Part shown: piece by piece, positions 1 through 64,000 of the stretch
Layout of the letters: every line of letters starts with the position of its first letter
How positions within the stretch are numbered: position 1 is the first letter of the stretch
Sequence record: NZ_KX443399.1
DNA from: a plasmid
Direction: 5' to 3' (one strand)
DNA: 64,000 bases
The notes under the pieces: model-generated
Database searches by the model: none
What the model was told of the DNA's origin: nothing
The model's input: the letters and a program-made list of their open reading frames with translations, nothing else
Program-made: the position numbers and the translations under genes

Positions 1-59
1 GTCTACTTCTCCGAGGTGAGCCCGCGCCCCCACGACACCGGTCTGGTGACGCTGCCGCG

Positions 60-300
60 GCGCTCCCCGGGGCGCTGCGCGCCCCGAGACGGAGCGGGTC
101 GCTGCGCTCCCCGCCAAGGGAGCCGCTGCGCGGCTCGATGGTGGTGGCGTCACGCTGCCGTCGATCGCGTCGCTGCGCTCCGCTCGAAACCGAAATCACA
201 GTCTCACCAACAGCATTCATCGGTGCTACTGCGGGGCCCACCGTGGGGAACGAGAGACGGGGACGCGCTGCGCGCGCCGCACGGCGGCCCGTCGCGCTGC
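60..300. repeat. Cluster of short direct repeats (GCGCTGCGC-like x~6; CGAAATCA x2) in non-coding DNA; possible iteron-like region
   Basis: CGCTGCGC(G/T)C recurs at ~72,100,125,170,267,293; no convincing ORF in any frame. Confidence 0.4.
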
Positions 301-700
301 TCTCAACCCGTCCCGAAATCATGCACCCATCATACCCCACGACACCCCCGCCCACCAAAACCGCCACGACACCCGAAGCGCCGAACACTGCACTCCCCCA
401 ATCAAACACACGCACACCACCAAGTCGCCATGCGCAAACACACCCAAACCCACACCACGCCAACAAGATTCGCAACTCTTGTTGCGCCACAACACAATTC
501 AAAAACCCGTCATGCGGCGCCCCCTCCGCACCACGCGCCACCCCACGCCACCGAGACCGAACACACCACCCACACCAACCCGCCGGCCCCACACCTCCCA
601 CCCCGCCGGCGCCCAGCCCCGCAGGTGCCGGCCCCACCCGGGACATGCCATCACCCCAGCTCACGGCACAAAAACGCCCCCACACCCCAGTGGGTGTGAG
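300..700. repeat. CA-rich low-complexity tract with extreme strand asymmetry (almost no G/T on + strand); ends in 60-bp block also found at 1640-1700
   Basis: All three + frames open simultaneously (track ORFs 16-699,138-707,479-1216 with P/T/H-rich translations) = absence of stop codons from composition, not coding. Confidence 0.5.
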
Positions 701-1039
701 GGCCTAGCCCTATGCAGAACCGTCCCTAAAGAGGTTCGACGACCAGCCACCGCACAATGCCTCCGACGTTCCAAAGATCTCCCGGGTTATCGAGCGCCGC
801 CTCGTAGACGGCTTCCGCTTGCTCTCCGACGATCTCGCCACGCGAACCCGACGGCGGACTGGGCTCGAGGAACTCGTACGGGTCGGGCCCTGGCCACGCA
901 GGAACCGCTTCAGCGGGGAACCCGATATCGACATACCCCGGCTGACGCACGACGACCCGGTCTGGAAGAGGAGCAGCCGCCGCCACCGCCTCGATATCCG
1001 TGGTTCTCGAACCTGCCTCGTCTCCGCTACCGCAGCCTC

Positions 1040-1330
1040 CCACTGCAAGAACGAGCCCCACCACAGACAAACCCACCGCCACGCGACGTACCCGCACCAC
1101 TACTCCCCCTCCTGTCGACTGAAGCCCCCCCCGTACAAGACCACCATCCCACCCACAACGCGTCTCCGAACCCGGAAACAACACCCAGACCCCGCGAACA
1201 CGATCGACCACACTGACGAACCGGACCGGCTAGGCGACTTCGGGCCGGTCCCACCAGACCGGATCGAACCCCGACCATCGGTTTCGAAACCATCCCGGAC
1301 GCCTGGAACGGCTCACACCCACCTCCGTGG
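1040..1330. repeat. Second CA-rich low-complexity tract
   Basis: same compositional skew as 300-700. Confidence 0.4.
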
Positions 1331-1376
1331 AGCGGAGAATCTACAAACAACCGACCCGAACTGACGGAGGTACACG

Positions 1377-1490
1377 ATGGGCGGGGACTGGCCCTGGTTC
1401 GTTTGGCTCATGTGGCCACCGTTCTTCAACGAACGAGACTGGCAATGGGCCACCGACAACGCACCCTGCTGGCTGACACTGACCTGCTGA
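1377..1490 (+). CDS. small ORF (37 aa), Trp/Phe-rich, possible small membrane peptide
   Basis: ATG preceded by GGAGGT RBS at -8; MGGDWPWFVWLMWPPFF... Confidence 0.3.
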   Translation: MGGDWPWFVWLMWPPFFNERDWQWATDNAPCWLTLTC

Positions 1491-1501
1491 GGGAGGCAAT
1501 C

Positions 1502-1612
1502 ATGGGACTCGACTACGGATTCTTCGGCAGAGGTCCACTCGGCCCACTCGGACACGCCATCGACACCGCCCTCTACTGGATCATCACCGGCGGGCACATG
1601 CCGCCCACCTAA
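1502..1612 (+). CDS. small ORF (36 aa)
   Basis: ATG preceded by GGGAGG RBS; MGLDYGFFGRGPLGPLGHAIDTALYWIITGGHMPPT. Confidence 0.3.
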   Translation: MGLDYGFFGRGPLGPLGHAIDTALYWIITGGHMPPT

Positions 1613-1801
1613 CGAAGCGATCCAACAGACCCGTAGCAGAGCCGGCCCCACCCGGGACATGCCATCACCCCAGCTCACGGCAACACAAAGACCCCCACAC
1701 CCAACACGGGTGCAGGGTCGGGGCGACCGGCGCGCACACGATCGACCAGACTGACCAACGGAGTCCCGGCCCGGGTCCCTCGGGCCGGGGCTCCATCCGC
1801 A

Positions 1802-2020
1802 TCAGACCGGGTCGAACAGCAGTGCCGCCGCATCATGCTCGACAGGACGGACCACGATCCCCTCCCGCTCGACACCCGTGAACCCCATATCCGACAAGGC
1901 CGCGAGCGCATCGCCCAGGTCCACGCAATCCAGGTCCAGTCCCGGCGGCACGTTCACCGTCGCTCGATGGTGCGAGACCTCGGTCCACTCGATCTCCACG
2001 GTCCGCGTCGTCGTGTTCAT
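1802..2020 (-). CDS. hypothetical protein (72 aa)
   Basis: ATG with GGAAGGAG RBS; 25-bp motif copy just upstream; head-to-tail with next gene. Confidence 0.6.
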   Translation of the reverse strand: MNTTTRTVEIEWTEVSHHRATVNVPPGLDLDCVDLGDALAALSDMGFTGVEREGIVVRPVEHDAAALLFDPV

Positions 2021-2322
2021 CGGCGTGCTCCTTCCGCCACCCGCGCCGGGTGGGACGTGTCATCAGTGCTGGTCACGGTCTCGGAGTCGATCCGGATCTC
2101 GATGTCACCGGTGAACGTCAGTCGCTCGACATCGACGACCAGGCCCCCGGTCTCGGGGTCGATCCAGGCGTTGACGCCCGCGCCCTGGTCCTGCGGCAGC
2201 GCGAAGTAGATGTTCGCGCCCGGGCCGCCGTCGAACGGGCAGGTGGCGAGCTGCTCGGTGATCACGCGGGCGGCGGCCGCGTTCGGGTGCGCGGCGGCGT
2301 TGATCTCGGCAACGGTGGTCAT
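2017..2322 (-). CDS. hypothetical protein (101 aa)
   Basis: ATG with GAGAGAGGAG RBS; 4-bp overlap with downstream gene; C-terminus runs through a 25-bp motif copy. Confidence 0.6.
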   Translation of the reverse strand: MTTVAEINAAAHPNAAAARVITEQLATCPFDGGPGANIYFALPQDQGAGVNAWIDPETGGLVVDVERLTFTGDIEIRIDSETVTSTDDTSHPARVAEGARR

Positions 2323-2364
2323 GGTCGTCTCCTCTCTCGGGTGGGACGTGTCATGTGTGCTGGG

Positions 2365-2643
2365 TCAGGCCGCGTTTTCGTCGATCCAGGGTTCGTCGTC
2401 GCGGTCCTCGACGTAGTCGCCGCCGGGCGGGTCGTCGTAGTGGCCCCGCAGCGCGGCCCGCGCCTTCTCGGATGCGGCCGCCAGGTTCTCGTCCCGGGCG
2501 TGCTTCCAGTCCTCCCAGTGCCAACCCGCGCCCGCGTCGATCACGAACTCGGTCGCGTCGATCGGCTCGCCGCCGAGGAACGCCTCGATACGGGCAGGAC
2601 CGTCCGGGTCGCGGACGACGATGATTTCCAGTTCAGGGGTCAA
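2365..2643 (-). CDS. hypothetical acidic protein (92 aa)
   Basis: TTG start with GAGAGGAG RBS; protein-like composition. Confidence 0.55.
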   Translation of the reverse strand: MTPELEIIVVRDPDGPARIEAFLGGEPIDATEFVIDAGAGWHWEDWKHARDENLAAASEKARAALRGHYDDPPGGDYVEDRDDEPWIDENAA

Positions 2644-2675
2644 TCCGTGCTCCTCTCGATCGGTGGGGTCGGTGG

Positions 2676-3005
2676 TCAGCTCGCGGCCTTCAGCTCCTCG
2701 CGGTAGTAGCGGCTCGAGCGCCAGATCACCTGGCGGAAGTCGACGCCGAGGGCGTCGGCCAGGTGCCGGAGGTCGCCGACGAGGTCGGTGATCGCGGTTT
2801 CGAAGTCGTCGGTCTCGGTGCCGCAGCCCTTCGCGTACGGGGCCAGGGCGGAAACCAGGCTCATTGCCCGTACGGCGCGCGATTCCGCCGGATCGGCCAC
2901 GTCGTCCGGGGCGGGCAGATCGACGGTCTGGGAGGCGTTCAGGGCGATCAGGTCCGCGATCGTGGAGACGGCGGCGAGCTTGGCGGCGTAGGTGGTGTCG
3001 GTCAT
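2676..3005 (-). CDS. hypothetical protein (109 aa)
   Basis: ATG with GAGAGGAACC RBS. Confidence 0.6.
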   Translation of the reverse strand: MTDTTYAAKLAAVSTIADLIALNASQTVDLPAPDDVADPAESRAVRAMSLVSALAPYAKGCGTETDDFETAITDLVGDLRHLADALGVDFRQVIWRSSRYYREELKAAS

Positions 3006-3077
3006 TCGGTGGTTCCTCTCGTCAGGTGGTGGTCGGTAGGGGCCGGGCCGCCGGGGTGGGCGGCCCGGCCCGGGCGG

Positions 3078-3395
3078 TCAGTTCTTCGTAACCGTGTAGC
3101 CGAGGGCGTCGGCGAGCATGTGCATCAGTTCCTCACCGTCGGGCCGCTCGGCGTGGTGCATCCGGGTGCGGACCGCGTCGCATTCCTGCGGCTTCTCGCA
3201 CTGGCACTCGGAGTTGATGACCTCGTCGTCGAGCTCGAGCGAGGACCCGAAGCTGGCCGGGTCGATGACCCACTTGTCGGTGTCGGCGAGGTCGCGCATC
3301 AGGTAGACGCGCACCGCGCCCTCGACGTAGTGGCTGCCGCGCTCGACGGCATGGTCGGACGGGTGGACGAACGCGGGGGCGGTCAGAGTCGACAT
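3078..3395 (-). CDS. hypothetical Cys-containing protein (105 aa)
   Basis: ATG with AGAGAGAAGGAACC RBS; CQCEKPQEC motif. Confidence 0.6.
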   Translation of the reverse strand: MSTLTAPAFVHPSDHAVERGSHYVEGAVRVYLMRDLADTDKWVIDPASFGSSLELDDEVINSECQCEKPQECDAVRTRMHHAERPDGEELMHMLADALGYTVTKN

Positions 3396-3469
3396 GAGGT
3401 TCCTTCTCTCTGCGTGTTTCGCCGGTGGGGAGTTGGTGGCCCCGCCCTTGTGGGGCGGGGCCGTCGGGC

Positions 3470-3616
3470 CTACATGTAGGCGACCTCGTCGTCGGTCAGC
3501 TGGCGACCGGCGGTCAGTTCCACCAGTTCACGCTTGGCCGCGACGAACTCGTCGTGGTCGTCGCCGCCGATGGCCGCCTGGTAGCGCTCGCGGGCCTGCT
3601 CGATTTCCTTGGACAT
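3470..3616 (-). CDS. small hypothetical protein (48 aa), first gene of minus-strand operon
   Basis: ATG with AAGGGGGACA RBS directly downstream of conserved promoter; below track cutoff. Confidence 0.5.
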   Translation of the reverse strand: MSKEIEQARERYQAAIGGDDHDEFVAAKRELVELTAGRQLTDDEVAYM

Positions 3617-3644
3617 GTTGTCCCCCTTTCGTCGGCACTCCTTA

Positions 3645-3675
3645 ACCTTACAGGTATCACTTGTAATGTTGCAAC
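3645..3675 (-). promoter_or_regulatory. Conserved promoter copy 1: -35 TTGCAA, 18-nt conserved spacer (CATTACAAG...CCTG), -10 TAAGGT (TANNNT)
   Basis: GTTGCAACATTACAAG block shared with copies at 7684-7714 and 13895-13926, each ~35-45 nt upstream of a minus-strand operon start. Confidence 0.5.
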
Positions 3676-3796
3676 TCGGGAGGTTGCCGGTGTCGCCCGG
3701 CGAGCCTTCACCTTTCGCGCAGCTCCCCGACGGACCTGGCCGGCACTTGCGCCGGCCCCTCGCCGGGACGTGTCATCTGTACAGGTCAGGGCGCAA

Positions 3797-3830
3797 AAAG
3801 GCCCCCGCGCCCATGTGGGGCGCGGGGGCG
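3797..3830. terminator. GC-rich hairpin (GGCCCCCGCGCCC/GGGCGCGGGGGC) following a 25-bp motif copy; bidirectional terminator candidate
   Basis: perfect 12-13 bp stem between convergent/serial minus-strand genes. Confidence 0.5.
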
Positions 3831-3860
3831 GATGGCCGGGAACGGCCTACGCGAGAACGG

Positions 3861-4340
3861 TCACGACCCGAACAGCGAGGCCGAGCCGAACGGCGACGAC
3901 GGCGCGGACACGCTGACGAAAGTCGGCGCGGTGGTGGCGGACTGGCTCCAGGCCATCTCAGTACCCCAGACGCCGACGTGCAGCCTCCGGCATCCCCACT
4001 CGACCTGGTAGTCGCCGTCTGCCACGTTTCGGATCTGAAGCTGGCTGACTCCAGGCGTGAGCGTCACGGGCACGAACTCGCGGTTCACGAACCCGACCGA
4101 GTACAGCAACGACACCTTGTCGACGTCCTCGATGGTCGAGCCAGGTTCCACAAGGAATGCGCCACATTCGATGTCGCCACCGGCGTTGTTGGTGACCGCC
4201 AGCGTGACGGTGCTGCCCTTGGCAGTGGCGACGACACTGACGTCTTCCGGTGCCGCCCCGGCGGTACCCGCAGACAGCAACGCCAGAGGCGCTGCGGCCG
4301 CCACAGCCGCAAGCGCCGAACGAACCATGATTCGAGTCAT
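3861..4340 (-). CDS. secreted protein with N-terminal signal peptide (159 aa)
   Basis: MTRIMVRSALAAVAAAAPLALLSAGTAGA signal; flanked by motif+hairpin modules. Confidence 0.7.
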   Translation of the reverse strand: MTRIMVRSALAAVAAAAPLALLSAGTAGAAPEDVSVVATAKGSTVTLAVTNNAGGDIECGAFLVEPGSTIEDVDKVSLLYSVGFVNREFVPVTLTPGVSQLQIRNVADGDYQVEWGCRRLHVGVWGTEMAWSQSATTAPTFVSVSAPSSPFGSASLFGS

Positions 4341-4443
4341 CGGGCAAGGATGCCACTCACACGCCGGTCACCTGCCGAAACTCCCTGGCCATTGCGCCGG
4401 CCCCTCGCCGGGACGTGTCATCTGTGCAGGTCAGGGCATGAAT

Positions 4444-4478
4444 GCGGCCCCTGCGCGGGGGAGGTGCGCAGGGGCCGC
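4444..4478. terminator. GC-rich hairpin (GCGGCCCCTGCGC/GCGCAGGGGCCGC) adjacent to motif copy
   Basis: 13-bp stem downstream of minus gene ending 4498. Confidence 0.5.
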
Positions 4479-4497
4479 GGGCTTCAGTGCCAGGCCG

Positions 4498-4767
4498 TCA
4501 GGCGGTCGGGTCGAACTTCACGTGGACGACGGTTTCCGTATCGGCGGCACGCAGGCATCGGTCCAGCGCGTCACGCAGGGCGGCTGCGCGTTCGGGCGTG
4601 AGCTCGAGGGTGGGTTCATCGCCGTACCAGGGACTCTCGGGGTCAGTGTGGAGACCGAAAGCAATCTGCACTTTCCGGCCCCGCCCCAGCCCGGTGCGGT
4701 CACTGCGGCTGAGCGCACGGACGTCGGCGCGGTCGTCGAACGTCTCACCGTCGACGGTGACGGCCAT
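4498..4767 (-). CDS. hypothetical protein (89 aa)
   Basis: protein-like C-terminal segment of track ORF 4498-5844; internal ATG at 4767 just after stop of upstream XRE-like frame. Confidence 0.45.
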   Translation of the reverse strand: MAVTVDGETFDDRADVRALSRSDRTGLGRGRKVQIAFGLHTDPESPWYGDEPTLELTPERAAALRDALDRCLRAADTETVVHVKFDPTA

Positions 4768-4800
4768 GTCGACGGATTCGGCGTGCACGATCCTGCGGGT

Positions 4801-5266
4801 CACCGGAGGGAATCCTGCCCGGTCACGGCGTGGACTGCCGCCGGTTCGAACGACAGGATGGCCAACCCCTTGATCCCGTGTGTCGGCCGCTTCTCGTGGT
4901 GCCGGGGCTCGGCGTCGGGGTGGGTGAGGGTGCGCACCCGCACGCCCAGCAGCCGCGCCAGGGCCACGGTCTGCTCCCAGCTCGGATAGAGGCTGCCCGC
5001 CTCCCAGCGGTCGACGGCGGGCTCCTGCGCTCCGCACGCGATGTCGACGGACGGTCCGACGTGGTGGCCCGCGTCGAGCAGGCCGGTGGTACCAGGGGAC
5101 GAGCTTTCCCGCCTTCCACAGCTCGTGCTCGTCGTCGTCCGGCTCGGCGAAGGGCTGCGCGTCGAAGTCGGTCGAGAACGCCCGCAGGCGGTCGCGTTCG
5201 GCGTCCGACGCCGATGCCACCGGCTGCCCCATGACCGGGTCCGGGGTCGCGGGTCTGCGGCGCAGG
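4801..5266 (-). pseudogene. XRE-family HTH gene with apparent frameshift (N-terminal in one frame, HTH ...VDRWEAGSLYPSWEQTVALARLLGV in the -1/+2 frame)
   Basis: HTH_3-like sequence only readable in a frame different from the GTG/RBS-initiated N-terminus; junction near 5085-5095 (..KLVPW / GTTGLLDAGHH..). Confidence 0.35.
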
Positions 5267-5309
5267 AACTTGAACACGGGCACTCCTCTCAGGTGGTTGC
5301 GGGCGCGCG

Positions 5310-5747
5310 CTACGCGCTGCGGCGGGCGTGGGCCTGCACAGCGGCTTCGCGCAGGACCCAGGTGTCGCCGACGCGGGTAGCGGGCAGCTTCTTGGTGTTG
5401 ATGGCCTTCAGGACGCCCTGGCGGCTCACACCGAGCGTGGTGGCCGCTTCGGTGACGGAGACGAGCGGGGGCAGCTCGATCGCGTCGGTGATGCGGTCGT
5501 AGTCGTCGGTGGTGAGCACGCGCAGGGACAGCAGCGTGAACGGGTAGCGGTCGAGGATGGCCAGGGCGGTGGTGTTGGCCTGGCGGACGGATTCGGCGGG
5601 CAGGGTGAACACGACCTCGGTGCGGCCGAGTTCGGAGCGTCCGACCGAGCCGGAGTGGTCGGCGATGGGCTCCATGAGCTGGTCGACGGTCTGCTCGTCG
5701 AACGCGACGTCGAGTTCTGCGGCGACGTTGTAGGACTGTGCGGTCAC
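5310..5747 (-). CDS. DNA-binding protein with C-terminal HTH (excisionase/MerR-like), 145 aa
   Basis: ...VSVTEAATTLGVSRQGVLKAINTKKLPATRVGDTWVL; GTG with GAAAGGACCGAAGAG RBS. Confidence 0.6.
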   Translation of the reverse strand: MTAQSYNVAAELDVAFDEQTVDQLMEPIADHSGSVGRSELGRTEVVFTLPAESVRQANTTALAILDRYPFTLLSLRVLTTDDYDRITDAIELPPLVSVTEAATTLGVSRQGVLKAINTKKLPATRVGDTWVLREAAVQAHARRSA

Positions 5748-5848
5748 TTCTCTTCGGTCCTTTCTGCGTTTCGTGGTGAGGTGCGCGGTTTGGTTGGATG
5801 AGTCCGGGCCGGGGGTGATTCCTGCACCCCCGGCCCTTTCTCATGCGT

Positions 5849-6085
5849 TCAGTGCCGTGGTGGCCACTGGAACCCGGTCTGGCGCTTGATCTGCGCCAGG
5901 GCGTTCTTGAAGGCTCGCCGGTCGCTGGCCGTTTTCGAGAACGTGGTGATCACTTTCCCGTCCTTGCGGACGATCGGGTGACCCGCCGATGTAGCGCCGA
6001 TCTCGAATCCGGCCTTCTCGAGTGCCTTCAGGACTTCCCGGGTGTCCCGGTCGATTCCCTTGAACTTCTGCGGCAATCCTCGCAC
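5849..6085 (-). CDS. HicA-like (YcfA family) putative mRNA-interferase toxin, 78 aa
   Basis: VLKALEKAGFEIGATSAGHPIVRKDGKVITTFSKTASDRRAFKNALAQIKRQTG resembles HicA consensus (..aLek.Gw...GSHh.f.hp.k.g.vtvP....dl..gtlksIlkqAGl). Confidence 0.5.
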   Translation of the reverse strand: MRGLPQKFKGIDRDTREVLKALEKAGFEIGATSAGHPIVRKDGKVITTFSKTASDRRAFKNALAQIKRQTGFQWPPRH

Positions 6086-6095
6086 CTCTCTGTTT

Positions 6096-6136
6096 AGTTG
6101 ACAACCTGATCATAGCTTGCAGGTTGTTGATTGGCA
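6096..6136 (-). promoter_or_regulatory. Putative promoter (-35 TTGCCA / 17 nt / -10 TATGAT) overlapped by inverted repeat CAACAACCTG...CAGGTTGTCAAC (operator candidate) upstream of hicA-like gene
   Basis: read on minus strand; IR arms bracket the -10. Confidence 0.4.
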
Positions 6137-6277
6137 ACCATTGACGCGAAGAGCAGCCGCGACCTGGGATTTCTGGGGGCCGGCGCAGCGCCGGCGGTCG
6201 CGCGCGGGAGGCCGCCGGACAGCACGAAGGGGGCTCCCCTCGCCAGGTGGAGCCCCCTTCGGATGGCGCGGTGGCCG

Positions 6278-6823
6278 CTACAGGCGGCCCGTGACCGCGC
6301 GGGCGTACTCGCGGGCGATCGGGTGGTCGACGTTCGCCCCGCCGCCGATGTAGGCGGCGGCGATCGTCTCGGGGTCGGTGGGCTTGCCTGCGGCGGTGAG
6401 GCGGTCGACGAGGTCGCAGTCGGCGCCCACGAGGGCGACGACTGCGTCGCCGATGTCGTGCGGGGATGCGGTGCCGCTGAGGTCCGCGTCGACGAGGAAC
6501 GCGGCGGCCGTCTGCGGGGTCAGCTGCGCGGGCCCGGCCTGGCCAGCGGGACCGACTGCGGCGGCGTCGAAGCCGGATTCGGCATCGAGCTGGGCGGCGA
6601 TGAATGCCGGGCTGATCTGCGCGGCCGGGCACAGCAGCGGGGCCGCGTGCACCCACGGGGCGAAGGCGACGGGCACGCGGTCGAGCGCGCGGTCGAGCGC
6701 GCGGTCGAGCGCGCGGCCGGGGGTGTCGGCAGCAGCGGTGGCCGGGGCGGCGAGCAGCGCGGCGGCTGCGGCTCCTGCGGTGGCCGTGGCGAGCGCGGCC
6801 CGGCGGGCGGTGGTCGAGAACAT
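6278..6823 (-). CDS. secreted lytic transglycosylase (SLT domain), contains RALDRALDRALD tandem repeat
   Basis: signal peptide; ...AQLDAESGFDAAAVGPAGQAGPAQLTPQTAAAF SLT motif; GAAAGGAT RBS. Confidence 0.8.
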   Translation of the reverse strand: MFSTTARRAALATATAGAAAAALLAAPATAAADTPGRALDRALDRALDRVPVAFAPWVHAAPLLCPAAQISPAFIAAQLDAESGFDAAAVGPAGQAGPAQLTPQTAAAFLVDADLSGTASPHDIGDAVVALVGADCDLVDRLTAAGKPTDPETIAAAYIGGGANVDHPIAREYARAVTGRL

Positions 6824-6897
6824 GCGGATCCTTTCGGTGGGCGATCAACCAGCGTCGCCGGTGCCGGGGTTCCGGCACCAGCGGGTGGTCGGCGCTT

Positions 6898-7377
6898 CTA
6901 CACGCGGAAGTTGTGGACGCGAACGCGCTCGGGGGCACCGTCGGGGCCGCCGAAGCCCCGCGCCCGCACCGCCGTGCGGGCCTCGGCCGGGACGGCGGCC
7001 TCGTGGCCGCTGGCGGCGTAGCGGTGTTCGGTATCGAGCGCGTACAGGCCCATCTCGTAGTCGTAGGCGACCGGGTGCAGGTACCAGCTGATTCCCTGCG
7101 GGGTGCCGAGCCAGCCCTTGACGTGGCGCGTGCGGCTGGTGCCGTCGCGCTCGACGACGGTGACCGGGGTGGCCCACTCCACCGAGACCAGCGCGTAGAG
7201 CGGTGCGCCGATCACGCCGGTCGCGGCGGCCGCGCTGTGCGCGCCGGCGAAGGGCTGCACGAGCGCGCCCCGCTCGGGGTGACGCGGGAAGCCGTGGACG
7301 TAGCCGACGACGAGCGCGGTGGCCCCGTCGATCTCGGTGGCGAATCCGGTGGGGAGCACGGTGGCGGCGAAAGTCAT
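6898..7377 (-). CDS. hypothetical protein (159 aa)
   Basis: ATG with AGAGGAGGT RBS. Confidence 0.7.
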   Translation of the reverse strand: MTFAATVLPTGFATEIDGATALVVGYVHGFPRHPERGALVQPFAGAHSAAAATGVIGAPLYALVSVEWATPVTVVERDGTSRTRHVKGWLGTPQGISWYLHPVAYDYEMGLYALDTEHRYAASGHEAAVPAEARTAVRARGFGGPDGAPERVRVHNFRV

Positions 7378-7425
7378 GGTGACCTCCTCTGTCGGGGTGG
7401 ATGTTTCAGGCGTCAGACGGGCCGG

Positions 7426-7635
7426 TCAGGCGGCAGCAGCGGCCAGCAGGTGACCCGGAATCGCGGTGATGTCGACGGCATCGACGCCCTCGAGCGTGCG
7501 GCCGTCGGCCAGCGTCACGTCGGCGGTCATCCCGCTGTCGTTCGTGGCGATGCCGGAGATTTCGACGATGTCACCGATGATCGACTCACCGGCGAGGTTG
7601 AGGGTAACGAGCTGTGCGGCAGAGGTATTCAGCAT
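7426..7635 (-). CDS. small hypothetical protein (69 aa)
   Basis: internal ATG of track ORF with GAAGGAGT RBS, ~40 nt downstream of conserved promoter copy 2. Confidence 0.55.
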   Translation of the reverse strand: MLNTSAAQLVTLNLAGESIIGDIVEISGIATNDSGMTADVTLADGRTLEGVDAVDITAIPGHLLAAAAA

Positions 7636-7683
7636 TTCCGTACTCCTTCGTTGCGGTGTTTCCGACAAGACGAACGTTACAGG

Positions 7684-7714
7684 TAGTGCTTGTAATGTTG
7701 CAACCTGGGAATCA
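7684..7714 (-). promoter_or_regulatory. Conserved promoter copy 2: -35 TTGCAA / 18 nt / -10 TAACGT
   Basis: same GTTGCAACATTACAAG block as copies 1 and 3. Confidence 0.5.
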
Positions 7715-7737
7715 CGGCACGGGAGGCCAACTACGCG

Positions 7738-7888
7738 CCGGGACGTGTCATCTGCGCAGGTCGCACACGGTTTCGGGATGTGTTGGCGGAGACGAAAATT
7801 GCCGAGCAACGAGAGCGTGTCTCGATGCTCGGCAATGACCGATCAGGCGGGCCGGCTACCGGCCGGGACGTGTCATCTGCGCAGGTAG
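7738..7888. repeat. ~150-bp composite element copy A: 25-bp motif - imperfect long hairpin (ATTGCCGAGCA...TGCTCGGCAAT) - 25-bp motif
   Basis: near-identical to 8549-8702; the two copies flank lipoprotein gene 7899-8477. Confidence 0.8.
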
Positions 7889-7898
7889 AAGCGTGTTT

Positions 7899-8477
7899 CT
7901 AGGGCCACTCAGGGTTGGTCCAGTAGGGCGGGATCTCGCTGGCCAGGCCCTCGGCAGTCCTGGTGCCGTTGCTGCTCTGGTTGCAGGGCCCGGACCAGCC
8001 GACGCGCACAGTCGGGCCGTCGGCGTAGTGGAAGGTCGTCCACACGAGCGTCTCCGGGTCACCGATGGACGGCCCTCCGCATCGGCGTGGATTCGCCGGA
8101 CTCGCGCCTGCATTGAACGCGGCGACGACGGCGGCCAGGTCCGCGCCGTCGATACGCCCCGACGCCGCGAGCGGCGGCAGGGGCGGCGTCTGTTCTCCGC
8201 CGGGCTTGTCGTAGCGGCACACCTCGGCGAACAGCGGTGTGTCCGGAACCATCGCCTCGGCGGTGCCGGGACGCGCGAGCCCGAACTCCCATGACGGCCC
8301 GGCCGAGCAATCGACTTCGGTTGTCTCGGTTTCGAACATGGTGACGTCAACGCTCTTCGTCGGTTGGTCGTCGTCGTTGTCGCTTGCGCACCCGGTCAGT
8401 GCCAGCGCGATTCCCGCGCCCGCGCACAGCGCCGCTGCTGTCAGGACGCGGCCGGATGCTCTCGTTGTTTCCCCCAT
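7899..8477 (-). CDS. lipoprotein (192 aa)
   Basis: signal + lipobox ALTGC. Confidence 0.7.
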   Translation of the reverse strand: MGETTRASGRVLTAAALCAGAGIALALTGCASDNDDDQPTKSVDVTMFETETTEVDCSAGPSWEFGLARPGTAEAMVPDTPLFAEVCRYDKPGGEQTPPLPPLAASGRIDGADLAAVVAAFNAGASPANPRRCGGPSIGDPETLVWTTFHYADGPTVRVGWSGPCNQSSNGTRTAEGLASEIPPYWTNPEWP

Positions 8478-8548
8478 GCCCCGCAGACTACGAGCCGCCG
8501 CGTTGTCGTCGGCAGAAGATCGAGGCCGACCCGCGTGCGACCCGTCGG

Positions 8549-8702
8549 CCGGGACGTGTCATCTGACCTGGTCGCGCAGGGTTTCGGGATGTGTTGGCGG
8601 AGACGAAAATTGCCGAGCAGCGAGAGTGTGTCTCGATGCTCGGCAATGGGCGATCAGGTGGGGCCGGCTACCGGCCGGGACGTGTCATGTGCACAGGTCA
8701 GG
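8549..8702. repeat. ~150-bp composite element copy B (motif-hairpin-motif)
   Basis: few mismatches vs 7738-7888. Confidence 0.8.
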
Positions 8703-9021
8703 ACTTCTTTTTTCGGCCCATCATGGAGGCGATGAGCGCGAAGCCGAACCAACTGATGGCCGTGCCGCCGATCAGTCCTCCTAGTCCCCAGGTGAGAACG
8801 TCGCCCGGCCATTCCAGTCCGGATACCGAGGTTCCGGGGGCCTCGGTGGGGAACCAGGGGAAGTAGGCCAGTTTCACCGAGCCGGCGATCAGGGCGGCAC
8901 CGGCCCCGGCCAGCCACGCGAGTCCCCCGACGATGGCGAGCACCATTCCGATCAGTTCGAGGGGTTCGACCGCTGCGCGCGGTGCCGGTCGAGGAGCTGC
9001 GACGGTTTGTGCGTCGTTCAT
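8698..9021 (-). CDS. small membrane protein (107 aa)
   Basis: two hydrophobic helices; GAAAGGACT RBS; stop codon supplied by the GGTCAG end of a motif copy. Confidence 0.7.
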   Translation of the reverse strand: MNDAQTVAAPRPAPRAAVEPLELIGMVLAIVGGLAWLAGAGAALIAGSVKLAYFPWFPTEAPGTSVSGLEWPGDVLTWGLGGLIGGTAISWFGFALIASMMGRKKKS

Positions 9022-9107
9022 GGGAGTCCTTTCGGGGTGGGCGTCGTCGGGGCGATCCGATCCGGGACGTGTCGTCTCCGCTTTTCAGGGCATGTTTTCG
9101 GCGATGC

Positions 9108-10301
9108 TCATGCGTGGTTGTCGTCGGGGCCGGCGGGCAGTTCATGCAGCGCGGTGAGGTCGCCGGTGAGGATCTGGAGTCGGGTAGTGATGGCGGCGTG
9201 GAGGTCTCGGGCGTCGGCGGTGAGCCGGTCGAGGTGGCGCACGGTCAGCTCGTCGCCGCCGGTCTGGCGGACAAGGTTCCCGAGGTGGCTGCTGGCGGTG
9301 AGGGATCGTTCGACGGCCTGGAGGGCGAGGTAGTCGGTGTTCAGGGCAGACAGCTCGGCCGCGTACCGGTAGAGGGCGGCGACGCGGCGGGTCAGTGACG
9401 CGGTCACGGTGTCCAGGATCTGCTCGTTTCCGGCGCGCTGGATGCGTGCGCGGAGCGCGGCGTCGCCGTCGCCGTCCGGGGTGGGTCCGAGTGCGTCACG
9501 GGCGCGGCTGATCTCGGTCGCGTGCGCGGTGATCTGCGCGGCTTCGGCGTCGGGGTCGAGCTGGATGCGGTGCACGCTCAGGTCGTCCGACGCCCAGGCC
9601 GGGCAGGCGGTGATCTGGGCGGCGAGCGCGGCGGCGATCTGCGCGAGCTGGTGCTCGGGGGTGCCGGGTTCGGGGCCGGGCTCGGCGACGGTGGCGTGTT
9701 CGAGGGCCCAGTAGTCGGGGCCGCTCAATGCGAGGTCGGCGCGGTTCTCGGCGCGTTCCTCCGCGACTGCGGCGAACAGAAGCGCCCAGGCCAGGGCCGC
9801 GATCGCGGCGATGGTCGACGGCGAAGGTTCCAGCGGGCCGAACAGCATGGCCGCGGCGAGCCCGACCGCGACGACTGCGAGCAGGTTCCGCAGGGTGGCG
9901 AGTCGGCCGCTGGCGTGGAAGGCGTCGACGAACCTGTCGAGCATGGAGTCCGTCCGGCCGCTGGTGTCCTCGGTGTGGGGCAGCTGGGCACGTAGCGCGT
10001 CGCGCTGCCGCCTGGTGAGCGCCGAGCCGGTCAGCGCGTCGGAGGTCGATGAATCGGGGGCGGCGATCGCACTGGCGTTGTGGGCGTGCCGGGGCACCGG
10101 CAGGCCCTGTGCTTCGCGGCGGACGAGTTTGGCCGCCAGCGCCTTCGGCAGGCGGGTGCGGTCGATCGTCGATTGCTGCGGCAGCGGGACCGGGTCGATC
10201 GGGGCGGCGAGCAGTTCGTTGATGCGGGTCTCGGACGCGGTGACGCGGTCGTCGGCACCGGTCAGGGCCGCTTGTGCGTCAGTGAGCCAGTCGCGGGCCA
10301 C
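9108..10301 (-). CDS. membrane protein (~397 aa), coiled-coil/TM
   Basis: GTG with GGAG RBS; TM segments LLAVVAVGLAAAMLFGPL.../IAAIAALAWALLFAAVA; upstream part of track ORF is Arg-rich junk. Confidence 0.6.
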   Translation of the reverse strand: MARDWLTDAQAALTGADDRVTASETRINELLAAPIDPVPLPQQSTIDRTRLPKALAAKLVRREAQGLPVPRHAHNASAIAAPDSSTSDALTGSALTRRQRDALRAQLPHTEDTSGRTDSMLDRFVDAFHASGRLATLRNLLAVVAVGLAAAMLFGPLEPSPSTIAAIAALAWALLFAAVAEERAENRADLALSGPDYWALEHATVAEPGPEPGTPEHQLAQIAAALAAQITACPAWASDDLSVHRIQLDPDAEAAQITAHATEISRARDALGPTPDGDGDAALRARIQRAGNEQILDTVTASLTRRVAALYRYAAELSALNTDYLALQAVERSLTASSHLGNLVRQTGGDELTVRHLDRLTADARDLHAAITTRLQILTGDLTALHELPAGPDDNHA

Positions 10302-10303
10302 TG

Positions 10304-10504
10304 CTACGGCTCCAGGCCGACAAGGAACGGAACACCGTAGACAGCCGCGAGGAGCAGCACCATCCCGGTCAGGAGCGTGAGCCAGAAACCCCGCCGGTCC
10401 TTCACCCGATCCTCGAACGTTGAGACGAGGAGCCAGATCAATCCCCCCTCGTGCGCCTGCGTCTGAGCGCTGGTGTTCTGTCGTTCGATGTTCTGCTGGT
10501 CCAT
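10304..10504 (-). CDS. small membrane protein (66 aa)
   Basis: GAGGGGGGA RBS; translationally coupled to downstream gene. Confidence 0.6.
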   Translation of the reverse strand: MDQQNIERQNTSAQTQAHEGGLIWLLVSTFEDRVKDRRGFWLTLLTGMVLLLAAVYGVPFLVGLEP

Positions 10505-10540
10505 GAGTCCCCCCTCGGGTCCGGTGTTCGGTGTAGATGG

Positions 10541-11128
10541 TCATGCGGGCCGCGTCCATTCGAGGGCCGCGAGGTCGGGGCGGCCGTCGGCGAGGAGCGC
10601 GAGCAGCGCGCGGGTGGCGCGGACATCAGCGAGGGCGCGGTGGCCGCCGTCGAGGCGGAGACGGCCATCGGTGCCGAGTCCGAGAGCCTGGCAGCGGCGG
10701 GCCATCACGCAGTGCCAGCGCGCGGGGTCGAACAGGTGCGCCGGGTCGATGCCCGCGCGGCGGCAGTCGTGCAGGACCCGGTCGCGGTCGAATGCCGCGT
10801 TGTATGCGAGCACCTTCCGCGTCGCGGTGATCGCGGCGAGGCGGGCGTGGACCTGCGGCCAACTCGGTGCCCCGGCTAGGTCAGCGGCGGTGAGCCCGTG
10901 CACGGCGTGCGCGTCGGGGTGGATCGGTGCGCCGTCGGGGTCGACAAGGGTGTCGAGCAGGACCTCACCGGTAGCGGCGTCGATGACTGCGACCTCGATG
11001 ATCGAGCCGTCGAGGCCGGTGGTTTCGGTGTCGAGGATGCAGGCCACACCCGGCGCGAGCATCGCGTTCGCCCACTGGCGGGGCGTCAGGGTGAACGTGG
11101 GCACTGCATCCTCCTCGGTCCCGAACAT
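10541..11128 (-). CDS. DEDD-family 3'-5' exonuclease (DnaQ/epsilon-like)
   Basis: Exo I motif ILDTETTGLD; Exo III HRALADVRAT. Confidence 0.85.
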   Translation of the reverse strand: MFGTEEDAVPTFTLTPRQWANAMLAPGVACILDTETTGLDGSIIEVAVIDAATGEVLLDTLVDPDGAPIHPDAHAVHGLTAADLAGAPSWPQVHARLAAITATRKVLAYNAAFDRDRVLHDCRRAGIDPAHLFDPARWHCVMARRCQALGLGTDGRLRLDGGHRALADVRATRALLALLADGRPDLAALEWTRPA

Positions 11129-11134
11129 GGTCCC

Positions 11135-11425
11135 CTACCCCTCCGACACCGTGGCTGCCTGTTCGGCGAGGTGGTAGCCCTTGCCGGACGGGGTGGTGTG
11201 CAAGCTGTCGACCTTGATGCTGACCACGCGGCCCGGCGCGGTGACCTCACCGGTCTCCTGGTTGTGCGCGGAGATGACGGTGCAGATCGCGGCGGTGCCG
11301 AGCGCGCCGGCGTCCTCGAGGCCGTCGACGCGCAGGGTGCGGCGCACGGTGCGGGCGGGGTTGTCGAGCCAGAGCTGGCCGACGCGGATCTCGTCGCCGT
11401 GGCGGTTGGTGGTGGTGTCGGACAT
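11135..11425 (-). CDS. hypothetical protein (96 aa)
   Basis: ATG with GAGGAGAA RBS; upstream part of track ORF 11135-12112 is junk. Confidence 0.7.
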   Translation of the reverse strand: MSDTTTNRHGDEIRVGQLWLDNPARTVRRTLRVDGLEDAGALGTAAICTVISAHNQETGEVTAPGRVVSIKVDSLHTTPSGKGYHLAEQAATVSEG

Positions 11426-11502
11426 GGGTTCTCCTCGGATCGGTTCGGGTAGGTGGGGCCAGGGCGCCCGGGGTGGGCGCTCCTGGCAGCTGTGGCGGGT
11501 TG

Positions 11503-12189
11503 TCAGGCCGGGGTGGGCCTCTTGTGCTTGCGGAGGTTGCCGATCGACGTCACGGACGCGACGCCGCCGCACGCGCCGCACCAGGCGTAGCGGCCTCGGG
11601 TCTTCCACTCGCGCATGCGCTTGTGGCTGCACATGGTCGGGTCCTCTTCCTTGGCCGGCCCGACGGTCCACTCGACCGGGGCGCTGGGGAAGCAGTGGGT
11701 GCACAGCAGCGGGCCGTGCGCGGTGACGGCGTCGGCTTCGGTGTCGCCGGACAGGTCCGGGAGCCATCCGAGCCGGGTGGACGGGCGCAGGGTGTGGCAG
11801 TAGGGGTTGGCGTGGATGTGGCCACGGTCGACGAGGTAGTAGCGGGGCCACGGGTTCGCGCGGTAGGGGGCTTCGGCGGTCTCGATCTCGGCGGTGATCA
11901 CGGCCCGCTCGTCGCGGTACTGGGAGACCCGGTCGATCAGGTAGGCGTAGTCCCGCAGGCGGGGAGCCGGATTCGGGGCGTCGAGCAGGCCCACCAGGCG
12001 CTCGTACGCGTCGATGTCGGTCAGCGCCCACCGGCTGCGGGTGACCTGGCGGTCGTCGATGGCGTGGTGGATCGAGCGGTAGGTGGCGTCGAGCCGGTCG
12101 ACGATCTCCCAACGGCGCGCGTGCAGGTCGGCGAGCGCGCGGTCGACGGTCTTCGGGTCGATCGCGGTGGCGGTCGTGGCGGTGGTCAT
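11503..12189 (-). CDS. hypothetical Cys-containing protein (228 aa)
   Basis: GAGAGGA RBS; CHTL...CTHC...CSHK...CGAC Cys pairs. Confidence 0.75.
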   Translation of the reverse strand: MTTATTATAIDPKTVDRALADLHARRWEIVDRLDATYRSIHHAIDDRQVTRSRWALTDIDAYERLVGLLDAPNPAPRLRDYAYLIDRVSQYRDERAVITAEIETAEAPYRANPWPRYYLVDRGHIHANPYCHTLRPSTRLGWLPDLSGDTEADAVTAHGPLLCTHCFPSAPVEWTVGPAKEEDPTMCSHKRMREWKTRGRYAWCGACGGVASVTSIGNLRKHKRPTPA

Positions 12190-12281
12190 GGCGCGGTCCT
12201 CTCAGGGAAGTCCGGATGTCGGTGTCGCTGTGGGGCGCTCCCCCGGGCGCCCTCGGTGGGCGCCCGGGAGGTGCGCGGCGG

Positions 12282-13319
12282 TCAGGCCGCGTCGGTCTCG
12301 CTGCTGGTCTCGGGCTCGGTGGTGCGCTGGCCGTCGACGATGCGGACGGGGCGGGCGTCGGCGTCGCGCAGGCCGCGGATCTCGGCGTAGGCGATGCGGT
12401 CGGTCCAGCTGCCGCCGACGATCGAACGGATGCTGACGGTCTTCGCGTTGACCTTCATCACCTCGTTCCACTGGCCGACGTAGAACACGTGGTCGCCCTT
12501 GGCGAGGACGTCGGCGCTGTAGGGGGTGGCCTTGCCGTCGGCGATCTGCTGGGCGCGTACGCCCTGCCAGTAGGCCAGTTCCTCGGCGGTGTGCTCGATC
12601 TCGGCCAGCACCCGCTCGCGGTACTCGCCTCCGGCCGGGGCGTGGTCCTCGGTGTACTTCTCGCCGGTCTGCTTGTTCGTGTGCAGGGTGCGCGAGTAGC
12701 CGTCGCGGGTGCGCTCGAGGCGCTTGAGCTCGGCGGCGAGCTTGTCGATGCGGCGGGCCACGGTCACCGGCGCGTAGCGGTGGTCGGTGGTCTTGGCGGC
12801 GGCGTCGGCGCGGCCCCGGGCGGTGGCGGCCTCACGCTCGGACTGCACGGCCTTGCCGAGTGCGTTCCAGGACTTCTCGACGGCGCGGCGGTGCCGGCCC
12901 TCGCTGTGGTGGCCGACCTTGATCGGTTCGCCGCCCTCGGGCAGCGCGGCGTGCGCGGCCTTCTCGGCGGCCCAGGCGGATTCGGCGGCCCCGGCCTTGC
13001 GGTCGGCCTTCGCGTCGAGGGCGTCGACGCGGCCCTGCTGGCGGGCGATCTTGTCGGCCTCGACCTCGGCGACCTCGCGGTAGGTGTCGTCGATCTCGAT
13101 CTCGACGGTGAACCCGGCGGCGCGCAGCGCGGCTGCGGTCGCGTTGATCTGGGCGAGCTTCGCGCGGCGGTCCCGCGTGTTCTGGATGTACCAGGAGCCG
13201 AGATTGCGGGACCAGCGCCAGCGCTGGGCCTTCAGGATCTTCCCGGAGCCGTCGCCGCGCGCGGTTCCGTCGATCAGGGTGCCGTCGGCGTGGGTATGGG
13301 TGATGGTCAGTGCGGACAT
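12282..13319 (-). CDS. DUF3560-like protein (345 aa)
   Basis: N-terminal ...ADGTLIDGTARGDGSGKILKAQRWRWSRNLGSWY typical of DUF3560 proteins of actinobacterial plasmids; GAAAGGTAAGGA RBS. Confidence 0.8.
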   Translation of the reverse strand: MSALTITHTHADGTLIDGTARGDGSGKILKAQRWRWSRNLGSWYIQNTRDRRAKLAQINATAAALRAAGFTVEIEIDDTYREVAEVEADKIARQQGRVDALDAKADRKAGAAESAWAAEKAAHAALPEGGEPIKVGHHSEGRHRRAVEKSWNALGKAVQSEREAATARGRADAAAKTTDHRYAPVTVARRIDKLAAELKRLERTRDGYSRTLHTNKQTGEKYTEDHAPAGGEYRERVLAEIEHTAEELAYWQGVRAQQIADGKATPYSADVLAKGDHVFYVGQWNEVMKVNAKTVSIRSIVGGSWTDRIAYAEIRGLRDADARPVRIVDGQRTTEPETSSETDAA

Positions 13320-13367
13320 GCGCGGTCCTTACCTTTCGTCAGATGTGCAGGTCAGGGGCGGCGCGGG

Positions 13368-13859
13368 TCAGCGGATGAACCGCCAGGCCGAGCGCGCGAC
13401 GCGTGCCCCTGGGACGGTGCGGGAGGCGAGATTTCCGGCGGCCTTCGCGGCGCGCTTGCCGTAGACCACGCCGCGCGAGGGGCCAGCAGCCTTGGCCGGG
13501 GCCTTAGCCTCGCGGGCCGGGCGCTCGATGCGAGCGGCCCGGTTCTCACGGCGAGCCTCGCGGTACTCGGCACCGCCCACGGGGTCGATGTAGCGCAGCG
13601 GCGTGTGGACCACGACGTTCTCCGCCAGACGCGAGCGCCAGAATCGGCGCTGGTAGGCGAACAGGAAGTGACCGGCCAGCCAGATCACCGCACCGATGAC
13701 CAGCCACGGCGCGCGGACCGCAATCGGGTCACCCATGACGATGAACGCGAGCGAGCTGACGACCATCAGTGCGCCACCGAAGCGGGCGATCGGTGCGCCG
13801 ATCTTCCAGACAAGCAGACCCGCGAGGGCGAGAGCGGCAAAAACGGCGATGATCGACAT
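13368..13859 (-). CDS. membrane protein (163 aa), first gene of long minus-strand operon
   Basis: GGAAGGGGA RBS immediately downstream of conserved promoter copy 3. Confidence 0.7.
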   Translation of the reverse strand: MSIIAVFAALALAGLLVWKIGAPIARFGGALMVVSSLAFIVMGDPIAVRAPWLVIGAVIWLAGHFLFAYQRRFWRSRLAENVVVHTPLRYIDPVGGAEYREARRENRAARIERPAREAKAPAKAAGPSRGVVYGKRAAKAAGNLASRTVPGARVARSAWRFIR

Positions 13860-13894
13860 TCGGTTTCCCCTTCCGTGGCGCAACTTCCGAGAAC

Positions 13895-13926
13895 TACATT
13901 ACAGGCCCTGCTTGTAATGTTGCAAC
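13895..13926 (-). promoter_or_regulatory. Conserved promoter copy 3: -35 TTGCAA / 18 nt / -10 TAATGT; divergent with HTH gene at 14053
   Basis: GTTGCAACATTACAAG block. Confidence 0.5.
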
Positions 13927-14052
13927 CCGAGAGGGTTCCGTGTGTTGCGGCACGCGTTTCCTACGAAGCAAGCCCCACATGTAAAGTTCTCGGCATTCAG
14001 CGACCGACGCGGCGACGGCGGCGCCAACGACGAAAGGAAGGTGACACGAGAG

Positions 14053-14310
14053 ATGGCGAACCCGAACCGCATCACTGCCCAGCAGGTCATCGAACTGATC
14101 AAGGAACTGACCGGCGACGAGATCAAGGTGAACACCTTCTACGGCTACGTCAGCCGTGGCCAAGCACCGAAGGCCGTGGAGAAGATCGGCAACACGTCGC
14201 TGTGGAAGAAGAGCGAGATCACCGAGTGGGCCCTCAACCGGCCAGGCCGCGGCGCCCGCACCGACCTACCCAAGACGCGCCGACGCACCAAAGACACTGA
14301 TTCGGAGTGA
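14053..14310 (+). CDS. small HTH DNA-binding protein (excisionase/AlpA/MerR-like), 85 aa
   Basis: GAAAGGAAGG RBS; ITAQQVIELIKELTGDEIKVNTFYGYVSRGQAPKAVEKIGNTSLWKKSEITEWALNR. Confidence 0.65.
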   Translation: MANPNRITAQQVIELIKELTGDEIKVNTFYGYVSRGQAPKAVEKIGNTSLWKKSEITEWALNRPGRGARTDLPKTRRRTKDTDSE

Positions 14311-15014
14311 CCACGGATTCCGGCGGCCACACCGATGCGGTTGTGGTGGCATGCGGTCTTGTGAGCGGTGCATTCACCGTGGCAGCTGGCCTTGCGGCGG
14401 TTAACTCGCTCGGCACCCTTGCGATCGGCGCTTTCGTCGTTGCCGCGGTCGGACTGGCCTACGCCACCCATCGAGCACGCCCCACCCGCTTTTGGAAGTG
14501 GTGCGGCTATAGCTCGGTGGTCGTGTTGTCGCTGGCTGCGCTCACGGTGACAGGCACCCGCGCACTCCACACAAAAGATGAATCTCAGACGATGCTGTCG
14601 GCTCGGGAGACGTCGAAGCCCGCCGCAACGTCTACAGAGGCCACACCGATCACCACGACGGCGACCACTCCTGCACCGACGACTGCACTGCCCGCACCTG
14701 CCGGTCCAGTCCTTCCACCGGAGGAGAAGGCGATCTACGAGTCCAGGGCAAGCGAGTTCTTCGGCGGGGCACTCATTCTCGCGAATCAGAACACGTACTC
14801 AAACTACCTAGTTCTGACGATCACCACAGACGCGCGATCCTGCACCTCGCGCTTTCTCGACGTAGGCGAGCGGGTCATGGTTGCGGGGAATACTGCTGGC
14901 GACCGCTACTTTCGGCTGACCGTTCTGGAAACGATCGACGACACTTCTGCCACGATCCGGGCAGAGGATCTACCGCCGCAGGACTGGCCCACGTATCTCC
15001 CTAGCTGCCCCTGA
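14307..15014 (+). CDS. membrane protein with Thr/Pro-rich linker (235 aa)
   Basis: GTG overlapping upstream stop; two N-terminal TM helices. Confidence 0.55.
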   Translation: MTTDSGGHTDAVVVACGLVSGAFTVAAGLAAVNSLGTLAIGAFVVAAVGLAYATHRARPTRFWKWCGYSSVVVLSLAALTVTGTRALHTKDESQTMLSARETSKPAATSTEATPITTTATTPAPTTALPAPAGPVLPPEEKAIYESRASEFFGGALILANQNTYSNYLVLTITTDARSCTSRFLDVGERVMVAGNTAGDRYFRLTVLETIDDTSATIRAEDLPPQDWPTYLPSCP

Positions 15015-15162
15015 TAGGGCACGCCGGAGCCAACTTCGTGAGATGTGTCGCCTTCCCAGTTCACACGGCATAATGCAGACAGCACAGCGCCCCCGCTCCG
15101 AATCCCGGAGCGGGGGCGCTTGTCGTTCACGCCGTTCATGCGGGACGTGTCATCTGCGCAGT

Positions 15163-15516
15163 TCAGAGCGGGTGAACGCCCGAGTACAGCTGGGATGTTC
15201 GGACAATCGCGTCCCACAAACCAGAGTGCGCCCACATCGCGAGGGCCACGGCACCGCCCATCGAGAAGATCGCCGTCAGCTCGGCGGCTTTCGTCGTTCG
15301 CGTCTCGGCGCGATCCTGGCAGCGGCCGCGCCATGCGGCGATGCCGGCACCTATCGCCCCGAGCGCCAGGGCGCCTGCGGTGGCGGGCCATCTGCGGTCG
15401 GGGTCACCGGTCACGGCCAGTGCCGCCAGGACCACGAGTGCGACGACGCTGATCGCGCGGAGCTGGACGGGTTCGGCCGCAGCGGCATTCGTCTGCGTCG
15501 GGGTCTGCTCGGTCAT
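15163..15516 (-). CDS. small membrane protein (117 aa)
   Basis: AGGAGGAGAT RBS; motif copy 5 nt upstream of RBS. Confidence 0.6.
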   Translation of the reverse strand: MTEQTPTQTNAAAAEPVQLRAISVVALVVLAALAVTGDPDRRWPATAGALALGAIGAGIAAWRGRCQDRAETRTTKAAELTAIFSMGGAVALAMWAHSGLWDAIVRTSQLYSGVHPL

Positions 15517-15651
15517 ATCTCCTCCTGGGTGGGACGTGTCATCTGCGCTGGTCAATGGCCGTTTTCGATAGTTCGACGACGACGCCCCCGCTGCGGTGTT
15601 CCGGAGCGGGGGCGTCGGTCGAGATCCGGCGGGACGTGTCGTTTGTGCTGG

Positions 15652-16173
15652 TCAGCGGCAGTCGACGTGGACGGAGAGCTGGATACGGCCGCTGTGGTTG
15701 GGCTTCCAGTCGGTGGGCGCGTCGGTGGTGGCAGCGATGTCGACCTGGTCGGCCTCGGACCAATCGACGGACTGGAGGACGTCGAGGAACTTGTTGGTGG
15801 TGTCGACGTCGGCGGCAGGCAGGTTCTGATCGGTGTTCTCGACGGTGAGGGTCTGGGAGCCGTAGCGGGCGCCGATCTTCCAGCCGTGCGGGGCGGTGAT
15901 GTCGACGGCGAGGTTGTCGCCGCGGCCGGTGCAGCGCGCGGTGACCTCGTCGGGCTTGGGCGTGGTGATCTCGGTATCCGAGTGCGCGTCTCCCCAGCCG
16001 ATGACGATGCTGCCCAGGTCAGTGCTGGTAGCGGTGACGATCGCCCCGCTGGTGGAGGTGGTGACCGAGGCCGCGTCGCGGGCGTCGTCGCTGCCGCAGG
16101 CGGTCAGGGCGGCGGCCGCGGCGAGCGTGGCGGCCGCGGCAAGGGTTCTGGTGATGGTGCGTGAGCTGGTCAT
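15652..16173 (-). CDS. lipoprotein (173 aa); paralog of 32866-33414
   Basis: lipobox LTACGS; ARCTGRGDNLAVDITAPHGWK vs ARCLGAGEDRSIEVTAPNGWQ in paralog. Confidence 0.8.
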   Translation of the reverse strand: MTSSRTITRTLAAAATLAAAAALTACGSDDARDAASVTTSTSGAIVTATSTDLGSIVIGWGDAHSDTEITTPKPDEVTARCTGRGDNLAVDITAPHGWKIGARYGSQTLTVENTDQNLPAADVDTTNKFLDVLQSVDWSEADQVDIAATTDAPTDWKPNHSGRIQLSVHVDCR

Positions 16174-16200
16174 TCGTGGAAGTCCTCTCGTGGTGGCCGG

Positions 16201-16914
16201 TCAGTTGAAGACGTCGACGAACCATTTGCCGTCGATCTTCTTGGTGGTGACGGTCTGCGTGATGCGTTGGACGCCTTCGGGTCTCATCTCGGACAGGTCC
16301 ACGAGGTAGACGTCCTCGGACAGCGCCTTGGTGCGCACGCAGTAGTTCGTGCCGACCGGGACACCGTCGATGAACGGCTGGAGCTGGTCGGCCGGCACCA
16401 CCGAGCTGTTCGGGGTGGCCAGCGCACGCGCGGCGGCGGCGGAGCGCTGGACGTAGTACGCGTGGTTCCACGCGGCGATGACCCCTGCGCCGCTGTTCTG
16501 ATCGCCCCGGTCAGCGCGGCATTCGTCGTCGACCTCCGACGATGCGGCGGTGGTCGTGGTCGCCTCGGGGAGATCCAGGATCGGCAGCCCGTCGTCTTCG
16601 GATGCGCTGGTGGTGGCCGCGAGGGCGGTGTCGGTCGGCTGATCGCCGCCGGAAAGAGCGGTTCCCCAGATCGTGCCGCCGAGCAGAGCGACAACGGCGA
16701 CGCCGGCCGCGGTGCCGATGACGAGTTTCTTGCTCGGCCACCGCGAGGGAGGCTCGCCGCCGCCCCCGCCGGCTGCGGGGGGTGCAGCCAGTGGGGGCGG
16801 GGCAGTAGGCCCGCCGGGCGCGGCCGTGGTGGCCGCGCCCGGGGTGGTGGTGGGCGCGCCACCGAGAAGGTCGACGACGGCGGGGTGCCGCGAGGTCTTC
16901 TTGCTGATCTTCAT
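16201..16914 (-). CDS. membrane-anchored extracellular protein (237 aa)
   Basis: GAGAGGG RBS; single TM LVIGTAAGVAVVALLGG. Confidence 0.7.
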   Translation of the reverse strand: MKISKKTSRHPAVVDLLGGAPTTTPGAATTAAPGGPTAPPPLAAPPAAGGGGGEPPSRWPSKKLVIGTAAGVAVVALLGGTIWGTALSGGDQPTDTALAATTSASEDDGLPILDLPEATTTTAASSEVDDECRADRGDQNSGAGVIAAWNHAYYVQRSAAAARALATPNSSVVPADQLQPFIDGVPVGTNYCVRTKALSEDVYLVDLSEMRPEGVQRITQTVTTKKIDGKWFVDVFN

Positions 16915-16934
16915 GGTGTTGCGCCCTCTCTGGG

Positions 16935-18140
16935 TCAGACGGTGGCCGGGGCTCCGGCACCCTGGCCGATTGCGGACGAGATCATCTGCGAGGCAACGCC
17001 CGCCGATCCCTGCCCGAACGCGGTCAGAGCGCCGTCGATCGCGTCGACGACCTGCTGGCCGCCGGGCTGGGCGGTCGCCCAGTCGCGGGCCTGCTGGTCG
17101 ATGCCGGGGGCTGCGTCGACGACGTCGCGCACTGCGGTGGCGGCGGCCTGACCGACCGGGCCCGACTCCTCCCACTGGGTCAGCGTGGTCTCGGTCTGCG
17201 TGGTGATGGCCTCGGAGTCGATGCTGGGCAGCTCGACCTCGATCGGCTGGCCCTGGTCGTCGCCTGCACCGAACGCGGTTCCGGCAGCGAACCCGGCAGC
17301 ACCGCCCGCGATGGCACCCGGAACGGCGGTGATCGCGCCGCCGATCGCAGCACCGGCAGCGGTGCCGGCCACCGTGGTCGGCACGACCACCACGGCGGGA
17401 AGGCCCGGCACCGGCGCGAGCGGGACAGAGACGAACCCGCCGACACCCAGGCCGATGTTGCCGCCGACGGTGCCGCCGATCAGCGCGCCCGGGACCGCGC
17501 CGAGGGCGGCTCCGGAGACCGCGCCGCCGATAGTGCCGGCGAGCTGACCGGCCGCGACCCGGTCCGCGCGGGCGGCGTCGACGCCGATCGAGCGGTAGAA
17601 CGTCGAGACCTGCGAGCGGATCAGCTCGGAGGTGTTGTTGGTGCGCTCCAGATCCCCATCGGTGAGCCAGTTCGGCTGAGTCGCGTGGTAGTCGCCGATC
17701 ATCAGCGTCTTCGGCGGAGCGATGTACATCGGCGCGGCTTCGACCGCGACCGGGGCGTGCAGGGCCGAGTAGTCGATCGGCGCAACGTAGTTCGACTGCT
17801 GCGTGTACTGGTTCGTCTGGTAGTCGTAGTTCGGCTTCGGCACGTAGGTGGGCTGCACGGCCGGGGCTTCGACCCAGTAGGTCGGCTGGCTCGGGGCCTC
17901 AGGCACGTACGCGGGCTCGGGAGCCGGTGCGGGTGCCGGGGTGGCCGTGGTGCCGCCCTGGGTACCGCCGCCGGTGGTGCCGCCCTGCGTGGGGGCCGCG
18001 CCCGCCGACGGGGTCAGGACCAGGCCGGCGGCGAGGGCCGCGGTCGCGACGAGGGCTGCGGTGGCGGTGCCCTGAGCCTTGCGGTGCCGGCCACCCGTCC
18101 GGCGAGCGGCGCGGCTGCTGGTGTTGATGTCGTTGCTCAT
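16935..18140 (-). CDS. secreted Gly/Ala-rich protein (401 aa)
   Basis: GAAAGGCGA RBS; signal peptide; long Gly-rich repeats. Confidence 0.7.
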   Translation of the reverse strand: MSNDINTSSRAARRTGGRHRKAQGTATAALVATAALAAGLVLTPSAGAAPTQGGTTGGGTQGGTTATPAPAPAPEPAYVPEAPSQPTYWVEAPAVQPTYVPKPNYDYQTNQYTQQSNYVAPIDYSALHAPVAVEAAPMYIAPPKTLMIGDYHATQPNWLTDGDLERTNNTSELIRSQVSTFYRSIGVDAARADRVAAGQLAGTIGGAVSGAALGAVPGALIGGTVGGNIGLGVGGFVSVPLAPVPGLPAVVVVPTTVAGTAAGAAIGGAITAVPGAIAGGAAGFAAGTAFGAGDDQGQPIEVELPSIDSEAITTQTETTLTQWEESGPVGQAAATAVRDVVDAAPGIDQQARDWATAQPGGQQVVDAIDGALTAFGQGSAGVASQMISSAIGQGAGAPATV

Positions 18141-18253
18141 TGAGCATCGCCTTTCATCTGGGTTCGGCCTTCGGGAGGCCGGGATCTTCTGGGTTTGGGA
18201 GAGATCGGGAGTAGCGGTCACTCACGCCCGGCCAGGTGGCCGGACCAGCGGGA

Positions 18254-19726
18254 TCAGTGCACGGCGCCCGCCATCAGATCGACAACGGTCGCGGCGAGGA
18301 CGGTCAACGCGTCGCGGGTCTCGCGCCGCAGCTGGGTCAACGCGATCCGCTCACCGGAGGCGAACAACGGCTCGAACGGCATCCGGCACACCGGTACCCG
18401 CAGCGCGGAGAAGGCGTCGACGGCCTCGGTCTCGACCATCGGCGCGTCCCCGGGCCCGTCGGTGATGACGACGACTGTGCGGGCGAGCACGTCCGGGCGG
18501 ACCGCGCCGATCGTGGCGAGGGTGCGCTGCGCGGCCACCGCGGCATCGCGGCGCAACGGCACCGGAACGACGACCGCATGCGCGGCGGTGATCGCCCACC
18601 GCCAACTCCCCGCCAGCGACGAGTTACCGGTGTCCGCGACCAACAGATCGCGGTGCCGGCCGATGATCGCCCCCAACGCTGCGGCGTCATCGAAGCTCAG
18701 CGACGTCTCGGCACCGGCCCTGCCCGCGACGACATCCGATCCGGACGGCTGACGAGTCAGGAACCGCGCCAGCGTGGCCGGGCGGACATCGGTGGCCGCG
18801 GGGTCGATCCCGGCGAGCAGGCTGACGACGTCCTGACCCTGCTCCGGCGGCACAGCGACGCGGTCGGCGAAGCTGCCGCCGACCTCACCGAGATCGAGGC
18901 ACGTGACCGTGGCGGGGCCGCGATACTCGGCCAGCGTCTCGGCCAGGCTGATCGACATCGGCGTCTTGCCCACGCCGCCCTTGACGTTCGCGAAGGTGAC
19001 CAGCGCACCCTCCGGCAGAGTGCGCGCGATCGCCTGCTGTGCACCGCGCAGCCGCATCTCGAGCGAGTCCGACTTCGGCGCCAGCTTCAGTCCGAGCATC
19101 GCGTTGATACGGCCGCGCACACCGAGCCGAGCCGGATCGCTCGACGCGGTGTTCGCCCGCGGCGCCGACAGCTGCGACAGCCCGTCCAGCGGCCCGGTGA
19201 TCGGGCCGGTGACCGGCTCGGCCGGCCGCTGCCCCACCGAAGGCGGTGTCGGGGCAGCGACCGGACGCGACACGGGCTGTGTGGGTACCGAGGCGGGCTG
19301 CGGGGGCACCGGACGCGGGACGGCCTGGGCAGGTGCCGGGGTGGGCGCCTGGACGGGCTGCGCGGGCCTCTCGTCGGTGATCCGCTCGGCCGAGACGACG
19401 ACCGGACCCGCAGGCGGCGCGGGCGTCGTCTCGGGGGCCGGTTCAGTCGCTGCGGGAGCGACGGCCGGCATCGGCGCGCTCGGGGTTCGGGTCTCGGCTT
19501 TCCCGTCCGGGGTCACCGTCAGAAAGCGCGAGTTCTCACCCTTGCGGTAGACGACCTCGACATCCGAGTCTTGGCCCTTGGCAACACCGGCCAGGAACTC
19601 GAACACGACGAACTCGAGGGACTTGGTTTCCGTCGCCTCCAGATCCATCGGCGGCACGTTGGCGTCCGCCAGGGTCGCGCGGGCAGTGGTATCGGAGGTG
19701 ACCTCGACATCAACGGTCGGCGTCAT
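18254..19726 (-). CDS. ParA/MinD/CpaE-like P-loop ATPase with N-terminal domain and Pro-rich linker (490 aa)
   Basis: deviant Walker A FANVKGGVGKTPMSISLAE. Confidence 0.75.
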   Translation of the reverse strand: MTPTVDVEVTSDTTARATLADANVPPMDLEATETKSLEFVVFEFLAGVAKGQDSDVEVVYRKGENSRFLTVTPDGKAETRTPSAPMPAVAPAATEPAPETTPAPPAGPVVVSAERITDERPAQPVQAPTPAPAQAVPRPVPPQPASVPTQPVSRPVAAPTPPSVGQRPAEPVTGPITGPLDGLSQLSAPRANTASSDPARLGVRGRINAMLGLKLAPKSDSLEMRLRGAQQAIARTLPEGALVTFANVKGGVGKTPMSISLAETLAEYRGPATVTCLDLGEVGGSFADRVAVPPEQGQDVVSLLAGIDPAATDVRPATLARFLTRQPSGSDVVAGRAGAETSLSFDDAAALGAIIGRHRDLLVADTGNSSLAGSWRWAITAAHAVVVPVPLRRDAAVAAQRTLATIGAVRPDVLARTVVVITDGPGDAPMVETEAVDAFSALRVPVCRMPFEPLFASGERIALTQLRRETRDALTVLAATVVDLMAGAVH

Positions 19727-19728
19727 CG

Positions 19729-20076
19729 TTAGCTGATCCCGCCGAAGGCGCTGGCGCCGGCCAGAGCCTTGTCCATGTCCTCGACGACCTCCACGGTCGC
19801 CTCCAGCTCGCTGAGTGCCTTGGCGCGGGCATCTCCCTCGGGCAGGGCCTCGATGATCGCGCGGCGCTTGTCGGACGCTTCGCGGATCTCGGCAAGGCGC
19901 TCTCGGGTCAGCTCCTGGTCCTCGCTGAGCTTGGCCAGCCACGCGGGGGCGTCGTTGAGCTGGTTGCGCAGTTCGACGATCAGGGGGTCGTTCGCGCCCT
20001 TCTTCGTGAACGGTCCGCGCAGTGCGGTGACGTCCTCGGCGGTGGGGGTGATCGACTGGGAGATACGGCGGCTCAT
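19729..20076 (-). CDS. hypothetical coiled-coil protein (115 aa)
   Basis: GAGAGGAACC RBS. Confidence 0.7.
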   Translation of the reverse strand: MSRRISQSITPTAEDVTALRGPFTKKGANDPLIVELRNQLNDAPAWLAKLSEDQELTRERLAEIREASDKRRAIIEALPEGDARAKALSELEATVEVVEDMDKALAGASAFGGIS

Positions 20077-20117
20077 GGTGGTTCCTCTCGGTGGTGGTGA
20101 AACGGAAAACTTTGGGG

Positions 20118-22274
20118 TCAGGCCATCGCCGCGACGCGGTCGGCCTCTGGCAGGACGACGACGCCGATGGCGTCGAAGGTGATGCGGGTCTTCACGCGGC
20201 CGGAGCCGACAGTCAGGACGGTCTCGGTGACGTCGCCCTTGCCGTCGCGGCTCACGTCGACGGCGTCGACGGTGACGGGCACCAGCTCGCCGCTCTCGTC
20301 GTCGATCAAGACCGTCATGCCGGCCTCGACAGCGGAGGCGGGGATGACGTCGGGCAGGTCGTCGTCGACGGGCTCGGCAAACGGTGCCGCGACCTGGTCC
20401 ATGCCGGTGTCGGCGTCGTTGTCTTCGGGAGTCGTGGCGGCGCCGATGACGACCGGTTCGAGGGCGCTGCCGTGCTTGCGCGCATGCTTGGCGAGGGCGC
20501 GCTCGGATTCGATGAACTCGGCCAGCTCGCGCGAGTAGCAGGTGAACTGCGGCGCCTCGGCCGGGACGAGGCCGTCGATGATCGCCTTCTCGCTCTCGGA
20601 GAGCTGGTTCCACTTGTTCGGGTGCTTGTCGACGTTCGGGGTCCACCACATCTGCGCGTCGACCGGGTTGCCGTCGTCACCGAGCGCGACGCCGCGGCCC
20701 TTGACCGAGGTATCGACGGTGCGGCCGACGGTCGCGTCGCCCCAGAGCATCAGCGCGCCGTCCTGCGAGAGGTTGCCGAGCGAGATGCGGGTGCCGAAGT
20801 TGTCTCGCGCGTTGCCGGAGGCGCCACCGAACAGGCTGGCGTCGGGGCGCTGCACGCCGAGCAGCAGACGGATGCCGGCCGAACGGGCAAGCACCGCGAG
20901 GTCCGCCCACGCACCGAGCGGATCAAGCTGCGCGAGCTGCGCCTTGGACTCGTCATCGCCCGTCTTCGCCAGGCGCTGCCACTTGCCGGAGAGGATGAAG
21001 AACTCGTCGAGCACCGCGATCATCAGCGGCAGCTGCGAACCCTCGATCTTCATCTCGTGGATGTAGTTGTTGCGGGCCATCATTTCGCTGTGCAGAGCGC
21101 GCACGAACATCGCCGCACGCAGCGCGTCGTAGATGATCGCCCCGCACCCCGGGTAGCCCTCGAGGCCGTCGAGTTCGATCATCTTCGGATCGACGCCGAC
21201 GAACGGGATGCCGCGGCGCGCGGCCTCGGTCAGCAGCGTGCGGATCACCGATGTCTTACCGCCGCCGGTGGGGCCGACGATCAGGCAGTGCGGCTTGTTC
21301 GAGCTGGTCGACACGTCCCAGAACATGGTGCGGTCCGCGGCGGCCGTCGCGTAGGGAAGGTGGCGCAGATTCTCGTCGACCAGCTCCAGCGGGTGGTCCA
21401 CGCGGGTCGGCATCGGCGCGACCAGACGCATGATCAGGTAGCCCTTGTCCGGGAACCAGTCAGTGGTCCAGTTACGGCCCGACTCATGGGTGCCGGCCAG
21501 CGATGCGAGAGCTTCCTCGACCTTCGCCTGGAAACCGCTGGCACCAGCGTTCATCGACATCGTGAACGTGATCCGGTAACCGGTCTCGACACCGTTCTCG
21601 TCGACCGTCTCCACGGTGACCTTCGGGTCCTTGAAGATCGAGGTGTCGTCGATCGCCGCCTGGAGCACCTTCTGACGCTCGGAACGGGTGTCGACAGCAG
21701 GGGTTTCACGGGTGATGACGATGCGGTCGTGGTGCGCCTCGTGACGCACCTTGGTCTCCTGCTCACCGACCGGCGGGAACGCGGCCTCGATCGCGCGCGC
21801 GACCTCTTCGAACTGCTTGGGCCGGATCACCGTGCCTCGGTGCAGCTTGATCGTCGCGCGGCGGGGTGCGCGCCACCCGGGCGGGAACGAGATGGTCACC
21901 TTCTTCGGCAGATGCCCAGTGCCCTGACGGACCACCGATTCGAGCATCTGCGACCACTTGTGCAGGCGGTGCCGCACGACGTCGCCCGCGATCAACGCGG
22001 CCGCGACGACGATCAGCAGCACCCGGTAGCTGTGGAGCTTCGTCAACACGTCGACGACCGTCTCGTTGCCGGCCGCCACGTCCATCAGGCGCGGGGCGTA
22101 GACAGCGACACCGGCGGCGACGACGACGATCGGCGAGAGCGGGGTGAAGCGGCGGATGCGCGTCGGCCGGCCATCCTCACCGACGTTCTGGCCGCGACCG
22201 TCACCGGACTCACCGAAGATGTCGCGCCACGTCGCGACGATCCAGTCCTTGAGTGGGTCCTGATTTCCGCTCAC
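20118..22274 (-). CDS. FtsK/SpoIIIE-family DNA translocase (TraB/TcpA-like conjugative coupling protein)
   Basis: N-terminal TM region; Walker A LIVGPTGGGKTSVIRTL; LLLGVQRPDASLFGG... motor motifs. Confidence 0.9.
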   Translation of the reverse strand: MSGNQDPLKDWIVATWRDIFGESGDGRGQNVGEDGRPTRIRRFTPLSPIVVVAAGVAVYAPRLMDVAAGNETVVDVLTKLHSYRVLLIVVAAALIAGDVVRHRLHKWSQMLESVVRQGTGHLPKKVTISFPPGWRAPRRATIKLHRGTVIRPKQFEEVARAIEAAFPPVGEQETKVRHEAHHDRIVITRETPAVDTRSERQKVLQAAIDDTSIFKDPKVTVETVDENGVETGYRITFTMSMNAGASGFQAKVEEALASLAGTHESGRNWTTDWFPDKGYLIMRLVAPMPTRVDHPLELVDENLRHLPYATAAADRTMFWDVSTSSNKPHCLIVGPTGGGKTSVIRTLLTEAARRGIPFVGVDPKMIELDGLEGYPGCGAIIYDALRAAMFVRALHSEMMARNNYIHEMKIEGSQLPLMIAVLDEFFILSGKWQRLAKTGDDESKAQLAQLDPLGAWADLAVLARSAGIRLLLGVQRPDASLFGGASGNARDNFGTRISLGNLSQDGALMLWGDATVGRTVDTSVKGRGVALGDDGNPVDAQMWWTPNVDKHPNKWNQLSESEKAIIDGLVPAEAPQFTCYSRELAEFIESERALAKHARKHGSALEPVVIGAATTPEDNDADTGMDQVAAPFAEPVDDDLPDVIPASAVEAGMTVLIDDESGELVPVTVDAVDVSRDGKGDVTETVLTVGSGRVKTRITFDAIGVVVLPEADRVAAMA

Positions 22275-22379
22275 CGCCTACGCCTTTCAATCGAACTGAG
22301 CTGTCCCCGACGCCGCCTGTGAAGGCGTCCTTTTGAACACTGGCAGGAAGTCGCGATTTTCCTCAACTGGGTCCCCCCT

Positions 22380-22900
22380 CCCCCGAGCGCGGAAAACCTC
22401 GATGGCGAACACCGCTCGTGCGCACAGCTTCCGGCGTTCACGAGCGCTCTTCCCGCACGCTCGATGGACCGTTCGCTGCGGCGATGCACGAGGGCTGTTT
22501 CGAGCGGCGCACAGACCGTTCGCGGAGCGCTACGCGAGCGGTGCACAGACCGTTCGCCGGAGGGCTACACGAGCGCTGTTTCGGGCGCTGTCAGGAGCGT
22601 TCACTCGGCGGCGTGTGAGCGCTGTTTCGAGCGGTGCGCGACCCGTTCGAGCGGGCGCTGCGCGCGTGCTGTTTCGGACGCTGTCGGGGCGCCCGCATGG
22701 GCGCTGTTTCGAGCGCTGTGCGGACCGTTTGACGGGGGCGGTGCGAACGCTGTTTCGGGCGGTGCTTCGACCGTTCCGATCGGCGCCGGTTGCGCGGCTT
22801 CCACGGGCGGTCGCGGGCGGCGGTCGGATCGGTGTTGCGAGCGTCTGAAACAGCGTCTGTGCGCGGCGGTGTCGACCGGTCGTTCGAGCGGCCCGCTGAG
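22380..22900. repeat. Dense degenerate direct/inverted repeats (GCGCTGTTTCGAGCG / GACCGTTCG units; AGCGCT palindromes) in non-coding DNA
   Basis: GCTGTTTCG x6, GACCGTTCG x6, (T)TCGAGCG x>=7 at irregular 28-84 bp spacing; not CRISPR-like. Confidence 0.6.
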
Positions 22901-22967
22901 CGCCCCTCATAGCGTTTGAAATGGGGGTTCCGAAATGCGTTGGCGCGGCGGCGTTTCTGGATGTACA

Positions 22968-22999
22968 CTCCCCCCCTAAGGACTTCGTCCGGGGGGGAG
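22968..22999. other. Perfect 9-bp GC hairpin CTCCCCCCC-N14-GGGGGGGAG; oriT/nic-site candidate
   Basis: isolated strong IR in long non-coding region between T4CP gene and T4SS operon. Confidence 0.35.
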
Positions 23000-23607
23000 T
23001 GCCCCGGAGGGGGTGGGTGCGGGAGGCGCCTTTTCGAGCGCCCGAATCGACCGCCCAAATCAACCGCCGAATCCGGCGCCCTTTTTCACCGCTCATTCGA
23101 GCGCGTTTCTCAGACCTCCCAGCGCCCCTGTCTCAGGCGCCTTGCACGGGCGTGGCGAACGCGCTGTTTCGGCCGGCGCGCACGGCCCGGGCCGCGGCCC
23201 CTTTCACACACTGCGCCGAGCACCTTCCCCGCGGTGCTCGCACAGCCGCTGCCGCGAACGCTTCACACGCCGCCCGAAACGACACTCAGATAGGCGCACG
23301 CCGAGGCGCTCTCGCGCCTGCTGCCGTACGTAGTCGAACTGGGCTCCCATAGGGGCCATATGCGAGCCCATCGCCCATACGCCCCATAGAGCGGCACATG
23401 GGCCCCCGGAACCCGCACGCACATGCCTGCTCCAGCGGCTGCGAAACGGTGCCGCGGATCTTGCTCGCACACAGCGCCGTTGCCGAACGCCGAACGGCGG
23501 CTCTCTCAGCATCGAGCGCCACCGTCGTGCACCCCGATGCGAATCCAACTTCTGCGATACCTGATACCGCCGCCGACCTCGCCGGAAACAGCGTTCGGCA
23601 GGGGGGA

Positions 23608-23645
23608 CCCCGTTGAGGAAAAAAGCCGTTTCGACTTACGTTCGG
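23608..23645 (+). promoter_or_regulatory. Conserved element CCCCGTTGAGGAAAA..GCCG....ACGT upstream of T4SS operon (also at 46367-46405)
   Basis: 15/15 identical core plus gapped similarity, ~50-60 nt upstream of first ATG of two + operons. Confidence 0.35.
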
Positions 23646-23695
23646 CTGCATCCACTTTCAGGTGCACTGTCCGAACTCAGCGATGGAGCGTGCTC

Positions 23696-24001
23696 ATGTC
23701 CCTCACGTCAGCAGTTGCCGATCTGGCACTCACGACCCCGAACGTCGATGTGCTCGCGCAGTCGACCCAAGTCTCGACCGGCGGTCTGCGTGCGTGGATC
23801 GGCGACAACATCATCTTCACGATCCTCGCGCTGATCGCGTGCGCGGTTCTCGTCGGCGGTCTGCGCGGCAACCTGTCGAAGGTTTTCACCGTCGGTGGGC
23901 TTTCCCTCGTCGGTGTCGCGTTTTTCTCCCTCGCAAGCAGTGAGAGCGCCGCGACGGGCATCGGCAACTGGATTCTCGGCCTGTTCGGCGTCCAGGTCTG
24001 A
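23696..24001 (+). CDS. small 2-TM membrane protein (VirB2/pilin-like), 101 aa
   Basis: first gene of T4SS-like operon. Confidence 0.65.
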   Translation: MSLTSAVADLALTTPNVDVLAQSTQVSTGGLRAWIGDNIIFTILALIACAVLVGGLRGNLSKVFTVGGLSLVGVAFFSLASSESAATGIGNWILGLFGVQV

Positions 24002-24045
24002 TCTGCCGTGCCTGAGCACCGACCAACGACCGAGGGGAGCCGACC

Positions 24046-24432
24046 GTGATCGACAACGACGACATGCTGCACCGAGTGGATCGGCACTACCTCGGACCGA
24101 CCGGGTTCACGCTGCCGTTCCGTATTCGCTACGCGGCACTCGGGCTCGGCGCGCTGCTGCTGGTGACCGTGTTCATCGTTGCGCGCGGCATCGTGCACGT
24201 GCCGCTCGGGTTCAAGTCGATCGTGGTGATGGTCATCGTCACCGTCGCGATCACCGCGCGGGTGACGAAGGTCGTCAACGCCGATCGCCCGATCCGGTCG
24301 GTGTTCAAAGCCGCGTGGAACGACCTCAACACCCCGCGCCCACCGAAGCCCGGGCAGACCGTCGTGCTTCGCATTCCTGCCACTGTCCGCGCGCACCGCG
24401 GCGCTCCGATCGAAGGTGAGTCCCACCGATGA
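24046..24432 (+). CDS. small membrane protein (VirB3-like), 128 aa
   Basis: GTG with GAGGGGA RBS; 4-bp overlap with VirB4 gene. Confidence 0.65.
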   Translation: MIDNDDMLHRVDRHYLGPTGFTLPFRIRYAALGLGALLLVTVFIVARGIVHVPLGFKSIVVMVIVTVAITARVTKVVNADRPIRSVFKAAWNDLNTPRPPKPGQTVVLRIPATVRAHRGAPIEGESHR

Positions 24433-27400
24433 CCATGCAGTCCGACAACGACATCGCTGCACTGTTCGATCCGAACTTCGACGAGCCCGAGCCGACCGTC
24501 GTGCCGCCGGGGGCGCTGCCGCCGTCGTGGGCCGCGGCGATGGCTGCGAATCGTGCCGCCTCCTCGCCGGTCGCACCGGCGCCGGCACTGCCGCAGGAGT
24601 TGGCGTGGTCGCAGGCCCCCGACCCTGCCTCGGTACCGCCTGTGATCGCTGCTGCGGAAGCGGCCGAGGAACCGGCCGGCACCGGCAAGCGGCGGAAGAA
24701 GAAGCGCGGCAAGCAGGCCGATCCGGATGCCGAGTTCACGCGGCAGGCGAAGGCCGCGCGCAAGCGCCGCGAGCGCGAGCGCAAGGCCGTGAGCCTGGAG
24801 CTGGTCGGCGTGGAGGGCAACGTCACCCGCACGCGCCGACAGTCCACCGCGTGGTTCGTCCAGCCGCCGGGCCCGTGGAACATGCGCCCGGTCGGCAAGC
24901 AGCGCCGCTACATCCAGAACGAGGGCCTGGTCGTGGCGAACCTCGCCGAAGCGGGCGTGACGGGGCTGCACCGGCGGCTGGTGCGCACGCCGTGGCCGGT
25001 GCGGCAGTGGGCGCAGAACCATGACGCGTGGGCCGAGCCGATCCCGGACGTGCCTGGGGCGCTGTCGTGGGCCGACTATCTGCGCGGGCAGCAGCACGCG
25101 ATGTTGTGGGGCAACCCGACTCAGAAGGGCCGCTACTGGGGCGTGGAGCTGCCTCCGCGCTCGATGCTGGCGCAGGGGCTCGATTGGGTCGGTCAGTGGC
25201 TGGTTCCGGTCGTCGACGCACCGCTGCTCGGCACGTTCGCGAAGCTGGTGCAGCGGTGGGCGCGGGATGCGTTCCTGAACGAGCAGAAGGCGATCGCCGA
25301 TCATCTCGCGACGATCGAGCGGCACCTGTCCGGGCAGGGCGTGAACGCCAAGCCCGCAAGCGCGGCGCAGATGGACTACTTGCTGCTGCGCTCCGCCTCG
25401 CTCGGGCTGCCGCTCGACGCGGACGGGGTGATCTCCGGAGCGGGCGACTGGGAGGAGTCCGACGTCGCCGCACTCGAAGACCTCACGAACCTCGAACTGA
25501 CGCCCGGCGATGGCTACACGACCGTGCGTGGTCAGGTCGGCGGACGGGACTACACCGGCTACGCGATCGTGCTCACGGTCGGGCGGATGGCGCCGCTGCC
25601 GATCCCGGAGAAGATGCTCCCCTGGCAGGTGATCGGCGACCCGTCCGGCGAACCGCTGGAGTGGTCCGAGCGCATCAAGCTCAAGACCAAGGGGCAGACG
25701 CTGCGCAGCCTGCGCCGCCTGACCGACCGGATCGAGTCGCAGTTCGACCACTACACCGTCGAGCACGACCAGGTCCCGCCGCAGGAGCTGGCCGAGCAGC
25801 ACGCGCTCGCCCAGCGCGCCATCTCCGACATCGAGGAAGACCATTCGGGTCTGTCCGTGCGCACCGAGGGCTGGTACCGGGTCCTCGTCGTCGGCTCGAC
25901 CCCGGAAGAGGCGAAGGAGAAAGTCGCGCTCCTCCAGGAGATGTACGCGCCGCGCATTCGCCTCGAACACGAGCACGGCCAGTACCAGCTGCTGCGCGAG
26001 TTCATCCCCGGTGAGCCGCTGGCGAACATCGCGCACTGCCGCCGCATGAGCGTCGAAGCCCTCTCAGCCGGCATGGCGGCCGTCGGTGACCGGATCGGTG
26101 ACCGCACCGGCGTCGTGATCGGCCAGACCGCGTCGATCGCACCCCGGCCGGCGGTGTGGGATCTGTTCGCCGCGCACGAGAAGAAGCACAAGTCCGGCCT
26201 GACCCCGATCGTCGCCGTCCCGGGTTCGGGCAAGACGTTCCTCGCGGGCGTGCTCGTCTACCAAGCAGTTCGGGCGGGTGCGTACGGCGTGGTGCTCGAC
26301 CCGTCCGGTCCGCTGAAGAAGCTCGCGCAGCTGCCCGAGTTCCGTGGCATCGCCGAAGTCCAGGCGCTGACCGGCCGGACGTCGCGGCCCGGTTCGCTCA
26401 ACCCGTACCGGGTGATCGTGGATCCGCGCCGCGACGATCCGGAGTACGACCCGACGAGCGCGGACTATGCCGACGACGCCGACCCGGTCGCGGCGGCGCA
26501 GTCGCAGTACGAGGCGGATCTGCGTGCCGCGGAGGCGGAGCGGATTTCGGTGGCGGTGTCGGTGCTGAAGATGATGCTGACCCCCGCGCGACTCGAGCAC
26601 CAGTGGACCGAGACGGTGCTCCAGACGGCGGCGAACACGGTCGGCGGCGGCCGCAACCACAACCTCAACGAGGTCCTGGCCGCCATCGCGTCGATCGGTG
26701 AGGGCGAGAACGAGACCAATGCCGATCTGATCTCGTGCGCACGGTCGATCCACCAGGACCTGTCGATGATGTCGCAGCTCGCCGAAGCGCGAGTGCTGTT
26801 CCCGGGCGAGGGCACCGTCGGCGACATCCCGGACGCCGAACGCAATGTGCGCCTGACGGTGCTGACGATGCCGGGCCTTCAGCTGCCCCCGGAGGGCACC
26901 GATCCGTCGCAGTGGACGCCGCAGCAGCGGATGGCCGGCCCGCTGATGCACATGGCCGCATGGCTGGCGAACCGTCTCGTCTACGAACTGCCCCGCTACG
27001 AGCGCAAGGTGCTCTTCCTCGACGAGAACAAGTACCTCGAGCAGACCGGTGCCGGCCGCACCCTGAACCTGCGGATCGCGCGTGACTCCCGCAAGTTCAA
27101 GGTCCGCGCGCTCGTCTGCTCGCAGCTGCCCGACGACTACCTCGGTGTCGATGGCACCGACGACAAGTCGGCACTGACGTACGAGGTGATCATCGGCGAT
27201 CTCGGTGGCAACGCTCACGCGATCGAGGGCGCGCTGAAGCTGCTGAACCTGCCGGCCGGTGAGGGCTACGAGGCCCTGCTCGCCGGTCTCGGCGGCGGCG
27301 GCGAGGACACCCTCGACGAGGACACCGACACCGAACACCTGGATCAGGCCCGCCGGTTCATCGTGAAGATGGCCGACGACATCGAGCTGATCCGCTCGGA

Positions 27401-27476
27401 CTGGACGCACTTCGTGCACCTGGCCCACGTGTTCGAGGCCCTGGACTCGCGCGCCACCCGCGGCGGTGCGGCATGA
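24429..27476 (+). CDS. VirB4/TrbE-like conjugative T4SS ATPase (1015 aa)
   Basis: Walker A VAVPGSGKTFLAGV; Walker B VLFLDENKYL; disordered Ala/Pro/Lys-rich N-terminus. Confidence 0.9.
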   Translation: MTMQSDNDIAALFDPNFDEPEPTVVPPGALPPSWAAAMAANRAASSPVAPAPALPQELAWSQAPDPASVPPVIAAAEAAEEPAGTGKRRKKKRGKQADPDAEFTRQAKAARKRRERERKAVSLELVGVEGNVTRTRRQSTAWFVQPPGPWNMRPVGKQRRYIQNEGLVVANLAEAGVTGLHRRLVRTPWPVRQWAQNHDAWAEPIPDVPGALSWADYLRGQQHAMLWGNPTQKGRYWGVELPPRSMLAQGLDWVGQWLVPVVDAPLLGTFAKLVQRWARDAFLNEQKAIADHLATIERHLSGQGVNAKPASAAQMDYLLLRSASLGLPLDADGVISGAGDWEESDVAALEDLTNLELTPGDGYTTVRGQVGGRDYTGYAIVLTVGRMAPLPIPEKMLPWQVIGDPSGEPLEWSERIKLKTKGQTLRSLRRLTDRIESQFDHYTVEHDQVPPQELAEQHALAQRAISDIEEDHSGLSVRTEGWYRVLVVGSTPEEAKEKVALLQEMYAPRIRLEHEHGQYQLLREFIPGEPLANIAHCRRMSVEALSAGMAAVGDRIGDRTGVVIGQTASIAPRPAVWDLFAAHEKKHKSGLTPIVAVPGSGKTFLAGVLVYQAVRAGAYGVVLDPSGPLKKLAQLPEFRGIAEVQALTGRTSRPGSLNPYRVIVDPRRDDPEYDPTSADYADDADPVAAAQSQYEADLRAAEAERISVAVSVLKMMLTPARLEHQWTETVLQTAANTVGGGRNHNLNEVLAAIASIGEGENETNADLISCARSIHQDLSMMSQLAEARVLFPGEGTVGDIPDAERNVRLTVLTMPGLQLPPEGTDPSQWTPQQRMAGPLMHMAAWLANRLVYELPRYERKVLFLDENKYLEQTGAGRTLNLRIARDSRKFKVRALVCSQLPDDYLGVDGTDDKSALTYEVIIGDLGGNAHAIEGALKLLNLPAGEGYEALLAGLGGGGEDTLDEDTDTEHLDQARRFIVKMADDIELIRSDWTHFVHLAHVFEALDSRATRGGAA

Positions 27477-29593
27477 GCCCGCTGTGGCGTTCGGCCGCAC
27501 CGGAAGGGCACTTCCCTTCCCCGCACCGCTCCGGGCGGCGTAGGGGGCTCGCGGGCCGTGTTCTGGTCGTGCTGATGCTCGCCGCCGTCTCGTTGATCGG
27601 GCTCGGCGGCGGTGTGGCGTCCGCTGGTGGGTTCGACTGCAAGGACGTCCCCTCCCCGGAGTTCCCGAACGAAGTCCTCGAGACCACGTTCGACTCGACC
27701 AGCGCGGACCGGGCGTCCGGCGGTGGCACGGGCTATCAGACCTACGGGTGGGCTGGTCTGAAGTGGCACACCTACGACCTCGGCTGCGGCGCAGACCTGG
27801 TCCGCGCACCCGGTGCGGTCGGTGACACCACGCTCGGCAACACGTTCATGACGATCGGCAAGTCGATGGCCGCGGCCGCGTTCTGGCTCGACGACCAGAC
27901 CAAGACCGGCAAGGCGGCAGAGGAAGCCGGTGTGGAACCGGCTCTGGCGAAGTTCGATCAGATCGTCTTCTCGATCTCCAAGGGCATGCGCGGCATCTAC
28001 GGCCAGTGGATCGGCATCGGCCTGGTCGTCGTCGCCGCGATCGTGCTGTGGAAGGCACTCAAGGCCGACGCCGCCGGGGTCACCCGCACAACGGCGTTCG
28101 CGGCCGCTGGCTTGGCGCTCGGTGCGCTGATGGTCGGTGCCCCGCAGAAGGCGCTCGAGGTGGCAGACGAGACGTTCGGGTCGCTGATCACCGAGACTCA
28201 GGACCAGATTTTCTCAGTGCAGTTCGGCGACAACGGGAGCACGCTGTCCGGCGGCGACACCGATCCCCGGAACGTGCTGATCGACAAGATTTACCTCGAC
28301 GATTGGCGCAAGGGCTGGTTCGGCCAGAACTACCCCACCGAGGATCCAGCCCAGCTGGGCCCGAAGCTGCGCGACTCGCTGGCGTTCACCTACGACCAGC
28401 AGCATGAGGTCAAGGACGATCCGAAGGCGCAGTCCACACTCGCGGAGGAGAAGGCCGACAAGTTCCGCGAGATCGTCGCCTCGCTCGAGACCGACTACCA
28501 GCTGTCCTATCACCAGTTCCAGGGCAAGGATTCGGGCCGCACCTCGATCGGGTTCATGGGCATGGTCAAGCTCGCGATGCCCTCACTGCTGTGGATCGGC
28601 GCCTCGATCCTCAAGCTGGTGGCGCTCCTGGCGATCCGGTTCGCGGTGCTGTTCGCGCCGATCTGGATTCCGATCGCGATCGCCTACGGCGGATGGCTCT
28701 CCCGTGTGATGCGCATGCTCGCCTCCGCGTACATGTGGGGTGTGGCCGGCGCGGTGGTCGTCGCGCTCTACCTGATGGCCCTGGTCCAGCTGTATGTCGG
28801 CTCGAACGGCGCCGTCGACGGCTCCTGGCGGCTGTGGTTCATGGTCCTGCTCACGGTCGTGTGCTGGGCGATCATGCGGCCGTTCAAGCGGATGTCCCAG
28901 ACGTTCACGCAGAACTCGGCGAGCATGGTCAACCGCAAGGCCCGTGGCGCGAAGCAGGCGGTCAAGCGCAAGGCGTTCGCCGCCGCGGCAACCGCCGTCG
29001 GCGGACCCGGTGCCGGTGCCGGGGTGAAGGCCGCGCAGCGGCTCGGTGGGCGCGGTGAAGATGCCGGTGACCGTCCGGAGACGCTGGCCAGGCCCGAAGG
29101 CCGCGCGCTCAACAACCAGCGACAGCAAGCACTCACGCAGTCCCGCGCCGATGCCCGCCGCGCGCAGCTGGGTGGTCGTGCCGGCCGACTCGGGCAGGGC
29201 GCCAACGCCGCCACTGAGCGCGACGCGCGTATCGCCGGGATCGCGGCCGTGGCCAGTCGCGACATGGCCCGCGGCAAGGGCGGGGTCGACAGCAAAGAGG
29301 CTGATCAGGCGGTCAAGTCCGGGGCTGCGGCGTGGAAGCGGTTCGACCAGGACGAGGCCGACGCCAAGGTTCAGGAGCGCCGCGCGCGCAAGGAACTGCT
29401 CTCGGCCAGTGTCGGGCAGCGGTGGGACGGCGGTGACCGCTCGGCGATCGCGCCGATGAAGGTCTTCACCCCGACCCGGAGCCAGTCGTCCTCCAGTTCG
29501 GTGCCGCGACGGTCTGCGATCAAGCCGCCGGAGAACGCCCGTGTGTGGAACGCCGCGACAGCTGGCACCAGTGGAAAGGACCGGTACCTCTGA
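27473..29593 (+). CDS. polytopic membrane protein (VirB6/TrbL-like), 706 aa
   Basis: signal + >=6 TM helices, charged C-terminal tail; ATGA overlap. Confidence 0.7.
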   Translation: MSPLWRSAAPEGHFPSPHRSGRRRGLAGRVLVVLMLAAVSLIGLGGGVASAGGFDCKDVPSPEFPNEVLETTFDSTSADRASGGGTGYQTYGWAGLKWHTYDLGCGADLVRAPGAVGDTTLGNTFMTIGKSMAAAAFWLDDQTKTGKAAEEAGVEPALAKFDQIVFSISKGMRGIYGQWIGIGLVVVAAIVLWKALKADAAGVTRTTAFAAAGLALGALMVGAPQKALEVADETFGSLITETQDQIFSVQFGDNGSTLSGGDTDPRNVLIDKIYLDDWRKGWFGQNYPTEDPAQLGPKLRDSLAFTYDQQHEVKDDPKAQSTLAEEKADKFREIVASLETDYQLSYHQFQGKDSGRTSIGFMGMVKLAMPSLLWIGASILKLVALLAIRFAVLFAPIWIPIAIAYGGWLSRVMRMLASAYMWGVAGAVVVALYLMALVQLYVGSNGAVDGSWRLWFMVLLTVVCWAIMRPFKRMSQTFTQNSASMVNRKARGAKQAVKRKAFAAAATAVGGPGAGAGVKAAQRLGGRGEDAGDRPETLARPEGRALNNQRQQALTQSRADARRAQLGGRAGRLGQGANAATERDARIAGIAAVASRDMARGKGGVDSKEADQAVKSGAAAWKRFDQDEADAKVQERRARKELLSASVGQRWDGGDRSAIAPMKVFTPTRSQSSSSSVPRRSAIKPPENARVWNAATAGTSGKDRYL

Positions 29594-30435
29594 TGTCGTC
29601 GTCCGGGCCCAATCCCGTTCTCGCGCCGATTCGCCGGTGGGTGCTCTACTCGCGCACCCACCTGGCGATCACGGTGGCCGGTGTCGTCGCGTTGCTGTTC
29701 GCTGCCGGGGCGGTCTTCGGGGAGACCCCGCCGCCCCGGGCGGCCGCGCACGAGGCCGACGCCGTCGCTGAGCCGGCCACGCCGGCGGATTCGATCAGCT
29801 ACGACCTCGACGAGGTCAGCGAATCGCTGGTCGTCGCGAAGTCCGCGGCGTGGGCAGCCGCGAGTGCGCCGGCCACCGCGATGGCCTATGCCCACGCGTT
29901 CGTCGACACCACCGCCTCGGACAGCAAGTGGGCCAGCGCGATCGGCCGCTACACCGTCAGCAAGCCGGGAGAGACGGTTATCGCGGCGCGGCCGCGGAAC
30001 CTTGTCGTCATCACCGGCCCGACGGTCAGCACTCTCACCGACGGCCCCAATGGCAAGACCGCGAAGGTGACCGTCCCGACGCAGGCCGGGGACATGCAGG
30101 TCTCCCTCACGGTGGAGGACGTCGCGGGCGGAAAGCGCTGGGTGGTAGGCACTCCCCTGCCGACGCTGGATCTGACCGAGGTCGCCAAGCTCGCCCCGGC
30201 CACGTCGACAGCAGCGCCGCGCACCACGGCGCCGTCGTCGACCACCACCACGGCACCGGAGACCTCGGCGCCGCGGACCACGACACCTGCCCCGTCGACC
30301 ACCGAGGGTCCGACTTTCGACCTCGACGAGCCGATGGATACCCCCGTCAAGCCGGGCAACACCTCGAATCCGACGCCAGTGCCCGGCCCGATTCCGATTC
30401 CCGAGCTCGACACCCCGCTGCCGGGGGCACGGTGA
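29593..30435 (+). CDS. membrane-anchored Thr/Pro-rich protein (280 aa)
   Basis: TM anchor LAITVAGVVALLFAAGAVF; T/P-rich C-terminus; overlaps neighbours. Confidence 0.65.
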   Translation: MSSSGPNPVLAPIRRWVLYSRTHLAITVAGVVALLFAAGAVFGETPPPRAAAHEADAVAEPATPADSISYDLDEVSESLVVAKSAAWAAASAPATAMAYAHAFVDTTASDSKWASAIGRYTVSKPGETVIAARPRNLVVITGPTVSTLTDGPNGKTAKVTVPTQAGDMQVSLTVEDVAGGKRWVVGTPLPTLDLTEVAKLAPATSTAAPRTTAPSSTTTTAPETSAPRTTTPAPSTTEGPTFDLDEPMDTPVKPGNTSNPTPVPGPIPIPELDTPLPGAR

Positions 30436-32000
30436 TCAGCGGCGGCGCCCGTCGGGCGCTGTTGCTGGCCGGCGCCGCCGCGATCGTCATCACGACTTCC
30501 GCGTGCTCGATCGGGGCGCCGGTCATCCCGAAGGACCCGTGCCGCAACATCCCCGGTGACGGCAGCAAGGCATCGAGTTCGATCGCCGACGACCTTCAGC
30601 TGGTCGCGTCCGGTCCGATCCGGCTGCCGGTCGATCAGGGGTCCACCACCTACACCTCGGGGTTCGGCGAGAGGTGGGGCGCTGCGCACCAGGGCGTCGA
30701 CCTCGCAGGTCCCGTCGGCACCAAGATCCTCGCCGCACTCGACGGCCGGGTCGTCGAATCCGGCCCGGCCAGCGGGTTCGGGAACTGGATCGTCATCGAC
30801 TCCAACGTCGACGGAAAGCCCGTCTCCACCGTCTATGGGCACATGTTCGACAACGGGCTGCGAGTGAAGGCCGGCGACGTCGTCAAGGCCGGTGACCACA
30901 TCGCCGACATCGGCAACAACGGTCAGTCCACCGGCGCGCACCTGCATTTCGAGTATTGGGAAGGTGGCCGGCTCCAGGGCGGCACCGCGATCGACCCGCT
31001 GGCGAAACTGCCGGACATCGCGCGCCAGTCCGGTGAAGGCGGCGGCGGCTTCGTCGACCCGAGCGCCGACAACATCCAGCTCGTGGCCGCCGCACGTTCG
31101 ACCGCGGACTGCTCCGGCTTCGGGTTGGCCGGCGGGGGCGAGCTGGCATTCGGCGCTGTGCCGGCGGAGTTCGAGCCGTGGCTTCGCCGTGCCGGCGGCG
31201 TCTGCCCGGAGATCGACTCCCCTCTACTCGCTGCGCAGCTCCAGCAGGAGAACAACTTCCGCTACGGCAAAGACGCACCGGTCTCCCCCTCCGGAGCCGG
31301 CGGGCCGGCGCAATTCATGCCCGGTGCCTGGGCAACCTGGGGCAAGGACTACGACGGCGACGGCAAGGCCGACATCACCTCGATCGGTGACGCCGTGATG
31401 TCGCAGGCCCACTTCATGTGCGCGCTCTACCAGGATGTTTCGTCGATCCCCGGCGACCCGATCGAGCTGACCCTGGCCGCCTACAACGCGGGCCCGGGCG
31501 CAGTCCAGATGCACCGCGGCGTCCCGCCCTACGGCGAGACGCAGAACTACGTGAAGAAGATCACCGCCGCCCGCGCGACGTTCACCAACCCGAACTCGCG
31601 CGGCCGGTTCATCCCCAACGCCGCAGGTGACAGCGGCCAGGTCGTCTCGGCTGCACGCGAATACCTCGGTACCCCCTACGTGTGGGGTGGCGGCGGAACC
31701 GCTGGACCTTCTGGCGGCGGCTTCGACTGCTCCGGTCTGACGAGCTACGCCGTCCACGCGGCCAGCGCCGGCAAGGTTTCACTCCCCCGCACCTCCGAGC
31801 AGCAGTGGAACGTCGGCGTCGAGATCCCGATCGACCAGGCCCAGCCGGGCGATCTCGTCTTCGGCGGTTGGGGCCCGAACGGTCCTGGCCACGTGGGGAT
31901 CTACTCCGGGGGCGGTCAGATGGTCCACGCACCCACCACCGGTGACGTGGTCAAGGAAGCCCCGCTCCAGGCCGGGATGAAGGCCCGCCGGGTGATGTAG
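30432..32000 (+). CDS. three-domain cell-wall hydrolase: M23 peptidase + lytic transglycosylase + NlpC/P60 (522 aa)
   Basis: M23 HQGVDLAG...GNWIVID...AHLHFEY; transglycosylase GPAQFMPGAW..LAAYNAGPGAV; NlpC/P60 YVWGGGG...FDCSGL...HVGIY. Confidence 0.9.
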   Translation: MISGGARRALLLAGAAAIVITTSACSIGAPVIPKDPCRNIPGDGSKASSSIADDLQLVASGPIRLPVDQGSTTYTSGFGERWGAAHQGVDLAGPVGTKILAALDGRVVESGPASGFGNWIVIDSNVDGKPVSTVYGHMFDNGLRVKAGDVVKAGDHIADIGNNGQSTGAHLHFEYWEGGRLQGGTAIDPLAKLPDIARQSGEGGGGFVDPSADNIQLVAAARSTADCSGFGLAGGGELAFGAVPAEFEPWLRRAGGVCPEIDSPLLAAQLQQENNFRYGKDAPVSPSGAGGPAQFMPGAWATWGKDYDGDGKADITSIGDAVMSQAHFMCALYQDVSSIPGDPIELTLAAYNAGPGAVQMHRGVPPYGETQNYVKKITAARATFTNPNSRGRFIPNAAGDSGQVVSAAREYLGTPYVWGGGGTAGPSGGGFDCSGLTSYAVHAASAGKVSLPRTSEQQWNVGVEIPIDQAQPGDLVFGGWGPNGPGHVGIYSGGGQMVHAPTTGDVVKEAPLQAGMKARRVM

Positions 32001-32034
32001 GGGACGTGTCTTCTATGCAGGTCACAGCGCATTT

Positions 32035-32080
32035 GAGGGGCGGGGCGCGGGGAATCATCCTCGCGCCCCGCCCTTCTCGT
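32035..32080 (+). terminator. GC hairpin (GGGCGGGGCGCG/CGCGCCCCGCCC) after T4SS hydrolase gene, preceded by motif copy
   Basis: 12-bp stem, T-containing tail. Confidence 0.6.
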
Positions 32081-32231
32081 TCGTCTCGTCGACGCCATCG
32101 CAGGGACACCCGCTGCGGTCCGCCGTTGATGTCGGAGCGGCCGCCCACGCCGGACCACCCATTCGGCGCTTGGGGGACGTGTCGTTTATCCTGGTCAACG
32201 GCCCAATTGACGGGCACGGGAGGGAGATTCA

Positions 32232-32819
32232 ATGAGGGCACGCAAGCTCGTCATCGTGGTATTCGTCGTTGCTGCCGTCGGGTTCCTGGCCTACACGTAC
32301 CTCTCCCGAACCAGCAGCGACGAGGAGTCGAGCGTGGCCACGCCGACGACCACCAGCGCGCCCACGACGACATCCGCCGCGGCGCCGCCGGCCGACGTCG
32401 AGACCACCGAGCCGCCGGCCCCTTCCCGCGCCGCCGAAGAGGCCGCCCGACAGGGGCTGACCGTGGCATTCACCTGGTACCCAGCTTCCGACGCCACCCA
32501 GAACGACGCCTACGGCCGAGCCCGAAACTGGCTGACCGACAAGCTCGCCGGCCGCATGATCATCGACGCGACCACCGAACGCGGCCCGAGCGTGCAGTGG
32601 GCCCGCTGGGCACAGGACCAGGCCAAGGTCATTGCAGACGTCAGCATCGGATGCTCCGGCTGTCCCGAGGACACCGACACCGTCGTCCAGCGCGTGGCCA
32701 CCATCAAGCAGACCGCGATCGCTGGCAGCAGCACCGATACGGTCAACCCTGACACCACGGTGTGGGTCACCGTCGTCCGGCAAGGCGACCGCTGGCTCAT
32801 CGACGACATCCGCTACTGA
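32232..32819 (+). CDS. membrane-anchored secreted protein (195 aa)
   Basis: GGGAGGGAG RBS; N-terminal TM; motif copy ~40 nt upstream. Confidence 0.75.
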   Translation: MRARKLVIVVFVVAAVGFLAYTYLSRTSSDEESSVATPTTTSAPTTTSAAAPPADVETTEPPAPSRAAEEAARQGLTVAFTWYPASDATQNDAYGRARNWLTDKLAGRMIIDATTERGPSVQWARWAQDQAKVIADVSIGCSGCPEDTDTVVQRVATIKQTAIAGSSTDTVNPDTTVWVTVVRQGDRWLIDDIRY

Positions 32820-32865
32820 CCGCACCGCCACCGTCGCTTTCAGCCCATCGAACGGAGACCAACAC

Positions 32866-33414
32866 ATGAACCGCACCGCACTGGCTGCCGCGATGGCCTG
32901 CACGACCGTGGCCCTCGCATTCACCGCTACCGCATGCGGATCTGACAGCGTCCCCACCGGCACTGTCTCGCCGCCCCTCGACTCGATGACGAAAAAGGAC
33001 TGGGCAGGAGCCATCTCGATCGGCGTCGGAAACCGAGAGGGAACGACTCTCGTCACCAAGGCCGCGCCAGAACAAGTGGAGGCACGTTGTCTCGGCGCCG
33101 GAGAAGACCGGTCGATCGAGGTAACCGCGCCCAACGGCTGGCAAGCGAAGCTCACACACGGCTCCCAGATCGTCACCGTCAAGAACGACACCCTCGGATA
33201 TGTGGAACACGACTTCCAGACCCGCGAGGGAATCATCAATGCCACCAAGCCCAAGGAGGACCTGCCCGACCTCTTCGCGATGGGAATCACCTGGGACAAA
33301 CCCAACTCCAGCGATGTTGAGATCCAGGTCGAGGACGACGCGCCGCCCCACTGGACTGTCAACTCCCCGTACAAGGAGTTCGCGATGTACATGCACATCC
33401 AGTGCCCGAACTAG
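32866..33414 (+). CDS. lipoprotein (182 aa); paralog of 15652-16173
   Basis: lipobox ATACGS. Confidence 0.8.
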   Translation: MNRTALAAAMACTTVALAFTATACGSDSVPTGTVSPPLDSMTKKDWAGAISIGVGNREGTTLVTKAAPEQVEARCLGAGEDRSIEVTAPNGWQAKLTHGSQIVTVKNDTLGYVEHDFQTREGIINATKPKEDLPDLFAMGITWDKPNSSDVEIQVEDDAPPHWTVNSPYKEFAMYMHIQCPN

Positions 33415-33496
33415 CCCGAACACCCGCATGGGGACGTGTCATTCACCCTGTTCAGCGCATGTATTGACCCGATGAATCGCCTCACGGTTTGGGCAC

Positions 33497-33566
33497 GAAG
33501 AAGGCCGGCCGGCATCCTCTCCACCGTTCGATGCGAACGGGGTGGGTGCCGGGCCGGCCTTCTTGG
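33497..33566. terminator. Nested long inverted repeat (GAAGAAGGCCGGCCGG...CCGGGCCGGCCTTCTT with inner CCACCGTTCG/CGAACGGGGTGG), flanked by motif copies; bidirectional terminator between convergent genes
   Basis: 13-16 bp outer stem. Confidence 0.6.
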
Positions 33567-33619
33567 TCAGAATCTCTGGGACGTGCCGTTTTACCTGCTA
33601 GACAGCCCTTTTCGATTCA

Positions 33620-34318
33620 TCAGTGTCCCATGCCGATTCCGCCGTCGACGTTGATGACAGTGCCGGTGATGTAGGCGGCGCCGGGGCTGAGCAGGAACGC
33701 TGCGGTGGCGGCGATCTCCTCGGGCTTACCGAAGCGACCGAGCGGGATGTGGGACTTGGCCAGCTCGATGTTCTTCTCGCCGAGCGCATCCGTCATGTCA
33801 GTCTCGGTGAAGCCGGGGGCGATGACGTTGCAGGTGATCGAGCGGGAGCCGAGTTCGCGGGCGACGGAGCGGGCCATGCCGATCACGCCGGCCTTGGCTG
33901 CGGCGTAGTTGACCTGTCCGGCAGCGCCGGACATTCCGCTGGCCGATCCGATGAGCACGATGCGGCCGGCGCGGGCCTTGAGCATGCCGCGGCTGGAGCG
34001 CTGGACGATGCGGAAGACGCCGGTGAGGTTGGTATCGACGACGCGCGAGAACTTCTCCGTGTCCATGCGCATGAGGAGCGTGTCGTCGGTGATGCCCGCG
34101 TTCGCGACGACGCCCTCGACGGGACCGTCTTCGGTCTCGATGTGCTTGAACGCGGCATCGACGGAGGCATCGTCGGTGACGTCGCACTCGATGCCGTTCA
34201 CACCTTCAGGGACCGAGGACCCGCGGTGGGTTCCCCAGACGGTGTGTCCTTCCTTGACGAGCTGGCTAGCGATTGCAGCGCCGATTCCGCGGTTGGCTCC
34301 GGTCACGAGAACACGCAC
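33620..34318 (-). CDS. SDR-family oxidoreductase (FabG-like 3-oxoacyl-ACP reductase)
   Basis: VLVTGANRGIGAAIA...NAG...YAAAKAGVIGMARSVA; GTG with GGAGG RBS. Confidence 0.85.
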   Translation of the reverse strand: MRVLVTGANRGIGAAIASQLVKEGHTVWGTHRGSSVPEGVNGIECDVTDDASVDAAFKHIETEDGPVEGVVANAGITDDTLLMRMDTEKFSRVVDTNLTGVFRIVQRSSRGMLKARAGRIVLIGSASGMSGAAGQVNYAAAKAGVIGMARSVARELGSRSITCNVIAPGFTETDMTDALGEKNIELAKSHIPLGRFGKPEEIAATAAFLLSPGAAYITGTVINVDGGIGMGH

Positions 34319-34372
34319 AGGTAGAACCTCCAATTGGTCTTGCGGGTGATGGGCTTAAAACCATGAATGGGT

Positions 34373-35344
34373 TTAGCTGGCAGCGGATTCAGCTGTTGAA
34401 GCGTCATCTTCGACGAGGAGAACGATCGCGACCGGGTCGCCGTGCTTCTCTCGCGCTGAGTGCAACGCGAACGTAGATGCAATGAACGGGACGCCGTCGA
34501 TCGAGAGACGCTGCTCGGCGTCGCGCGGGACTTCAGGATTGGCCAGCGCGGCGAGGTCGACCTGCTCGAGCACCTGGGCGACGCGGTCCTCCCCCATCGG
34601 AGCGTGGCGGCCGACGGTGGTGAGGGGAATCTTGTGGCTGGCCTCGACGAGAAGAAGCGTGGCGTTGCTGTAGCGGATCAACGAGGCGATGTTGGACTCG
34701 AACTTGCGCTCCTCCAACTGCAACGTGATGCCGTAGAGAAGGCGGGTACCGCCACCGTCAGCGAGGTGCAGGCGGCCGCTCGACCAGAAGTGCACCCACT
34801 GACCGCCGGGCTGCAAGCTCCAGTAGCTCTCGATGAGATCGCCGTGGTCACCGGTCAGAGCGTCGTAGTAGCCGCCGACCAAGCTCCACACGTCCTCGGG
34901 ATTGAGGTAGGTGAACAGATACATGACGTGCCGCTCTTCGTCGGCCTCACGGACGTCCCCGTAGAGGTCCACGTTGTCGCCACTGGTGCGGGTCGTCATC
35001 GCCTGCATGTCGAGCACCCACCCGTTGTAGACCGGCCGTGGTGTCGGCGGCTGGACGCCTACCCAGACGACAAGGCCGACCGGAGTCCCGTCGGATGTGT
35101 CGATCTGATGGGTCTCCACGTACAGGCCGTCGATCTTCGGGATCTCTCGGCCGGCGAGTGCGGCTTCGATGACGGCCCGCACAACTGCCTCGCCCTTCTT
35201 GTCGAGTCCGAATCCCTTGGCACAGCGAGCAAGCGGACGAGCGACCCGAGCCCCCGCTCCTGAATGGATAAAGACGTCTCCCCCGTGGCGACTGCCGATG
35301 ATGTCGACGCAGATCCACGTCCCCTGAATAGCCATGCGATACAC
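34373..35344 (-). CDS. hypothetical protein (323 aa)
   Basis: long protein-like ORF; AT-richer upstream region. Confidence 0.5.
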   Translation of the reverse strand: MYRMAIQGTWICVDIIGSRHGGDVFIHSGAGARVARPLARCAKGFGLDKKGEAVVRAVIEAALAGREIPKIDGLYVETHQIDTSDGTPVGLVVWVGVQPPTPRPVYNGWVLDMQAMTTRTSGDNVDLYGDVREADEERHVMYLFTYLNPEDVWSLVGGYYDALTGDHGDLIESYWSLQPGGQWVHFWSSGRLHLADGGGTRLLYGITLQLEERKFESNIASLIRYSNATLLLVEASHKIPLTTVGRHAPMGEDRVAQVLEQVDLAALANPEVPRDAEQRLSIDGVPFIASTFALHSAREKHGDPVAIVLLVEDDASTAESAAS

Positions 35345-35656
35345 ACTATTCGAGGGGTTTCATGATCTATAAGCACCCCTATGGGCGATACTGTTGAGTT
35401 TTCAAACAAATGCCTCGCGGTGGCGGGCACATGAGTTGCGTGGTGTTACACCGCTGAGTATGTTTTCTCTCACTCGGGGGAGAAATATCCTCACCTGAGT
35501 ACGCGCCGGTCGGTGAGCGATTCCCGGTTGGAAGCAGAAGGCCCACGAAAAATCGTATGGTCTGCTTTCAGCTGCCCAGGAGTGGAGACCGGCATGATCA
35601 AGACGCAGGCGAAGTGCGGCAGAGTCCCATCGACGCCTACTGCGGATGCAGGACCG

Positions 35657-36142
35657 CTACGCGGACGTGCCACCAGGACGATTTCGCACACGCTCGTAGC
35701 TCGCCCTCAACTCGCTCTCGGGGAGTTGAAGCGCAGCAGAGAGCTTCCTCGCGACGTTGTCGGACAGCGAAATCTCGCCACGCTCGACGCTGCCTACGAT
35801 CTGCGTGGTGACGCCGGCCGCCGCTCCGAGCTGCGGCTGAGTGAGCCCGCGAAGAACCCGCCAGTCGCCGGGATAGCGATCACCCTCGGGGACTTTGACG
35901 ACGTCGGCGATGGTCACGCCGATCGCGGCGGTGACACGGGCGAGCAGATCGACCTGGGGCGACGTGTCACCGATTTCCCATCGCCGGATCGTGTCGGCGT
36001 TGAGGCGCGCCATGCGCGCCAGTTCACGCTGCGACACACCAGCGGCTCGGCGGGCCTTCTCCAGTTGGTCAGGCTGGAAGCCGCGCATAACTCGACGGCT
36101 CACAGACTGAGCCCTACCAGGAAAGTCGTCATCGCTAGACAC
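35657..36142 (-). CDS. XRE-family regulator with two tandem HTH domains (161 aa)
   Basis: LEKARRAAGVSQRELARMARLNADTIRRWEIG... and LRGLTQPQLGAAAGVTTQIVGSVERGE... Confidence 0.75.
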   Translation of the reverse strand: MSSDDDFPGRAQSVSRRVMRGFQPDQLEKARRAAGVSQRELARMARLNADTIRRWEIGDTSPQVDLLARVTAAIGVTIADVVKVPEGDRYPGDWRVLRGLTQPQLGAAAGVTTQIVGSVERGEISLSDNVARKLSAALQLPESELRASYERVRNRPGGTSA

Positions 36143-36248
36143 TGTGCAATCCCCTCGTTACGATGCGCACATAGCGGTACCCATAGTTCAATGGGTTTGC
36201 ATTCGGATCTAGGGGGGAGATTATGCGAAGTACCCGTGAGATGTGAAC

Positions 36249-36313
36249 GGTCCCCCGGCTGTTGACGCAGCCAGGGGACCGTTAGAGCAGCAAGGCCGAC
36301 TGTTGACGCAGCC
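36249..36313. promoter_or_regulatory. Direct repeat CTGTTGACGCAGCC x2 (one inside GGTCCCC/GGGGACC hairpin) in divergent XRE / WhiB-like intergenic region
   Basis: 14-bp exact repeat 39 bp apart containing TTGACG. Confidence 0.4.
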
Positions 36314-36378
36314 GGACAAGCCAAGAGACCGGTGGGGTTAGAGGCCCGCCGACCTCGATACGCAGATGGAGACCTGCG

Positions 36379-37146
36379 ATGAACACGTTAGATGGCGCGG
36401 GCGCCGTACGCCTAGCGACTGACCGACCCGATGCCTTCGCGATCAAGGTCGACGGACACGATCGGATCGGCGACAAGGCCCTCCGCGAAGTCCTGGCCTC
36501 GCACCTTCCGAACACCTCCGGCACAGCCTGCACCGCATGTGAGTTCGTCTACACCCCGGATCTCCCGCTGTGCCCGACCGTTGCTCGCACTCTCCGCGAG
36601 CTGTCTTCCGGATACGCCCGGCCGCAGACTGCGACGTCGCCCCTCGCCCGCTTTTCGACCGAACGGCTCCGCGCGATGGCACGCGAGCATTGCGGCGAAG
36701 GCCGGTGCAGGCGCTGCGGGTTCGTCTACTCCGGTGAGGTGCGTACCTGCCCGACCTATCGGCGGATCTCAGCTCAGCTCGAAGCTCGCGCCAAGGCTCC
36801 TGTGACCCAGACCGTTGCAGGTCAGGGCCTGTGCGCGGGCAAGGGTGCAGGTTGGACCGTGGCCGGCCACGACCCTAGGCCCTGGAAGAGAGCAATAGCT
36901 GCGTGCTCGCTGTGCCCGCTGCTCGCCCAGTGTGAAGCTCAGCTCGCTGCGGGCGGCAAGGTCAGCGAGCAGATCATGGCCGGGCGCCTCTTCTCGACCT
37001 CCGGTGATGAGATCGTCGCCGAGAAGGTCGACGACTACGCGCTCGCACGCGGTCGTCGGAAGAAGAAGGAGAAGCCTGCGCCGCTGACTCCAACTGCGCC
37101 CCGCGTGGCGCGGCAGCTCGCCCTCTTCGATTGCGCGGCCGCATGA
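36379..37146 (+). CDS. WhiB-like domain protein with ~190-aa Cys-rich (zinc-ribbon-like) N-terminal extension
   Basis: C-terminal C-X22-C-X2-C-X5-C (GLCAGKG...AACSLCPLLAQCEAQLAAGG) followed by G-rich turn as in WhiB; N-terminal CTACEF..CP and CGEGRCRRCGF..CP. Confidence 0.6.
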   Translation: MNTLDGAGAVRLATDRPDAFAIKVDGHDRIGDKALREVLASHLPNTSGTACTACEFVYTPDLPLCPTVARTLRELSSGYARPQTATSPLARFSTERLRAMAREHCGEGRCRRCGFVYSGEVRTCPTYRRISAQLEARAKAPVTQTVAGQGLCAGKGAGWTVAGHDPRPWKRAIAACSLCPLLAQCEAQLAAGGKVSEQIMAGRLFSTSGDEIVAEKVDDYALARGRRKKKEKPAPLTPTAPRVARQLALFDCAAA

Positions 37147-37643
37147 CGTCCTCACGGTCGTTACGGGTCACGCTCGAGGCGCTTGCGCAGGGCCTCGCCG
37201 AGCCGCCCGCGAGTGATGACCACTCGGCCGTCGATCGGTGGACCTGGTTCTCGGGCCTCTACGCCGACCAGACGTGGGGCTTGGTGGCCGCGATCCCCGG
37301 GTTCCCTCGTATAGCCGCTGACCAGATCGCCGGTGCTTGCCGCGCTACAGCCTCGGGGACGGCCACGGTCGACCAGTGGCGGGCTATCGACTCCCTCGCG
37401 GCGTCGGGGCTGGCCGCAACGCAGACGCGCAGCTTGACCCTCGCCTGGTCGGCAGCCATCGACACCGCCACCGACGCATTCGACTACCTCGCCGGGCATG
37501 ACTTCGGCGGCCTCGAGGCCATCCTTGGCGCGTTCGAGGCCGTCCTCACCCAGTACCCGGCACCTGTCGCAGCCGCATTCGTCGACGGGGCACTGACCGC
37601 GTGGGCACGCCAGCTCGATCCGTCACTCAGGAGGGCCGCATGA
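37143..37643 (+). CDS. hypothetical protein (166 aa)
   Basis: ATGA overlap with upstream gene. Confidence 0.6.
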   Translation: MTSSRSLRVTLEALAQGLAEPPASDDHSAVDRWTWFSGLYADQTWGLVAAIPGFPRIAADQIAGACRATASGTATVDQWRAIDSLAASGLAATQTRSLTLAWSAAIDTATDAFDYLAGHDFGGLEAILGAFEAVLTQYPAPVAAAFVDGALTAWARQLDPSLRRAA

Positions 37644-38077
37644 ACCAGATCGCATCCGACCGTGACGGCCGGCAGTGGGCGCTACTCGCCACAGACGGCG
37701 CTCTGCGGGCCCGCCTCGTGCACGGCGCAGCAACTCCCGCGGTGATGGACCTCGCCGAGCTGGTCGACACCTACGGCCCGCTGGTCCTCTCCCCCACTCG
37801 ACCCGCAACAGACAGCGGGTTCTCGGCGTTCGTCGACACCGTCGACCTCGTCGCATCAGATCCCGGAACGGCCGATGTCGAGCAGATCGACCAGGTCGCC
37901 AGATTCGCGCAGTCGATCGTCTCTGCCAGACGAACGTCGGCACGTGTGGCCCACCCGCACACGTGCTCCACGCCTCGAGCCAGCCACGTGCGTGCCTCCC
38001 CGATCGGTGGGGCGCCGCGTGATGAGATGTGGGGTGCTGAAGTGGGCCAAAAAGACAGGAGGGACAGCTGTGACTGA
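37640..38077 (+). CDS. hypothetical protein (145 aa)
   Basis: AGGAGGG RBS; ATGA overlap. Confidence 0.65.
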   Translation: MNQIASDRDGRQWALLATDGALRARLVHGAATPAVMDLAELVDTYGPLVLSPTRPATDSGFSAFVDTVDLVASDPGTADVEQIDQVARFAQSIVSARRTSARVAHPHTCSTPRASHVRASPIGGAPRDEMWGAEVGQKDRRDSCD

Positions 38078-38144
38078 GTGATCAGAGCTGAGAAGTACCC
38101 CGGAATCTAGACAGTTAACTCCATAGCGCAGTTGCTCATAAACG

Positions 38145-38176
38145 AGAAAAACCCCCCAGGTGGGGGTGGGTTTTCA
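38145..38176. terminator. Rho-independent-type terminator AAAACCCCCCAGGTGGGGGTGGGTTTT (bidirectional)
   Basis: GC stem flanked by A and T runs. Confidence 0.65.
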
Positions 38177-38188
38177 TCAGAAGATCCG

Positions 38189-38216
38189 CCGGGAGGACTT
38201 TGGCTAGTCCTCCCCG
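38189..38216. terminator. second hairpin GGGAGGACT-N6-AGTCCTCCC
   Basis: 9-bp perfect stem. Confidence 0.5.
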
Positions 38217-38231
38217 TCTGAGGGAAATCGC

Positions 38232-39779
38232 TTGGCAGGCGATCACTCTCTGAGCGAGTTCAGAAGTTGGCTCTTCAGAACTCTGTACTGCGACATCCCC
38301 GAAGGGACTACCTTGACCGGTACGTCTCAGGGTAACGCACACCCTGAAAACGGCTCAACTGTTCATTTTTTCGCTTCCTCTGGCGTGTCGTCCGAGGTCA
38401 GCGCATCCGACCCTGCCCTGCCCCAGCCGTTCACGGACGGCGAGTGGGAGGCAATCGTCGCTGCCGCCGTCGCGTCCGTGGCCGAGATCGAGGCCGCCGA
38501 AGCGCAGGCCCACGGCCAGCTCGATCCCGCCGAGGCCGCGATCACTGATCTGCTGGAGGCTCAGCCAACTGGCTCTCGCGCGTTCTCGTTGCCGATCGCG
38601 GCCGGCGCCTCGACCCGTGTCCTGACGTGGCACAGCCGCGCCTACTGGCTGTCGCTGTGCGAGTGGGTCACCACACACACCGACCGCGGCCAGGCGGCCC
38701 TCAAGCGCCACGGAATCGCCGCCGAGACGTTCGTCCGTGGCTGCGTCGCCCACGCCCAGTTCGCCGAGTCGACCACCGGACGCCGCGTGTCCGCATGCCT
38801 GGGCACCCTCGTGAGCCGGTCCGGTCTGTCCATCGACCAGCTCAAGCGCACCCGGCGCGTGCTGAAGACTCTCGAGCTCGGCGTCGAACAGGCCCGCGGT
38901 AAGAAGCTCAATCAGGTGGAGAGGGAGGCCGCGGCCCGCCACTACGAGCAGATCCACGGCCAGGCCCCTGTGCGGCCCCAGAGCGGCGCTGCGAGCGTCT
39001 GGACCCTGTCAGCACCCCAGTGGGCCGTCGAGGCCATGCCAACGCCTGAGAGGAAGGTCAAGGCGAAGCGGCGCCCGCGACGTCGACTGGCACGCGCTAC
39101 CCGGAGCACCACCACCGCGCCCCGTTCCGGTTCGTCGGCTTCCCGCAGCTCGACGGGTTCCGCACCCCAATCCCCTAGTGGTTTTCTTGGTTCTTCTTGT
39201 TCCGTTAGGAACAACTCCCTAACGCGCGCAGAAGCGCGCACGGGCGAAGAAATCTCCACAACCACTACGTCGATGCGACCGCTGGCCCTTCAGCGAGCAG
39301 CTGCCGAGCTTGTCGAACGCATCCCCGCTCTGCGCGGCCTCGTTGGCATCGACGACCTGACCGGTCGGCGCCGAGGGCACATCGGCACGGTCTGTGACCT
39401 GCTGGTCGAGGCCGGGATCGACACCGACCGCTGGACCGGTGTCGACATCGCCCAGGCCCTGACGCTCGATGGCATCGCGCGAGGTTGGACCTGGCCGACG
39501 GCTGACGCGATGACTGCGCCGTTGCGTCTGGTTGCCTGGAGGCTCCGTCAGGTCGACTGGTCCGGAATCTCGCCCACCGAGCACAAGGTCGCCGGCCGCC
39601 AGCTCGATGCCGAGGCCCCGGCGTCGGCGTCGTACCGCTTGGTCAAGGCCCGCCGGATGGTCCTGGCAGCGACCCAGTCGGTTCAGGCGCCCCCCGCGTC
39701 CGCGGAGCATCGTCAGGCTCTGCGTGCACGGTTCGCGGCGGAGCAGGCCGCGCGTAAGGCCGCCGCCGCAACCGTTTGA
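38232..39779 (+). CDS. large hypothetical protein (up to 515 aa; start uncertain), possible replication-associated
   Basis: long protein-like ORF downstream of AT-richer region with terminators; no recognisable catalytic motif. Confidence 0.5.
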   Translation: MAGDHSLSEFRSWLFRTLYCDIPEGTTLTGTSQGNAHPENGSTVHFFASSGVSSEVSASDPALPQPFTDGEWEAIVAAAVASVAEIEAAEAQAHGQLDPAEAAITDLLEAQPTGSRAFSLPIAAGASTRVLTWHSRAYWLSLCEWVTTHTDRGQAALKRHGIAAETFVRGCVAHAQFAESTTGRRVSACLGTLVSRSGLSIDQLKRTRRVLKTLELGVEQARGKKLNQVEREAAARHYEQIHGQAPVRPQSGAASVWTLSAPQWAVEAMPTPERKVKAKRRPRRRLARATRSTTTAPRSGSSASRSSTGSAPQSPSGFLGSSCSVRNNSLTRAEARTGEEISTTTTSMRPLALQRAAAELVERIPALRGLVGIDDLTGRRRGHIGTVCDLLVEAGIDTDRWTGVDIAQALTLDGIARGWTWPTADAMTAPLRLVAWRLRQVDWSGISPTEHKVAGRQLDAEAPASASYRLVKARRMVLAATQSVQAPPASAEHRQALRARFAAEQAARKAAAATV

Positions 39780-39952
39780 TCAGAAGAGAAGAGGGGACGT
39801 GTCGTTTAGCCAGGTCAGAGTGTATTTCTGAGATAATGGCGTCCTGGACGTGGCGGCGCTGATGAGATCCCACCGCTCGCGGCCAGGAGTGCATAAGCTG
39901 CGGTCCAGCCCGCGGGCCTGTAGCCGAACAAGCAGAGGACGGAGCGCAACAC

Positions 39953-40573
39953 GTGAGCACCACGGACCGGAAGCGGAAGTCCAAGTCCCGCCGCGCTCGA
40001 CACCCGCAGGTCCTGGTGAGCAGGATGGAGGATCGCCCGGCCGTCAAGGTGAGCCGGGACGCTAACGCTGTCCGCCAGAGGCTTGCGGCCGGCGCCTCCC
40101 TGATCGTCGTCGACACGGGTGGGGAGACGATCGAGTTGGGCGACAAGGAGCTGCGCGATGCCGGCCAGGACTGGACACTGAGGATCATCGGCAAGTCAAA
40201 AGTGCGTATTCACCGGTCCACTCCCCTGCCGCGCAAGGTCCAGATCGTGGCTACCGATCTCACGTTCGTTGAAATCACCGGTCACGTGACGATTCACGCC
40301 TACACGCGGGCCACGGTGCACGCCTTCGACAAATGCACGGTGCATGCCCGAAACAACACCACAGTCAGCGCGTGTGACTCGGTCTCCGTCGCCGCGGTCG
40401 ACCAAGCAGCGATCACTGCCTACGACGCTGCTCATGTCCACGCGAGCGGCCAGACCCGAGTTACTGCGGGTGACCTCACGTCCGTGTATCTCGACGACGA
40501 CGCGCGGGCCTCGGTGGAGCGCAGCGTCTCGGTGGCGGGGCCGGGCCGGCTGAACCTCACCGTGTGCCACTGA
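39953..40573 (+). CDS. hypothetical protein with repeated TVHA/VHAxD beta-repeat-like units (206 aa)
   Basis: GTG with GGAGCG RBS. Confidence 0.6.
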   Translation: MSTTDRKRKSKSRRARHPQVLVSRMEDRPAVKVSRDANAVRQRLAAGASLIVVDTGGETIELGDKELRDAGQDWTLRIIGKSKVRIHRSTPLPRKVQIVATDLTFVEITGHVTIHAYTRATVHAFDKCTVHARNNTTVSACDSVSVAAVDQAAITAYDAAHVHASGQTRVTAGDLTSVYLDDDARASVERSVSVAGPGRLNLTVCH

Positions 40574-40942
40574 GTCCACACACGGCGGCTGCGGCCTCGG
40601 CTGCTGACTCGTCCGCGGCCGCACGGGGGCAATCCGGTGGCTCGGATGCTGCTGCGGACATGCGCCCGCTGGCTTCCCGGAGCTAGCGGGGGCTCGCACG
40701 CCGACGTCTCCCCTGGCTCGCGCTGCCCCCCGGCGCCGCTGTTCGCTGCTGAACCGCGGCTCCCTCTGTCATCTGTATCCATATCAACGCAGGTCAGGGC
40801 GTCTAATTGATCCTGATCTGATGTGAGCTTCATAAACCTCACCAAAGATAAGTGAACCTCTGGATAGAGAAGGAGATCGAATATCACGGAAGCTGATCTA
40901 GTAGCTAGACATGGAAGGCTACGGAAGATAAGCTAATATTAG

Positions 40943-40956
40943 TTCCCATATGGGAA
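40943..40956. promoter_or_regulatory. 14-bp perfect palindrome TTCCCATATGGGAA upstream of parA (centromere/operator candidate)
   Basis: related CCCATATGGG palindrome plus ATATGGGATA half-sites at 42200-42250 just after parG-like gene. Confidence 0.45.
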
Positions 40957-40979
40957 ACGAGCACGAGGACGGAGTGGGT

Positions 40980-41768
40980 ATGACGATCACCGCGATCGCC
41001 AACCTCAAAGGCGGGGTCGGCAAGACGACCGTCGCCAACGGGTTGGCACACGCCGCGGCCGCGAGCGGCAAGTCCTGCTTGCTGGTGGACGCCGATATGC
41101 AGGGCAACTCGACGAAGCATCTGACCGGGTACTCGGCCGCAGATCCCGCGCCACACTCGCTCGCCGACGTTCTCGACCGGAGCATCAACCTGCCGACTGC
41201 CGACGCGATCGTGCCCGCACGGCGCGAGGAGATCCACGTTCTCCCCAGCGGATTCGGCGAGTTGCAGGCCGTCAGTGACCAGCTGGGCAGCAAGGTCGGG
41301 GGAGAGCAGGCGTTCGCGCGAGCCCTCAAACAGGTCTCCGCTGACTACGACCACATTCTGATCGACTGCCGACCGGCTATCGACCTGGTCTCTCGCAGCG
41401 CCCTGTACGCCGCCGACAACGTCCTGATCGTCGTGCAGCCGGAGCAGGACGCCCTCGACGGGCTCGACGCGATCCGGCAGGCCATCGAGGACATCGCCGA
41501 GTTCATGGACAAGGTGCTCCCGATTGCAGGTGTCGTCGTCAACCGCGTCGATGGCCGCCGCGGTGACCACGCGAGCACCCTCGACTACCTCCGCAAGTAC
41601 GCGGACGCCGACGGCATTGCCCTGCTCGGTGACCCGATCCCTCAGCTCACCGACATCTCGAAGCTGACGACCGTCGGTATGGGATTCGACGAGCACCCCA
41701 AGTCGCCGGCATGGGCGCGCAACCTCCACAGCACGTTCACCGAGATCCTGGAGAAGGTGGCTTCCTGA
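40980..41768 (+). CDS. parA: ParA-family partition ATPase
   Basis: MTITAIANLKGGVGKTTVANGLA... deviant Walker A; start taken at internal ATG (GGACGGAGTGGGT RBS) rather than track start inside the palindrome. Confidence 0.9.
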   Translation: MTITAIANLKGGVGKTTVANGLAHAAAASGKSCLLVDADMQGNSTKHLTGYSAADPAPHSLADVLDRSINLPTADAIVPARREEIHVLPSGFGELQAVSDQLGSKVGGEQAFARALKQVSADYDHILIDCRPAIDLVSRSALYAADNVLIVVQPEQDALDGLDAIRQAIEDIAEFMDKVLPIAGVVVNRVDGRRGDHASTLDYLRKYADADGIALLGDPIPQLTDISKLTTVGMGFDEHPKSPAWARNLHSTFTEILEKVAS

Positions 41769-42205
41769 TGAGTGGCATTCCTGAACCCTCCCGGCCCGCA
41801 CCGCGCAGCTCGCGCCGCAACGTGTTCGCGCAAGCCGCGGAGTCGAGCAAGACGGAGGCCGAGGCCCCCGCAACGACGCAACAGCCCGCCGCAACGCCGG
41901 CGCCCGTTGCGCAACAGTCCGACGCAACGCCGGCGCCCGTTGCGCAACGCCCCGCGGCCCCGGCAACGAGGAGGAAGCGGAGGGAGGACAAGCGGAAGGC
42001 TGAAACGACGGACATCCTGCTGTCGCTCGATGTGGACCTGAAGGAACGCATGGTCGCAACGCTCGAGCACACCCGACCGCGCACCGGCATCACCTCGCAG
42101 CAGATGTTCATCCGGGTTGCGATTGAGCAGCTGTGCGCGCGTCTGGAAGCGGACTACAACCGCGGTGAGGCCTTCCCGCAGCCCGCTGAGGACATCACCC
42201 TATAG
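41768..42205 (+). CDS. ParG/RHH-like partition adaptor with disordered Ala/Pro-rich N-terminus (145 aa)
   Basis: ATGA overlap with parA; C-terminal DILLSLDVDLKERMVATLE ribbon-helix-helix. Confidence 0.7.
   Translation: MSGIPEPSRPAPRSSRRNVFAQAAESSKTEAEAPATTQQPAATPAPVAQQSDATPAPVAQRPAAPATRRKRREDKRKAETTDILLSLDVDLKERMVATLEHTRPRTGITSQQMFIRVAIEQLCARLEADYNRGEAFPQPAEDITL
41865..41950. repeat. Array of GCAACG hexamers incl. two 25-bp direct repeats GCAACGCCGGCGCCCGTTGCGCAAC and palindrome CGTTGCGCAACG inside parG-like coding sequence
   Basis: uses rare GTT (Val) and CAA (Gln) codons, suggesting DNA-level constraint. Confidence 0.6.
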
Positions 42206-42250
42206 CCCATATGGGATATAGGGGCTATAGGTGCAAATATGGGATACAGC
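42200..42250. promoter_or_regulatory. CTATAGCCCATATGGGATATAGGGGCTATAG inverted repeat + ATATGGGATACAG half-site downstream of par genes
   Basis: shares CCCATATGGG core with site at 40943. Confidence 0.45.
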
Positions 42251-42392
42251 CACCGATGCAACGCCCCTACCAGCACCGTTGCGTGATTACACAACGCGGA
42301 ACGCGTGAAAAGCCAAGATGCAATGAGGCCCCACCGGCTGGTACCCGGCAGGGCCTCGGCGACCGGGACAACCCTGGAAGGAACCCCGATCA

Positions 42393-43598
42393 ATGACCGA
42401 CCTTAATCTCCGCGCGGCGCGCATTCAGCTCTACGGGCTGATCGCCGCCCTCGTCTTCGCGATCGCCGTCGCCATCGGTCTCACGACGGGCGCATTCACG
42501 CTCAGCTTCTCCGTGTTGCGTGACCTCGCAACGCAGGGGCTCATGCCGGCGCAATGGGCCTGGATCTTTCCCGCAGTCGTCGACGGCGCGATCCTCGGCG
42601 CAACGATCGCTGTGGTCGTCCTGAGCAAGATCGACGGCAGCGACGAGGGTAAGAAGTTCTTCGTCAGGCTGCTCGTTGCGGTGGTGTGCATCAGCGTTGT
42701 CGGCAACGCGTTCCACGCCTACCAGGCCGCTCAGGAAGCCGCCCGCAAGATCGCCCAGGGGATCGACATCGGGTTCATGCCCCTCGCTCCGGCGGCGGCA
42801 GCGGCAATTGCCGTCATTCCGCCGCTGCTGGTTCTGGCCTTCAGCCACGGCATTGGCATCCTCATCAAAGCGATCGGCAACGCCTACCGCGAGTTCAACG
42901 CTCTGGTGGATCAGGCCACCGCGATCGACGACGCGACGACGACGCCCGTTGCGCAGCCCACGCCCGTTGCGCAGCCCACGCCGCCGGCCTCCGTGGACAT
43001 TGCATCCCCGATGGCCGTTGCGCCGGTCATGGACCAGGGCGTTGCACCGGATACGGCAACGCCGGAAGCCGATGCGGACTCGCAGCCGACCGGCCCTGTC
43101 GTCGACGCGCCCACGGTGGCTCTCGCGCTGACGCCCGTTGCGGACGTCGTTGCGCCCATTGCGGACGACATTGCGGTCGTTGCGCCTGCCGTTGCGCCCG
43201 TTGCGGACGTTGCGCCGGTGGACGTTGCACTGTTCGAGGTCATTGCGCCGCCCGTTGCGATCGACGCAACGACCGCGGCAGAACCTGCAACTGCGACCGC
43301 GGAGGATGCGCCGGCACTCACGGTCGAGGACCTGCTCGCGTTCATCGACAGCTCCAGCCTCGCTGAGAACGTCCGCGAGACCGCCCGTCTGAAGATCAGT
43401 CAGCCGACGATGTCCTTTGCCGCGATTGCCGCGAGGACCGGCACTCCTCACGCGAGCACTGCGCTGCGGCGTTACCAGCGAGCTGAATCGGAAGCTCTCG
43501 CCGCTGGATTCACCTTCCCGCCGCTGCCGGATCTCGATGACCCCAACACCGACGCTGAAGACGCGCACGCCGCTACACGAGAGCTGGTGCACCATTGA
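42393..43598 (+). CDS. DUF2637-like membrane protein with repetitive PVA-rich linker (401 aa)
   Basis: 4 N-terminal TM helices; TPVAQPTPVAQPTP and (P)VAD/VAP repeats. Confidence 0.8.
   Translation: MTDLNLRAARIQLYGLIAALVFAIAVAIGLTTGAFTLSFSVLRDLATQGLMPAQWAWIFPAVVDGAILGATIAVVVLSKIDGSDEGKKFFVRLLVAVVCISVVGNAFHAYQAAQEAARKIAQGIDIGFMPLAPAAAAAIAVIPPLLVLAFSHGIGILIKAIGNAYREFNALVDQATAIDDATTTPVAQPTPVAQPTPPASVDIASPMAVAPVMDQGVAPDTATPEADADSQPTGPVVDAPTVALALTPVADVVAPIADDIAVVAPAVAPVADVAPVDVALFEVIAPPVAIDATTAAEPATATAEDAPALTVEDLLAFIDSSSLAENVRETARLKISQPTMSFAAIAARTGTPHASTALRRYQRAESEALAAGFTFPPLPDLDDPNTDAEDAHAATRELVHH
42940..43275. repeat. ~15 copies of (C)GTTGCG(C) at 9/12-bp phasing embedded in DUF2637 coding sequence
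   Basis: Val-Ala dipeptides uniformly encoded GTT-GCG despite high-GC codon bias; reverse complement of GCAACG array in parG-like gene. Confidence 0.6.
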
Positions 43599-45427
43599 TG
43601 AGCGCAGACGAGACAGGCGCCGAGCAGTTCGCGCTCTTCGATATGGGGGGCGCTCCCGAGACGGTCGCGGAAACCGTGGCCGCTGAGCCTGAATCCGAAT
43701 CGGCCGAGCTCGAAACCGAAATGGTCGACGACGAGGCTGCCGACGACGAGGCTGCCGACGACGAGGACGCCGCCGACGAGGACGCCGCCGAAGCCGCGGG
43801 GGAGGGGACCGCCAGCGAGCCGCGCCCGTGGGAAGCGCTGCCCGTGACCGACGATGCTGACGGGCACGCGATCATCGTCACCGCCGAAGCCACATACAGC
43901 CCGTCCGGTGCCCGGCTGACCGGCCCGGTCGACACGATCGAGAAGCTGGAGAAGCTGATCCAGTGGGCCGCGCTGACCCCGCACGGTCTCACCGCGCAGG
44001 TGTGGTTCGTCGGCATCGACTCCTGCGCGCAACTCGGCTGGGAGATCGACCCGGGCAGCGAGGACGACGTCGACGACCTCGAGCAGCTGCGTGTGCGCGC
44101 TGTGGAGGAGCTGAACAAGGCGATCGCCGCGACCCTGCCTCCGCTGATCGCCGCCGGGTGGGAGCTGCGCGGAGACCCGGGCTACGTCGTGCACCTCAAG
44201 CGTGAGATCGGCAAGGCCACCCAGCTGGTCGACGTCATCCTCGAGCCCTACGTGTGGACCTACTGGAACAAGGACTTCGGCTGGGGTAACCGCATCGGCG
44301 ACATGGGCATCCTCGGCAGCCCGACCGCCGGCACCTACCTGCCCGACGAGGACCTGCCGGCCGCCCGCGAGCTGGGCCGTCGCCTGGCCTGGTCGGCCAA
44401 GCACCTCGGCACCCTGCCTGGACCCACCCCGGCCCGCACCGGTGCCGCTGTCCTGGACAAGATTCGCCGCGAACGCATCCGGTCGGGCAAGGGCATCGTC
44501 GTTACCGCTGGAGGCCCGGTTCCGCCGATCGACGGCGCACCGCGAGGCGATTTCGAACCGGCCGCAGGCTGGTCCCGCGTGCCGGACACCGACGACCTCG
44601 ACAACGCCACGCAGCTGGTCACGATCGACCAGCGCGCCGCCTACCTGGCATCGGCCGGCATGCTCGCCTTCGGATACGGCAAGGCCCGCCACCTGGCCGG
44701 AGAGGATGCAGCCGCGGCGGCCGCAGCCGACAAGCCCGCGTTCGGGATCTGGCGCGTAACCCTCCCCGCCGCAGGCCAGTACGCGCTCCCGGAGAAGCTG
44801 CCGCTTCCGCACCCGGCGATGCTCGAGGACCAGCCGGTGCAGACGTGGATCACCACCGTCAGCTTGGAGGGGCTGTGTGCCCCGATCGCCGACGGCGGCA
44901 TGGGCCTGGACGTCGACGACCTCGACGTGACCGAGGCGTGGGTCTACGCGGAGCAGGGGAGGGCCCTGGACAAGTGGTCGAAGGTGCTCCGCGAGGCCCG
45001 CGCCGTGGCGACCGAGACCCGTGACGTGGCGATGAAGCGGTTCCTGGGCGCCTGCTACAAGGGCTACGTCGGCCGAATGGTCAACCCCGACATGTGGACC
45101 GCGACCCGCATGCAGCACCACCACCAGCCGCTGTGGAGGGCCGCGATCATGGCTCACTGCCGGTGGCGAGGTCGCCGCGTCGCGATGCGTATCGCTCGCG
45201 AGACCGGCCGCTGGCCGATCCGGACAATGACCGACTCGTGGGTGTACCTGCTCGGCGACGGCGAGAACATCTCCGACGACAGCGATGCGTTGGGCAAGAT
45301 GACCCTGGAGAAGCACGTAGAGCTGACCGACGAGATGATCTTGTCGTTCGCCTCCGCAGAGACCACACACGACGTACGCCTCGCGATCGCCGCGGCGTAC
45401 AACACCGACACCGACGAGGAGGACTAG
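43595..45427 (+). CDS. large hypothetical protein with acidic N-terminus (610 aa); possible replication/establishment function
   Basis: ATGA overlap with upstream gene; no recognisable motif. Confidence 0.6.
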   Translation: MMSADETGAEQFALFDMGGAPETVAETVAAEPESESAELETEMVDDEAADDEAADDEDAADEDAAEAAGEGTASEPRPWEALPVTDDADGHAIIVTAEATYSPSGARLTGPVDTIEKLEKLIQWAALTPHGLTAQVWFVGIDSCAQLGWEIDPGSEDDVDDLEQLRVRAVEELNKAIAATLPPLIAAGWELRGDPGYVVHLKREIGKATQLVDVILEPYVWTYWNKDFGWGNRIGDMGILGSPTAGTYLPDEDLPAARELGRRLAWSAKHLGTLPGPTPARTGAAVLDKIRRERIRSGKGIVVTAGGPVPPIDGAPRGDFEPAAGWSRVPDTDDLDNATQLVTIDQRAAYLASAGMLAFGYGKARHLAGEDAAAAAAADKPAFGIWRVTLPAAGQYALPEKLPLPHPAMLEDQPVQTWITTVSLEGLCAPIADGGMGLDVDDLDVTEAWVYAEQGRALDKWSKVLREARAVATETRDVAMKRFLGACYKGYVGRMVNPDMWTATRMQHHHQPLWRAAIMAHCRWRGRRVAMRIARETGRWPIRTMTDSWVYLLGDGENISDDSDALGKMTLEKHVELTDEMILSFASAETTHDVRLAIAAAYNTDTDEED

Positions 45428-46222
45428 ATGGCGCTGCACCTGCCGAAGCCGCGGTCGAAGTCCGTCCCGCAGAAGGCTGTCGGTCTCGACGGCACGAAGG
45501 TCAAGATCGCCGCGGCGGCGGCCGCGGGTGTGGCCAAGTCTCAGGAGACCAGCAGCGGACTTGCGGGCCTGACCGCGAAGGTGCCGGTCAAGCAGATGCG
45601 CGCCGAGATCGGCAACGACGGTTTGCGACAGGCTGCGATCGACGCCGGCCGCAAGCCGCCGTCGGACCGCACGCTGCGTCGCTGGGCGCAGCAAGGCCGC
45701 ATCCCCAACGCCGAGATCGCCGAGCTGGCGCAGCGTCGCGCTGCGATCGAACGACTCGGCGGGGTGAAGGCAGTCGCGAAGAAGATCGGCCGCGATCCGT
45801 CGTCGGTGCGTAAGTACCTCTCCGGCAAGACCAACGAGCTGCGCAACGACGCGAAGTCGAAGCTGAAGGCCGCCAAGGCGAAGGACACCATGCAGAAGGC
45901 CGGCGTTTTGCGGCCGGACGGGACTCCGAAGGTCGCAACGATCCAGGTCACCGGCCGGGTCCACGTCCGCAACGGAGACGAAACGGGTTACGACTACCGC
46001 ACCCGCACACTCGACTTCGCGAACTCCGACACCCCGTTCAGTGCCGCCGAGTCGCAGGAGCTTGCAGCCGCCCTGGCCAACGACGACCAGGCCCGCGTCG
46101 TGGCGATCCTCGAACGCCACGCCACCATCGACTACCCCGAGAACAAGGGGTTCGACAACTACGGCGACCAGTTCGGCTTCCACTTCGACGCCATCGACAA
46201 GCTCGACGTCACCTGGCACTGA
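45428..46222 (+). CDS. hypothetical protein with HTH-like segments (264 aa)
   Basis: DRTLRRWAQQGRIP / RDPSSVRKYLSG. Confidence 0.65.
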   Translation: MALHLPKPRSKSVPQKAVGLDGTKVKIAAAAAAGVAKSQETSSGLAGLTAKVPVKQMRAEIGNDGLRQAAIDAGRKPPSDRTLRRWAQQGRIPNAEIAELAQRRAAIERLGGVKAVAKKIGRDPSSVRKYLSGKTNELRNDAKSKLKAAKAKDTMQKAGVLRPDGTPKVATIQVTGRVHVRNGDETGYDYRTRTLDFANSDTPFSAAESQELAAALANDDQARVVAILERHATIDYPENKGFDNYGDQFGFHFDAIDKLDVTWH

Positions 46223-46366
46223 GCCGCCTACCTCGGACCACCTGACCAGCCCCGCAAGGCACGGTCAGGTGGTCTGAGTCGTCTCGCACCGAAAAACCTG
46301 CGCGCAGATAGTTCTCGCTGTTCACGGCACCTCGAAGGCCCCTAATACCCCGGACACCCCGTTGAG

Positions 46367-46405
46367 GAAAATCGCCGAAATGGGTGAACGTAAGGACCTG
46401 TGTCC
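46367..46405 (+). promoter_or_regulatory. Second copy of CCCCGTTGAGGAAAA... upstream element
   Basis: see 23608-23645. Confidence 0.35.
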
Positions 46406-46426
46406 CAACCGGTAATCGAGGTGCCC

Positions 46427-48415
46427 ATGCCAGTCAGACGTCCGAGGACCCGCCGAGCCGTCGCGCTGATCGCCACTGCGACAGTGGCCGGCGGGTGTGT
46501 CGCGCTCACCGCCCCCGCGATCGCGGGCGCGGCACCGACCAGCTGCACGGCGACGTTCAACCTGTTCATCCCCGGCACTTGGGAGACCAGTGAGGACGCC
46601 GATCCCAGCCAGCCGGTGGGCATGCTCAAACCCATCGCGGACGCACTGAAGGCCGAGCATGGTCGCGCAGCGGAGGTCTACACGCTGCCGTACATGGCCC
46701 GGGCATTCGACAACGGACACACCTACGCCGACAGCAAGGCCGATGCCCTCGAGCGGGCCGAGCAGGTGCTGTCGAAGGTCGCGAACTCCTGCCCGAGTAC
46801 GAAGTTCACGATCAACGGCTACTCACAAGGCGCCGACGCCGCCGGGGACCTCGCCTCAGCGATCGGCAACGGCAAGGGACCCGTCGAAGCCAGCCGCGTG
46901 CTCGCGGTCGGTCTGCTGGCCGATCCGGGGGCCGGAACGAAGGGCGCAGCGACTGTCGGGCCGCGTACCTCGGGCACCGGTATCGCCGATCCGCGGCCGC
47001 AGGGCATGGGCAAACTGTCCGGTCGCGTCGCGTCGATCTGCGACCCAGGCGATCTGTACTGCTCGATCGAGAAGGGATCGAGCCCGCTGCTCGGCTCGCT
47101 CGGCTCGATCCTGAGCAAGAGCCCCAGCACGCTCACCTCAGGTGAAACCGCCGGTGGCAACAGCCAACTCGCCAGCGCCCTGACCTCCGACTTCACCGGC
47201 GCCGACCTGCCGGCCCTCGGGTCGAACGTGGCCACCCTCGGACAGCAGCTGTCCGCCCCGGACGTCGACATCAAGCAGGTCGCGACGACCGCGTCGTCGA
47301 TCGCGAAGACCCTCGCGCCGCTGACGGACCTGCTCGACTCCGGCGCCGCGAACCCCGCGGCGAACGGCCAGCTCGCCGCCGCACCGGCCGGCACCGCGGA
47401 GCGCAACGCCTCCGAAGTCCTCACCAAGGCGCAGGAATCCGACCTCACCAGCGCACTCGACACCGCGACCAGACTCGCCAACACCGCCAACAAGCTCTCC
47501 GGCGGTGACCCGCTGCGGCTGCCGTCGACATCGCCGGAGGTCCAGACCCTGGCGAACGCCGCGAACTCACTCGGCGGCCAGATCGCGCCCGTCGCATCAA
47601 CCCCCGCCGACGCGCTCACCTCGGCCACCAGCGTGCTCTCGGTACTCAAGCCGACCGTGGTGGTCAACCAGATCCTCAACGTCACCACCGGTGTGACCTC
47701 GCTCGATATGCCCGGCATCCTGAACAACCTGAACCAGTTGCCGCAGAGGATCGTCGCCGCCGACGCCCGCGGTGCGCACCAGATCGCAGGAGAACTGAAC
47801 AACCAGTTCTCGCCGCTGGTGAAGATGGCCGCCGCTGTCGACCTGAAGTGGGTCTCGCAGGTGCTCGCGATCATCCCGGACCCGTCCGGCGCCACCCAGA
47901 TCGCGGCGCTCGTCGCGTCGATCCTGGCCAACGTTGACATCATCCGTCTGGCCAACATCGTCGGCGAGATCCAGGAGATTGCTTGGGCCGCAATCGAGAA
48001 GCTGGTACCCCCTCCCGGCCAGCTGCCCGACCCGCTCGGTGCCGCAGGCGAAATGGGTCGGCTGATCCCGGTCGGCGCGGACCTCGCGTCCGTGGCGGTG
48101 AACATGCTCTCGGGCAAGGCCACCAAGACCTCTCCGGAACTGCTGGGCAAGCAAGCAAAGTCCGTCTCGACCAGCATCACCACCCAGGCAGAGAGCCTGG
48201 ACCTGCCCAAGCTGTCGAACTCGCTGACCACCCTGGCCAAGTCCCCGGGCGCCGAAGACCTCGCGTCGCTGGTCAACGAAGGACTCGGCGCCGCAAGTTT
48301 CTTCACCTCCGGCGCCCACACCAACTACAACGACCTCGTCGTCGACAACGCCGGCCGCAACGCCATCCAGTGGCTCTCGGACTGGCTCAACCTTCAGATC
48401 GGACGTGCCGCATGA
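46427..48415 (+). CDS. secreted cutinase-like serine esterase domain fused to long Ala/Leu/Ser-rich C-terminal region (~662 aa)
   Basis: signal peptide; TINGYSQGA nucleophile elbow (cutinase GYSQG); alt. GTG start at ~46400. Confidence 0.75.
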   Translation: MPVRRPRTRRAVALIATATVAGGCVALTAPAIAGAAPTSCTATFNLFIPGTWETSEDADPSQPVGMLKPIADALKAEHGRAAEVYTLPYMARAFDNGHTYADSKADALERAEQVLSKVANSCPSTKFTINGYSQGADAAGDLASAIGNGKGPVEASRVLAVGLLADPGAGTKGAATVGPRTSGTGIADPRPQGMGKLSGRVASICDPGDLYCSIEKGSSPLLGSLGSILSKSPSTLTSGETAGGNSQLASALTSDFTGADLPALGSNVATLGQQLSAPDVDIKQVATTASSIAKTLAPLTDLLDSGAANPAANGQLAAAPAGTAERNASEVLTKAQESDLTSALDTATRLANTANKLSGGDPLRLPSTSPEVQTLANAANSLGGQIAPVASTPADALTSATSVLSVLKPTVVVNQILNVTTGVTSLDMPGILNNLNQLPQRIVAADARGAHQIAGELNNQFSPLVKMAAAVDLKWVSQVLAIIPDPSGATQIAALVASILANVDIIRLANIVGEIQEIAWAAIEKLVPPPGQLPDPLGAAGEMGRLIPVGADLASVAVNMLSGKATKTSPELLGKQAKSVSTSITTQAESLDLPKLSNSLTTLAKSPGAEDLASLVNEGLGAASFFTSGAHTNYNDLVVDNAGRNAIQWLSDWLNLQIGRAA

Positions 48416-48669
48416 GCCCCCGCGCCCACAACCCCACCGCTCGCTGGACCTCGTGCGAGAAATGCGGGCACCGCGGCTATCACACCCGCGGTGACGCAAA
48501 AGCTGTCCGCAAGCGTCATCACGGAGAGAAAGGGATGTCCGTGTTCCCCTGTCCCCACACCGAGGGCCTGTTCCACGTCGGCCACCGCCCAGAAGCACTG
48601 ACCAGCGGCGAAATCGACCGACACCTGCTCCGCAACCAGGCCGTGCAGGCACTAGCAGGGGAGTGGTGA
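48412..48669 (+). CDS. small Cys/His zinc-finger-like protein (85 aa)
   Basis: CEKCGHRGYH...CPHTEGLFH; ATGA overlap. Confidence 0.5.
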   Translation: MSPRAHNPTARWTSCEKCGHRGYHTRGDAKAVRKRHHGEKGMSVFPCPHTEGLFHVGHRPEALTSGEIDRHLLRNQAVQALAGEW

Positions 48670-49415
48670 TGAGCGTCTTCAAGCGAGGAACCCTGATCGC
48701 CGCGGTCGCGGCCCTGGTCCCCCTCGGTGTCGTCGTGGCCAACGAGACCACCTCGAATGGCCCCTCGTCTGCGCCGGTTCCGGCCGCGTCGTCGGCGAGT
48801 CTCGGCGATCCCGCGACTGCCGCACCCGATGTCGAGGAGCTGATCGCGCAGCTGACCGTCGTCGACGAACTGCCCAAGGTGCCCGGCTACGAACGTGATT
48901 GCACCAAGGACAAAGCCTGCGTCTACGGGCCCGCCTGGACCGACAACTACGTCGGCCGCGACTCGAGGAACGGCTGTGACACGAGGAACGATGTCCTCGG
49001 CCAGCAGCTCGTGAACGTCACGTTCAAGCCCGGAACCCGCGACTGCAAGGTCACCGGCGGCCTGCTGCACGACCCGTACACCGGCAAGAACATCGACTTC
49101 GACCCGAAGAAGCCGTCCGCTATCCAGATCGACCACGTGTTCCCACTCGCCCGTAGCTGGCGTGCCGGGGCGGCGAACTGGAGCATCGAGCAGCGCACCG
49201 CCTTCGCCAACGACACCGAACGCAACCTGCTCGCAGTCGACGGCCCCGCAAACCAGGCCAAGTCCGACAAGGGCCTCGACACCTGGATGCCGACGAACAC
49301 CGACTACCACTGCGACTACGCCCGCACCTACCTCAACGTCGCCGCCACCTACCACCTCGCGGTCACCCGCGGCGACGTCGAATCCGCCCGCAGTGCTTGC
49401 GCACTGGGGCAGTGA
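48663..49415 (+). CDS. secreted HNH-type nuclease (DUF1524/GmrSD C-terminal-like)
   Basis: signal peptide; GCDTRNDVL...IDHVFPLARSW...N motifs. Confidence 0.7.
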   Translation: MVMSVFKRGTLIAAVAALVPLGVVVANETTSNGPSSAPVPAASSASLGDPATAAPDVEELIAQLTVVDELPKVPGYERDCTKDKACVYGPAWTDNYVGRDSRNGCDTRNDVLGQQLVNVTFKPGTRDCKVTGGLLHDPYTGKNIDFDPKKPSAIQIDHVFPLARSWRAGAANWSIEQRTAFANDTERNLLAVDGPANQAKSDKGLDTWMPTNTDYHCDYARTYLNVAATYHLAVTRGDVESARSACALGQ

Positions 49416-49425
49416 GGAGATCACC

Positions 49426-50016
49426 GTGACAATGACGTTGAGCCCCGAAACCCTGGATCTGATCAGCTCCGGTTCCAAGTTGACTCGAAGTCAACGACGG
49501 GAGAACGAGGGCGTGAGGAAGAACATCCGGCGGCGGACGCTCCTCCGCCGCTACAGAAAACTCGATGAGTTGGACGTCCCGACGCGTCGTCAGATCGTCG
49601 AACGCTACGACAGCGCGACAACCGACAGACTCGATCCCGCCCAGAAGGCCGAGCTTGCGCACCTGATCGGCCGGATTCGAGGAGAAGTCAACCGTGGAAG
49701 CCGTTGGGTGTCGGTCGCCGGCAACGTGCTCTATGGCTGGATCATGGCCGTGGCATACCCCATGCTCGCGTTGGCTTTCGCCATGATCATCGACGGAGTG
49801 GCCAGCAGCAACGACGGACCCGAGGGATACACGCCAACAGGCGTAGCGCTCTTCGGCGCCGTCGCTATTTGTGGTCTGGCGTTCGTGGTCAGCCACTCAT
49901 TTGGCCGCGTCTTGGACGCGCGAATCAGCATCGCGTTCCGCGCTCACGCTCAAGCCCTTCTGACGCTGTGCGAGGCGAGTCCCCGAGTCGAGGAGGCGCC
50001 GGGATGGCTTCGCTGA
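49426..50016 (+). CDS. membrane protein (196 aa)
   Basis: GAGGAGATCACC RBS before GTG; 3 hydrophobic helices. Confidence 0.65.
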   Translation: MTMTLSPETLDLISSGSKLTRSQRRENEGVRKNIRRRTLLRRYRKLDELDVPTRRQIVERYDSATTDRLDPAQKAELAHLIGRIRGEVNRGSRWVSVAGNVLYGWIMAVAYPMLALAFAMIIDGVASSNDGPEGYTPTGVALFGAVAICGLAFVVSHSFGRVLDARISIAFRAHAQALLTLCEASPRVEEAPGWLR

Positions 50017-50213
50017 GCACGACGGAGTCACTGAGCGGAAGCGAACCGGCGCACAACGTGCTTCAGCTCCCGCTACAGGTGGCACCCGCGCACCTGACCT
50101 GCGACTGCGGCAGCGCGTGGTGGGACACGAGCGTGTGCATCGAGGACGGCAAGGTCACCGGGTACAGCGTGCCCGTGCGCTGCACCAGCTGCGGCCGCCA
50201 AGCCTCGACCTGA
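50004..50213 (+). CDS. small Cys-rich protein (69 aa)
   Basis: CDCGSAWWDTSVC...CTSCG; overlaps upstream stop. Confidence 0.45.
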   Translation: MASLSTTESLSGSEPAHNVLQLPLQVAPAHLTCDCGSAWWDTSVCIEDGKVTGYSVPVRCTSCGRQAST

Positions 50214-50282
50214 CCGAGCTCCGACAGACGGCCGGCGAAGGGCCGACCACCCCACGGTGGTCGGCCCTTCTGCTGTCTCGGG

Positions 50283-50444
50283 CTACCCGCCGGGCCAGAG
50301 GCTGACGAGATCCTGCAACCAGCTCACCCACGGAAGATGATTCACCGCCACGTCGACGACGATCTCGCCGACGACGTCGCGCACCACTTCCTTCGCGATG
50401 GCGCCCGCCTTCTCGGTCCTGCTCATTCCATCGTGATCCCGCAT
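50283..50444 (-). CDS. small hypothetical protein (53 aa)
   Basis: internal ATG with GGAGAACGC RBS; upstream part of track ORF is junk. Confidence 0.4.
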   Translation of the reverse strand: MRDHDGMSRTEKAGAIAKEVVRDVVGEIVVDVAVNHLPWVSWLQDLVSLWPGG

Positions 50445-50706
50445 GATGCGTTCTCCTCTGTGAAGGGGATCGCGGACCGCCACGGATCGCGACAGTCCTT
50501 CCCCCTCTTCTGGCGTGGGAGGGGAAAAAGCCCAGTGCGCCCCCGAAAATGAGCCACCTCGACGATTGCGCCGCGCCACCACCCGGTTGTCACTTAGCAA
50601 GCACAGCTTGTAAGGTGGACCCATTGGAAGCGATCTGCCCCGCAGTCCGCGGGTGCCGGCAGCAGGCCAGATCAGAAATGGCCGCGAGAAACAGGGGGTG
50701 AACAGG

Positions 50707-52974
50707 ATGAACGACACGTCCCGCGACGCAATCGTCCTCGCGCTGCCTCTGCGTTGGCCCGCTGACCGCGATGCCTTGGCGCGCACCCACATCGGTGGAG
50801 GGGACGTGTCGTCTTCCCAGTACGATGCCCCTATGTGTCGCTCGAAAGCTCACGGAACTGGCCGCCGCTGCCCCGGTTGTGGCAGCTACGGGGCCGCCGC
50901 GAAGGCCAACGCGAACCGCCGGCTCGGTCGCGAGGCCCGGAAGAAGGTCGTCGACCACCTCAAGGAACAGGGGCTGGTCGAGTCCGCCGCCGCCATCCAG
51001 GCGGCGCCGCCGAGCGTGCTCCAGGAGTTCATGGAAGGACTCGGCATCGACCCCGAGATCCTCGGCAAGACCCCGATGCCGAGCACCCACGCGAACCCGC
51101 CCAGCGCGAAACTACTGATCGCGCAGGCGAAAGCGGAGCGCGAGAAGCTGGCCGGCCCGAAGATCACCCCGGCCCAGGCCGCTCTCGATGAGGCCGAAGC
51201 GAACGCCGTCAAGGCTGACGCCGAGGCGGAGGAGGCAACCAAGACCGCCAAGAGGCTCCGGGCGCGGGTCACCACAGCCAAGCGGAAACTCAAGGAGGGC
51301 ACAGGCACCGAAGAGACCGTCGCGGAGAAGCAGAAGGACTTCGACGAGGCCAAGGCCGCCGCGTTCGACGCGCAGCGCCGCCAGTCCGAGGCCCACGACG
51401 ACCTCGCGGCCGCGAAGTTCGGCATGCGAGAGGACATGGCTGACGAAGACCGTGACGCCTACTACGCCTCGCTGTCCGACGACGACGTCGCCGCGATCAG
51501 CCGGTCCCTGAACCGCAAGTACGCGGACGAAGCAACCGAGGCGCTGGCCGAGGGGCCAATCGTCTCGCCGGCCGGAATCGAGCGCGACACCAGCGTCTAC
51601 AAGTCGGGGAAGATCCCGATGGAAACAGGATCGGGTGTCGAGGAGGCCGAGGGCCGCTACCTCGACGGCGGTACCGCGATCGTGCGCCGGGGGTCCGGGG
51701 ATTTCGTTGTCCTCCAGCGCAAGGGCGACGCCTACCACCCGGTGGCTGTAGCGAACGGTAAGCATGACGCCCTCGCCAAGGCCAACCGCATCCCGATCCT
51801 GGTTGAGCCCGAACCGCTGCCGGCCAACGCCACTGAGATGCAGAAGCAGGCGCACTCGGTGAAGGGAGATGCGCTTCTCGCGGTCGCCAGCGAAGCGGCA
51901 GCCGGCAAGGCGTCCACCACAGCCGCGCAGCAGAAGGTCATCAACGACGAGCTGGCCGGCGCGCACGAGAAGATGACCGACTCGATCGGCGCCGGCCCGG
52001 TCCGCGCCGACATCTACGACGGCACCAAGCGTCACCAGAAGCGCATGCGCGAGCTGGCCGCTGTGCAGGCCGGCGAGAAGGCCCGCGCCGACGCACTCGC
52101 GGCCGGCAAGACGAAGGTGCAGGCCGATCAGGCGTACGAGAGGGCCCACCGCCGCGCACTCGGCACACCGACCCGCGGCGGCGGCGTGATCCCGCACTTC
52201 GAGCACAAGATCCCGCCGGAGAGCCTGGGTGCCGAAAAGCACGCGTCCCTGCACCGCAGCGGTATCCGCGCGTTCGGCAAGGAAACCGCCGACGACTACG
52301 CGGTGATCCATCAGCGGGCCGGCGACCTGAAAGCGTGGGGATTCTCGGTCAGCGGGCAGAAGGTGCACACCTCCGACCTGTCGAAGCTGACGGCGACGAA
52401 CTCGGCATTCGTGAAGAAGGTGCTCGACTCTTCCGAGCGCAGCGCGCTGACGACCTACACCGGCGGCAGCTACCACTCGATCAACGCAGCGATCACCGGG
52501 CGCGATCCGAACCCGGCCGCGTCGACCAAGTCAATCGTCAGTGGCATCGAGTCGGCGTTCGACAAGTTCAACGAGCACAACCCGAACAACGAGCCGATGA
52601 CCGTCATGCGCGGCACCCGGGTGCCCAGTGGCTGGAAGGGCACCGCGGCCGAGTACATCGACCAGGCGTTCACCGTCGGCTCGAAGGTGCAGATCGGCAA
52701 AGTCACCTCCACGACGACCCGCCAGGCCACCGCGCAGGGCTTCACCGGGCACCCGCCGTACATGATGGTCATCCGCACCCGCAATGGCCTTCCGGTGAAG
52801 TCGATCTCGATGTACAAGAGCGAAGACGAGGTCATCGTCCCCACCGGCACCGAGCTGCGCTGCGTCAAGGTCGACCACAAGGGCATCAACGGAGTCCCGA
52901 CCGTGTGGCTCGTCGCCGAAGACCTGGTCGCCGAGGCCGACGGGTCCCCGTCGCCACTGAAGTCCGTCGCATAG
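50707..52974 (+). CDS. R-S-E class ADP-ribosyltransferase (C3/VIP2/SpvB-like ART domain) at C-terminus of large protein with N-terminal zinc-ribbon and long Ala/Glu/Lys-rich helical region; alt. start ~50833
   Basis: YTGGSYHSINAAITG (Y-x-x-x-x-Y-x-x-IN), MRGTRV (Arg), TSTTT (STS), SEDEVIVPTGTEL (E-x-E) in canonical order; CPGCGSYG near N-terminus. Confidence 0.8.
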   Translation: MNDTSRDAIVLALPLRWPADRDALARTHIGGGDVSSSQYDAPMCRSKAHGTGRRCPGCGSYGAAAKANANRRLGREARKKVVDHLKEQGLVESAAAIQAAPPSVLQEFMEGLGIDPEILGKTPMPSTHANPPSAKLLIAQAKAEREKLAGPKITPAQAALDEAEANAVKADAEAEEATKTAKRLRARVTTAKRKLKEGTGTEETVAEKQKDFDEAKAAAFDAQRRQSEAHDDLAAAKFGMREDMADEDRDAYYASLSDDDVAAISRSLNRKYADEATEALAEGPIVSPAGIERDTSVYKSGKIPMETGSGVEEAEGRYLDGGTAIVRRGSGDFVVLQRKGDAYHPVAVANGKHDALAKANRIPILVEPEPLPANATEMQKQAHSVKGDALLAVASEAAAGKASTTAAQQKVINDELAGAHEKMTDSIGAGPVRADIYDGTKRHQKRMRELAAVQAGEKARADALAAGKTKVQADQAYERAHRRALGTPTRGGGVIPHFEHKIPPESLGAEKHASLHRSGIRAFGKETADDYAVIHQRAGDLKAWGFSVSGQKVHTSDLSKLTATNSAFVKKVLDSSERSALTTYTGGSYHSINAAITGRDPNPAASTKSIVSGIESAFDKFNEHNPNNEPMTVMRGTRVPSGWKGTAAEYIDQAFTVGSKVQIGKVTSTTTRQATAQGFTGHPPYMMVIRTRNGLPVKSISMYKSEDEVIVPTGTELRCVKVDHKGINGVPTVWLVAEDLVAEADGSPSPLKSVA

Positions 52975-53034
52975 CCTGAAAAATGTACATCTAGCTGGGG
53001 ATACGACACGTCCCCTTATCGAGAGAAGGCCACC

Positions 53035-53208
53035 ATGAGCGGCAAACTGAGCCAGGACCAACTCGACGACATCCGTGCCCATCTCAAGCAGGGAATGTCG
53101 CCCAGGGAAGTCGCGGACTACTACGGCCGCGTCGCAGACCTCGACCTCATCGAGATCGCACGTATCCGCACTGCCGCATACGAAATCGAGCAAGAGGAGC
53201 AAGCGTGA
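53035..53208 (+). CDS. small Hin/resolvase-like HTH protein (57 aa)
   Basis: AGAAGG RBS; LSQDQLDDIRAHLKQGMSPREVADYYG; below track cutoff; 4-bp overlap with ARH gene. Confidence 0.5.
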   Translation: MSGKLSQDQLDDIRAHLKQGMSPREVADYYGRVADLDLIEIARIRTAAYEIEQEEQA

Positions 53209-54287
53209 CAGCACCGGCAACCAACGACGCCGCCCAGCGCGCCCGCTACGGCAACGCCCTGAGCGGTCTCGCGGCCGGTGACGCCTGGGGCTACCAAGTC
53301 GAGTTCACCTCGTACGCATCCATGCCGGCCTACCCCGTGGCCGCGCCGGCAGGGGAGTGGATCGTCAGCGACGACACCCAGATGACCCTCGCGCTGCACG
53401 ACGCGCTCGCCGAGGTCACCGACTTCGACGACATCCCCGCGGTCACCGACGCGATCGTCCGCCACTTCGTCCTATGGCAGGTCGACCCCGACAACAACCG
53501 GGCACCGGGTCGCGCGTGCATGGGCTCGCTGCACCGGCTGCGTGCCGGCGCCCGCTGGTACGACAAAGACGGCGCGCGTGAATCCGCCGGCTGCGGCGCC
53601 GTGATGCGTCTGGCACCAGCTGCTTTCGCGCCGGAACCGTACTGGCCCGGGCTGACCGCGCTCCAGGCCGTCATCACCCACAAGCACCCGCGCGCCATCG
53701 TGCCCGCGCTGCTGCTAGCCGACGCGATCCGGCACGCCCCCGACCGCGGCGGCCTGCTCCTCGAGCACGCCCTCGCCGAGGCCGACCGGATCTACGCAGG
53801 CACCAGCGACTGGCTGACCGATCCGTACCTCGCTGACGTCCTCGCCCCCTACCGAGGGGACGTGTCATCTGTACTGGTAGACGGCCTGAATGATGATGTC
53901 GTGGACCTACTGAACGTGGCCGCTGAGGCCCGGGACCGGCTCGACCAGCTTGACCCCGCCGACTTCGGTGACCCGTGTGCCGGCATCGGTCAGGGCTGGG
54001 AGTCCGCCAGCGCGATCGCTCTCGGCCTGCTGGCCGCGGACCTCGCGACGTCCCAGGGTGGAACAGACACAGCACCTTTGACCGGGCCCGAAGCGCTGGC
54101 GTGGGCGGCCACCAGCAACGGCGACTCCGATTCCATCGCGTGCATCGCCGGAGCGGTCATCGGCGCCGCGTACCCAGCGCCGGACTACTGGAGCCTGTCG
54201 GGCCTGACGCCTCGGTTCGAACCCCGCTACGCCACCGAGATCGCCGCGGCCGCCGGTCAACTGCCCGGGGCGTCGTCGGCAGAGTGA
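53205..54287 (+). CDS. ADP-ribosylglycohydrolase (ARH/DraG family)
   Basis: LAAGDAWGYQVEF... signature N-terminus, Asp-rich metal-site segments; contains an in-frame 25-bp motif copy (GDVSSVL). Confidence 0.85.
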   Translation: MTAPATNDAAQRARYGNALSGLAAGDAWGYQVEFTSYASMPAYPVAAPAGEWIVSDDTQMTLALHDALAEVTDFDDIPAVTDAIVRHFVLWQVDPDNNRAPGRACMGSLHRLRAGARWYDKDGARESAGCGAVMRLAPAAFAPEPYWPGLTALQAVITHKHPRAIVPALLLADAIRHAPDRGGLLLEHALAEADRIYAGTSDWLTDPYLADVLAPYRGDVSSVLVDGLNDDVVDLLNVAAEARDRLDQLDPADFGDPCAGIGQGWESASAIALGLLAADLATSQGGTDTAPLTGPEALAWAATSNGDSDSIACIAGAVIGAAYPAPDYWSLSGLTPRFEPRYATEIAAAAGQLPGASSAE

Positions 54288-54415
54288 TCGCAGGGGCACA
54301 CCCCGTAGGTGAAATGGGGCGTGAACTGCGACGATGACACGTCCCCCTTTCCTGAGATGGATAGGGAGGCGGCGAGATTCGTCGCAGGAGAACCACCCAC
54401 AGCAAGGGGGAGAAG

Positions 54416-54950
54416 ATGCAGCCGACATTCATGGGAACCATCGGCGCCGCGATGGTCATCGGAGGCGTCCTCGGGATCGTCTGGTCGCGGCGTACAGCAG
54501 ACAAGCGCAGCCGCGACGCGACCTACTTTGTCTACGCGTGGGCCTCGGTCGCCGTCTGGTTCGGCGCCCTGCCGATCATCGGCTCGATCGACGACGTCGC
54601 GGTCCTGCCGGCCAAGCTGCGCGACATCCTCTACGCCCTCGTGCTGATCGGCGGCCTAGCCGCGACCCTGTGGTTTGTCGCTGCGGGAATCCGGGCCCGC
54701 CGCAGTGAGTTCCGCGAACTCCAGCGCCGGTACACCGACGCAGGGCGCACACCGCCGCGGTACTTCTGGCGGCCCTGGGCCATCTTCAGCTGGACCCTCG
54801 GCCTGGGGTCGGTCGTCGTCATCGGCGGCGGCGTCGCGGGCGCTTCCCTCGTCGGGGCGCTGCTCGACAACGCGACCGCCGACGAGGTCGACCGGACCGC
54901 GCAGAACATCGCGAACCAAGGGCGACAAGGTCGACCTGATGAGCGACGAG
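54416..54950 (+). CDS. 4-TM membrane protein (3' end uncertain)
   Basis: clear TM helices to ~54930; open frame continues as Arg/Gly junk to 55237 overlapping relaxase gene. Confidence 0.55.
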
Positions 54951-57900
54951 GATGTCACCAAGTTCATCACCGAGCAGTACGCGAAGATGTGCCAACCGGT
55001 GGCCGGGTACGACCTGGTGTTCACGCCGGTGAAGTCGATCTCTCTGCTGTGGGGTCTCGGCGACGCCCAGGTGAAAGAGGCTGTCGAAGAGGCACACAAG
55101 CAGGCCGTCGACGAGGCCCTCGCGTGGATCGAGGACGAGGTGATCTACACCCGTCGCGGGGCCGGCGGCGCCCGCAAGGTCAAGGCCGAGGGGCTACTGA
55201 TCGTACGGTTCGACCACTTCGACAACCGTGTCGGTGATCCGAACCTGCACACCCATTCCGCGATCCTGAACCGGGTACTGGCAGAGGGAAAGTGGACGAC
55301 GATCGACGGCCAGGTGCTCAACAAGGCGAACGTTGCTGCGTCGGAGCGCTACAACACGCGCGTCGCCGATCTGGTCGCGCGCAAGCTCGGCGTCACCTTC
55401 GCCCCGCGCCCCGATACCGCCGTCGGCAAGCAGCCGGTGTACGAGGTCGAGAGCATCCCTGTCGGGCTGCTCGAGGAGTTCTCGCGGCGCGCCCAGATCG
55501 AGGATCGACAGGCCGAACTCGCACGCGAGTACAAGGACAAGTACGGCAAGAACCCGCCGAAGAAGGTGCAGTACGCGCAGGCGCAGCAGGCGACGCTGGA
55601 CACCAGGAACGCGAAGAACCCGCCACGGTCGTTGGCGGAGTTGCGCGCCGAGTGGCGCGAGCGCGCGTCCGCGATTCTCGCGGGCTCCGACCCCAGCACG
55701 CTGGTCGACGAGGTGCAGTCGGGTCGCGATCGGCGCCCTGCGTTCTACGCCCCGCAGCTACCTGCTCTCGTGCAGGAAGTGACCGACGATCTTTCGCGCA
55801 AGGTCGGTTCGTGGACCGTCTTCTCGCTGCAGGCGGAGATTCAGCGTCGGCTGCGAGAGTTCAGTTTCGCGGGCGAGATGGACGTCAACGAGTACGTCTC
55901 GGACGCGGTCGATCTCGCCGTCCGCGACTACTGCCTTCCTACCTTCACCGAGGTCTACGACGCACCGGAGAGTGTCAGCGAACGCGTCGAGCGTGGGCTG
56001 CGACGGATGGTCGATGTCGATCGGGCGGAGATGCGATACACCGCGCAGGCGGTGCTCGACGCCGAAGAGTTCATGCGTGACAACGCGGAGATCGACGACG
56101 AGCACACCGTCGCCGAACGCGTCATCCGCCGGCAGATCCGACGAGCGGAGAAGAAGGCCGGACACACCCTCGGATCCGACCAGATCGCGATGGTCGAGCA
56201 CTTCCTCACTGCGAGGAAGAAGGTCGCCGTCGCTGTCGGTGCGGCGGGGGCCGGCAAGACCACCGCGGCGACAGTGATCGCCCGCGCATGGGAAGACACC
56301 AACGGAAAGGTTGTCGCCCTCGGGCCGTCGGCCCGTGCCGCAGAAGTGCTCGGGGAGGAGATTTCCGTCGAAGGACGCACGATCGCGGATGTGCTCACCC
56401 GCGCCCGCGTCGGCATCCCGACCGGCATCGACAAAGGCGACCTTCTGCTCGTCGACGAAGCCGGCATGGCCTCTGCTCGCGACCTCGCGGACCTCACCCG
56501 CATCGCGACCGAAGCAGGCGCAGTCGTCCGCCTGCTCGGTGATCCCCAGCAGCTCGCCTCCGTCGAAGCTGGCGGTGTTCTGCGTGATCTGGCCGAACGC
56601 ACCGACGCCCCGTTCCTCGAACAGGTTCACCGGTTCAAGACCGAGGGCGAAGCCGAAGCCAGCCTGCTTCTGCGTTCCGGAGCCGACAACGCGCTCGACT
56701 GGTACGAGGGCCGTGACCGCATCCGTGACGGAATGCGGCACGAGCTGCCTGACATGGTTTTCGACGCGTACGTCGCCGACGTCGAGGCCGACAAGGTTGC
56801 CCTCATAGTCCCCCCGACGAACGACCTGGTCCGCGAACTCAACATCAAGGCCGCCGCGTACTACCGCGCCAACGGCACCGTCACCGGACCCAGCGTCGTT
56901 CTGGCGGACGGCCTCGAGGCCGCCGGCGGCGACGTCGTCGTCACCCGCAAGAACAACAGCAAGTACGTCGTGAAGGACGCCGACGGACAACGGGCCGGTC
57001 GCGTGAAGAACGGAGACCTGTGGACCGTCTCCGAGATCGGTGAAGACGGTTCACTACGCCTGCGGAACAACGTCTCCGACGGCGAGGTGACCGTCGCAGC
57101 CGACTACATCACCGACAACGTCCAACTCGGCTACGCAACGACGGTGCACCGGTCGCAGGGCATGACCGTCGGTAGCTGTCACGTTCTCGCGGCCGCAAAC
57201 ATGGACCGCCAGTCGCTGTACGTCGCGATGACTCGCGGCAAGAACACGAACATCGTCTACGCCGCCCACGATGAGCTACCCGACTGGGACTTCGAGCATC
57301 GACCGGACGAGCATCCGGCCGCGATCGACCTTCTTAACAAGATCGTCGCCCGCGACGGTTCGCAGCGAACCGTGCACCAGATGATCGAGGACGAGCAGCG
57401 GCAGGCCGCGTCGTGGGACCGACTGCGCAGCACCCGCAACCTCGCGGTCGGCGCGCTCTACGAGAACCTGACCGAGAACCTGCTCGGCGAGATCCTCACC
57501 GAACGCCAGTTCTCGTGGGTCCACCAGCTCGGCGGCTGGGACAAGATCGTCGAGATCGTCGCGCAGTCCGAAACCTTCGGTTGGGACTCGCGAGCGCTCT
57601 TGGCTGATGCTGCCGCGACGATGCGCGCCGCCGGAAAGGCGGGCGAGCTCGACAGCGAGAATCGCGCTCCGGGCCGCGTGATGGCCGAGGCCCTGCAGGC
57701 TGCGACGAGCCGGGAGAACTGCAGTCCCCTCCCCCACACTCGCACCGACGCGGTGGCCGGATACTCGGTGCCGGCCCTGAGCGAGGCTGCGGCCGAGACC
57801 GACCCGATCCTCGCCCCCTACGTCCGATCGCAACAGCAGCAGATGCACGCGTTCGTCGACGCGTACACGACCGCGGCCATCGCCGAGAACGCCGCATGGG

Positions 57901-58145
57901 TGACGGCAATGGGCGACCCAGGGACGGACTCGCGAAAGATCGCGATGTGGGAGAAGGCGGTGCGTGAGGTCGCGCTCTCCCGCGTCAAGAACTCCGCGCC
58001 GGCCGACGAAGCCGACCCCGTGGCGTACCTGGCCGAGGCGCGCGCCGAACAGATCACACGAGTGATCGACAGGGTGCAGTCCGCACCGGCTCGACGCTCC
58101 CCCCTACTCCGATCACACCGCTGCCGAACTCGCGGCCGCGCGTGA
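54939..58145 (+). CDS. traA: MobF/TrwC-family relaxase fused to TraA-like helicase
   Basis: 3-His motif HFDNRVGDPNLHTHSAILN; DLVFTPVKSISL; helicase Walker A GAAGAGKTT, Walker B LLLVDEAGM, VHRSQGMTV. Confidence 0.9.
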   Translation: MSDEDVTKFITEQYAKMCQPVAGYDLVFTPVKSISLLWGLGDAQVKEAVEEAHKQAVDEALAWIEDEVIYTRRGAGGARKVKAEGLLIVRFDHFDNRVGDPNLHTHSAILNRVLAEGKWTTIDGQVLNKANVAASERYNTRVADLVARKLGVTFAPRPDTAVGKQPVYEVESIPVGLLEEFSRRAQIEDRQAELAREYKDKYGKNPPKKVQYAQAQQATLDTRNAKNPPRSLAELRAEWRERASAILAGSDPSTLVDEVQSGRDRRPAFYAPQLPALVQEVTDDLSRKVGSWTVFSLQAEIQRRLREFSFAGEMDVNEYVSDAVDLAVRDYCLPTFTEVYDAPESVSERVERGLRRMVDVDRAEMRYTAQAVLDAEEFMRDNAEIDDEHTVAERVIRRQIRRAEKKAGHTLGSDQIAMVEHFLTARKKVAVAVGAAGAGKTTAATVIARAWEDTNGKVVALGPSARAAEVLGEEISVEGRTIADVLTRARVGIPTGIDKGDLLLVDEAGMASARDLADLTRIATEAGAVVRLLGDPQQLASVEAGGVLRDLAERTDAPFLEQVHRFKTEGEAEASLLLRSGADNALDWYEGRDRIRDGMRHELPDMVFDAYVADVEADKVALIVPPTNDLVRELNIKAAAYYRANGTVTGPSVVLADGLEAAGGDVVVTRKNNSKYVVKDADGQRAGRVKNGDLWTVSEIGEDGSLRLRNNVSDGEVTVAADYITDNVQLGYATTVHRSQGMTVGSCHVLAAANMDRQSLYVAMTRGKNTNIVYAAHDELPDWDFEHRPDEHPAAIDLLNKIVARDGSQRTVHQMIEDEQRQAASWDRLRSTRNLAVGALYENLTENLLGEILTERQFSWVHQLGGWDKIVEIVAQSETFGWDSRALLADAAATMRAAGKAGELDSENRAPGRVMAEALQAATSRENCSPLPHTRTDAVAGYSVPALSEAAAETDPILAPYVRSQQQQMHAFVDAYTTAAIAENAAWVTAMGDPGTDSRKIAMWEKAVREVALSRVKNSAPADEADPVAYLAEARAEQITRVIDRVQSAPARRSPLLRSHRCRTRGRA

Positions 58146-58305
58146 ATCGAGTAAGCGGTGAATCGGCGAGTCCCGGACCCTCATCGCTCTGGCGAAGCAG
58201 GAGCTCGACCGCGCACAGGGCAAGGATTCGGGCACCGCGGCCGCCGATCTCGCTGCTCGCAACCACGGGCTGACTATCCTTGCTCGAACACCAAAGAGGG
58301 CGGCG

Positions 58306-58782
58306 GTGGAGGAGGGGAGTGACAGCCTTGTCGGCCGGGAAGCGGTCTCCGACGACCCGGTCCCGACAGTTGAGGACAAGGTCCACACGAAGCCCGTAAC
58401 CCTCCATCCGAATCCGCCACCCGGACCTCTCGTCGCACCGGAGAGCTCGAACGAGCTTGAGACACAGGCCGAGCCTTGGATCGGCGAGCACGAACTTCCG
58501 GCAACAGAGGACACTGCCGTCATCTACACAGAGGTCCACACCGGCCGACACCCAGAGCCGGAAAAGAACCTCACCGTCGCTTTGACCGCCCCGACCCGGC
58601 ACCCCATCGCGATCGACCTCCGTACCTCGACGACCGACCAACTGCGTGACTACGCGCTCCGCAGGAAGGCACTGGGCGTTAAGCCCAAGGAGATCGCGAT
58701 CGAAGTCAACCGCAACATCAGCACCGTGTACCGCTGGATCGACGACGCGAAGGCCGCCGGGGAACCGCAACTCGCCCGATAG
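58306..58782 (+). CDS. acidic/Pro-rich protein with C-terminal HTH (158 aa)
   Basis: LRRKALGVKPKEIAIEVNRNISTVYRWI. Confidence 0.5.
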   Translation: MEEGSDSLVGREAVSDDPVPTVEDKVHTKPVTLHPNPPPGPLVAPESSNELETQAEPWIGEHELPATEDTAVIYTEVHTGRHPEPEKNLTVALTAPTRHPIAIDLRTSTTDQLRDYALRRKALGVKPKEIAIEVNRNISTVYRWIDDAKAAGEPQLAR

Positions 58783-58894
58783 AACTCGAGAACTCGAGCG
58801 ACACGCCCAACGGCCCGCGAATGTCCGACACTCATCCGCGCTGGCCGTAAGGTCGTTCCCGAACAAGGACCAGACTGGTCGGAAGGGAGCGGAT

Positions 58895-59104
58895 ATGACC
58901 TCGGCGACGCGCGAAGAGCGACCGTACCGTCGACTCAATCCTCACAGCAGCCTGCCTACCTCTCCTCGGCGCACCGTCAGGTTCCCGGACGACGTCGACC
59001 AGGAACTCGAGGCACTCGCGGACGAGACGGGCCGCTCCGTCTCAAAACTGATCCGTGAGGCCGTGACCTCGTTCATCGCAGACTCGAAGAAGGAAGCGAG
59101 CTAA
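58895..59104 (+). CDS. ribbon-helix-helix (CopG/ParD-like) DNA-binding protein (69 aa)
   Basis: GGAAGGGAGCGG RBS; RRTVRFPDDVDQELEALADETGRSVSKLIREAV. Confidence 0.75.
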   Translation: MTSATREERPYRRLNPHSSLPTSPRRTVRFPDDVDQELEALADETGRSVSKLIREAVTSFIADSKKEAS

Positions 59105-59313
59105 CAAGCCCCAGAAAATGCCAAACCCCCCGGCGGCAACCGAGGGGTCCGACAAGTGAAGATCAGATACACACCGAGCAGGCAAACCACCAAGCGGCAT
59201 CCAAATTATCCGTCGCCGATATTACAGGGTCGCCAGTAGCTCGACTACTCAAACGTGCCTACCCGCGTCGGTGTGTCTCGGTCTTCTTCTCACAACGAGA
59301 GGAACCATCCACC

Positions 59314-60231
59314 GTGGCAACTACCCACAGCTCCAACCAAGCGATCGCAGACTGGCTGTCTGCCCTACGTGGGACCACCGCCAACCTTCCCCACAGCGCA
59401 CGCTCTGTCGCGCTCGCGATCCTCACGCATGTCCACCCCGAAACGGGGATGACGCCGCCGCTCAGCTACGCGGCCCTGCAGCAGGAGGCCGGTTGCTCTC
59501 GCGGCACTCTGGTCGCCGCTCTGCGCCGCCTCGACGACGCCGGGGTGATCCGTCGATTCGGGGCCCACCAGCAACTGAACGTCTACTCGTTGGCTGTGGA
59601 TAACTCACAGGCCAGCACTGTCGACCCCGGTACGGAATTCGAACCGGCCCCGGTACAGCCGTTAACCACTGAAGACCACGTCGAAGGCGATTTCGCTCCG
59701 ACCCCGGTGCAAATTTTGCACCGCGAGAAAAAGCTCTCCTCTTCGTCTTCTCCTTCTCTCGCCTCTGTTGATGCCAGTGCCTTCGGGACCACTACCCCGA
59801 TCCCGCTGCCGCAGGACTGGGCACCGAATGCCCAACATCTGAGCCGCATCGCTGCACGGGGCCTCGACCTCGTAGCCGTTGTCGACGCATTTCGTAAGTA
59901 CGCCGCCGGAAAGACTCGTACGGGTGTCGATAAGTGGGACAAGGCATTCGGATGGTGGCTCAAACCCGGTGACGGCTGGGACAAGCACATCACTGCACGA
60001 GCCGCAAGCGTCCCTGCGGCGCCCATGCCTGCCTCTGCCGACGAGGAGACGCCCGTCAAACGCACGAACCACCGCGGAATCAGCACTGTAATGCGCACAC
60101 TGCAAACTCAGGGCATTTCCGGCGCAAGTGTTAGGGAGCGGGTGGTTGAACTTCTCGACGAAGGCACCCCAGTCTACGAGATCGCGGGCATGATTGAGAA
60201 CGAACTCCTCGCGGTACCCGCAGGGGTCTAA
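59314..60231 (+). CDS. winged-helix DNA-binding protein (305 aa), possible replication/regulatory role
   Basis: N-terminal LSYAALQQEAGCSRGTLVAALRRLDDAGVIRR wHTH. Confidence 0.6.
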   Translation: MATTHSSNQAIADWLSALRGTTANLPHSARSVALAILTHVHPETGMTPPLSYAALQQEAGCSRGTLVAALRRLDDAGVIRRFGAHQQLNVYSLAVDNSQASTVDPGTEFEPAPVQPLTTEDHVEGDFAPTPVQILHREKKLSSSSSPSLASVDASAFGTTTPIPLPQDWAPNAQHLSRIAARGLDLVAVVDAFRKYAAGKTRTGVDKWDKAFGWWLKPGDGWDKHITARAASVPAAPMPASADEETPVKRTNHRGISTVMRTLQTQGISGASVRERVVELLDEGTPVYEIAGMIENELLAVPAGV

Positions 60232-60741
60232 AAGGTAGCTATGCCGTGGCTTCTGCGCCAATGAGGGCAGCTACGAGCCGATCGTGGAGAATCACGGGTC
60301 CAGCCTTACCTGTTCGTCCACGGCGGTCTCCCGAAATCGTTGGTTGAGATGCTGTCCCGGAAGGCTCAATGGCTGAGCACGATCAGACGCATTAGGGCAA
60401 ATCAGCATTTCTGCCCTCCACTTGCTTCGTGCGGCTCAGTGCTGGATACCTCTGGTCCGTTCCGAGACAATCAGCCTCGACAAGACCCGCAAGCGAGGGC
60501 GGCTCGCATCGCGACGGTTCGGGCCTTGCCGTGCCTGCTGCAGACTTGAACGAACGAGGAGGCCCCATGGCTAGGGAGGAGCACTTCGATCAGGATCTAG
60601 GACGAGGCTTCTGGGTCGACCGATACTCTCGGTGAGGCCGAAGCGATGAGTGACGAGGAGTTCGACGCAGCGATCGACACGCTGGTACCGATCTACCCTT
60701 GTGTACTACAAAAATGACATATTCTGTCGTACAGTATTAGT

Positions 60742-61007
60742 ATGGCAATCAAGTGGACCGGCAGCGCCGACAAGCATGGAATCGACCATGCCGACGCAAC
60801 CCACGCATCGCGCACGCGATGTACGTCGAGGAGGAGTTCGATGATCCTCGACCGCCGTTGACGATTCGGCCCACCCTGTTCATCGGTCCTCCGCGAAAGC
60901 TGGGCAGCCCCCTGCTCGAAGTAATGGTAGAGATCAGCCCCCGCGACATCACGGTCTTTCACGTGATGGAGGCCCGCCAGAAGCACCTCGACCGGATGGA
61001 GGACTAA
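60742..61007 (+). pseudogene. brnT: brnT-like (DUF497) toxin gene with apparent -1 frameshift
   Basis: N-terminus MAIKWTGSADKHGIDHADATHA in one frame (stops at 60861), C-terminus ..YVEEEFDDPRPPLTIRPTLFIGPPRKLGSPLLEVMVEISPRDITVFHVMEARQKHLDRMED in next frame; junction in CACGCATCGCGCACGCG. Confidence 0.6.
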
Positions 61008-61372
61008 TGACGACCACGAAGACGGGGGTAGCGGCACAGATGGAGGAAGCCATGACCAGCAAGAAGAAGAACTACGACGAGGCAGCCGACTGGGCCGAAC
61101 ACGAGATGACCCTGCCGGAGAACTCGAAGACGGCCCGCAGGGGGGCAGCCGCCGTCGAGGCGGGGCGAGCGCTCCTTGCTCGCGCCCATGCCGGGCGGCC
61201 GAGTCTGGATCCGCAGGCCAAGCCGGGGGAGGAATCGCCCCGGCGACAGGTACGACTGCCCCTCGCGGTGAGCGAACAGGTGGACGCGCTGGCAGCTGCC
61301 CAGGGTCGGCGCGCCGCCGAGGTCATGCGCGACGCCATCACGATGTACGTCAACGACCACGCAAGCCGCTAA
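61007..61372 (+). CDS. brnA: BrnA-type RHH antitoxin
   Basis: TAATGA overlap with brnT; RRQVRLPLAVSEQVDALAAAQGRRAAEVMRDAITMYV. Confidence 0.8.
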   Translation: MTTTKTGVAAQMEEAMTSKKKNYDEAADWAEHEMTLPENSKTARRGAAAVEAGRALLARAHAGRPSLDPQAKPGEESPRRQVRLPLAVSEQVDALAAAQGRRAAEVMRDAITMYVNDHASR

Positions 61373-61531
61373 CGCGCCGCACGCCGGCGCGACGCCTGCG
61401 CACAGGGTAACGGAATTTGAACAGGGCAGGGCAGCAGGTCCAGCCCAGGGAAGGCGGGTCACGTCTATCGGACCTGCGCGTAGGTTCGCGCACGTCCGGC
61501 CAGCTACTACAAAGGTTGTTCACAGCCGTGC

Positions 61532-61813
61532 TCACCTCGCAGGGCCGCAGGGGCTTCCAGGGAACGGTTGGCGATTGAGGTCGAGCCAGTGCTCCCAGAA
61601 CGACGCGGGCAGGATGACAGGGGAGCGGTCATGGATGTGTCCGGTCGCATCCGTCGCCTGTGTGGTGAGCACGGTGGTGGTCCACAGCCAGCGGTCCGGA
61701 TCGTCCTCGGCCTTGGACGGGTCCGGCCACAGCTCGTAGAGGCCGGCCATCGCGAGGACCGGGTCGTCGCCGTGGAGGAAGTACGGAATCTTCTTTCCTT
61801 CGGCGTCTTTCAT
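61532..61813 (-). pseudogene. 3' fragment of SRAP (YedK/DUF159) abasic-site processing protein
   Basis: AMAGLYELW...LWTTTVLTTQA...IHDRSPVILP...WEHWLD matches C-terminal half only; no N-terminal Cys2 half upstream. Confidence 0.65.
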
Positions 61814-62044
61814 TCAAGGAACTGATTCTTGAGGCGTAGTCACTCCCGCCCGGACCGATCCGCCTTAGCGTCGCGCCCATCGCACGATCACCCGAGATCC
61901 TCACCGGACTGCGCCGATCTCGGCGACCGCGATGCAGATCCGGAAGTCTCTGGCTCTATAACACTTGGTGCTCCTGCACCGTACCGGTTGGAGTCATCGT
62001 GGCGGGTTCCTGTATAAAGGGAAAAATACTTACCCGAGGGAGGG

Positions 62045-62410
62045 ATGGAAATGGTAAGAAAAGTAGTCACGCTCACAGAGTTCTTCGACGACTTCGATGG
62101 TGAGAAGATTGACGACGGCCTGTCCGAGACCATCGAGTTCACCGTTCAAGGGACTAGTTATAGGATGGACCTCCGCCCGAAGAACGCCGAGAGGTTCCGT
62201 AAAGACCTTGAAAAGTGGATCGCAGCCGCAGTGAAAGTGGACGGTCGTTCCAGTCGTTCTAAGCGGCCGGGCGTCGGGGCCGGGGGCTCTAGGAGAACCA
62301 AAGAAGGTCTAGCAGCGATTCGGAACTGGGCCGCCCACAATGGCTACCAGGTCTCGGCCCGCGGGCGTATCGCCCGGGAAGTAGTTGAAGCCTATGACGC
62401 GGCACACTAG
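62045..62410 (+). CDS. lsr2: Lsr2 nucleoid-associated (H-NS-like) protein
   Basis: GAGGGAGGG RBS; ..VTLTEFFDDFDGEKIDDGLSETIEFTVQGTSYRMDL.. dimerisation domain and C-terminal AIRNWAAHNGYQVSARGRIAREVVEAYDAAH; locally lower GC. Confidence 0.9.
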   Translation: MEMVRKVVTLTEFFDDFDGEKIDDGLSETIEFTVQGTSYRMDLRPKNAERFRKDLEKWIAAAVKVDGRSSRSKRPGVGAGGSRRTKEGLAAIRNWAAHNGYQVSARGRIAREVVEAYDAAH

Positions 62411-62594
62411 CTCAATGTTCCTTTCTGCAGCGGAGCAATTCAACTTGGCCTACAGTGCGTAACCGGCAGTCTGGCGTCGGCAGAAGTACAGCGGATTACG
62501 ACTTGAATCGTACGAAGCCACTTCCAAAAGACTGTGGAGTGGTGCCCAAAGCCAAGGTCGGCCTATTGACCGCCGACTTTATGGCTATCTAGAG

Positions 62595-62630
62595 GGCGTC
62601 GGCGGTGCCCCCCCTGGGCACCGCCGACGC
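62595..62630. terminator. GC hairpin GGCGTCGGCGGTGCCC/GGGCACCGCCGACGCC
   Basis: 16-bp stem downstream of lsr2. Confidence 0.5.
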
Positions 62631-62805
62631 CAGACGCATGCGGATTGCGCTAAACCGAAGAGACTATCACCTCCCTCCTCCCTCTCCTCTGCACCCGGAG
62701 AAGGGTCTACTCCGGGAATTCCGGTATGAACGTGCTCACCTGATCGGACGGGGAATATAGGTGCGCGGCATCTAGCGCCAAGGCGCCGAAGGCGAGTGCG
62801 CTGTC

Positions 62806-63357
62806 CTATTGCCAGCCGCCGGTTCCGCCACCGATTCCGGTGAGTGTTCCGATGGATCCCGACTGCACATGACCCAGGAGAGTGCCATGGCTGTCAAAAA
62901 AGTTGATGTTCATGTACGGGCCTACGGCGTTGTACTCGAAGGAGACGGTATCGTTGTACAGGCGCTGTAGATCGTCGGTGAATAGCGTACCCTTCAGTAC
63001 TGCAACCCCGGGAATCGAAATCCCGCCAGAATCGCCTGTGAAGGTTTTACCACCGTCTTCAACTGTCACTGAAAAGTGCTGGTATACGGCGAGACTGGTG
63101 ACAAGACCGTGAACCGAATAGGTGTTCTCCCGTTCTGCGGTTGCTTTGGTGGCGATCGTGGGACCGCCCTTCGCCTCTGCGGAGACGTAGGACTTTTCAG
63201 CACACCCCGAGCCGCAAGTATTTGCCGCACGCCCGACACTCGATGCTGCCGTGCTGGAAACCGTAGGAGTTTCTGCGTTCGCAAGGCCGGTGGGCCCCAA
63301 GAATGATATCCCAGCAACGAGGGTGGCTGCCAAAAAGGTTCGAACATTCATGATCAT
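62806..63357 (-). CDS. secreted hypothetical protein (183 aa), lower GC
   Basis: AAAGGAGGA RBS; signal peptide MNVRTFLAATLVAGISFLGPTGLANA. Confidence 0.75.
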   Translation of the reverse strand: MIMNVRTFLAATLVAGISFLGPTGLANAETPTVSSTAASSVGRAANTCGSGCAEKSYVSAEAKGGPTIATKATAERENTYSVHGLVTSLAVYQHFSVTVEDGGKTFTGDSGGISIPGVAVLKGTLFTDDLQRLYNDTVSFEYNAVGPYMNINFFDSHGTLLGHVQSGSIGTLTGIGGGTGGWQ

Positions 63358-63363
63358 CCTCCT

Positions 63364-63531
63364 TTAAGGAGTGAGGTTTTGGGAGTCTTTCTCCGGACAC
63401 GCCTCGTATGCGGCCCACGCATCAAGGTTCGATACGATGACATGGGGTGCAGAGCTGGTGCAATAGTGGGCCGCGGCTGGGGCCGGATTGAGATCCGTAA
63501 GGGCGTGATTGTTATGCAACGATTCTCGCAT
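63364..63531 (-). CDS. small hypothetical protein (55 aa)
   Basis: AGGAGGTG RBS; stop overlaps RBS of downstream gene; below track cutoff. Confidence 0.4.
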   Translation of the reverse strand: MRESLHNNHALTDLNPAPAAAHYCTSSAPHVIVSNLDAWAAYEACPEKDSQNLTP

Positions 63532-64000
63532 GCGAATCACCTCCTAAATAGCGTGTAAATTATCGTGTAGAATGGCGGCTTTCTTCCTTGTGTCGGACGT
63601 AGGCGGCGAGCGTTCGACGAACGCTGTCGCGGATTCTTTACAAGCAGGCGCAGTGCTCCACGGGTTGTTCGCCCACAAGCTGCGACCCATAGAAACTCCC
63701 TCCGTGCACCCCCAGACTTTGGACCAAGCGGCTGTGCATGCGTTTGCCCAGCCCTAATTCCCACAATAGTCCATCGAGACGGGATGCGTGCCGTGCAATT
63801 CTTACGGAAGAATTACACATACGCGGAGGGGGAGGGGGGGGGGATCCCGTCTTTCGGTGAACCGATTGGGTTCATGGAAAAATTATTCTTCAGTGCTTGA
63901 ATACTACGAACAAGGTATCCAACCGGCGACTGTACCTCATACCTTTCGACTTTCTTACGCTTGCGATGGAAAATGGCTCCAGCGTAGGAGCGGTACTAAT

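Follow-up and report, generated by a model that had tools for sequence, protein, structure and literature searches.

The stoperators of Cluster A mycobacteriophages (L5 gp71-type) have an asymmetric consensus of 13 bp of the GGTGGMTGTCAAG type, and the replicon that carries them also encodes their cognate two-domain repressor. The attC sites of integrons are imperfect palindromes with the inverted repeats R''/L''...L'/R' that are read as folded single strands, and the tyrosine integrase and attI adjoin the array. The dif-type sites consist of 11-6-11 bp XerC/XerD arms, and the orientation of pdif sites alternates. Guide and uptake sequences have cores of 8-12 bp that occur about once per kb, also inside genes. 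The words of KOPS, SRS, and TraB clt-TRS (8 bp) are skewed to a defined point and are read by an FtsK gamma domain or a winged-helix domain. REP/BIME or MITE repeats contain a palindromic unit or terminal inverted repeats and go with a transposase. The pairs of DUS are inverted and some DUS lie beside terminators, and the Haemophilus USS has a flanking T-tract and is absent from recently acquired DNA. The sites of L5-type repressors number more than 20, are asymmetric, and lie in promoters and short intergenic spaces (PMC9283540). It has been reported that stoperators are found mainly in short intergenic spaces by stop and start codons with a few over promoters, and that L5 stoperators are strictly oriented with transcription and fail when they are reversed (PMC9283540).

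The window analysed in this work is the left 64 kb of pVAPN, the linear virulence plasmid of Prescottella (Rhodococcus) equi. The family of about 27 copies of a 25-bp motif that an earlier note had claimed for this DNA is real. Copies were called using a 27-column position weight matrix (PWM) at a score of at least 17. The PWM identified 25 copies in the window (22 on the + strand and three on the - strand), to which two decayed copies are added, compared with none in shuffled sequence (30 shuffles). The pattern GGGACGTGTCATCTGNGCAGGTCAG with up to three mismatches gave 10 matches compared with none in 100 dinucleotide shuffles, and the 15-mer core with up to three mismatches gave 20 matches compared with 3.1 expected. 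The exact core GGGACGTGTC occurs 22 times. Most of the coordinates that had been listed previously agree with ours to within 1 nt, except that 15541 and 33588 were both off by 10 and become 15531 and 33578. The previous list was not complete, as the copy at 15040 had been overlooked and the copy at 53857 had been given only as a GDVSS peptide.

The consensus of the element is GGGAC(G/a)TG(T/c)C(A/G)T(C/t)Tn(C/T)(G/C)C(A/T)G(G/t)TCA. The logo of 116 unique copies exhibits a 24-bp motif (GGGACGTGTCATCTnnnCWGGTCA) with an information content of about 30 bits. Positions 4, 7, and 12 of the motif are 99-100% conserved, position 15 is random, and positions 15-17 form a low-information centre with conserved arms on either side. 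A T-run lies 8-10 bp beyond the consensus in 39% of copies. The 25-bp core described previously is borne out, but the element extends to about 36 bp with the T-run. The motif is indeed non-palindromic since the logo contains no dyad beyond five inner base pairs, and no terminal inverted repeats were found in the motif by logo and covariation analysis of the copies. The position-specific conservation over 24 bp together with the phased T-run is typical of protein-DNA recognition, and the element is probably recognised in this way, judging from its sequence.

A role at the RNA level, such as a 5' or 3' UTR signal, a processing site, or an antisense target, had been among the earlier candidates and is highly improbable. 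The position of the copies adjoining ribosome-binding sites or stop codons implies that they are transcribed, and forward and reverse copies would give mutually complementary RNAs. However, no Watson-Crick covariation was found among the copies, folding across the motif region is weaker than in its surroundings, and the internal GTG of the motif gives no coding signal. Membership in an Rfam 15 RNA family was rejected because a scan of the whole window (E<=1) gave no match to the motif and only an unrelated sub-threshold match to 'sar' at 42321-42390. The two orientations are also nearly equal within 40 nt after a stop codon (27 vs. 23).

Our preferred reading, which is a tentative one, is that the element may be a site at which a protein recognises the DNA itself. 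It would set transcription units apart and serve as a crossover point, and would be stoperator-like but outside the stoperator family. An element of about 36 bp that is strongly asymmetric would act on DNA rather than on RNA. The candidate reader would be a sequence-specific DNA-binding protein that is host-encoded or common to many Mycobacteriales plasmids. A protein probably binds to the motif, and its binding may affect transcription. The bound protein may serve as an operator-bound factor where a copy overlaps a promoter, such as that of the ART toxin-like gene, and as a roadblock or insulator between units, where it would curb read-through as mycobacteriophage stoperators do. The copies may double as sites of module gain, loss, or replacement. 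Similar to the Cluster A stoperators, the element is asymmetric, non-palindromic, present in tens per replicon, and found in a Mycobacteriales host. Membership in the Cluster A stoperators was rejected because the element is 24-36 bp long with a different consensus, and only GG....TGTCA is common to it and the phage consensus. Stoperators are found on phages and their consensus varies with repressor specificity, whereas the element is found on plasmids and exhibits one consensus over four genera.

In the left arm, small orphan genes are separated by copies that all have the same orientation (15 of 15, + strand). The copy at 640-664 (variant GGGACATGCCATCACCCCAGCTCAC, PWM score 21.6) is situated immediately inward of the telomeric inverted repeat, with an A-run and a GC hairpin after it, and has an orthologous copy at pNSL1 543. 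Across this copy, the mismatches to pVAPN03-56 fall from 26 per 300 bp to 4. The copy at 1654-1678 is the same variant (PWM score 21.6) and is followed by a hairpin. The copy at 2052-2076 (pattern and PWM match) lies within the 3' end of CDS 2017-2322(-) and 31 nt upstream of the start of 1802-2020(-). The copy at 2343-2368, which contains a 1-nt insertion (core and PWM match), occupies the 42-bp gap between two - strand genes. It contains the TGA at which 2365-2643(-) stops, and 20 nt separate it from the downstream ATG of 2017-2322(-). A high-divergence module has the copy at 3765-3789 (pattern and PWM match) as its left edge. After this copy come an A-run and a GC hairpin, which is the terminator of 3861-4304(-). 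The copy at 4410-4434 is a perfect-consensus copy with no mismatches to the pattern of the earlier note.

The remaining copies of the left arm were called by the PWM, except for one remnant. The copies at 7740-7764 and 7865-7889 form a direct pair around a hairpin, and the second of them lies 9 nt from the stop of 7899-8477(-). A second, duplicated pair consists of the copies at 8551-8575 and 8677-8701, the latter of which gives the TGA stop of 8698-9021(-). The copy at 9064-9088 lies between 9108-10301(-) and 8698-9021(-), 19 nt from the stop of the former and 42 nt from the start of the latter. The partial copy that had been placed at 13335 exists as a fragment, but its true position is 13340-13358 (+ strand); it is a decayed remnant of the right half (CAGATGTGCAGGTCAGGGG), with the ATG of 12282-13319(-) about 20 nt downstream. 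The degenerate copy at 15040-15064 (GAGATGTGTCGCC..., PWM score 17.4) pairs around a strong hairpin with the copy at 15142-15166, which gives the TGA stop of 15163-15516(-). The copy at 15531-15555 lies 14 nt upstream of the ATG of the same gene and pairs around a hairpin with the copy at 15631-15655, which lies where the FtsK/ParA operon ends and gives 15652-16173(-) its TGA stop. The claim that the motif supplies stop codons holds for the copies at 2343, 8677, 15142, and 15631.

The copies at 32-41 kb are also on the + strand, and all except the last one were called by the PWM. The copy at 32001-32025 lies directly after the TAG stop of a DD-metalloendopeptidase gene, which is the end of the type IV secretion-like operon, and is followed by a very strong hairpin. 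Its orthologues are found in pNSL1, pVAPN1572, L092, and L101; in R. fascians the two genes overlap and no such copy is present. It pairs with the copy at 32174-32198, which lies 33 nt upstream of the ATG at 32232 and is co-directional with the gene that starts there. The copy at 33431-33455 lies in a convergent spacer 16 nt past the stop of 32866-33414(+) and pairs around a hairpin with the copy at 33578-33602, which lies 17 nt from the stop of fabG 33620-34318(-). The copy at 39794-39818 lies 14 nt past the stop of the Rep gene 38385-39779(+), and orthologues that trail rep are found in pNSL1 (35682) and L101 (440). A site is also present upstream of parA where a copy had been listed at 40767, but it is disrupted (40768-40799): TGTCATCTG and GCAGGTCAGGG are split by an insertion of 12-13 bp, and GGGAC is missing. 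The fixed orientation relative to genes that had been claimed stands for the left arm but not elsewhere, for example at 32-54 kb, because the + copies there follow the direction of + genes.

The reverse copies are exclusive to the ART/HTH/ARH locus within the window (PWM scan), as had been noticed before (ART, ADP-ribosyltransferase; ARH, ADP-ribosylhydrolase). The inverted pair reported at the ART start is also found. It consists of a reverse copy at 50698-50722(-) (core and PWM match) in the divergent spacer upstream of the ART gene and, back-to-back with it, a copy at 50801-50826(+) (core match and cross-plasmid comparison) over the ART core promoter. Positions 21-26 of the latter copy are TACGAT and the ART ATG (50833) is position 33. 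The motif spans about -33 to -13 of a TAnGAT hexamer, and this hexamer precedes the ATG by 6-7 nt. No ribosome-binding site was found before the ATG at 50833. This arrangement of motif and promoter is kept in four plasmids, namely pVAPN, pNSL1, pVAPN1572 (TAAGAT), and PD630 plasmid 3 (AAAGAT). The ART mRNA is predicted to be leaderless, with the motif overlying the predicted leaderless promoter. The copy does not encode a DTSR peptide of the ART as had been proposed because the conserved ART start, ATG 50833, is downstream of it.

Three further copies at this locus were called by the PWM. The reverse copy at 52990-53014(-) lies in the 60-bp gap between the ART stop and a 57-aa gene, 15 nt from the former and 20 nt from the start of the latter. 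The copy at 53857-53881(+) lies inside the ARH gene and encodes the peptide GDVSSVLVD, which agrees with the GDVSS given previously. Codon comparison shows that this copy uses the rare codons TCA, TCT, and GTA. It is conserved in pNSL1 and L069, and Mycolicibacterium ARH homologues encode a similar peptide in which the motif is absent. The ART-HTH-ARH block has as its right edge the reverse copy at 54321-54345(-), 33 nt past the ARH stop. The pNSL1 homology of this block begins at 50793 and stops at 54346, and the block is bounded by inverted copies.

The expectation that most copies are intergenic is confirmed by 102 of the 116 unique copies (88%), which lie near stop codons, and the motif supplies a TGA stop in 12 of the 116. 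The sides of copies that face a stop codon lie within 40 nt of it in 50 of 114 cases, compared with 14 of 81 for the sides that face a start codon. The copies per kb amount to 1.53 in convergent spacers, 1.26 in co-directional spacers, and 0.20 in divergent spacers, and a copy is carried by 44% of convergent compared with 10% of divergent spacers (Fisher p=0.0009). The copies in long backbone operons are located solely at operon ends. Since the short spacers in which they are located follow genes and operons at their 3' ends, the copies would punctuate the plasmid into units. This location is stoperator-like, with 88% of copies intergenic and one copy over the ART promoter. Unlike stoperators, the copies do not keep one orientation: 43 are in reverse complement towards the gene, 25 are forward, and 22 lie between convergent genes. 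The ratio of only 43:25 counts against the stoperator-like reading. The close pairs are direct in 24 cases and inverted in five, adjacent copies share their orientation in 64 cases and not in 25, and the orientation forms uniform blocks irrespective of gene direction (runs test P=0.006 in pNSL1 and 0.046 in pVAPN). Mostly direct close pairs and block-wise orientation are not predicted by a simple roadblock model.

It is quite unlikely that the motif is a promoter for an alternative sigma factor (e.g. ECF) or a sigma-adaptor that reads in the CTGACC..GTCCC direction in the arms and drives the gene downstream. The arrangement found there would suit this function, as it consists of an upstream stop, a terminator hairpin, the motif, a ribosome-binding site, and the gene, and 12 starts lie 14-48 nt from motif position 1. 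The motif also resembles single-factor promoters in its asymmetry and its length of about 25 bp, its forward copy at ART contains the -10 hexamer, and pVAPN encodes an ECF sigma factor at 90.3 kb. However, about half of the copies face the 3' end of a gene either way (48/97 and 66/98), and the copies favour convergent spacers, with a 6-8-fold depletion in divergent ones. The statement that no -35/-10 pair fits the motif is upheld, since possible spacers measure 13 or 15 nt and are themselves conserved; the ART copy (TAnGAT) is the sole exception. No sigma factor is annotated in pNSL1, which has 29 copies. The sigma-70/ECF promoter class was rejected on these spacers, on the half of copies that face 3' ends, and on the depletion in divergent spacers, with the ART copy excepted. 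The earlier estimate of about 10 copies just upstream of starts was too high, as only about 5-8 lie within 73 nt of a start codon in the CTGACC..GTCCC-to-gene orientation.

The element is also found outside pVAPN. The 29 copies of pNSL1 are often at orthologous sites, and further copies are found in plasmid-like DNA of Rhodococcus, Nocardia, Mycolicibacterium, and Mycobacterium. One consensus is exhibited on unrelated plasmid backbones of different replicon types in four genera. Orthologous copies persist though the plasmid genes are only 75-85% identical, and their changes are confined to degenerate positions. These patterns suggest that orthologous copies are kept under purifying selection and that the ARH-internal copy is retained in spite of codon bias. 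A selfish or neutral short dispersed repeat of the REP or miniature transposable element kind, tolerated downstream of genes without plasmid function, is very unlikely. The bias to gene ends and convergent spacers is the classic distribution of tolerated insertions, decayed or degenerate copies are found at 13340, 40768, and 15040, their presence at orthologous junctions varies, and they are spread over genera and backbones. The suggested selection on orthologous copies and on the ARH copy speaks against such a repeat, as does the conserved placement at ART. The element is also too short, and membership in REP/BIME or MITE repeats was rejected because it has no palindrome and no terminal inverted repeats and because no Y1/DDE transposase is annotated in the backbone.

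Several copies coincide with crossover points. The 811-bp indel between pVAPN variants has its junction inside CCGGGACGTGTCATCTG, within the core of copy 7740, and this crossover lies in the 17-bp core despite longer homology nearby, with a chance probability of roughly 13%. Copy 4410 is a sharp recombination boundary, with 22 mismatches to pVAPN03-56 in the left 300 bp and none in the right 300 bp. The module 3790-4410 is about 12% diverged, whereas its flanks are at most 3% diverged. Copy 15040 is the fixed right edge of a variable locus with a cargo of 26 bp, 0.74 kb, or 3.6 kb, and the homology of pVAPN03-56 and pVAPN1572 resumes at its first base. On other backbones, copies lie on either side of diverse cargo. 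Since the same sequence of at least 25 bp recurs between unrelated or diverged modules, the copies may be places of module exchange.

A dedicated recombination site of a cassette system, at which a putative recombinase of the host or plasmid inserts, excises, and swaps modules, is possible but rather doubtful, and the same reserve applies to the left arm as a subtelomeric cassette array. Both the left arm and the attC/VCR arrays of integrons exhibit co-oriented sites that follow small, often orphan genes directly after or over the stop codon. The cassette-sized differences in near-identical plasmids (the 811-bp module, the 15040 locus, and the module 3790-4410 with its step) resemble attC in their cassette-wise presence and absence with junctions in the site. 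The inverted copies at the edges of the ART-HTH-ARH block, the diverse cargo, the low-information centre between conserved arms, and the [motif-hairpin-motif] unit between the two genes that overlap in R. fascians also agree with a cassette system. However, no integrase, serine recombinase, or transposase of the conserved backbone was found either in the PGAP annotation of pNSL1 and the near-identical pVAPN03-56 or by Pfam and NCBIfam on unknown proteins, and the motif is without the dyad arms that one would expect at the core site of a tyrosine or serine recombinase. Active sites should delete the intervening DNA, yet 24 close direct pairs persist, and the ARH-internal and ART-promoter copies are conserved in place over long divergence. 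Ordinary homologous recombination also predicts breakpoints at identity islands, and the 811-bp junction could be due to chance as given above.

Membership in integron attC sites was rejected because of the missing dyad beyond the inner base pairs, covariation, and integrase and the weak folding. Unlike attC arrays, copies of the element are also found singly at operon ends throughout the backbone. The Acinetobacter pdif sites (XerC/D) are also about 25-28 bp long, occur on many backbones of one group, and flank accessory modules. Their reader is a conserved host enzyme, and the putative reader of the element could likewise be host-encoded. The architecture of pdif/Xer sites was rejected because the logo of the element exhibits no resemblance to dif and no arms around a 6-bp spacer, and because direct-repeat runs dominate.

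KOPS, SRS, Streptomyces TraB clt/TRS, Neisseria DUS, and Haemophilus USS are likewise dispersed and oriented DNA words, and some copies of the element are found next to terminators like DUS. The element differs from them as it is three times longer than the 8-bp words, its close pairs are direct (24 vs. 5), and its orientation is block-wise and not arm-wise. A polar architecture site, either a loading or guide sequence for an FtsK/SpoIIIE-type conjugative translocase or a site of replication-linked priming or termination, is unlikely. A recognition sequence for the FtsK-like translocase had been among the earlier candidates. It would agree with the strand bias of the window (22 + vs. 3 -), the uniform blocks, and the prevalence of the same orientation among adjacent copies (64:25). 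Many linear Rhodococcus plasmids also exhibit + copies near the left end and - copies near the right end. Like an uptake sequence, which foreign DNA lacks, the motif does not occur in the vap island, a recent acquisition. A T-tract flanks it as in the Haemophilus USS, and an FtsK/SpoIIIE protein is encoded by every dense plasmid examined. However, the motif, with about 30 bits, contains much more information and is much rarer than the known guide sequences of 8-12 bp. Its orientations do not form two simple arms, as pNSL1 57-65 kb and pVAPN 91-118 kb run the 'wrong' way. The copy density varies about tenfold among related backbones that all have an FtsK gene, and the R. fascians plasmid with the shared FtsK/ParA backbone has only four copies in 40 kb. 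Pfam finds no FtsK gamma domain in the 718-aa protein, and the 8-fold depletion from divergent spacers is left unexplained by a polar site.

Of the three earlier candidates, an operator for a global regulator comes nearest to the preferred reading, as it agrees with a DNA-level protein site as predicted from the copies and with the copy over the ART core promoter. The element is not a classical operator because copies are scarce in divergent promoter regions and cluster where genes end. The same consensus on unrelated backbones in four genera argues against a pVAPN-specific regulator. Two observations on candidate regulators count against the preferred reading of a stoperator-like recognition site. 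No copy was found by the PWM scan in the own promoter region of any HTH gene in the window. The candidate regulator is 55-100% identical across plasmids where the consensus is identical, also on different replicon types, which is unexpected for a plasmid-specific repressor-operator pair. The roughly tenfold range of copy density on related backbones counts against the preferred reading as well.

A bolder reading, which is doubtful, is that the element is the cis site of a previously unrecognised module-exchange or punctuation system of Mycobacteriales plasmids. Its reader would be a conserved protein of the host or plasmid that is unlike known integrases and repressors and recognises the asymmetric word of 25-36 bp behind each gene, and it would insulate units and target or catalyse cassette swapping. 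If this is true, the element would represent a new gene-cassette platform on linear actinobacterial plasmids that include a virulence plasmid and classic catabolic plasmids. The search of the window HTH proteins by Pfam and PHROGs gave no member of the gp71-like immunity-repressor family. The HTH proteins identified in the window consist of an HTH_17 protein (145 aa, with a weak match in an 85-aa protein), a protein with tandem 2x HTH_3 (143 aa), and a phrog_597 'DNA binding protein'.

The 25-mer proposed in the earlier note occurs 10 times in the window at up to three mismatches and was absent from shuffled sequences. Its 10-bp core, GGGACGTGTC, has 22 exact occurrences in the window. The position weight matrix (PWM) that was built from the copies detected 25 window sites, and 30 shuffles yielded none. 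These sites are divided into 22 on the + strand and three on the - strand, and all three - sites are located at the locus of the ADP-ribosyltransferase (ART), small HTH, and ADP-ribosylhydrolase (ARH) genes. The copy list in that note was essentially right, except that two coordinates were 10 off, copy 15040 had been overlooked, and two entries are decayed copies. The element itself is larger and far more widespread than the note had described, as shown by the alignment of 116 copies and by other plasmids.

Alignment of 116 non-identical copies (pVAPN, pNSL1, and Mycobacteriales contigs) gave the consensus; many copies in related plasmids are orthologous, so that counts over this set are not fully independent. 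With f1 set at the initial G of GGGAC, the consensus reads G1 G2 G3 A4 C5 (G>A)6 T7 G8 (T>C)9 C10 at f1-f10 and (A/G)11 T12 (C>T)13 T14 n15 (C/T)16 (G/C)17 C18 (A/T)19 G20 (G/T/C)21 T22 C23 A24 at f11-f24. At f27-40, 39% of copies contain a TTT run, compared with 4.5% at control offsets.

Positions 65-64000 of the window align with 1-62283 of the Prescottella (Rhodococcus) equi plasmid pVAPN03-56 (NZ_AP024199, linear, 125,271 bp) at 97-99.7% identity. The stretch at 68-527 also aligns, inverted and at 86% identity, with the right end of this plasmid, and this is the terminal inverted repeat. Based on this alignment and the inverted right-end match, the window is assigned to a linear virulence plasmid of the pVAPN type, of which it covers the left telomere and the left 64 kb up to the start of the vap island. 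The window has a G+C content of ~68%. Our codon-usage gene caller gave genes that run leftward from ~22.3 kb to the telomere and mostly rightward from 23.7 kb, and these calls agree with the PGAP annotation of pVAPN03-56. No PWM copies were found in 54.4-64 kb of the window or in 52.6-77 kb of the complete plasmid, which consists of the relaxase region and the horizontally acquired vap island.

The motif is also present in other plasmids. pNSL1 of Rhodococcus sp. NS1 has 29 copies, and its backbone genes are only ~75-80% identical to those of the window. Orthologous copy sites in pNSL1 are located after the DD-endopeptidase stop, after rep, before the ART gene, within the ARH gene, and beside the telomeric repeat. 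In R. opacus PD630 plasmid 3, 15 copies were counted, as against four in 40 kb of a related R. fascians plasmid and ~1 good copy in 43 kb of an M. avium plasmid with an ART gene. The density of the motif is thus not constant among plasmids. BLAST with the consensus gave matches in 53 Rhodococcus plasmids, including pRHL1-3 and pBD2. The pattern is degenerate, and a pattern scan over one genome per species gave mostly single chance matches among those listed. Loci with at least two PWM hits, among the matches listed, all belong to Rhodococcus, Nocardia, Mycolicibacterium, and Mycobacterium except L033, a locus from an unclassified 'Actinomycetes bacterium' MAG, and they carry up to seven copies in 8 kb. 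One Nocardia motif locus has a RepA_C replicon and shares no protein with the window. A phage origin was rejected, as megablast against phages returned nothing and the pattern scan of viral contigs gave three single hits. Searches for the motif sequence strings in the literature returned unrelated eukaryotic primers only. No description of the motif was found in the open literature searched, which included papers on pVAPN and on Rhodococcus plasmids.

Copies appear to be kept as DNA words. Orthologous copies vary only at degenerate positions, and the neighbouring coding DNA is saturated at synonymous sites. The copy within the ARH gene is kept in three Rhodococcus plasmids and is spelled GGG GAC GTG TCA TCN GTN CTG GTA, with codons that are rare at ~90% GC3. 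The Mycolicibacterium ARH homologues have T(T/S)DVAGMLAEG at this place with ordinary codons and without the motif. These rare codons, set against the ordinary codons of the homologues, indicate from sequence comparison that the DNA word itself is maintained in the ARH gene. A selfish repeat, which would account for the motif by its own spread, is considered very unlikely.

The placement of copies relative to genes was determined with our own gene calls outside pVAPN and pNSL1. Intergenic copies account for 102/116. When the motif is read in its own orientation, its 3' side looks onto a stop codon in 66 cases and onto a start codon in 32, and its 5' side onto a stop in 48 and a start in 49. 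For about half of the stop-facing sides, the distance to the stop is at most 40 nt. Twelve copies, four of them in the window, provide the stop codon themselves through the TGA of cTGAcc in the reverse complement. By spacer type, 43 copies point in reverse complement towards the next gene, 25 point forward towards the next gene, 22 are in convergent spacers, and three are in divergent spacers. In backbone regions, convergent spacers carry 1.53 copies per kb, co-directional spacers 1.26, and divergent spacers 0.20, and the share of spacers with a copy is 44% for the convergent and 10% for the divergent type (Fisher p=0.0009). In the long FtsK-ParA and VirB4-like operons of the backbone, no copy is internal, and the only one is at the operon end. 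This spacer distribution and operon-end placement are the opposite of the pattern of a promoter or a classical operator, and the reading of the motif as a promoter is quite improbable.

Genes are followed by either motif orientation at about the same frequency, and an RNA signal is not compatible with this. No Watson-Crick covariation was detected by mutual information among the motif columns, folding is weaker across the motif than in its surroundings, and the Rfam scan returned nothing relevant to the motif. An RNA element acting in the transcript is thus regarded as extremely improbable. A small ORF from the internal GTG/ATG (f6-8) was also rejected, as the ORF lengths are no different from those of other frames and controls.

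Copies of like orientation lie together on a replicon (runs test, 0.006 for pNSL1 and 0.046 for pVAPN), and the orientation blocks match neither gene direction nor a simple two-arm rule. A polar guide for an FtsK-type translocase or for replication is unlikely. Among copies up to 400 bp apart, 24 are direct repeats versus five inverted. Short direct pairs bracket a significantly strong, terminator-like GC hairpin in 6/18 cases, and hairpin enrichment on the motif 3' side is only modest. An obligatory motif-plus-hairpin unit was rejected on these two grounds. In the R. fascians A21d2 plasmid (locus L134, 640-780), the DD-endopeptidase gene and the next gene (orthologue of 32232-32819) overlap as ATGA. 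The orthologues of this gene pair in pVAPN, pNSL1, and other plasmids are separated by a 230-bp motif-hairpin-motif unit.

Several differences between related plasmids begin or end at copies. Compared with pVAPN03-56, the window has an extra 811 bp that consists of gene 7899-8477 and one motif-hairpin-motif block, and the hybrid block of pVAPN03-56 changes parent within CCGGGACGTGTCATCTG. The variable locus right of the 85-aa regulator gene (window 14298-15038) has 26 bp in pVAPN03-56, 0.74 kb in the window, and 3.6 kb in pVAPN1572. Past this cargo, the sequences of all three pVAPN plasmids become homologous again at f1 of copy 15040. The cargo of the window is ORF 14307-15014, which has no Pfam hit, and that of pVAPN1572 is a GntR regulator and four more genes. 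At copy 4410, there are 22 mismatches to pVAPN03-56 in the left 300 bp and none in the right 300 bp, and a similar step is found at copy 640. Gene 3861-4304 (module 3790-4400) is ~12% diverged from the pVAPN03-56 allele with flanks at 3% or less, which is read as the replacement of one small orphan gene by another allele. Homologues of this gene were found in pVAPN plasmids only, and the genes tried in the search for left-arm modules in other contexts are orphans confined to pVAPN. The pNSL1 homology around the ART-HTH-ARH block extends from 50793 to 54346, the outer edges of the inverted copies. A dedicated cassette-recombination site would place such boundaries at copies; however, the shared backbone has no annotated recombinase of any kind, whether integrase, transposase, or other, and none could be detected in it, and this reading is regarded as a minor possibility. 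Because the backbone is without a detectable recombinase, the breakpoints may be side effects of homologous recombination within islands of identity.

The ART gene start had been placed at 50653 in the earlier note and by our ORF caller, which is too far upstream. The conserved start is ATG 50833, which lies at f33 (f34 in PD630 plasmid 3) and is not preceded by a ribosome-binding site. At f21-26, pVAPN and pNSL1 have the hexamer TACGAT, pVAPN1572 has TAAGAT, and PD630 has AAAGAT. In the window (50821-50835), TACGAT is located 6 nt upstream of ATG 50833, and this arrangement is kept in pNSL1, pVAPN1572, and PD630 plasmid 3. In mycobacterial leaderless genes, the A/GTG start is preceded at 6-7 nt by a TANNNT hexamer. 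We infer a leaderless ART promoter because the hexamer spacing fits these genes. The motif would cover -33 to -13 of this promoter, where the candidate bound protein would control ART initiation.

The best fit, which is proposed tentatively, is a DNA-level site that is recognised by a putative sequence-specific protein and marks where transcription units end. Copies that overlap a promoter would work as operators and all others as roadblocks or insulators, and the motif would double as a crossover point. The L5-type repressor has asymmetric sites in promoters and short intergenic spaces (PMC9283540), and these sites are the nearest known behaviour to that of the motif. However, the motif falls outside the L5-type family in sequence, length, strict orientation, and repressor.

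One consensus is common to four genera and different replicons, and the candidate HTH genes have no motif copy in their own promoters. These findings suggest that the reader is host-encoded or shared very widely among plasmids. Covariation of the motif with the 85-aa regulator was rejected, as the R. fascians regulator is 55% identical, yet the same consensus is found there at lower density. The 143-aa protein at 35657-36088 (-) has two tandem HTH_3 (Xre) domains in one chain, and from this domain content it could bind an asymmetric site as a monomer. Its gene is divergent from the rep-region operon and is conserved in pNSL1 and in two other compared loci (L086 and L101). The 85-aa HTH protein (14053-14310), the 145-aa HTH_17 protein (5310-5747), and the FtsK C-terminus are further candidate readers. 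An ECF-type sigma factor of pVAPN (Sigma70_r2 and r4_2) is encoded outside the window beside a CopG-family gene, at 40267-40794 of the pVAPN03-56 locus L002 (pVAPN03-56 90267-90794). It was rejected as a universal partner, as pNSL1 has no annotated sigma factor. SigA, ECF, SigF, and PafBC (RecA-NDp) promoters and DosR, PhoP, MtrA, parS, dif, Tn3 inverted-repeat, relaxase nic, and T7-primase motifs, fitted by eye, gave fragmentary resemblance only, such as TGTCR of RecA-NDp at the wrong spacing and a GGGAC half-site.

The motif is common to the bovine/human R. equi virulence plasmid pVAPN and, by BLAST, to large catabolic linear Rhodococcus plasmids (pRHL1-3, pBD2, and PD630 plasmids). If it is a protein-read boundary site, it would offer a handle on the silencing or partitioning of dozens of orphan genes and the toxin-like ART/ARH pair, on why the plasmid arms are so mosaic, and on a candidate DNA-binding protein common to Rhodococcus, Nocardia, and mycobacterial plasmids. 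In practice, the consensus marks this plasmid pool sharply in draft genomes and metagenomes and also predicts recombination breakpoints.

Other features of the window were also observed. Telomere-like DNA with palindromes nested around GCTGCGC is present at 57-330, and the pVAPN03-56 record does not include the first ~64 nt of the window. The 610-aa protein at 43595-46222 (+) has a weak, far sub-threshold Tap match (NCBIfam NF047542, E=7e-7), and this protein and the next 264-aa protein may be the telomere-replication pair of this invertron. The stretch at 40800-40950, directly upstream of parA (40950), is unusually AT-rich with short repeats GATCT and AGATAAG and may be a centromere or promoter region. 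A sub-threshold Rfam sar RNA match (38.9 bits against a gathering score of 43) at 42321-42390 (-), in the spacer upstream of the DUF2637 gene, is probably a mere hairpin. The annotated HNH endonuclease at 48663-49415 (+) matches GmrSD_C and HNH_4 and is assigned by these domains as a type IV restriction-like nuclease of the plasmid backbone. At 58000-64000, where motif copies are absent, G+C drops to 56-63% at the start of the vap pathogenicity island, which carries Lrp/AsnC, Lsr2, and vapO in the pVAPN03-56 annotation.

Follow-up and report, generated by a model that had tools for sequence, protein, structure and literature searches.

A repeated probable promoter with an embedded inverted repeat, probably under the control of a small predicted winged-helix protein, on the left arm of a linear plasmid of pVAPN/pNSL1 type

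The window, by which the whole analysed stretch of 64,000 nucleotides of plasmid record NZ_KX443399.1 is meant, is the left, telomere-proximal arm of a Rhodococcus (Prescottella) equi-type linear plasmid of the pVAPN/pNSL1 kind. The minus strand of the window carries the sequence GTTGCAACATTACAAG-N5-CCTGTAANGT three times (Table 1). Comparison with related plasmids suggests that these blocks are sigma-A promoters with an embedded operator, which are probably repressed by the product of a small divergent gene, HTH85. Each block would be a sigma-A (sigma-70-type) housekeeping promoter of the form TTGCAA-18 nt-TA(A)nGT that starts a minus-strand unit, and the dyad of approximately 25 bp within it would be bound as an operator by a regulator encoded on the plasmid, most likely the Xis/BldC-like HTH85. 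A weaker dyad copy in the promoter of HTH85 points to autoregulation, so that at least five promoters of the window would be repressed: P_op1, P_op2, P_op3, that of HTH85 itself and probably that of an ADP-ribosyltransferase gene. If true, the whole arm would be under one switch, allowing, for example, a burst of expression after entry into a new host until the repressor accumulates. The parts of this reading differ in strength. The anatomy of the blocks, their pattern of conservation, the symmetry of the dyad and its position beside the regulator gene are observed; beyond that, the blocks very probably act as promoters, the dyad is quite likely to function as an operator, HTH85 is probably the protein that binds it, and the balance tilts slightly towards repression and away from activation, since a dyad-bound protein would cover the -10 element and most of the spacer. 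A repeated promoter-operator is a familiar type of control circuit, of which this is apparently an undescribed example.

Table 1. Positions of the candidate promoter blocks, gene clusters, hairpins and regulator gene in the window
Feature	Position	Strand	Remarks
P_op1, candidate promoter-operator block	3645..3675	-	exact match; -35 TTGCAA 3674-3669; -10 TAAGGT 3650-3645; dyad ACATTACAAG/CCTGTAAGGT covers 3669-3645; predicted transcription start near 3638
P_op2, candidate promoter-operator block	7674..7704	-	-35 TTGCAA 7703-7698; -10 TAACGT 7679-7674; predicted transcription start near 7666
P_op3, candidate promoter-operator block	13896..13926	-	-35 TTGCAA 13925-13920; -10 TAATGT 13901-13896; predicted transcription start near 13889
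Diverged copy	13956-13987	+	GTTTCC-T-ACGAAGCAAG-CCCCA-CATGTAAAGT, as read from the sequence; -35 TTTCCT 13957-13962; 19-nt spacer; -10 TAAAGT 13982-13987
Weak fifth copy	50586-50616	+	GTTGTCACTTAGCAAGCACAGCTTGTAAGGT; TTGTCA-18-TAAGGT; arms ACTTAGCAAG/CTTGTAAGGT
HTH85 gene	14053..14310	+	85-aa predicted winged-helix protein (MANPNRITAQQV...); divergent from operon 3
Gene cluster 1, putative operon	1802..3616	-	six small ORFs, from ORF lists and GC3: 3470-3616, 3078-3395, 2676-3005, 2365-2643, 2017-2322, 1802-2020
Gene cluster 2, putative operon, minimum extent	6278..7635	-	three ORFs: 69-aa ORF 7426-7635, 159-aa ORF 6898-7377, SLT lytic transglycosylase 6278-6823
Gene cluster 3, putative operon	9108..13859	-	synteny with pVAPN, pNSL1, pBD2 and R. 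ruber; membrane protein 13368-13859, DUF3560 12282-13319, 228-aa ORF 11503-12189, RNase_T-type 3'-5' exonuclease 10541-11128, 483-aa ORF 9108-10559
Intrinsic terminator hairpin	3801..3829	-	12 G-C pairs then UUUUU; 125 nt upstream of P_op1
Terminator-like hairpin	7798..7836	-	ATTGCCGAGCA...TGCTCGGCAAT then UUUU; 93 nt upstream of P_op2

The 16-mer GTTGCAACATTACAAG has exactly three matches in the window, all on the minus strand (3660-3675, 7689-7704 and 13911-13926), and allowing up to three mismatches adds none; 0.10 matches are expected by chance, and none of 100 shuffles reached three. The pattern TTGCAACATTACAAG-N5-CCTGTAANGT occurs at 3645-3674, 7674-7703 and 13896-13925, with an expectation of 0, and these positions define the 31-nt extents of the blocks. 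The three-copy minus-strand repeat claimed in the original prediction was thus recovered against a chance level of 0-0.1, with the first and third copies placed correctly to within 1 nt; the second, given there as 7684-7714, lies 10 nt lower, and the count of three holds for exact copies, two diverged plus-strand copies having been overlooked. The -35 element, 18-nt spacer and TAAnGT form of the -10 element are as described there in all three blocks. A position weight matrix (PWM) scored P_op1, P_op2 and P_op3 at 51.3, 47.7 and 45.5, whereas 796 kb of shuffled sequence yielded no match scoring 18 or more. Every site is in sense orientation relative to its downstream gene. In the three blocks the -10 element ends 28, 38 and 36 nt, respectively, short of the ATG with which a minus-strand cluster begins, nearer to the ribosome binding site than the 35-45 nt initially given. 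The predicted starts at 3616, 7635 and 13859 were confirmed by orthologues, and each has a Shine-Dalgarno sequence 5-10 nt upstream. The description of the promoters as strong finds no support in the sequence, as the -10 element agrees with TATAAT at 3/6 and the -35 element with TTGACA at 4/6 positions, and all three sites are absent from the list of a consensus promoter scan.

Cluster 1 is read in the direction of the telomere, up to a terminator (1717-1693); the five of its ORFs that were scanned, all but 1802-2020, gave no family match. Cluster 2 is followed downstream by a HicA-like gene (5849-6085) with a sigma-70-like site of its own (TTGCCA-17-TATGAT, 6137-6109) and by an HTH_17 gene (5310-5747), here termed HTH145. 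Strong terminator hairpins stand just upstream of two of the three blocks, P_op1 and P_op2. The first (folding energy -31 kcal/mol, z -4.3) marks where the preceding transcription unit ends; the second is the inverted repeat I1 (-29 kcal/mol, z -4.6).

Counter-evidence had been named in advance, namely that homologous operons of related plasmids lack the block in their promoters. The block was found to be present: in pNSL1 (L025) and pBD2 (L026), both retrieved by protein homology alone, and in R. ruber plas1, retrieved by megablast, it precedes the orthologous first genes at an equal distance to the ATG. This distance is constant within each group of orthologues. P_op1-type blocks lie 28-29 nt before MSKEIEQAR/MENTIEQAR genes (pVAPN1572, pVAPN03-56, pNSL1, R. 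ruber plas1), P_op2-type blocks 35-38 nt before MSNT.VAEL-type genes (pVAPN03-56, pNSL1, R. ruber, R. zopfii, SMB37, JCM 9791, P. subtropica), P_op3-type blocks exactly 36 nt before MSII...-type membrane-protein genes (10 loci) and HTH85-type blocks at 63-65 nt. In an alignment of the op3-HTH85 intergenic region from nine plasmids (A2), only the two Shine-Dalgarno/start regions and two promoter blocks, P_op3 and the 13956-13987 copy, are conserved. The -35 element of the relatives is sometimes TTGCAA (GTTGCAAC) and sometimes the canonical TTGACA (GTTGACAC), while the -10 element stays TAnnGT. The alternation identifies the first part of the block as a -35 element, not a palindromic protein site, and together with the retained -10 element it is the behaviour expected of a sigma-A promoter, consistent with the promoter type originally proposed. 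An exact-pattern scan of 185,579 species genomes returned 21 matches, of which 15 lie in Rhodococcus/Prescottella plasmid-backbone contexts; the other six, from unrelated taxa, were dismissed as chance. In viral contigs the motif was not found, apart from chance low-GC matches. Some sites were collected with a pattern fixing 18 positions, so these columns are invariant by construction in the loci so found; the conservation claim rests on loci retrieved independently of the motif.

What had been taken for a conserved spacer is a dyad of about 25 bp with a free centre and lineage-specific arms, which supports the shared operator originally suggested. It stretches from the final base of the -35 element to the end of the -10 element and reads ACATTACAAG-N5-CCTGTAAnGT in this plasmid, and relatives keep ACnWT(A/G)CAA-N7-TTGTAWnGT with a freely varying centre. 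Among 45 distinct sites, A7, C8, C13, A14, T24 and G25 are invariant and G30 and T31 are retained in 44; positions 17-21 are free to vary. Complementarity is arranged about position 19 (pairs 7-31, 8-30, 11-27, 12-26, 13-25, 14-24 and 15-23). Pair 16-22 covaries, being complementary in 25 of the 45 sites where 14.5 are expected, an excess that rests largely on one lineage. The constancy of C8, T11-A15, T23-T26 and G30 is accounted for by the symmetry, not by the hexamers that RNA polymerase reads. The arms are common to the sites of one plasmid and vary by lineage with the plasmid, not with the host: CAAG...CCTG in P. equi, CAGCG-TGA-CGCTG in four copies in H-CA8f, and pNSL1-type arms common to R. 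ruber, R. zopfii and R. erythropolis. In R. fascians, one operon promoter has TACAC-N7-GTGTA and the regulator promoter has CACAC-N7-GTGTA, so that the 15/23 pair differs by a compensatory change; another operon promoter still has TACAA as its left arm. A free centre combined with arms that change by lineage is the behaviour expected of an operator.

Of the two diverged copies, the one at 13956-13987, also detected by a generic dyad scan, is taken as the promoter of HTH85; its left arm is the weaker one. Homologous blocks of the form GTTTCCACAAAGCAA-N7-ATGTAAAGT occur in R. ruber, R. zopfii and JCM 9791, 63-65 nt 5' of the ATG of MANPNR... genes, and upstream of the pBD2 regulator gene. The fifth copy has six mismatches to the block and a PWM score of 23.9, and probably, though not certainly, belongs to the set. 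It is identical in pVAPN03-56 and lies 90 nt 5' of the ATG of a gene for a 755-aa protein with an ADP-ribosyltransferase domain (50707-52974; Pfam ADPrib_exo_Tox, E 8e-10).

Modelling gives HTH85, proposed here as the regulator that the original prediction left unnamed, the fold of a DNA-binding winged helix. Its Pfam HTH_17 match is below cutoff (E 0.009), PHROG 597 ('DNA binding protein') matches at E 3e-13, and the best PDB sequence match is 8c3t (E 0.053). The AF2 model (pLDDT 78) has the order beta-alpha-alpha-beta-beta-alpha followed by a disordered basic tail, with no obvious dimerisation domain; Foldseek pairs it at probability 0.98, with weak E-values of 0.05-0.2, to BldC (6ama), RdfS (8dgl), the GIsul2 excisionase (8c3t) and MerR N-domains. 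The family has a specific invariant tail, W..NRPGRGxRTD. Homologues with 63-75% identity occur in about 40 Rhodococcus plasmids, and those of Gordonia phages are annotated only as 'DNA binding protein'. A dyad-bearing promoter adjoins the HTH85 gene in every Nocardiaceae locus examined, including two (L037, L038) that have no other gene in common with the window. The ACA-N9-TGT-in-promoter design, with lineage-specific arms, flanks homologues down to 45% identity, the level of a Cryobacterium plasmid homologue flanked by CTTGCAAcccTACAGcgtgacgCTGTAGGGT; at a Streptomyces locus (L043, 40% identity) there is no clear dyad. In three plasmids whose records contain no HTH85 homologue at all, the 25-32 kb examined were free of the motif. 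Common ancestry of the plasmids confounds the association of HTH85 with the dyad within the pNSL1 group.

That a real promoter-operator has another binder, with HTH85 a mere neighbour, is unlikely. HTH145 has a well-supported HTH of excisionase type (E 2e-8) and occurs in pNSL1, R. ruber, R. zopfii and others; further candidates are another plasmid regulator, such as the HTH gene close to the rep region, and a host factor. A third HTH regulator is annotated in pVAPN03-56 (33957-34388). However, HTH145 follows the HicA-like gene and the pair has its own sigma-70-like promoter, which fits a toxin-antitoxin pair; pVAPN1572 keeps the P_op1 and P_op3 blocks, whereas HTH145 is reduced there to a 25-aa remnant within the 23 kb examined, and L037 and L038 have dyads beside the HTH85 homologue without HTH145. 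Also against another binder stand the arms, which follow plasmid lineage and not the host, and the confinement of the genome-scan pattern, chance matches aside, to plasmid backbones. A reading as plain sigma-A promoters without a dedicated regulator, their spacer kept by descent from duplication or by RNA polymerase preference (discriminator, extended -10-like contact), is improbable. The hexamers and their spacing are enough to make a promoter, TTGTA abuts the -10 element and could partly mimic a TG extension, and the window copies are nearly identical, like recent duplicates; yet their flanks are unrelated to one another, and the TG lies one base off the extended -10 register. Moreover, orthologous sites keep their non-hexamer positions while 17-21 drift, although the proteins are only 40-75% identical, and the conserved non-hexamer bases form a dyad with compensatory arm changes in R. 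fascians and H-CA8f.

The dyad might also serve positive control, either by MerR-like remodelling of the spacer or through a Q/AlpA-type factor for read-through of internal terminators, a proposal that we consider quite improbable. Promoters of MerR type have spacers of 19-20 bp, and the regulators acting on them bear a coiled-coil and an effector domain. The spacers here, at 18-19 nt, are slightly long and the predicted winged helix of HTH85 is of MerR type, but HTH85 has 85 aa with a disordered basic tail in place of these domains. The arm holds several terminator-like hairpins, and antiterminators such as P. aeruginosa AlpA bind between the -35 and -10 elements (PMC9371919); AlpA and Q proteins are, however, larger and multi-helix and bind as one molecule per asymmetric site (PMC9371919), whereas the site here is a symmetric dyad over the -10 element. 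Finally, a repeated dyad on a plasmid with a large ParA gene in its neighbourhood could serve partition, replication or recombination, or could form one end of a small mobile element. This is highly improbable, as every copy overlays -35/-10-like hexamers in sense orientation at a fixed short distance to an ATG in many plasmids, flanking repeats and target duplications are absent, and the copies are single and scattered, unlike clustered centromeres or iterons.

Several known systems resemble the proposed HTH85 circuit. In mycobacteriophage L5, gp71/Pleft provides near-identical promoter-operator units repeated on one replicon; gp71 sites are asymmetric 13-mers, in contrast to the symmetric dyad here, and the window DNA has no phage match. 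The small repressors KorA/KorB of pIJ101 and TraR of pSN22 act at operators overlapping promoters of transfer and spread genes, likewise on actinobacterial conjugative plasmids with divergent autoregulated gene pairs. KorA and TraR are GntR-family proteins, whereas HTH85 is predicted to be a Xis/BldC-like winged helix and the genes it would control are mostly of unknown function; no GntR gene lies beside HTH85 in the window, and pVAPN1572 has one. BldC and the Xis/RdfS/AlpA-family HTH_17 proteins, several of which regulate transcription, share the predicted beta-alpha-alpha-beta-beta-alpha fold. BldC/excisionase-type proteins usually bind direct repeats, head-to-tail; here an inverted repeat lies inside the promoter, and HTH85 has a sub-threshold Pfam score and a family-specific tail. 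TnrA and GlnR, small MerR-like regulators of Firmicutes, recognise TGTNA-N7-TNACA, which shares with the present sites a 17-bp dyad, a 7-nt free centre, overlap with promoter elements and a small MerR-type winged helix as the candidate binder, and the GlnR-DNA complex 4r4e ranks 37 among the fold matches of HTH85. Their arms are inverted in sense (TGT...ACA there, ACA...TGT here), and regulon, taxon and effector logic are unrelated. KorA/KorB of IncP-1 and ArdK/StbA/KorA of IncW R388 are global backbone repressors of conjugative plasmids, in which one plasmid regulator has operators in several backbone promoters including its own, so that expression following transfer is coordinated, autoregulated and probably short-lived, as it would be here. 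Their proteins and operators are unrelated to those of the proposed circuit, which has an actinobacterial host. Unlike IncP-1 and R388, the present plasmid is a linear invertron that uses TraB-type transfer (PMC6852188).

The 16-mer GTTGCAACATTACAAG, part of the 31-nt proposed promoter-operator blocks P_op1, P_op2 and P_op3, occurs three times in the window, on the minus strand only (3660-3675, 7689-7704 and 13911-13926). No further match is present in the window at up to three mismatches (0.10 expected; no shuffle gave three), and the extended pattern TTGCAACATTACAAG-N5-CCTGTAANGT gives three matches where zero are expected. The original prediction had placed the first and third copies correctly to within 1 nt and its second interval, 7684-7714, 10 nt off (true position 7674-7704). 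Its count of three holds for the exact copies, and two more diverged sites raise the total in the window to five. One of these lies in the promoter of the gene for HTH85, a predicted 85-aa winged-helix protein, and the other 90 nt before a gene for a 755-aa protein with an ADP-ribosyltransferase domain, where it is identical in pVAPN03-56. The flanks of the three blocks are unrelated except for a short C-rich stretch (repeat family D12).

Coordinates of the promoter-operator sites, the gene clusters behind them and the copies of the GATGACACGTCCC repeat
Feature	Position	Strand	Details
P_op1	3645-3675	-	G-TTGCAA-(18 nt)-TAAGGT; 28 nt from -10 to ATG at 3616
P_op2	7674-7704	-	G-TTGCAA-(18 nt)-TAACGT; 38 nt from -10 to ATG at 7635
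P_op3	13896-13926	-	G-TTGCAA-(18 nt)-TAATGT; 36 nt from -10 to ATG at 13859
Diverged block copy	13956-13987	+	upstream of HTH85 gene; 19-nt spacer, weaker left arm
Extra site	50586-50616	+	TTGTCA-18-TAAGGT, P. equi-type arms; PWM scan and generic dyad scan
Gene cluster 1			six small ORFs
Gene cluster 2			69-aa ORF, 159-aa ORF, SLT transglycosylase; then HicA-like gene and HTH_17 protein
Gene cluster 3			membrane protein, DUF3560, RNase_T-type exonuclease, larger ORFs
GATGACACGTCCC copies	about 652, 1666, 2064, 2355, 3777, 4422, 7752, 7877	-	
GATGACACGTCCC copies	about 8563, 8689, 9076, 15154, 15543, 15643, 50813, 53869	-	
GATGACACGTCCC single plus-strand copy	about 54333	+	

All three blocks are in sense orientation at a short, conserved distance from a gene start, with a good Shine-Dalgarno sequence at each ATG. 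Their -35 element, TTGCAA, agrees with TTGACA at four of six bases, and same-family sites ahead of other genes in related plasmids carry TTGACA itself (6/6). The -10 hexamer, 18 nt downstream in each block, is always TA(A/T)nGT, with TATAGT or TAAAGT in relatives. TANNNT is the actinobacterial form of the sigma-A -10 element, and the hexamers of the window fit it. The assignment to sigma-A-type promoters is supported by hexamers, spacer and orientation; the adjective 'strong' in the original prediction lacks support: the three -10 hexamers match the consensus at only 3/6, mediocre by E. coli standards, and an E. coli-type consensus scan of the first 20 kb, which demanded at least 4/6 in each hexamer, listed only 6137-6109 and none of the blocks. 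The first eight bases, GTTGCAAC, form a perfect palindrome, which is broken in related same-family sites by the exchange for GTTGACAC. A separate palindromic operator is therefore rejected, and since the exchange yields the canonical -35 TTGACA, the first element behaves as a -35. Hairpins with U-runs are located 125 nt upstream of P_op1 (3829-3801, -31 kcal/mol) and 93 nt upstream of P_op2 (7836-7798, -29 kcal/mol, z -4.6), and P_op3 is situated in a divergent intergenic region of 193 nt; every block therefore heads a transcription unit. Conserved leader words follow the predicted promoters of operon 2 (TGTCGGAAAC, 7659-7667) and operon 3 (CTCGGAAG, 13884-13890), and a further word, TTGGAAGC, stands at 50625-50632 ahead of the ADP-ribosyltransferase gene. 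Orthologous sites exist in L003, L005, L017 and L019, and the words could point to the region where transcription starts or to a further control element.

The first 20 kb of the window share 97% identity over 53-59% of their length with pVAPN plasmids of Prescottella (Rhodococcus) equi, and about 80% identity in parts with pNSL1-type linear plasmids of other Rhodococcus species. pVAPN and pNSL1 are invertron-like replicons with a common backbone that are transferred via a TraB translocase (PMC6852188; PMC5434932). Positions 1 to about 230 carry GC-rich nested palindromes whose GCTGCGC/GCGCTGCGCGCC cores can be aligned with the very ends of pNSL1, pBD2 and pVAPN03-56, the window extending about 50 nt beyond the pNSL1 end. 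The left invertron telomere is therefore at or near the start of the window, and the three gene clusters run toward it. The first 2000 positions show strong strand-composition skew (GC skew -0.24, AT skew +0.28). For most cluster genes no family match was obtained, and a search of positions 1-20000 against Rfam returned a single sub-threshold match (RAGATH-31, E 0.77).

Absence of the block from the promoters of homologous operons, set beforehand as the refutation of the original prediction, was checked, and the block is present in related plasmids: pVAPN1572 and pVAPN03-56 have it, and R. ruber plas1 has a diverged version. When one genome per species was scanned for the exact pattern, 21 stretches came up, 15 of them Rhodococcus/Prescottella contigs that encode homologues of the window's backbone genes (one, although its label is that of a proteobacterial MAG, is identical to a Rhodococcus contig) and six of them chance matches in unrelated taxa. 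Because the exact pattern fixed 18 positions, loci were also fetched by protein homology alone, and in pNSL1 and pBD2, found in this way, the block precedes the orthologous first genes. Short-query blastn against PLSDB was too insensitive for a motif census. The distance from -10 to ATG is fixed within each orthologue group (28-29 nt for op1, 35-38 for op2 and 36 for op3), and when the op3/regulator intergenic regions of nine plasmids are aligned, conservation is confined to the two SD/start regions and two islands of promoter size. A phage origin was rejected, as the first 20 kb gave no megablast match to phages and the five matches of the viral-contig pattern scan all fell in contigs of 35-40% GC, as expected of chance. 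In Rhodococcus sp. SMB37 (L010 4999-5029), JCM 9791 (L020 2193-2223) and R. phenolicus (L021 1470-1500), the block is followed by a leader of about 115 nt with a conserved GTGTTCGGCGG word and a hairpin, and then by a MxxYDVEIQASTGYE gene, so that the regulon is not the same in all plasmids and may include a structured leader or small RNA. In the divergent plasmid pVAPN1572 (L001), neither hexamer is left in the op3 block at 10407-10437 (GCTGCAAC ... TGTGCTGT), operon 2 lacks its entire promoter and its first gene (4300-6200), only a 25-aa remnant of the HTH_17 gene is left, and a GntR regulator gene adjoins the 85-aa regulator gene; these changes look like backbone decay or rewiring in that lineage.

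Among 45 distinct sites, block positions A7, C8, C13, A14, T24 and G25 are invariant, G30 and T31 are found in 44, and T11, A/G12, A15, T23, T26 and A27 are nearly invariant, with positions 17-21 free. The result is a dyad about position 19, ACnWT(A/G)CAA-N7-TTGTAWnGT, with complementary arms (7-15 and 23-31), and the conserved bases outside the hexamers (C8, T11-A15, T23-T26 and G30) are exactly those that the symmetry needs. The pair 16-22 covaries, being complementary in 25 of the 45 sites against 14.5 expected, a signal that comes mostly from the P. equi lineage (G...C). The arms vary by lineage, and the sites of one plasmid carry the same change: CAAG-N5-CCTG with G16/C22 in P. equi and CAGCG-TGA-CGCTG in four copies in H-CA8f. 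In R. fascians, one operon promoter has TACAC-N7-GTGTA, the promoter of the regulator has CACAC-N7-GTGTA, and the second operon promoter still has the left arm TACAA, so that compensatory arms occur at two of three sites. The Cryobacterium arms are TACAG-N7-CTGTA. Lineage-specific arms shared within a plasmid are expected of an operator that co-evolves with a protein encoded on the replicon, and the symmetry-preserving changes between lineages, which reflect few independent events, lend this moderate weight. The dyad, its free centre and its lineage-specific arms thus favour the original prediction that the conserved spacer is a shared operator. A protein on the dyad would cover the -10 element and the spacer, so that repression would be the simplest outcome. 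The functions of the blocks, the dyad and HTH85 we infer from sequence. The LexA box (TCGAAC-N4-GTTCGA) and the PafBC/RecA-NDp boxes bear no resemblance to the block.

The candidate for this protein is HTH85 itself, encoded at 14053-14310 (+) and divergent from gene cluster 3. It scores 16.7 bits against Pfam HTH_17, under the gathering cutoff of 27, has no match in NCBIfam and matches PHROG 597 'DNA binding protein' with an E-value of 3e-13. The AF2 model (pLDDT 78, pTM 0.64) presents a beta-alpha-alpha-beta-beta-alpha winged helix with a low-confidence basic tail. Its top Foldseek matches are 7lwr, BldC (6ama), HiNmlR (5d90), RdfS (8dgl) and 8c3t, with a probability of 0.98, weak E-values of 0.05-0.2 and, for the small-protein matches, a TM to target of 0.63-0.76; the predicted fold thus resembles BldC, RdfS, the GIsul2 excisionase and MerR N-domains at weak E-values. 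Homologues with 63-75% identity occur in about 40 Rhodococcus plasmids and are better conserved than their neighbours. Loci fetched with HTH85 alone (pRHL1, R. fascians, pRLLBG43, H-CA8f, pROB01, PD630 plasmid 3 and, at 45% identity, a Cryobacterium plasmid) contain ACA-N9-TG(T/C) dyads that adjoin the gene and run into a TAnnGT-type hexamer; the Cryobacterium site CTTGCAAcccTACAGcgtgacgCTGTAGGGT has the TTGCAA-18-TAnGGT design of the window. Several sites per replicon, including the regulator's promoter, are also present in pNSL1, pBD2, R. ruber, R. fascians, pROB01 and Cryobacterium, and dyads occur in L037 and L038, which have no other query gene in common with the window. Conversely, three plasmids with weak op3-gene homologues and without an HTH85 homologue gave no motif in the 25-32 kb examined. 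The locus of a Streptomyces homologue (L043) showed no clear dyad. HTH85 is probably the protein that binds the dyad, the main reservations being that no dimerisation domain is evident in it and that direct repeats are the usual targets of Xis/BldC-like proteins. Its tail, W..NRPGRGxRTD (window 14230-14290), is invariant in homologues down to 41% identity (P0002-P0014, L037, L038 and L039, including gp32 of Gordonia phage Dardanus). With its RGR core, this tail is similar to an AT-hook. It has low confidence in the model and might touch the centre of the dyad, which is A/T-rich in most lineages.

The dyad could instead be bound by a different protein, such as HTH145 (the HTH_17 protein of 5310-5747), another HTH gene product or a host factor; we regard this as rather unlikely given pVAPN1572, L037/L038 and the plasmid-specific distribution. 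HTH145 has mostly disappeared from pVAPN1572, where blocks are still present, is absent from the dyad-carrying L037 and L038, and is probably the partner of the HicA-like gene with its own promoter. The first gene products of clusters 1 and 2 (48 and 69 aa) were rejected as regulators, being acidic, without family matches and without DNA-binding features. Plain promoters without any regulator would account for the sigma-A-type hexamers and leave the symmetric, compensating conservation outside them unexplained, which makes this reading improbable. A role of the block other than as a promoter is highly improbable, as it is contradicted by the fixed sense-strand geometry ahead of start codons.

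Little credence is given to positive control of the MerR or Q/AlpA type, for which the defining features that were examined are missing. MerR-type control needs an over-long spacer of 19-20 bp, against 18 nt in the three operon promoters, and a coiled-coil dimerisation and effector domain, against the predicted winged helix and low-confidence basic tail that make up the 85 aa of HTH85. At the Q/AlpA antiterminator site of P. aeruginosa, a single molecule of a multi-helix Q-like protein occupies an asymmetric element between -35 and -10, accompanied by a sigma-dependent pause element (PMC9371919), whereas the site in the window is a symmetric dyad and the candidate protein a predicted 85-aa winged helix.

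With HTH85 as the putative regulator, the backbone arm acquires a testable regulon in which five promoters share a 25-bp operator under a single candidate regulator. Plasmid repressors that control their own gene and have operators within several backbone promoters are a well-known kind of system, and the finding is useful rather than surprising because this promoter-operator arrangement is standard. No description of this particular instance was found in the literature: the R. equi plasmid papers examined do not mention such a promoter or regulator, and PMC6852188 and PMC5434932 do not discuss these promoters. New here are the exact operator, two further sites, the candidate regulator and the apparently widespread occurrence of the module on actinobacterial plasmids. 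The arm is conserved yet almost wholly uncharacterised, and is common to many environmental Rhodococcus linear plasmids and to pVAPN, the virulence plasmid of P. equi isolates from ruminants and humans. If HTH85 is a repressor, its deletion or titration should turn on the whole arm, including the genes for DUF3560, a DnaQ-like exonuclease, a lytic transglycosylase and the ADP-ribosyltransferase, and would help to show what they contribute when the plasmid establishes itself or is transferred. For Rhodococcus engineering, the block could be used as a compact regulated promoter part. A tentative possibility is that HTH85 and the promoter-embedded ACA-N9-TGT dyad form an undescribed, portable master-switch cassette of actinobacterial plasmids, carried by linear and circular Rhodococcus plasmids and a Cryobacterium plasmid, with relatives in Gordonia phages. 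Here, an Xis/BldC-like mini-protein with an invariant AT-hook-like tail (NRPGRGxRTD) and no dimerisation domain would read a 25-bp inverted repeat, gating 'establishment' genes that TraB-type conjugative invertrons, the ruminant virulence plasmid pVAPN among them, carry on their telomere-proximal arm. It might act jointly with the GATGACACGTCCC repeat that punctuates the same arm.

Downstream of the cluster 2 genes, the HicA-like toxin gene (5849-6085, minus strand) scores 25.0 bits in Pfam, just under the 27-bit cutoff, and is followed by the 145-aa protein (5310-5747, minus strand) with a C-terminal excisionase-type HTH. A separate sigma-70-like site, TTGCCA-17-TATGAT, lies upstream at 6137-6109, and a bidirectional hairpin at 5806-5836 falls within the region downstream of P_op2. 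The two genes look like a HicAB-like toxin-antitoxin pair.

The GATGACACGTCCC repeat is a more abundant intergenic element of 25-30 nt, unrelated to the TTGCAA block, with the sense-strand consensus (T-run) gCC(C/G)TGA(C/G)CTG-nnnn-GATG(A/G)CA(C/T)GTCCC and often a small GCCGG...CCGGC hairpin after it. The window holds 14-17 copies against 0.1 (regex) or 1.6 (16-mer) expected, nearly all oriented as the genes and many just past a terminator, 15-100 nt before the next start codon. Copies also occur in pVAPN03-56, pNSL1, R. ruber and R. zopfii; the piece of the R. fascians plasmid has none, and the repeat contains no sigma-70-like hexamers. It could be a MIRU-like unit, a stoperator-like site for a protein or a promoter read by another form of RNA polymerase. 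Its antisense strand begins with GGGACG, the hexamer of the P. aeruginosa AlpA-binding element, which is probably a coincidence. Two copies of a 115-nt module (7737-7851 and 8548-8662) are 91% identical, have no match in Rfam and comprise, in order, a GATGACACGTCCC element, the hairpin ATTGCCGAGCA...TGCTCGGCAAT with UUUU (-29 kcal/mol, z -4.6) and a second element; the module could be a small RNA of about 75 nt or a duplicated terminator cassette.

Follow-up and report, generated by a model that had tools for sequence, protein, structure and literature searches.

Stoperators of cluster A mycobacteriophages, reportedly the sites of the L5 repressor gp71 (as Brown et al. are said to have described in 1997), are asymmetric, protein-site-sized elements found in tens of copies, nearly all intergenic on an actinobacterial mobile element and biased in orientation by genome arm. 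In each of these respects they resemble the 24-nucleotide (nt) motif, termed M, that we analyzed here. Integron attC sites and the 120-bp Vibrio repeats (VCR) resemble the ~125- to 150-bp composites that M forms with imperfect hairpins; they lie directly after or overlap the stop codons of single genes, and attC arrays keep one orientation irrespective of gene direction, with a cassette content that varies among close relatives. The XerC/D-type pdif sites of Acinetobacter are likewise short conserved sites that bracket accessory modules on plasmids without a recombinase of their own, and pdif modules, like cassettes bounded by M, are found in differing contexts. Phage morons, like the lipoprotein gene described below, have their own -10 element and terminator, are inserted between backbone genes, and are missing in close relatives; unlike the lipoprotein cassette, they have no conserved repeated motif at their borders. 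BIME/REP elements and mycobacterial MIRUs are interspersed intergenic repeats built as mosaics of motifs and hairpins, as is the case for M and its composites, and MIRU-like overlaps of start and stop codons occur at two M copies. M differs from these repeats in having no palindrome and no GTAG/RAYT association, in not being tandem, and in being plasmid specific.

The 64-kb stretch of DNA analyzed, hereafter the window, comes from Prescottella (Rhodococcus) equi and forms the left part of a linear virulence plasmid of the pVAPN type. P. equi isolates from ruminants and humans have pVAPN as their virulence plasmid, and the relatives of pVAPN are large catabolic Rhodococcus linear plasmids (pRHL1-3, pBD2, pNSL1, and the PD630 and B4 plasmids), in which accessory-gene shuffling is, to our knowledge, poorly understood. 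Within the window, direct repeats at positions 7737 to 7851 and 8548 to 8662 were 91% identical and ungapped, and BLAST stretched the match to 151 nt at ~91% identity. The initial annotation had described 7738 to 7888 and 8549 to 8702 as near-identical; the repeats are real, and at 91% identity that wording is slightly generous. Repeat and motif analyses bore out its description of both copies, here E1 and E2, as motif-hairpin-motif composites that bracket a minus-strand lipoprotein gene. The motif CCGGGACGTGTCATCTGCGCAGGT is found on the plus strand of E1 without mismatches at 7738 to 7761, where the gene (minus) strand reads ACCTGCGCAGATGACACGTCCCGG, and at 7863 to 7886, 12 nt past the lipoprotein stop codon. 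In E2, the plus-strand motifs have three mismatches at 8549 to 8572, the other end of an 811-bp indel, and two at 8675 to 8698, where the last three bases, TCA, are the minus-strand TGA stop codon of gene 8698 to 9021.

Between the two motifs of each composite is a hairpin of the form ATTGCCGAGCA.CGAGA-loop-TCTCG.TGCTCGGCAAT (7798 to 7836 in E1 and 8609 to 8647 in E2), with 17-nt arms that are 94% complementary. Folding of the minus-strand RNA gave -34 kcal/mol (z = -3.6) for E1 and -31.5 kcal/mol (z = -4.5) for E2, with UUUUCG directly after both hairpins. Together with its U-run at 7792 to 7797, the E1 hairpin (7792 to 7836, minus strand) looks like the intrinsic terminator of the lipoprotein gene, and the E2 hairpin with its U-run (8603 to 8647, minus strand) looks like the terminator of gene 8698 to 9021. 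On the minus coding strand, each 150-bp copy forms a single boundary module between genes, in the order of the upstream gene's stop codon, M, a small perfect hairpin (GGCCGG-TAG-CCGGCC after the M copy at 7863 to 7886), a C-rich spacer, the strong hairpin with its U-run, a second M, and the promoter of the next gene. E is conserved over ~150 nt in seven copies on five replicons, and substitutions across the seven copies are confined to the loop and one internal mismatch.

The lipoprotein gene itself (7899 to 8477, minus strand) encodes 192 amino acids with a signal peptide and the lipobox LALTGC (LTGC), and is a single-gene cassette that some pVAPN plasmids have and others do not. A -10-like hexamer read from the sequence, TAGTCT (8485 to 8490, minus strand), lies 7 nt upstream of its ATG and also occurs in contig L137 and in L135, which suggests that the gene has a leaderless promoter of its own. 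On the other side of E1, gene 7426 to 7635 has a sigma-A-like promoter of its own in front of it, together with an inverted-repeat operator, TTGCAACATTACAAG-N5-CCTGTAA (7677 to 7703, minus strand), so the composite is not the promoter of that gene. A single gene between two direct repeats is the pattern expected from an ordinary local duplication, and either this or chance similarity would leave the repeats without wider meaning. However, the repeat consists of the 150-bp element only and is not part of a larger tandem duplication, as the lipoprotein gene is present once and not doubled. Furthermore, E1 is 98% identical to the copy on pVAPN1572, whereas E2 shares the variants of the pVAPN94-27 copy, indicating different histories of the two composites, and the motif is found dozens of times in several genera. 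Local duplication or chance thus has a negligible probability and is already refuted.

The composite is a modular intergenic element, as proposed initially, but it is not the basic unit. That unit is M, an asymmetric two-block motif with the form GGGACGTGTCRT-N5-CWGGTCA; both motifs of the previously reported pair are present in each copy, with a length of 24 nt rather than 25 bp. A logo of 134 non-redundant M copies contained two conserved blocks and a spacer that is also conserved, with no dyad symmetry and no recognizable crossover spacer. The 12-nt core GGGACGTGTCRT occurs 23 times with up to one mismatch versus 1.56 times expected, and the distribution of position weight matrix scores was bimodal: 22 copies reached at least 20 bits, and hardly any scored in between. 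These 22 strong copies are in the 64-kb window; the whole plasmid pVAPN94-27 has 37, with none in its vap pathogenicity island (53 to 76 kb). Twenty of the 22 are intergenic in a window that is 79% coding (P = 5e-12).

The further motif-hairpin-motif modules and single motif-hairpin pairs that had been listed are all real, with M in plus orientation throughout. At 3765 to 3829, M (3765 to 3788) is followed by a hairpin (3801 to 3829), and the minus strand reads as a hairpin with UUUUU, a canonical terminator, and then M. The pair at 4410 to 4478 consists of M (4410 to 4433) and a hairpin at 4444 to 4478. Composite C3 (15040 to 15165) contains a degenerate M (15040 to 15063), a hairpin (15086 to 15120), and an M copy at 15142 to 15165 that supplies, with its TCA, the stop codon of gene 15163 to 15516; C3 sits in a hypervariable insertion hotspot. 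That gene is bracketed by C3 and C4 (15531 to 15654), in which two M copies flank a hairpin at 15573 to 15622 and the TCA of the second M is the stop of gene 15652 to 16173. In the module at 32001 to 32197 (hairpin 32035 to 32076), M and the genes share direction, with the first M directly after the stop codon of an M23 peptidase gene and the second 34 nt ahead of the next gene's start; both positions are kept in R. triatomae, Rhodococcus SMB37, and N. pseudovaccinii. Between convergent genes, 33431 to 33601 contains M, a long hairpin (33498 to 33565), and a weaker M. Other plus-orientation copies include two at 2052 to 2366 (starts 2052 and 2343), the second of which occupies nearly the whole 42-nt gap between two genes, one at 9064 to 9087 between genes 8698 to 9021 and 9108 to 10559, and one at 39794 to 39817, 14 nt past the rep stop codon. 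Five copies lie in 50699 to 54345 around an ADP-ribosyltransferase/ADP-ribosylglycohydrolase operon, three of them in minus orientation (50699 to 50722, 52991 to 53014, and 54322 to 54345) and two in plus orientation (50801 to 50824, overlapping a leaderless promoter, and 53857 to 53880, inside a coding sequence).

The RNA structure prediction that the initial annotation had proposed as a check indicated that the composite hairpins fold stably (z-scores of -3.6 to -6.3; -4.2 to -6.3 for the modules other than E1 and E2). The hairpins also differ between composites as described, with unrelated sequences except for the C3 and C4 stems, which are related to each other. A GC-rich stem-loop with a U-run, as in intrinsic terminators, is present on the minus strand in E1, E2, and 3801 to 3829; the hairpins at 15573 to 15622 and 4444 to 4478 have no clear U-run. 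The idea that the hairpin is a fixed part of the element did not hold up, since most M copies have no strong hairpin nearby. Hairpins of -30 kcal/mol or below were found within 130 nt of M in 11% of cases on one side and 7% on the other, compared with 5% at control intergenic sites, and we rejected an obligatory partnership because strong hairpins occur near M at only about twice the control frequency.

E might also be viewed as a conserved 3'-untranslated region (UTR)/terminator module, from whose 3' UTR a small RNA containing a C-rich, single-stranded stretch might be derived, with M as an RNA motif for processing or translational coupling. Consistent with this, the two hairpins of E, its CCCCACCUGAUCGG stretch (single stranded), and its U-run are conserved in seven copies; an ATG follows the TGA of M by 12 nt, in frame, in about half of the copies; and mini-ORFs at 2343 and 15531 end in an ATGA overlap with the next gene. 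However, transcription runs opposite for 36% of M copies, ACG replaces ATG in half, and no compensatory changes were seen. We rejected mini-ORF-based translational coupling, as clear overlaps were limited to these two and the ATG position reads ACG in half of the copies. A search of the whole window against Rfam 15 yielded no match reaching the gathering score, and 7600 to 8800 had none with an E value of ≤1; we therefore rejected a known RNA family for the element, and this result also speaks against the RNA reading. Such a reading could account for E but not for M generally, and we regard it as improbable.

M is not limited to one replicon; it is family-wide in plasmids of Mycobacteriales, a point that the initial annotation had missed. 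At least 72 PLSDB plasmids, mostly from Rhodococcus, contain a near-perfect copy, and several Rhodococcus, Nocardia, and Mycolicibacterium contigs have two to five copies per 8 kb. R. ruber plas2 has 24 copies and the Rhodococcus AH-ZY2 plasmid has 30, and on these plasmids M individually brackets accessory genes, for a hydrolase, a PLD-type synthase, a GAF-P450, and a methyltransferase. The carriers are pVAPN/pNSL1-type plasmids of Mycobacteriales that encode TraB, most of them annotated as linear, and orthologous M positions are retained between genera. M is absent from pVAPA1037, a circular relative with the same rep cluster. The region had no phage matches, with viral contigs giving four single hits only, and we therefore discarded a phage origin of the element. 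Our searches of the literature on the M sequence and on repeats of Rhodococcus linear plasmids found no description of M, and comparative genomics of pVAPN plasmids has reported gene indels and not the motif (PMC5434932). M marks most unit boundaries, is conserved across genera above the level of the surrounding genes, and coincides with several cassette joints. It thereby provides a concrete handle for annotating module boundaries, a lead to a candidate global plasmid DNA-binding protein, and a possible mechanism of gene-cassette turnover in actinobacterial linear replicons.

M is positioned at the ends of genes. Of the neighboring stop codons, 28 of 81 lay within 20 nt of M, compared with 4 of 54 start codons (P = 2e-4). 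In at least six cases, the stop codon is the TCA of GGTCA itself, and convergent gaps contained 12 copies versus 3 in divergent gaps. M was antisense to its neighboring genes 61 times and codirectional with them 35 times; due to this mixed orientation, we infer that M acts at the DNA rather than the RNA level. Our preferred proposal, which we hold tentatively and at somewhat less than even confidence, is that M is a protein-recognized boundary site at transcription-unit ends whose direct copies double as cassette-exchange joints. A putative protein of the plasmid backbone would recognize M as double-stranded DNA, and M, judging by its position and by analogy, may delimit or insulate transcription units, acting for instance as a roadblock where genes end. 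The initial suggestion of a terminator flanked by protein-binding sites comes close to this reading. Stoperators offer the precedent of many asymmetric intergenic sites on one replicon, a feature that M shares, and the two cores have GG-N4-TGTCA in common (GGTGGMTGTCAAG versus GGGACGTGTCATC, identical at 7 of 13 positions). Unlike stoperators, M is plasmid borne rather than phage borne, has 24 nt in two blocks instead of 13 to 14 nt, and prefers gene 3' ends and convergent gaps. Its orientation relative to transcription is only ~64% consistent, which is weaker than reported for the phage sites and counts against the boundary-site proposal. No gp71-like repressor was identified among the Pfam and PHROGs matches of the plasmid's HTH proteins, which were only generic XRE/HTH_17 matches.

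The orientation of M also has a component that follows the replicon. From the left telomere to rep on pVAPN94-27, 17 of 17 M copies have one orientation irrespective of gene direction, whereas the other arm is mixed at 10:10 (Fisher P = 6e-4). Similarly, R. ruber plas2 has 7 of 7 copies in one orientation on the corresponding TraB-bearing arm and 8:9 on the other, and neighboring copies are co-oriented in 73% of pairs on other replicons. Orientation on the TraB arm thus tracks the arm and not the genes. These findings raise the possibility, to our minds rather improbable, that M is a replicon-polar DNA signal read by a one-directional tracker and not by the transcription machinery, with a replication fork (at a Ter-like barrier) or the FtsK-like TraB translocase (at a KOPS/SRS-like guide) as candidates. 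Such a signal fits the uniform TraB-arm orientation in two plasmids, including four to five sites with oppositely running genes, and the co-orientation of adjacent pairs elsewhere. TraB was encoded by all M-bearing plasmids examined, circular pVAPA1037 with its type IV-like transfer system has no M, and many PLSDB matches are no more than a few kilobases from linear plasmid ends. However, the other arm is mixed in both plasmids, known translocase guides are 8-mers that are also present in genes whereas M has 24 bp, and Ter sites are few per replicon compared with M at 0.3 per kb. In addition, the sites that separate an arm-relative from a gene-relative reading are a single orthologous locus, so the test of polarity is nearly confounded with gene direction.

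We also considered whether M serves as a promoter that is read by the plasmid's own ECF-type sigma factor or by some other factor, in which case left-arm copies would drive short hairpin RNAs or antisense transcripts. The two-block architecture recalls -35 and -10 elements, and an ECF sigma factor is encoded on the plasmid. M at 32174 and its orthologous sites lie 32 to 34 nt before a start codon, past a strong hairpin (45 nt in N. pseudovaccinii), and at 50801 a true -10 element, TACGAT, replaces the second block 6 nt before an ATG. ECF promoters typically have a spacing of 16 to 18 nt; the block spacing of M, 13 to 15 nt, is too short for them, and the spacer itself is conserved. In one direction, only 23 of 75 cases have M facing a gene start, and in the opposite direction 31 of 60 do; most copies point at gene 3' ends, and convergent gaps are richer in M than divergent ones. 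No TANNNT or Shine-Dalgarno sequence was found at a constant offset from M, the sigma gene has no M upstream, and sigma-A-like promoters are separately present downstream of M, making M dispensable as a promoter. M behaves neither as a promoter nor as a classical operator, and we consider a promoter role very improbable. We specifically rejected an ECF promoter due to the wrong block spacing and the sigma gene having no upstream M, and a sigma-A promoter or operator because no -10, -35, or Shine-Dalgarno element lies at a constant offset from M; the sigma-A-like promoters with their palindromic operator are a distinct 27-nt motif.

Candidate proteins acting at M were also discarded. The tandem-XRE (double HTH_3) regulator beside rep has a homologue on pVAPA1037, which has no M, and its own upstream region has no M-like site. 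An 85-amino-acid regulator (14053 to 14310) was found in all M-bearing plasmids examined, but its gene is divergent from a promoter carrying the palindromic operator, which it more likely binds. The ADP-ribosyltransferase is of the arginine-specific exotoxin type, so we also set aside a DNA-modifying role for it at M.

Comparison with close relatives placed M at cassette joints. As the initial annotation had proposed to test, copy number varies between close strains: a single composite is present on pVAPN94-27, where the lipoprotein gene is missing, which amounts to an indel of 811 bp relative to the window plasmid. What that annotation had missed is the position of the joints inside M. In pVAPN94-27, the left flank of E1 is joined to the body of E2, with the switch inside CCGGGACGTGTCATCTG, the invariant core of M, in the motif at 7738 to 7761. 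Three more single-gene indels are bounded by M: an additional 101-amino-acid gene in contig L137 lies between two M copies that share just ~14 nt, pVAPN1572 has C3 doubled around an Ig-domain gene, and in N. pseudovaccinii, a gene for a Dam-like methyltransferase lies between the two M copies that enclose nothing but a hairpin in the window. In addition, 6 of 26 homology break-points between pVAPN94-27 and pVAPN1572 lay within 30 nt of M, and the homology shared by the telomeres stops at an M copy. The E composite and lipoprotein gene also occur together in another context, on a P. agglutinans plasmid. Because many copies are in direct orientation, the invariant 12- to 17-nt core could serve as the place of cassette insertion and deletion, with exchange proceeding via short-homology or homologous recombination or via a putative recombinase. 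The lipoprotein gene, with its promoter-like -10 element and E1 terminator, is a single-gene cassette between two such modules.

Several observations weaken the cassette-exchange part of the boundary-site proposal. Any repeated 24-mer might passively give rise to deletions like those between M copies, and for the lipoprotein gene, a joint in the core could be mimicked by a crossover at any point of the 151-bp homology followed by mismatch correction. The enrichment of break-points at M was not significant when break-points were restricted to intergenic DNA, and many indels between close relatives are away from M. The comparison of R. ruber plas2 with the AH-ZY2 plasmid revealed no new M-to-M indels.

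The same joints allow a stronger version, possible but in our estimation unlikely, in which M would be dedicated to site-specific recombination and would function as attC does in integrons or pdif in Acinetobacter. Circular single-gene cassettes with one composite, carrying M and a hairpin, would integrate at or excise from the 20 to 40 resident M copies through a putative plasmid- or host-encoded recombinase. A gene between two related composites is the expected product of such Campbell-type integration and was found three times (the E1/E2 lipoprotein gene, gene 15163 to 15516 between C3 and C4, and the Ig-domain gene of pVAPN1572). The joints in the invariant core, one with only ~14 nt of identity, the proximity of M to stop codons as for attC, the uniform orientation on one arm of pVAPN94-27 and R. 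ruber plas2, and the joint move of the E composite and lipoprotein gene into the P. agglutinans plasmid context also point this way. If this version is correct, TraB-type linear plasmids of Rhodococcus, Nocardia, and Mycolicibacterium would possess a cassette system without earlier description, an actinobacterial counterpart of integrons and pdif modules on an asymmetric 24-bp site, and M would offer a new platform for cassettes and might be of use in engineering Rhodococcus. Against it, no integrase, resolvase, or transposase was found among the annotated coding sequences of pVAPN94-27 or R. ruber plas2, M has neither dyad symmetry nor a recognizable crossover spacer, and its orthologous positions across genera fit a housekeeping better than a mobile role. 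The many indels away from M and the lack of a relaxase on 40 of the 72 M-bearing plasmids add to these objections.

The comparison with described recombination sites is likewise divided. M and its composites share with attC a position at the 3' ends of single ORFs, variable content, and a common orientation, but the conserved ends of the composite are direct rather than inverted repeats, with no GTTRRRY core and, given that M has no dyad symmetry, none of the attC inverted-repeat structure (R''-L'' ... L'-R'). Unlike integrons, the M system has no intI, attI, or Pc, its cassettes have their own promoters, and M also occurs without hairpins; no IntI tyrosine recombinase was present among the annotated coding sequences of pVAPN94-27 and R. 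ruber plas2. The 28-bp pdif sites have inverted 11-bp XerC/XerD arms around a 6-bp spacer and alternate in orientation, whereas M is asymmetric, lacks such arms, and is mostly in direct orientation. M is also unlike what we take to be the consensus of the actinobacterial dif site. MobF relaxase- or oriT-type recombination at M was rejected as unlikely, since the 40 of 72 M-bearing PLSDB plasmids without a relaxase include R. ruber plas2. The initial alternative of a small non-autonomous, MITE-like repeat was not supported: the composites have no terminal inverted repeats or short target duplications, no REP palindrome or RAYT association was seen in them, and no transposase is annotated on pVAPN94-27.

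Finally, a variant of the motif, GGGACATGCCATCACCCCAGCTCA, occurs in two plus-orientation copies near the left end of the window (640 to 663 and 1654 to 1677), and telomere-to-telomere homology stops exactly at the start of the first copy, at position 640.

The two copies of composite E, the motif-hairpin-motif element at E1 (7738-7888) and E2 (8549-8702) on either side of the lipoprotein gene, are direct repeats that are 91% identical, and each contains the same 24-mer, hereafter M, twice. The six further modules proposed in the initial annotation were also all present, with unrelated hairpins (z scores of -4.2 to -6.3). The underlying observation is thus real, and it is more general than was first seen. 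A logo built from 134 aligned nonredundant copies of M, drawn from other replicons as well as from the window and the remainder of pVAPN, reads GGGACGTGTC(A/G)T (C/T)T N Y N C(A/T)GGTCA and is followed about 8 nt later by a weak T-rich patch. The 12-nt core of M occurs 23 times in the window versus 1.6 expected, and position-matrix scores are bimodal, separating good M sites from sequences that are not M. Strong copies in the window are intergenic in 20 of 22 cases, while the coding share of the window is 79% (P = 5e-12). The related linear plasmid pVAPN94-27 carries 37 M sites, none of them in the horizontally acquired vap island (53-76 kb). At the DNA level, M is a selected, asymmetric motif of a plasmid family. 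The composite did not hold up as the basic unit, since strong hairpins are only about twice as frequent near M as at control intergenic sites; motif-hairpin-motif is a frequent arrangement.

Positions of M relative to genes were assessed with a codon-usage gene caller, for which 48 of 53 calls in the window agree with annotated stop codons. By these calls, the gene ends next to M are 3' in 81 cases and 5' in 54. Within 20 nt of M there are 28 of these stop codons but only four start codons (P = 2e-4), and at least six stop codons are formed by the TCA of GGTCA. M was found in convergent gaps 12 times versus three times in divergent gaps. M sits where transcription units end, and a terminator-like hairpin is often flanked by M on each side. 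Relative to local genes, 61 copies are antisense and 35 run in the same direction, making an RNA function unlikely and a promoter role hard to sustain; no TANNNT, TTGAC, or Shine-Dalgarno signal was found at a fixed distance from M. Orientation is uniform in the left telomere-rep arm (17/17) versus 10:10 in the other arm (Fisher P = 6e-4). Genes lie on the minus strand from 1.8 to 22 kb, and the uniform arm takes in four M sites at 32-33.6 kb and one at 39.8 kb, where the genes are opposite. The corresponding arm of Rhodococcus ruber plas2 likewise has M in one orientation (7/7). We also observed that at 2343-2366 and 15531-15554 (minus strand) the ATG in M starts a mini-ORF of 9 to 11 codons that ends in a TGA overlapping the next gene's start codon (ATGA); the upstream gene can also end at the TGA with which M begins. 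This arrangement is reminiscent of MIRU-like coupling; however, just these two cases are clear, and in half of all M copies ACG takes the place of the ATG.

Composite E is a boundary module. On the gene strand, it runs from a stop codon through M, a small perfect hairpin (GGCCGG-TAG-CCGGCC), a C-rich single strand, a terminator-like hairpin with a U-run, and about 35 nt to a second M and the promoter of the next gene. The terminator-like hairpin has arms of 17+17 nt followed by UUUUCG on the minus strand and folds at -34 and -31.5 kcal/mol in E1 and E2, respectively (z = -3.6 and -4.5). Among seven copies of this hairpin from five replicons, differences are confined to the loop and one internal mismatch. 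The bracketed ORF (7899-8477, minus strand) contains a lipobox. Its putative promoter element is a TAGTCT hexamer positioned 7 nt upstream of the ATG, and the transcript may therefore be leaderless. In the spacer that separates M from the terminator hairpin (7837-7862 and 8648-8674, minus strand), the 6-bp stem of the small hairpin is perfect and the C-rich single-stranded CCCCACCUGAUCGG is conserved; it is possible that this spacer yields a 3'-UTR-derived small RNA, which could pair with G-rich ribosome-binding sites.

The copy number of composite E varies among close relatives, as pVAPN94-27 and a second Japanese plasmid have a single E without the lipoprotein gene. A four-way alignment revealed that the single E of pVAPN94-27 has its left flank from E1 and its body and right flank from E2; the switch falls within CCGGGACGTGTCATCTG, and the 811-bp difference therefore spans exactly M core to M core. 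The window arrangement also occurs in AP024195 and two metagenome contigs. E1 and the 3' part of the lipoprotein gene (7724-8346) are 98% identical to pVAPN1572, with different surroundings, and a P. agglutinans plasmid carries the block M-E hairpin-M-promoter-lipoprotein gene among other neighboring genes. In a contig of a related plasmid (lipoprotein 82% identical), an extra 101-amino-acid gene between the 3' M of the lipoprotein gene and the hairpin is flanked by two M copies with only about 14 nt in common. In pVAPN1572, composite C3 (15040-15165) is duplicated around an Ig-domain gene, and in N. pseudovaccinii a Dam-like methyltransferase gene lies between two M copies that flank only a hairpin in the window (32001-32197). 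Both M positions in the orthologous gap after the M23 peptidase gene are kept in R. triatomae, Rhodococcus SMB37, and N. pseudovaccinii, with intervening sequence that is not alignable. Telomere-telomere homology stops at the first nucleotide of a variant copy of M. Several single-gene indels, including that of the lipoprotein gene, were joined inside the invariant core of M. Other indels between relatives lie away from M. Between pVAPN94-27 and pVAPN1572, 6 of 26 homology break-points are within 30 nt of M, where about one would be expected genome-wide and about six if all break-points were intergenic.

Two explanations for the M joints may be considered: they were made by a dedicated recombinase, or they arose passively, through exchange between composites that used short homology or depended on RecA. 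No recombinase was found among the annotated genes of pVAPN94-27 and R. ruber plas2. M may be bound by a protein encoded by the plasmid backbone and may delimit or insulate transcription units, and many direct copies would then provide a preferred place for cassette gain and loss. Of the systems already described, phage L5 stoperators (likewise numerous asymmetric intergenic sites) and attC and pdif sites (likewise cassette boundaries) are closest to M in the way it works. However, M lacks the length and strict transcriptional polarity of stoperators, the inverted-repeat structure and IntI of attC, and the dyad Xer arms of pdif. In its behavior, the lipoprotein unit resembles a phage moron. 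A megablast search with 7000-10000 gave no phage matches; its hits were three Prescottella equi pVAPN plasmids, with 97-98% identity.

A search of PLSDB with a 30-nt M query yielded 72 plasmids with near-perfect copies, of which 55 are from Rhodococcus. The matches include pRHL1-3, pBD2, pNSL1, and the plasmids of B4 and PD630, and the copies often lie no more than a few kilobases from linear-record ends. M sites number 24 in R. ruber plas2 and 30 in the Rhodococcus AH-ZY2 plasmid. Scanning one genome per species for the pattern gave many single matches, as expected by chance, along with clusters (two to five copies per 8 kb) on contigs of Rhodococcus, Nocardia, Mycolicibacterium, and Mycobacterium. 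The circular pVAPA1037 has essentially no M; it has a type IV-like transfer system, while the rep cluster, par genes, tandem-XRE regulator, and MobF are shared. The M-bearing plasmids compared have 29 predicted proteins in common that were not found in the 50 kb of pVAPA1037 examined, among them TraB, a ParA-like protein, a VirB4-like ATPase, DUF3560, and many hypothetical proteins. M is a family-wide plasmid signal linked to cassette turnover and is apparently new to the literature; we found no description of it in the literature searched, which is weak evidence of novelty given incomplete coverage.

An ECF sigma factor, the tandem-XRE regulator, a small 85-amino-acid regulator, the MobF relaxase, and an ADP-ribosyltransferase were tested as M binder or mechanism, and none was convincing. 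The tandem-XRE regulator (35657-36088, minus strand; 143 amino acids with two tandem HTH_3 domains) is divergent from the rep operon, and it appears to go with the replication module and not with M, since homologues occur on 223 Mycobacteriales plasmids, including pVAPA1037. A full-strength M at 53857-53880 lies inside the coding sequence of an ADP-ribosylglycohydrolase gene (53205-54287; peptide GDVSSVLVDG), and is retained at the same codons in Rhodococcus sp. T7 but not in more distant homologues (L046 and L097).

The window is colinear over its whole length with the first 62 kb of linear pVAPN94-27 (NZ_AP024188), at about 97% identity over 1-27500 and 99.6-99.9% over 27500-64000. From sequence comparison, the plasmid looks like a recombinant of two pVAPN lineages with a switch near 27.5 kb within conjugation genes. 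The first 600 nt form a telomeric inverted repeat. Next to the telomere, direct repeats of about 70 nt (615-690 and 1629-1700) bracket about 1 kb, and in each the variant motif GGGACATGCCAT precedes a terminator-like hairpin (minus strand); this variant changes G5 to A and T8 to C together and recurs in other genera (L114, L053, L051, and L056). pVAPN1572 (NZ_KX443401.1) and the AH-ZY2 plasmid (NZ_CP126459.1) are recorded as circular in PLSDB but belong to the linear pVAPN/pNSL1 family and have telomere-proximal sequence, so their circular status is probably an assembly or annotation artifact. At the same end, the close relatives R. ruber plas2 (1-9800) and the AH-ZY2 plasmid (1-10500) carry different putative defense islands (a nucleotidyltransferase, ThiF, and MPN on one; SIR2, an ATPase, and TatD on the other), both adjoining a shared type I restriction-modification system.

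A hypervariable spot lies between a small regulator gene (14053-14310) and C3. At 14297-15039, the window has a 708-nt ORF (14307-15014, plus strand) for a membrane/proline-rich protein of 235 amino acids, where pVAPN94-27 has 27 bp (13200-13227) and pVAPN1572 has 3.6 kb with GntR and Ig-domain genes (10823-14427). We also observed a second conserved motif of 27 nt, TTGYMACWTWRCAAG-N5-SYTGTAA, with four copies in the window versus none expected: 3648-3674, 7677-7703, and 13899-13925 on the minus strand and 50587-50613 on the plus strand. Its hexamers (TTGCAA ... TAACGT), which have an imperfect inverted repeat between them, resemble those of a sigma-A-type promoter. All four copies point at a gene, and the promoter of gene 7426-7635 is this separate sigma-A-like element with its inverted-repeat operator. 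The small regulator gene lies divergent to the copy at 13899, and the protein it encodes could plausibly act as the repressor of that copy.
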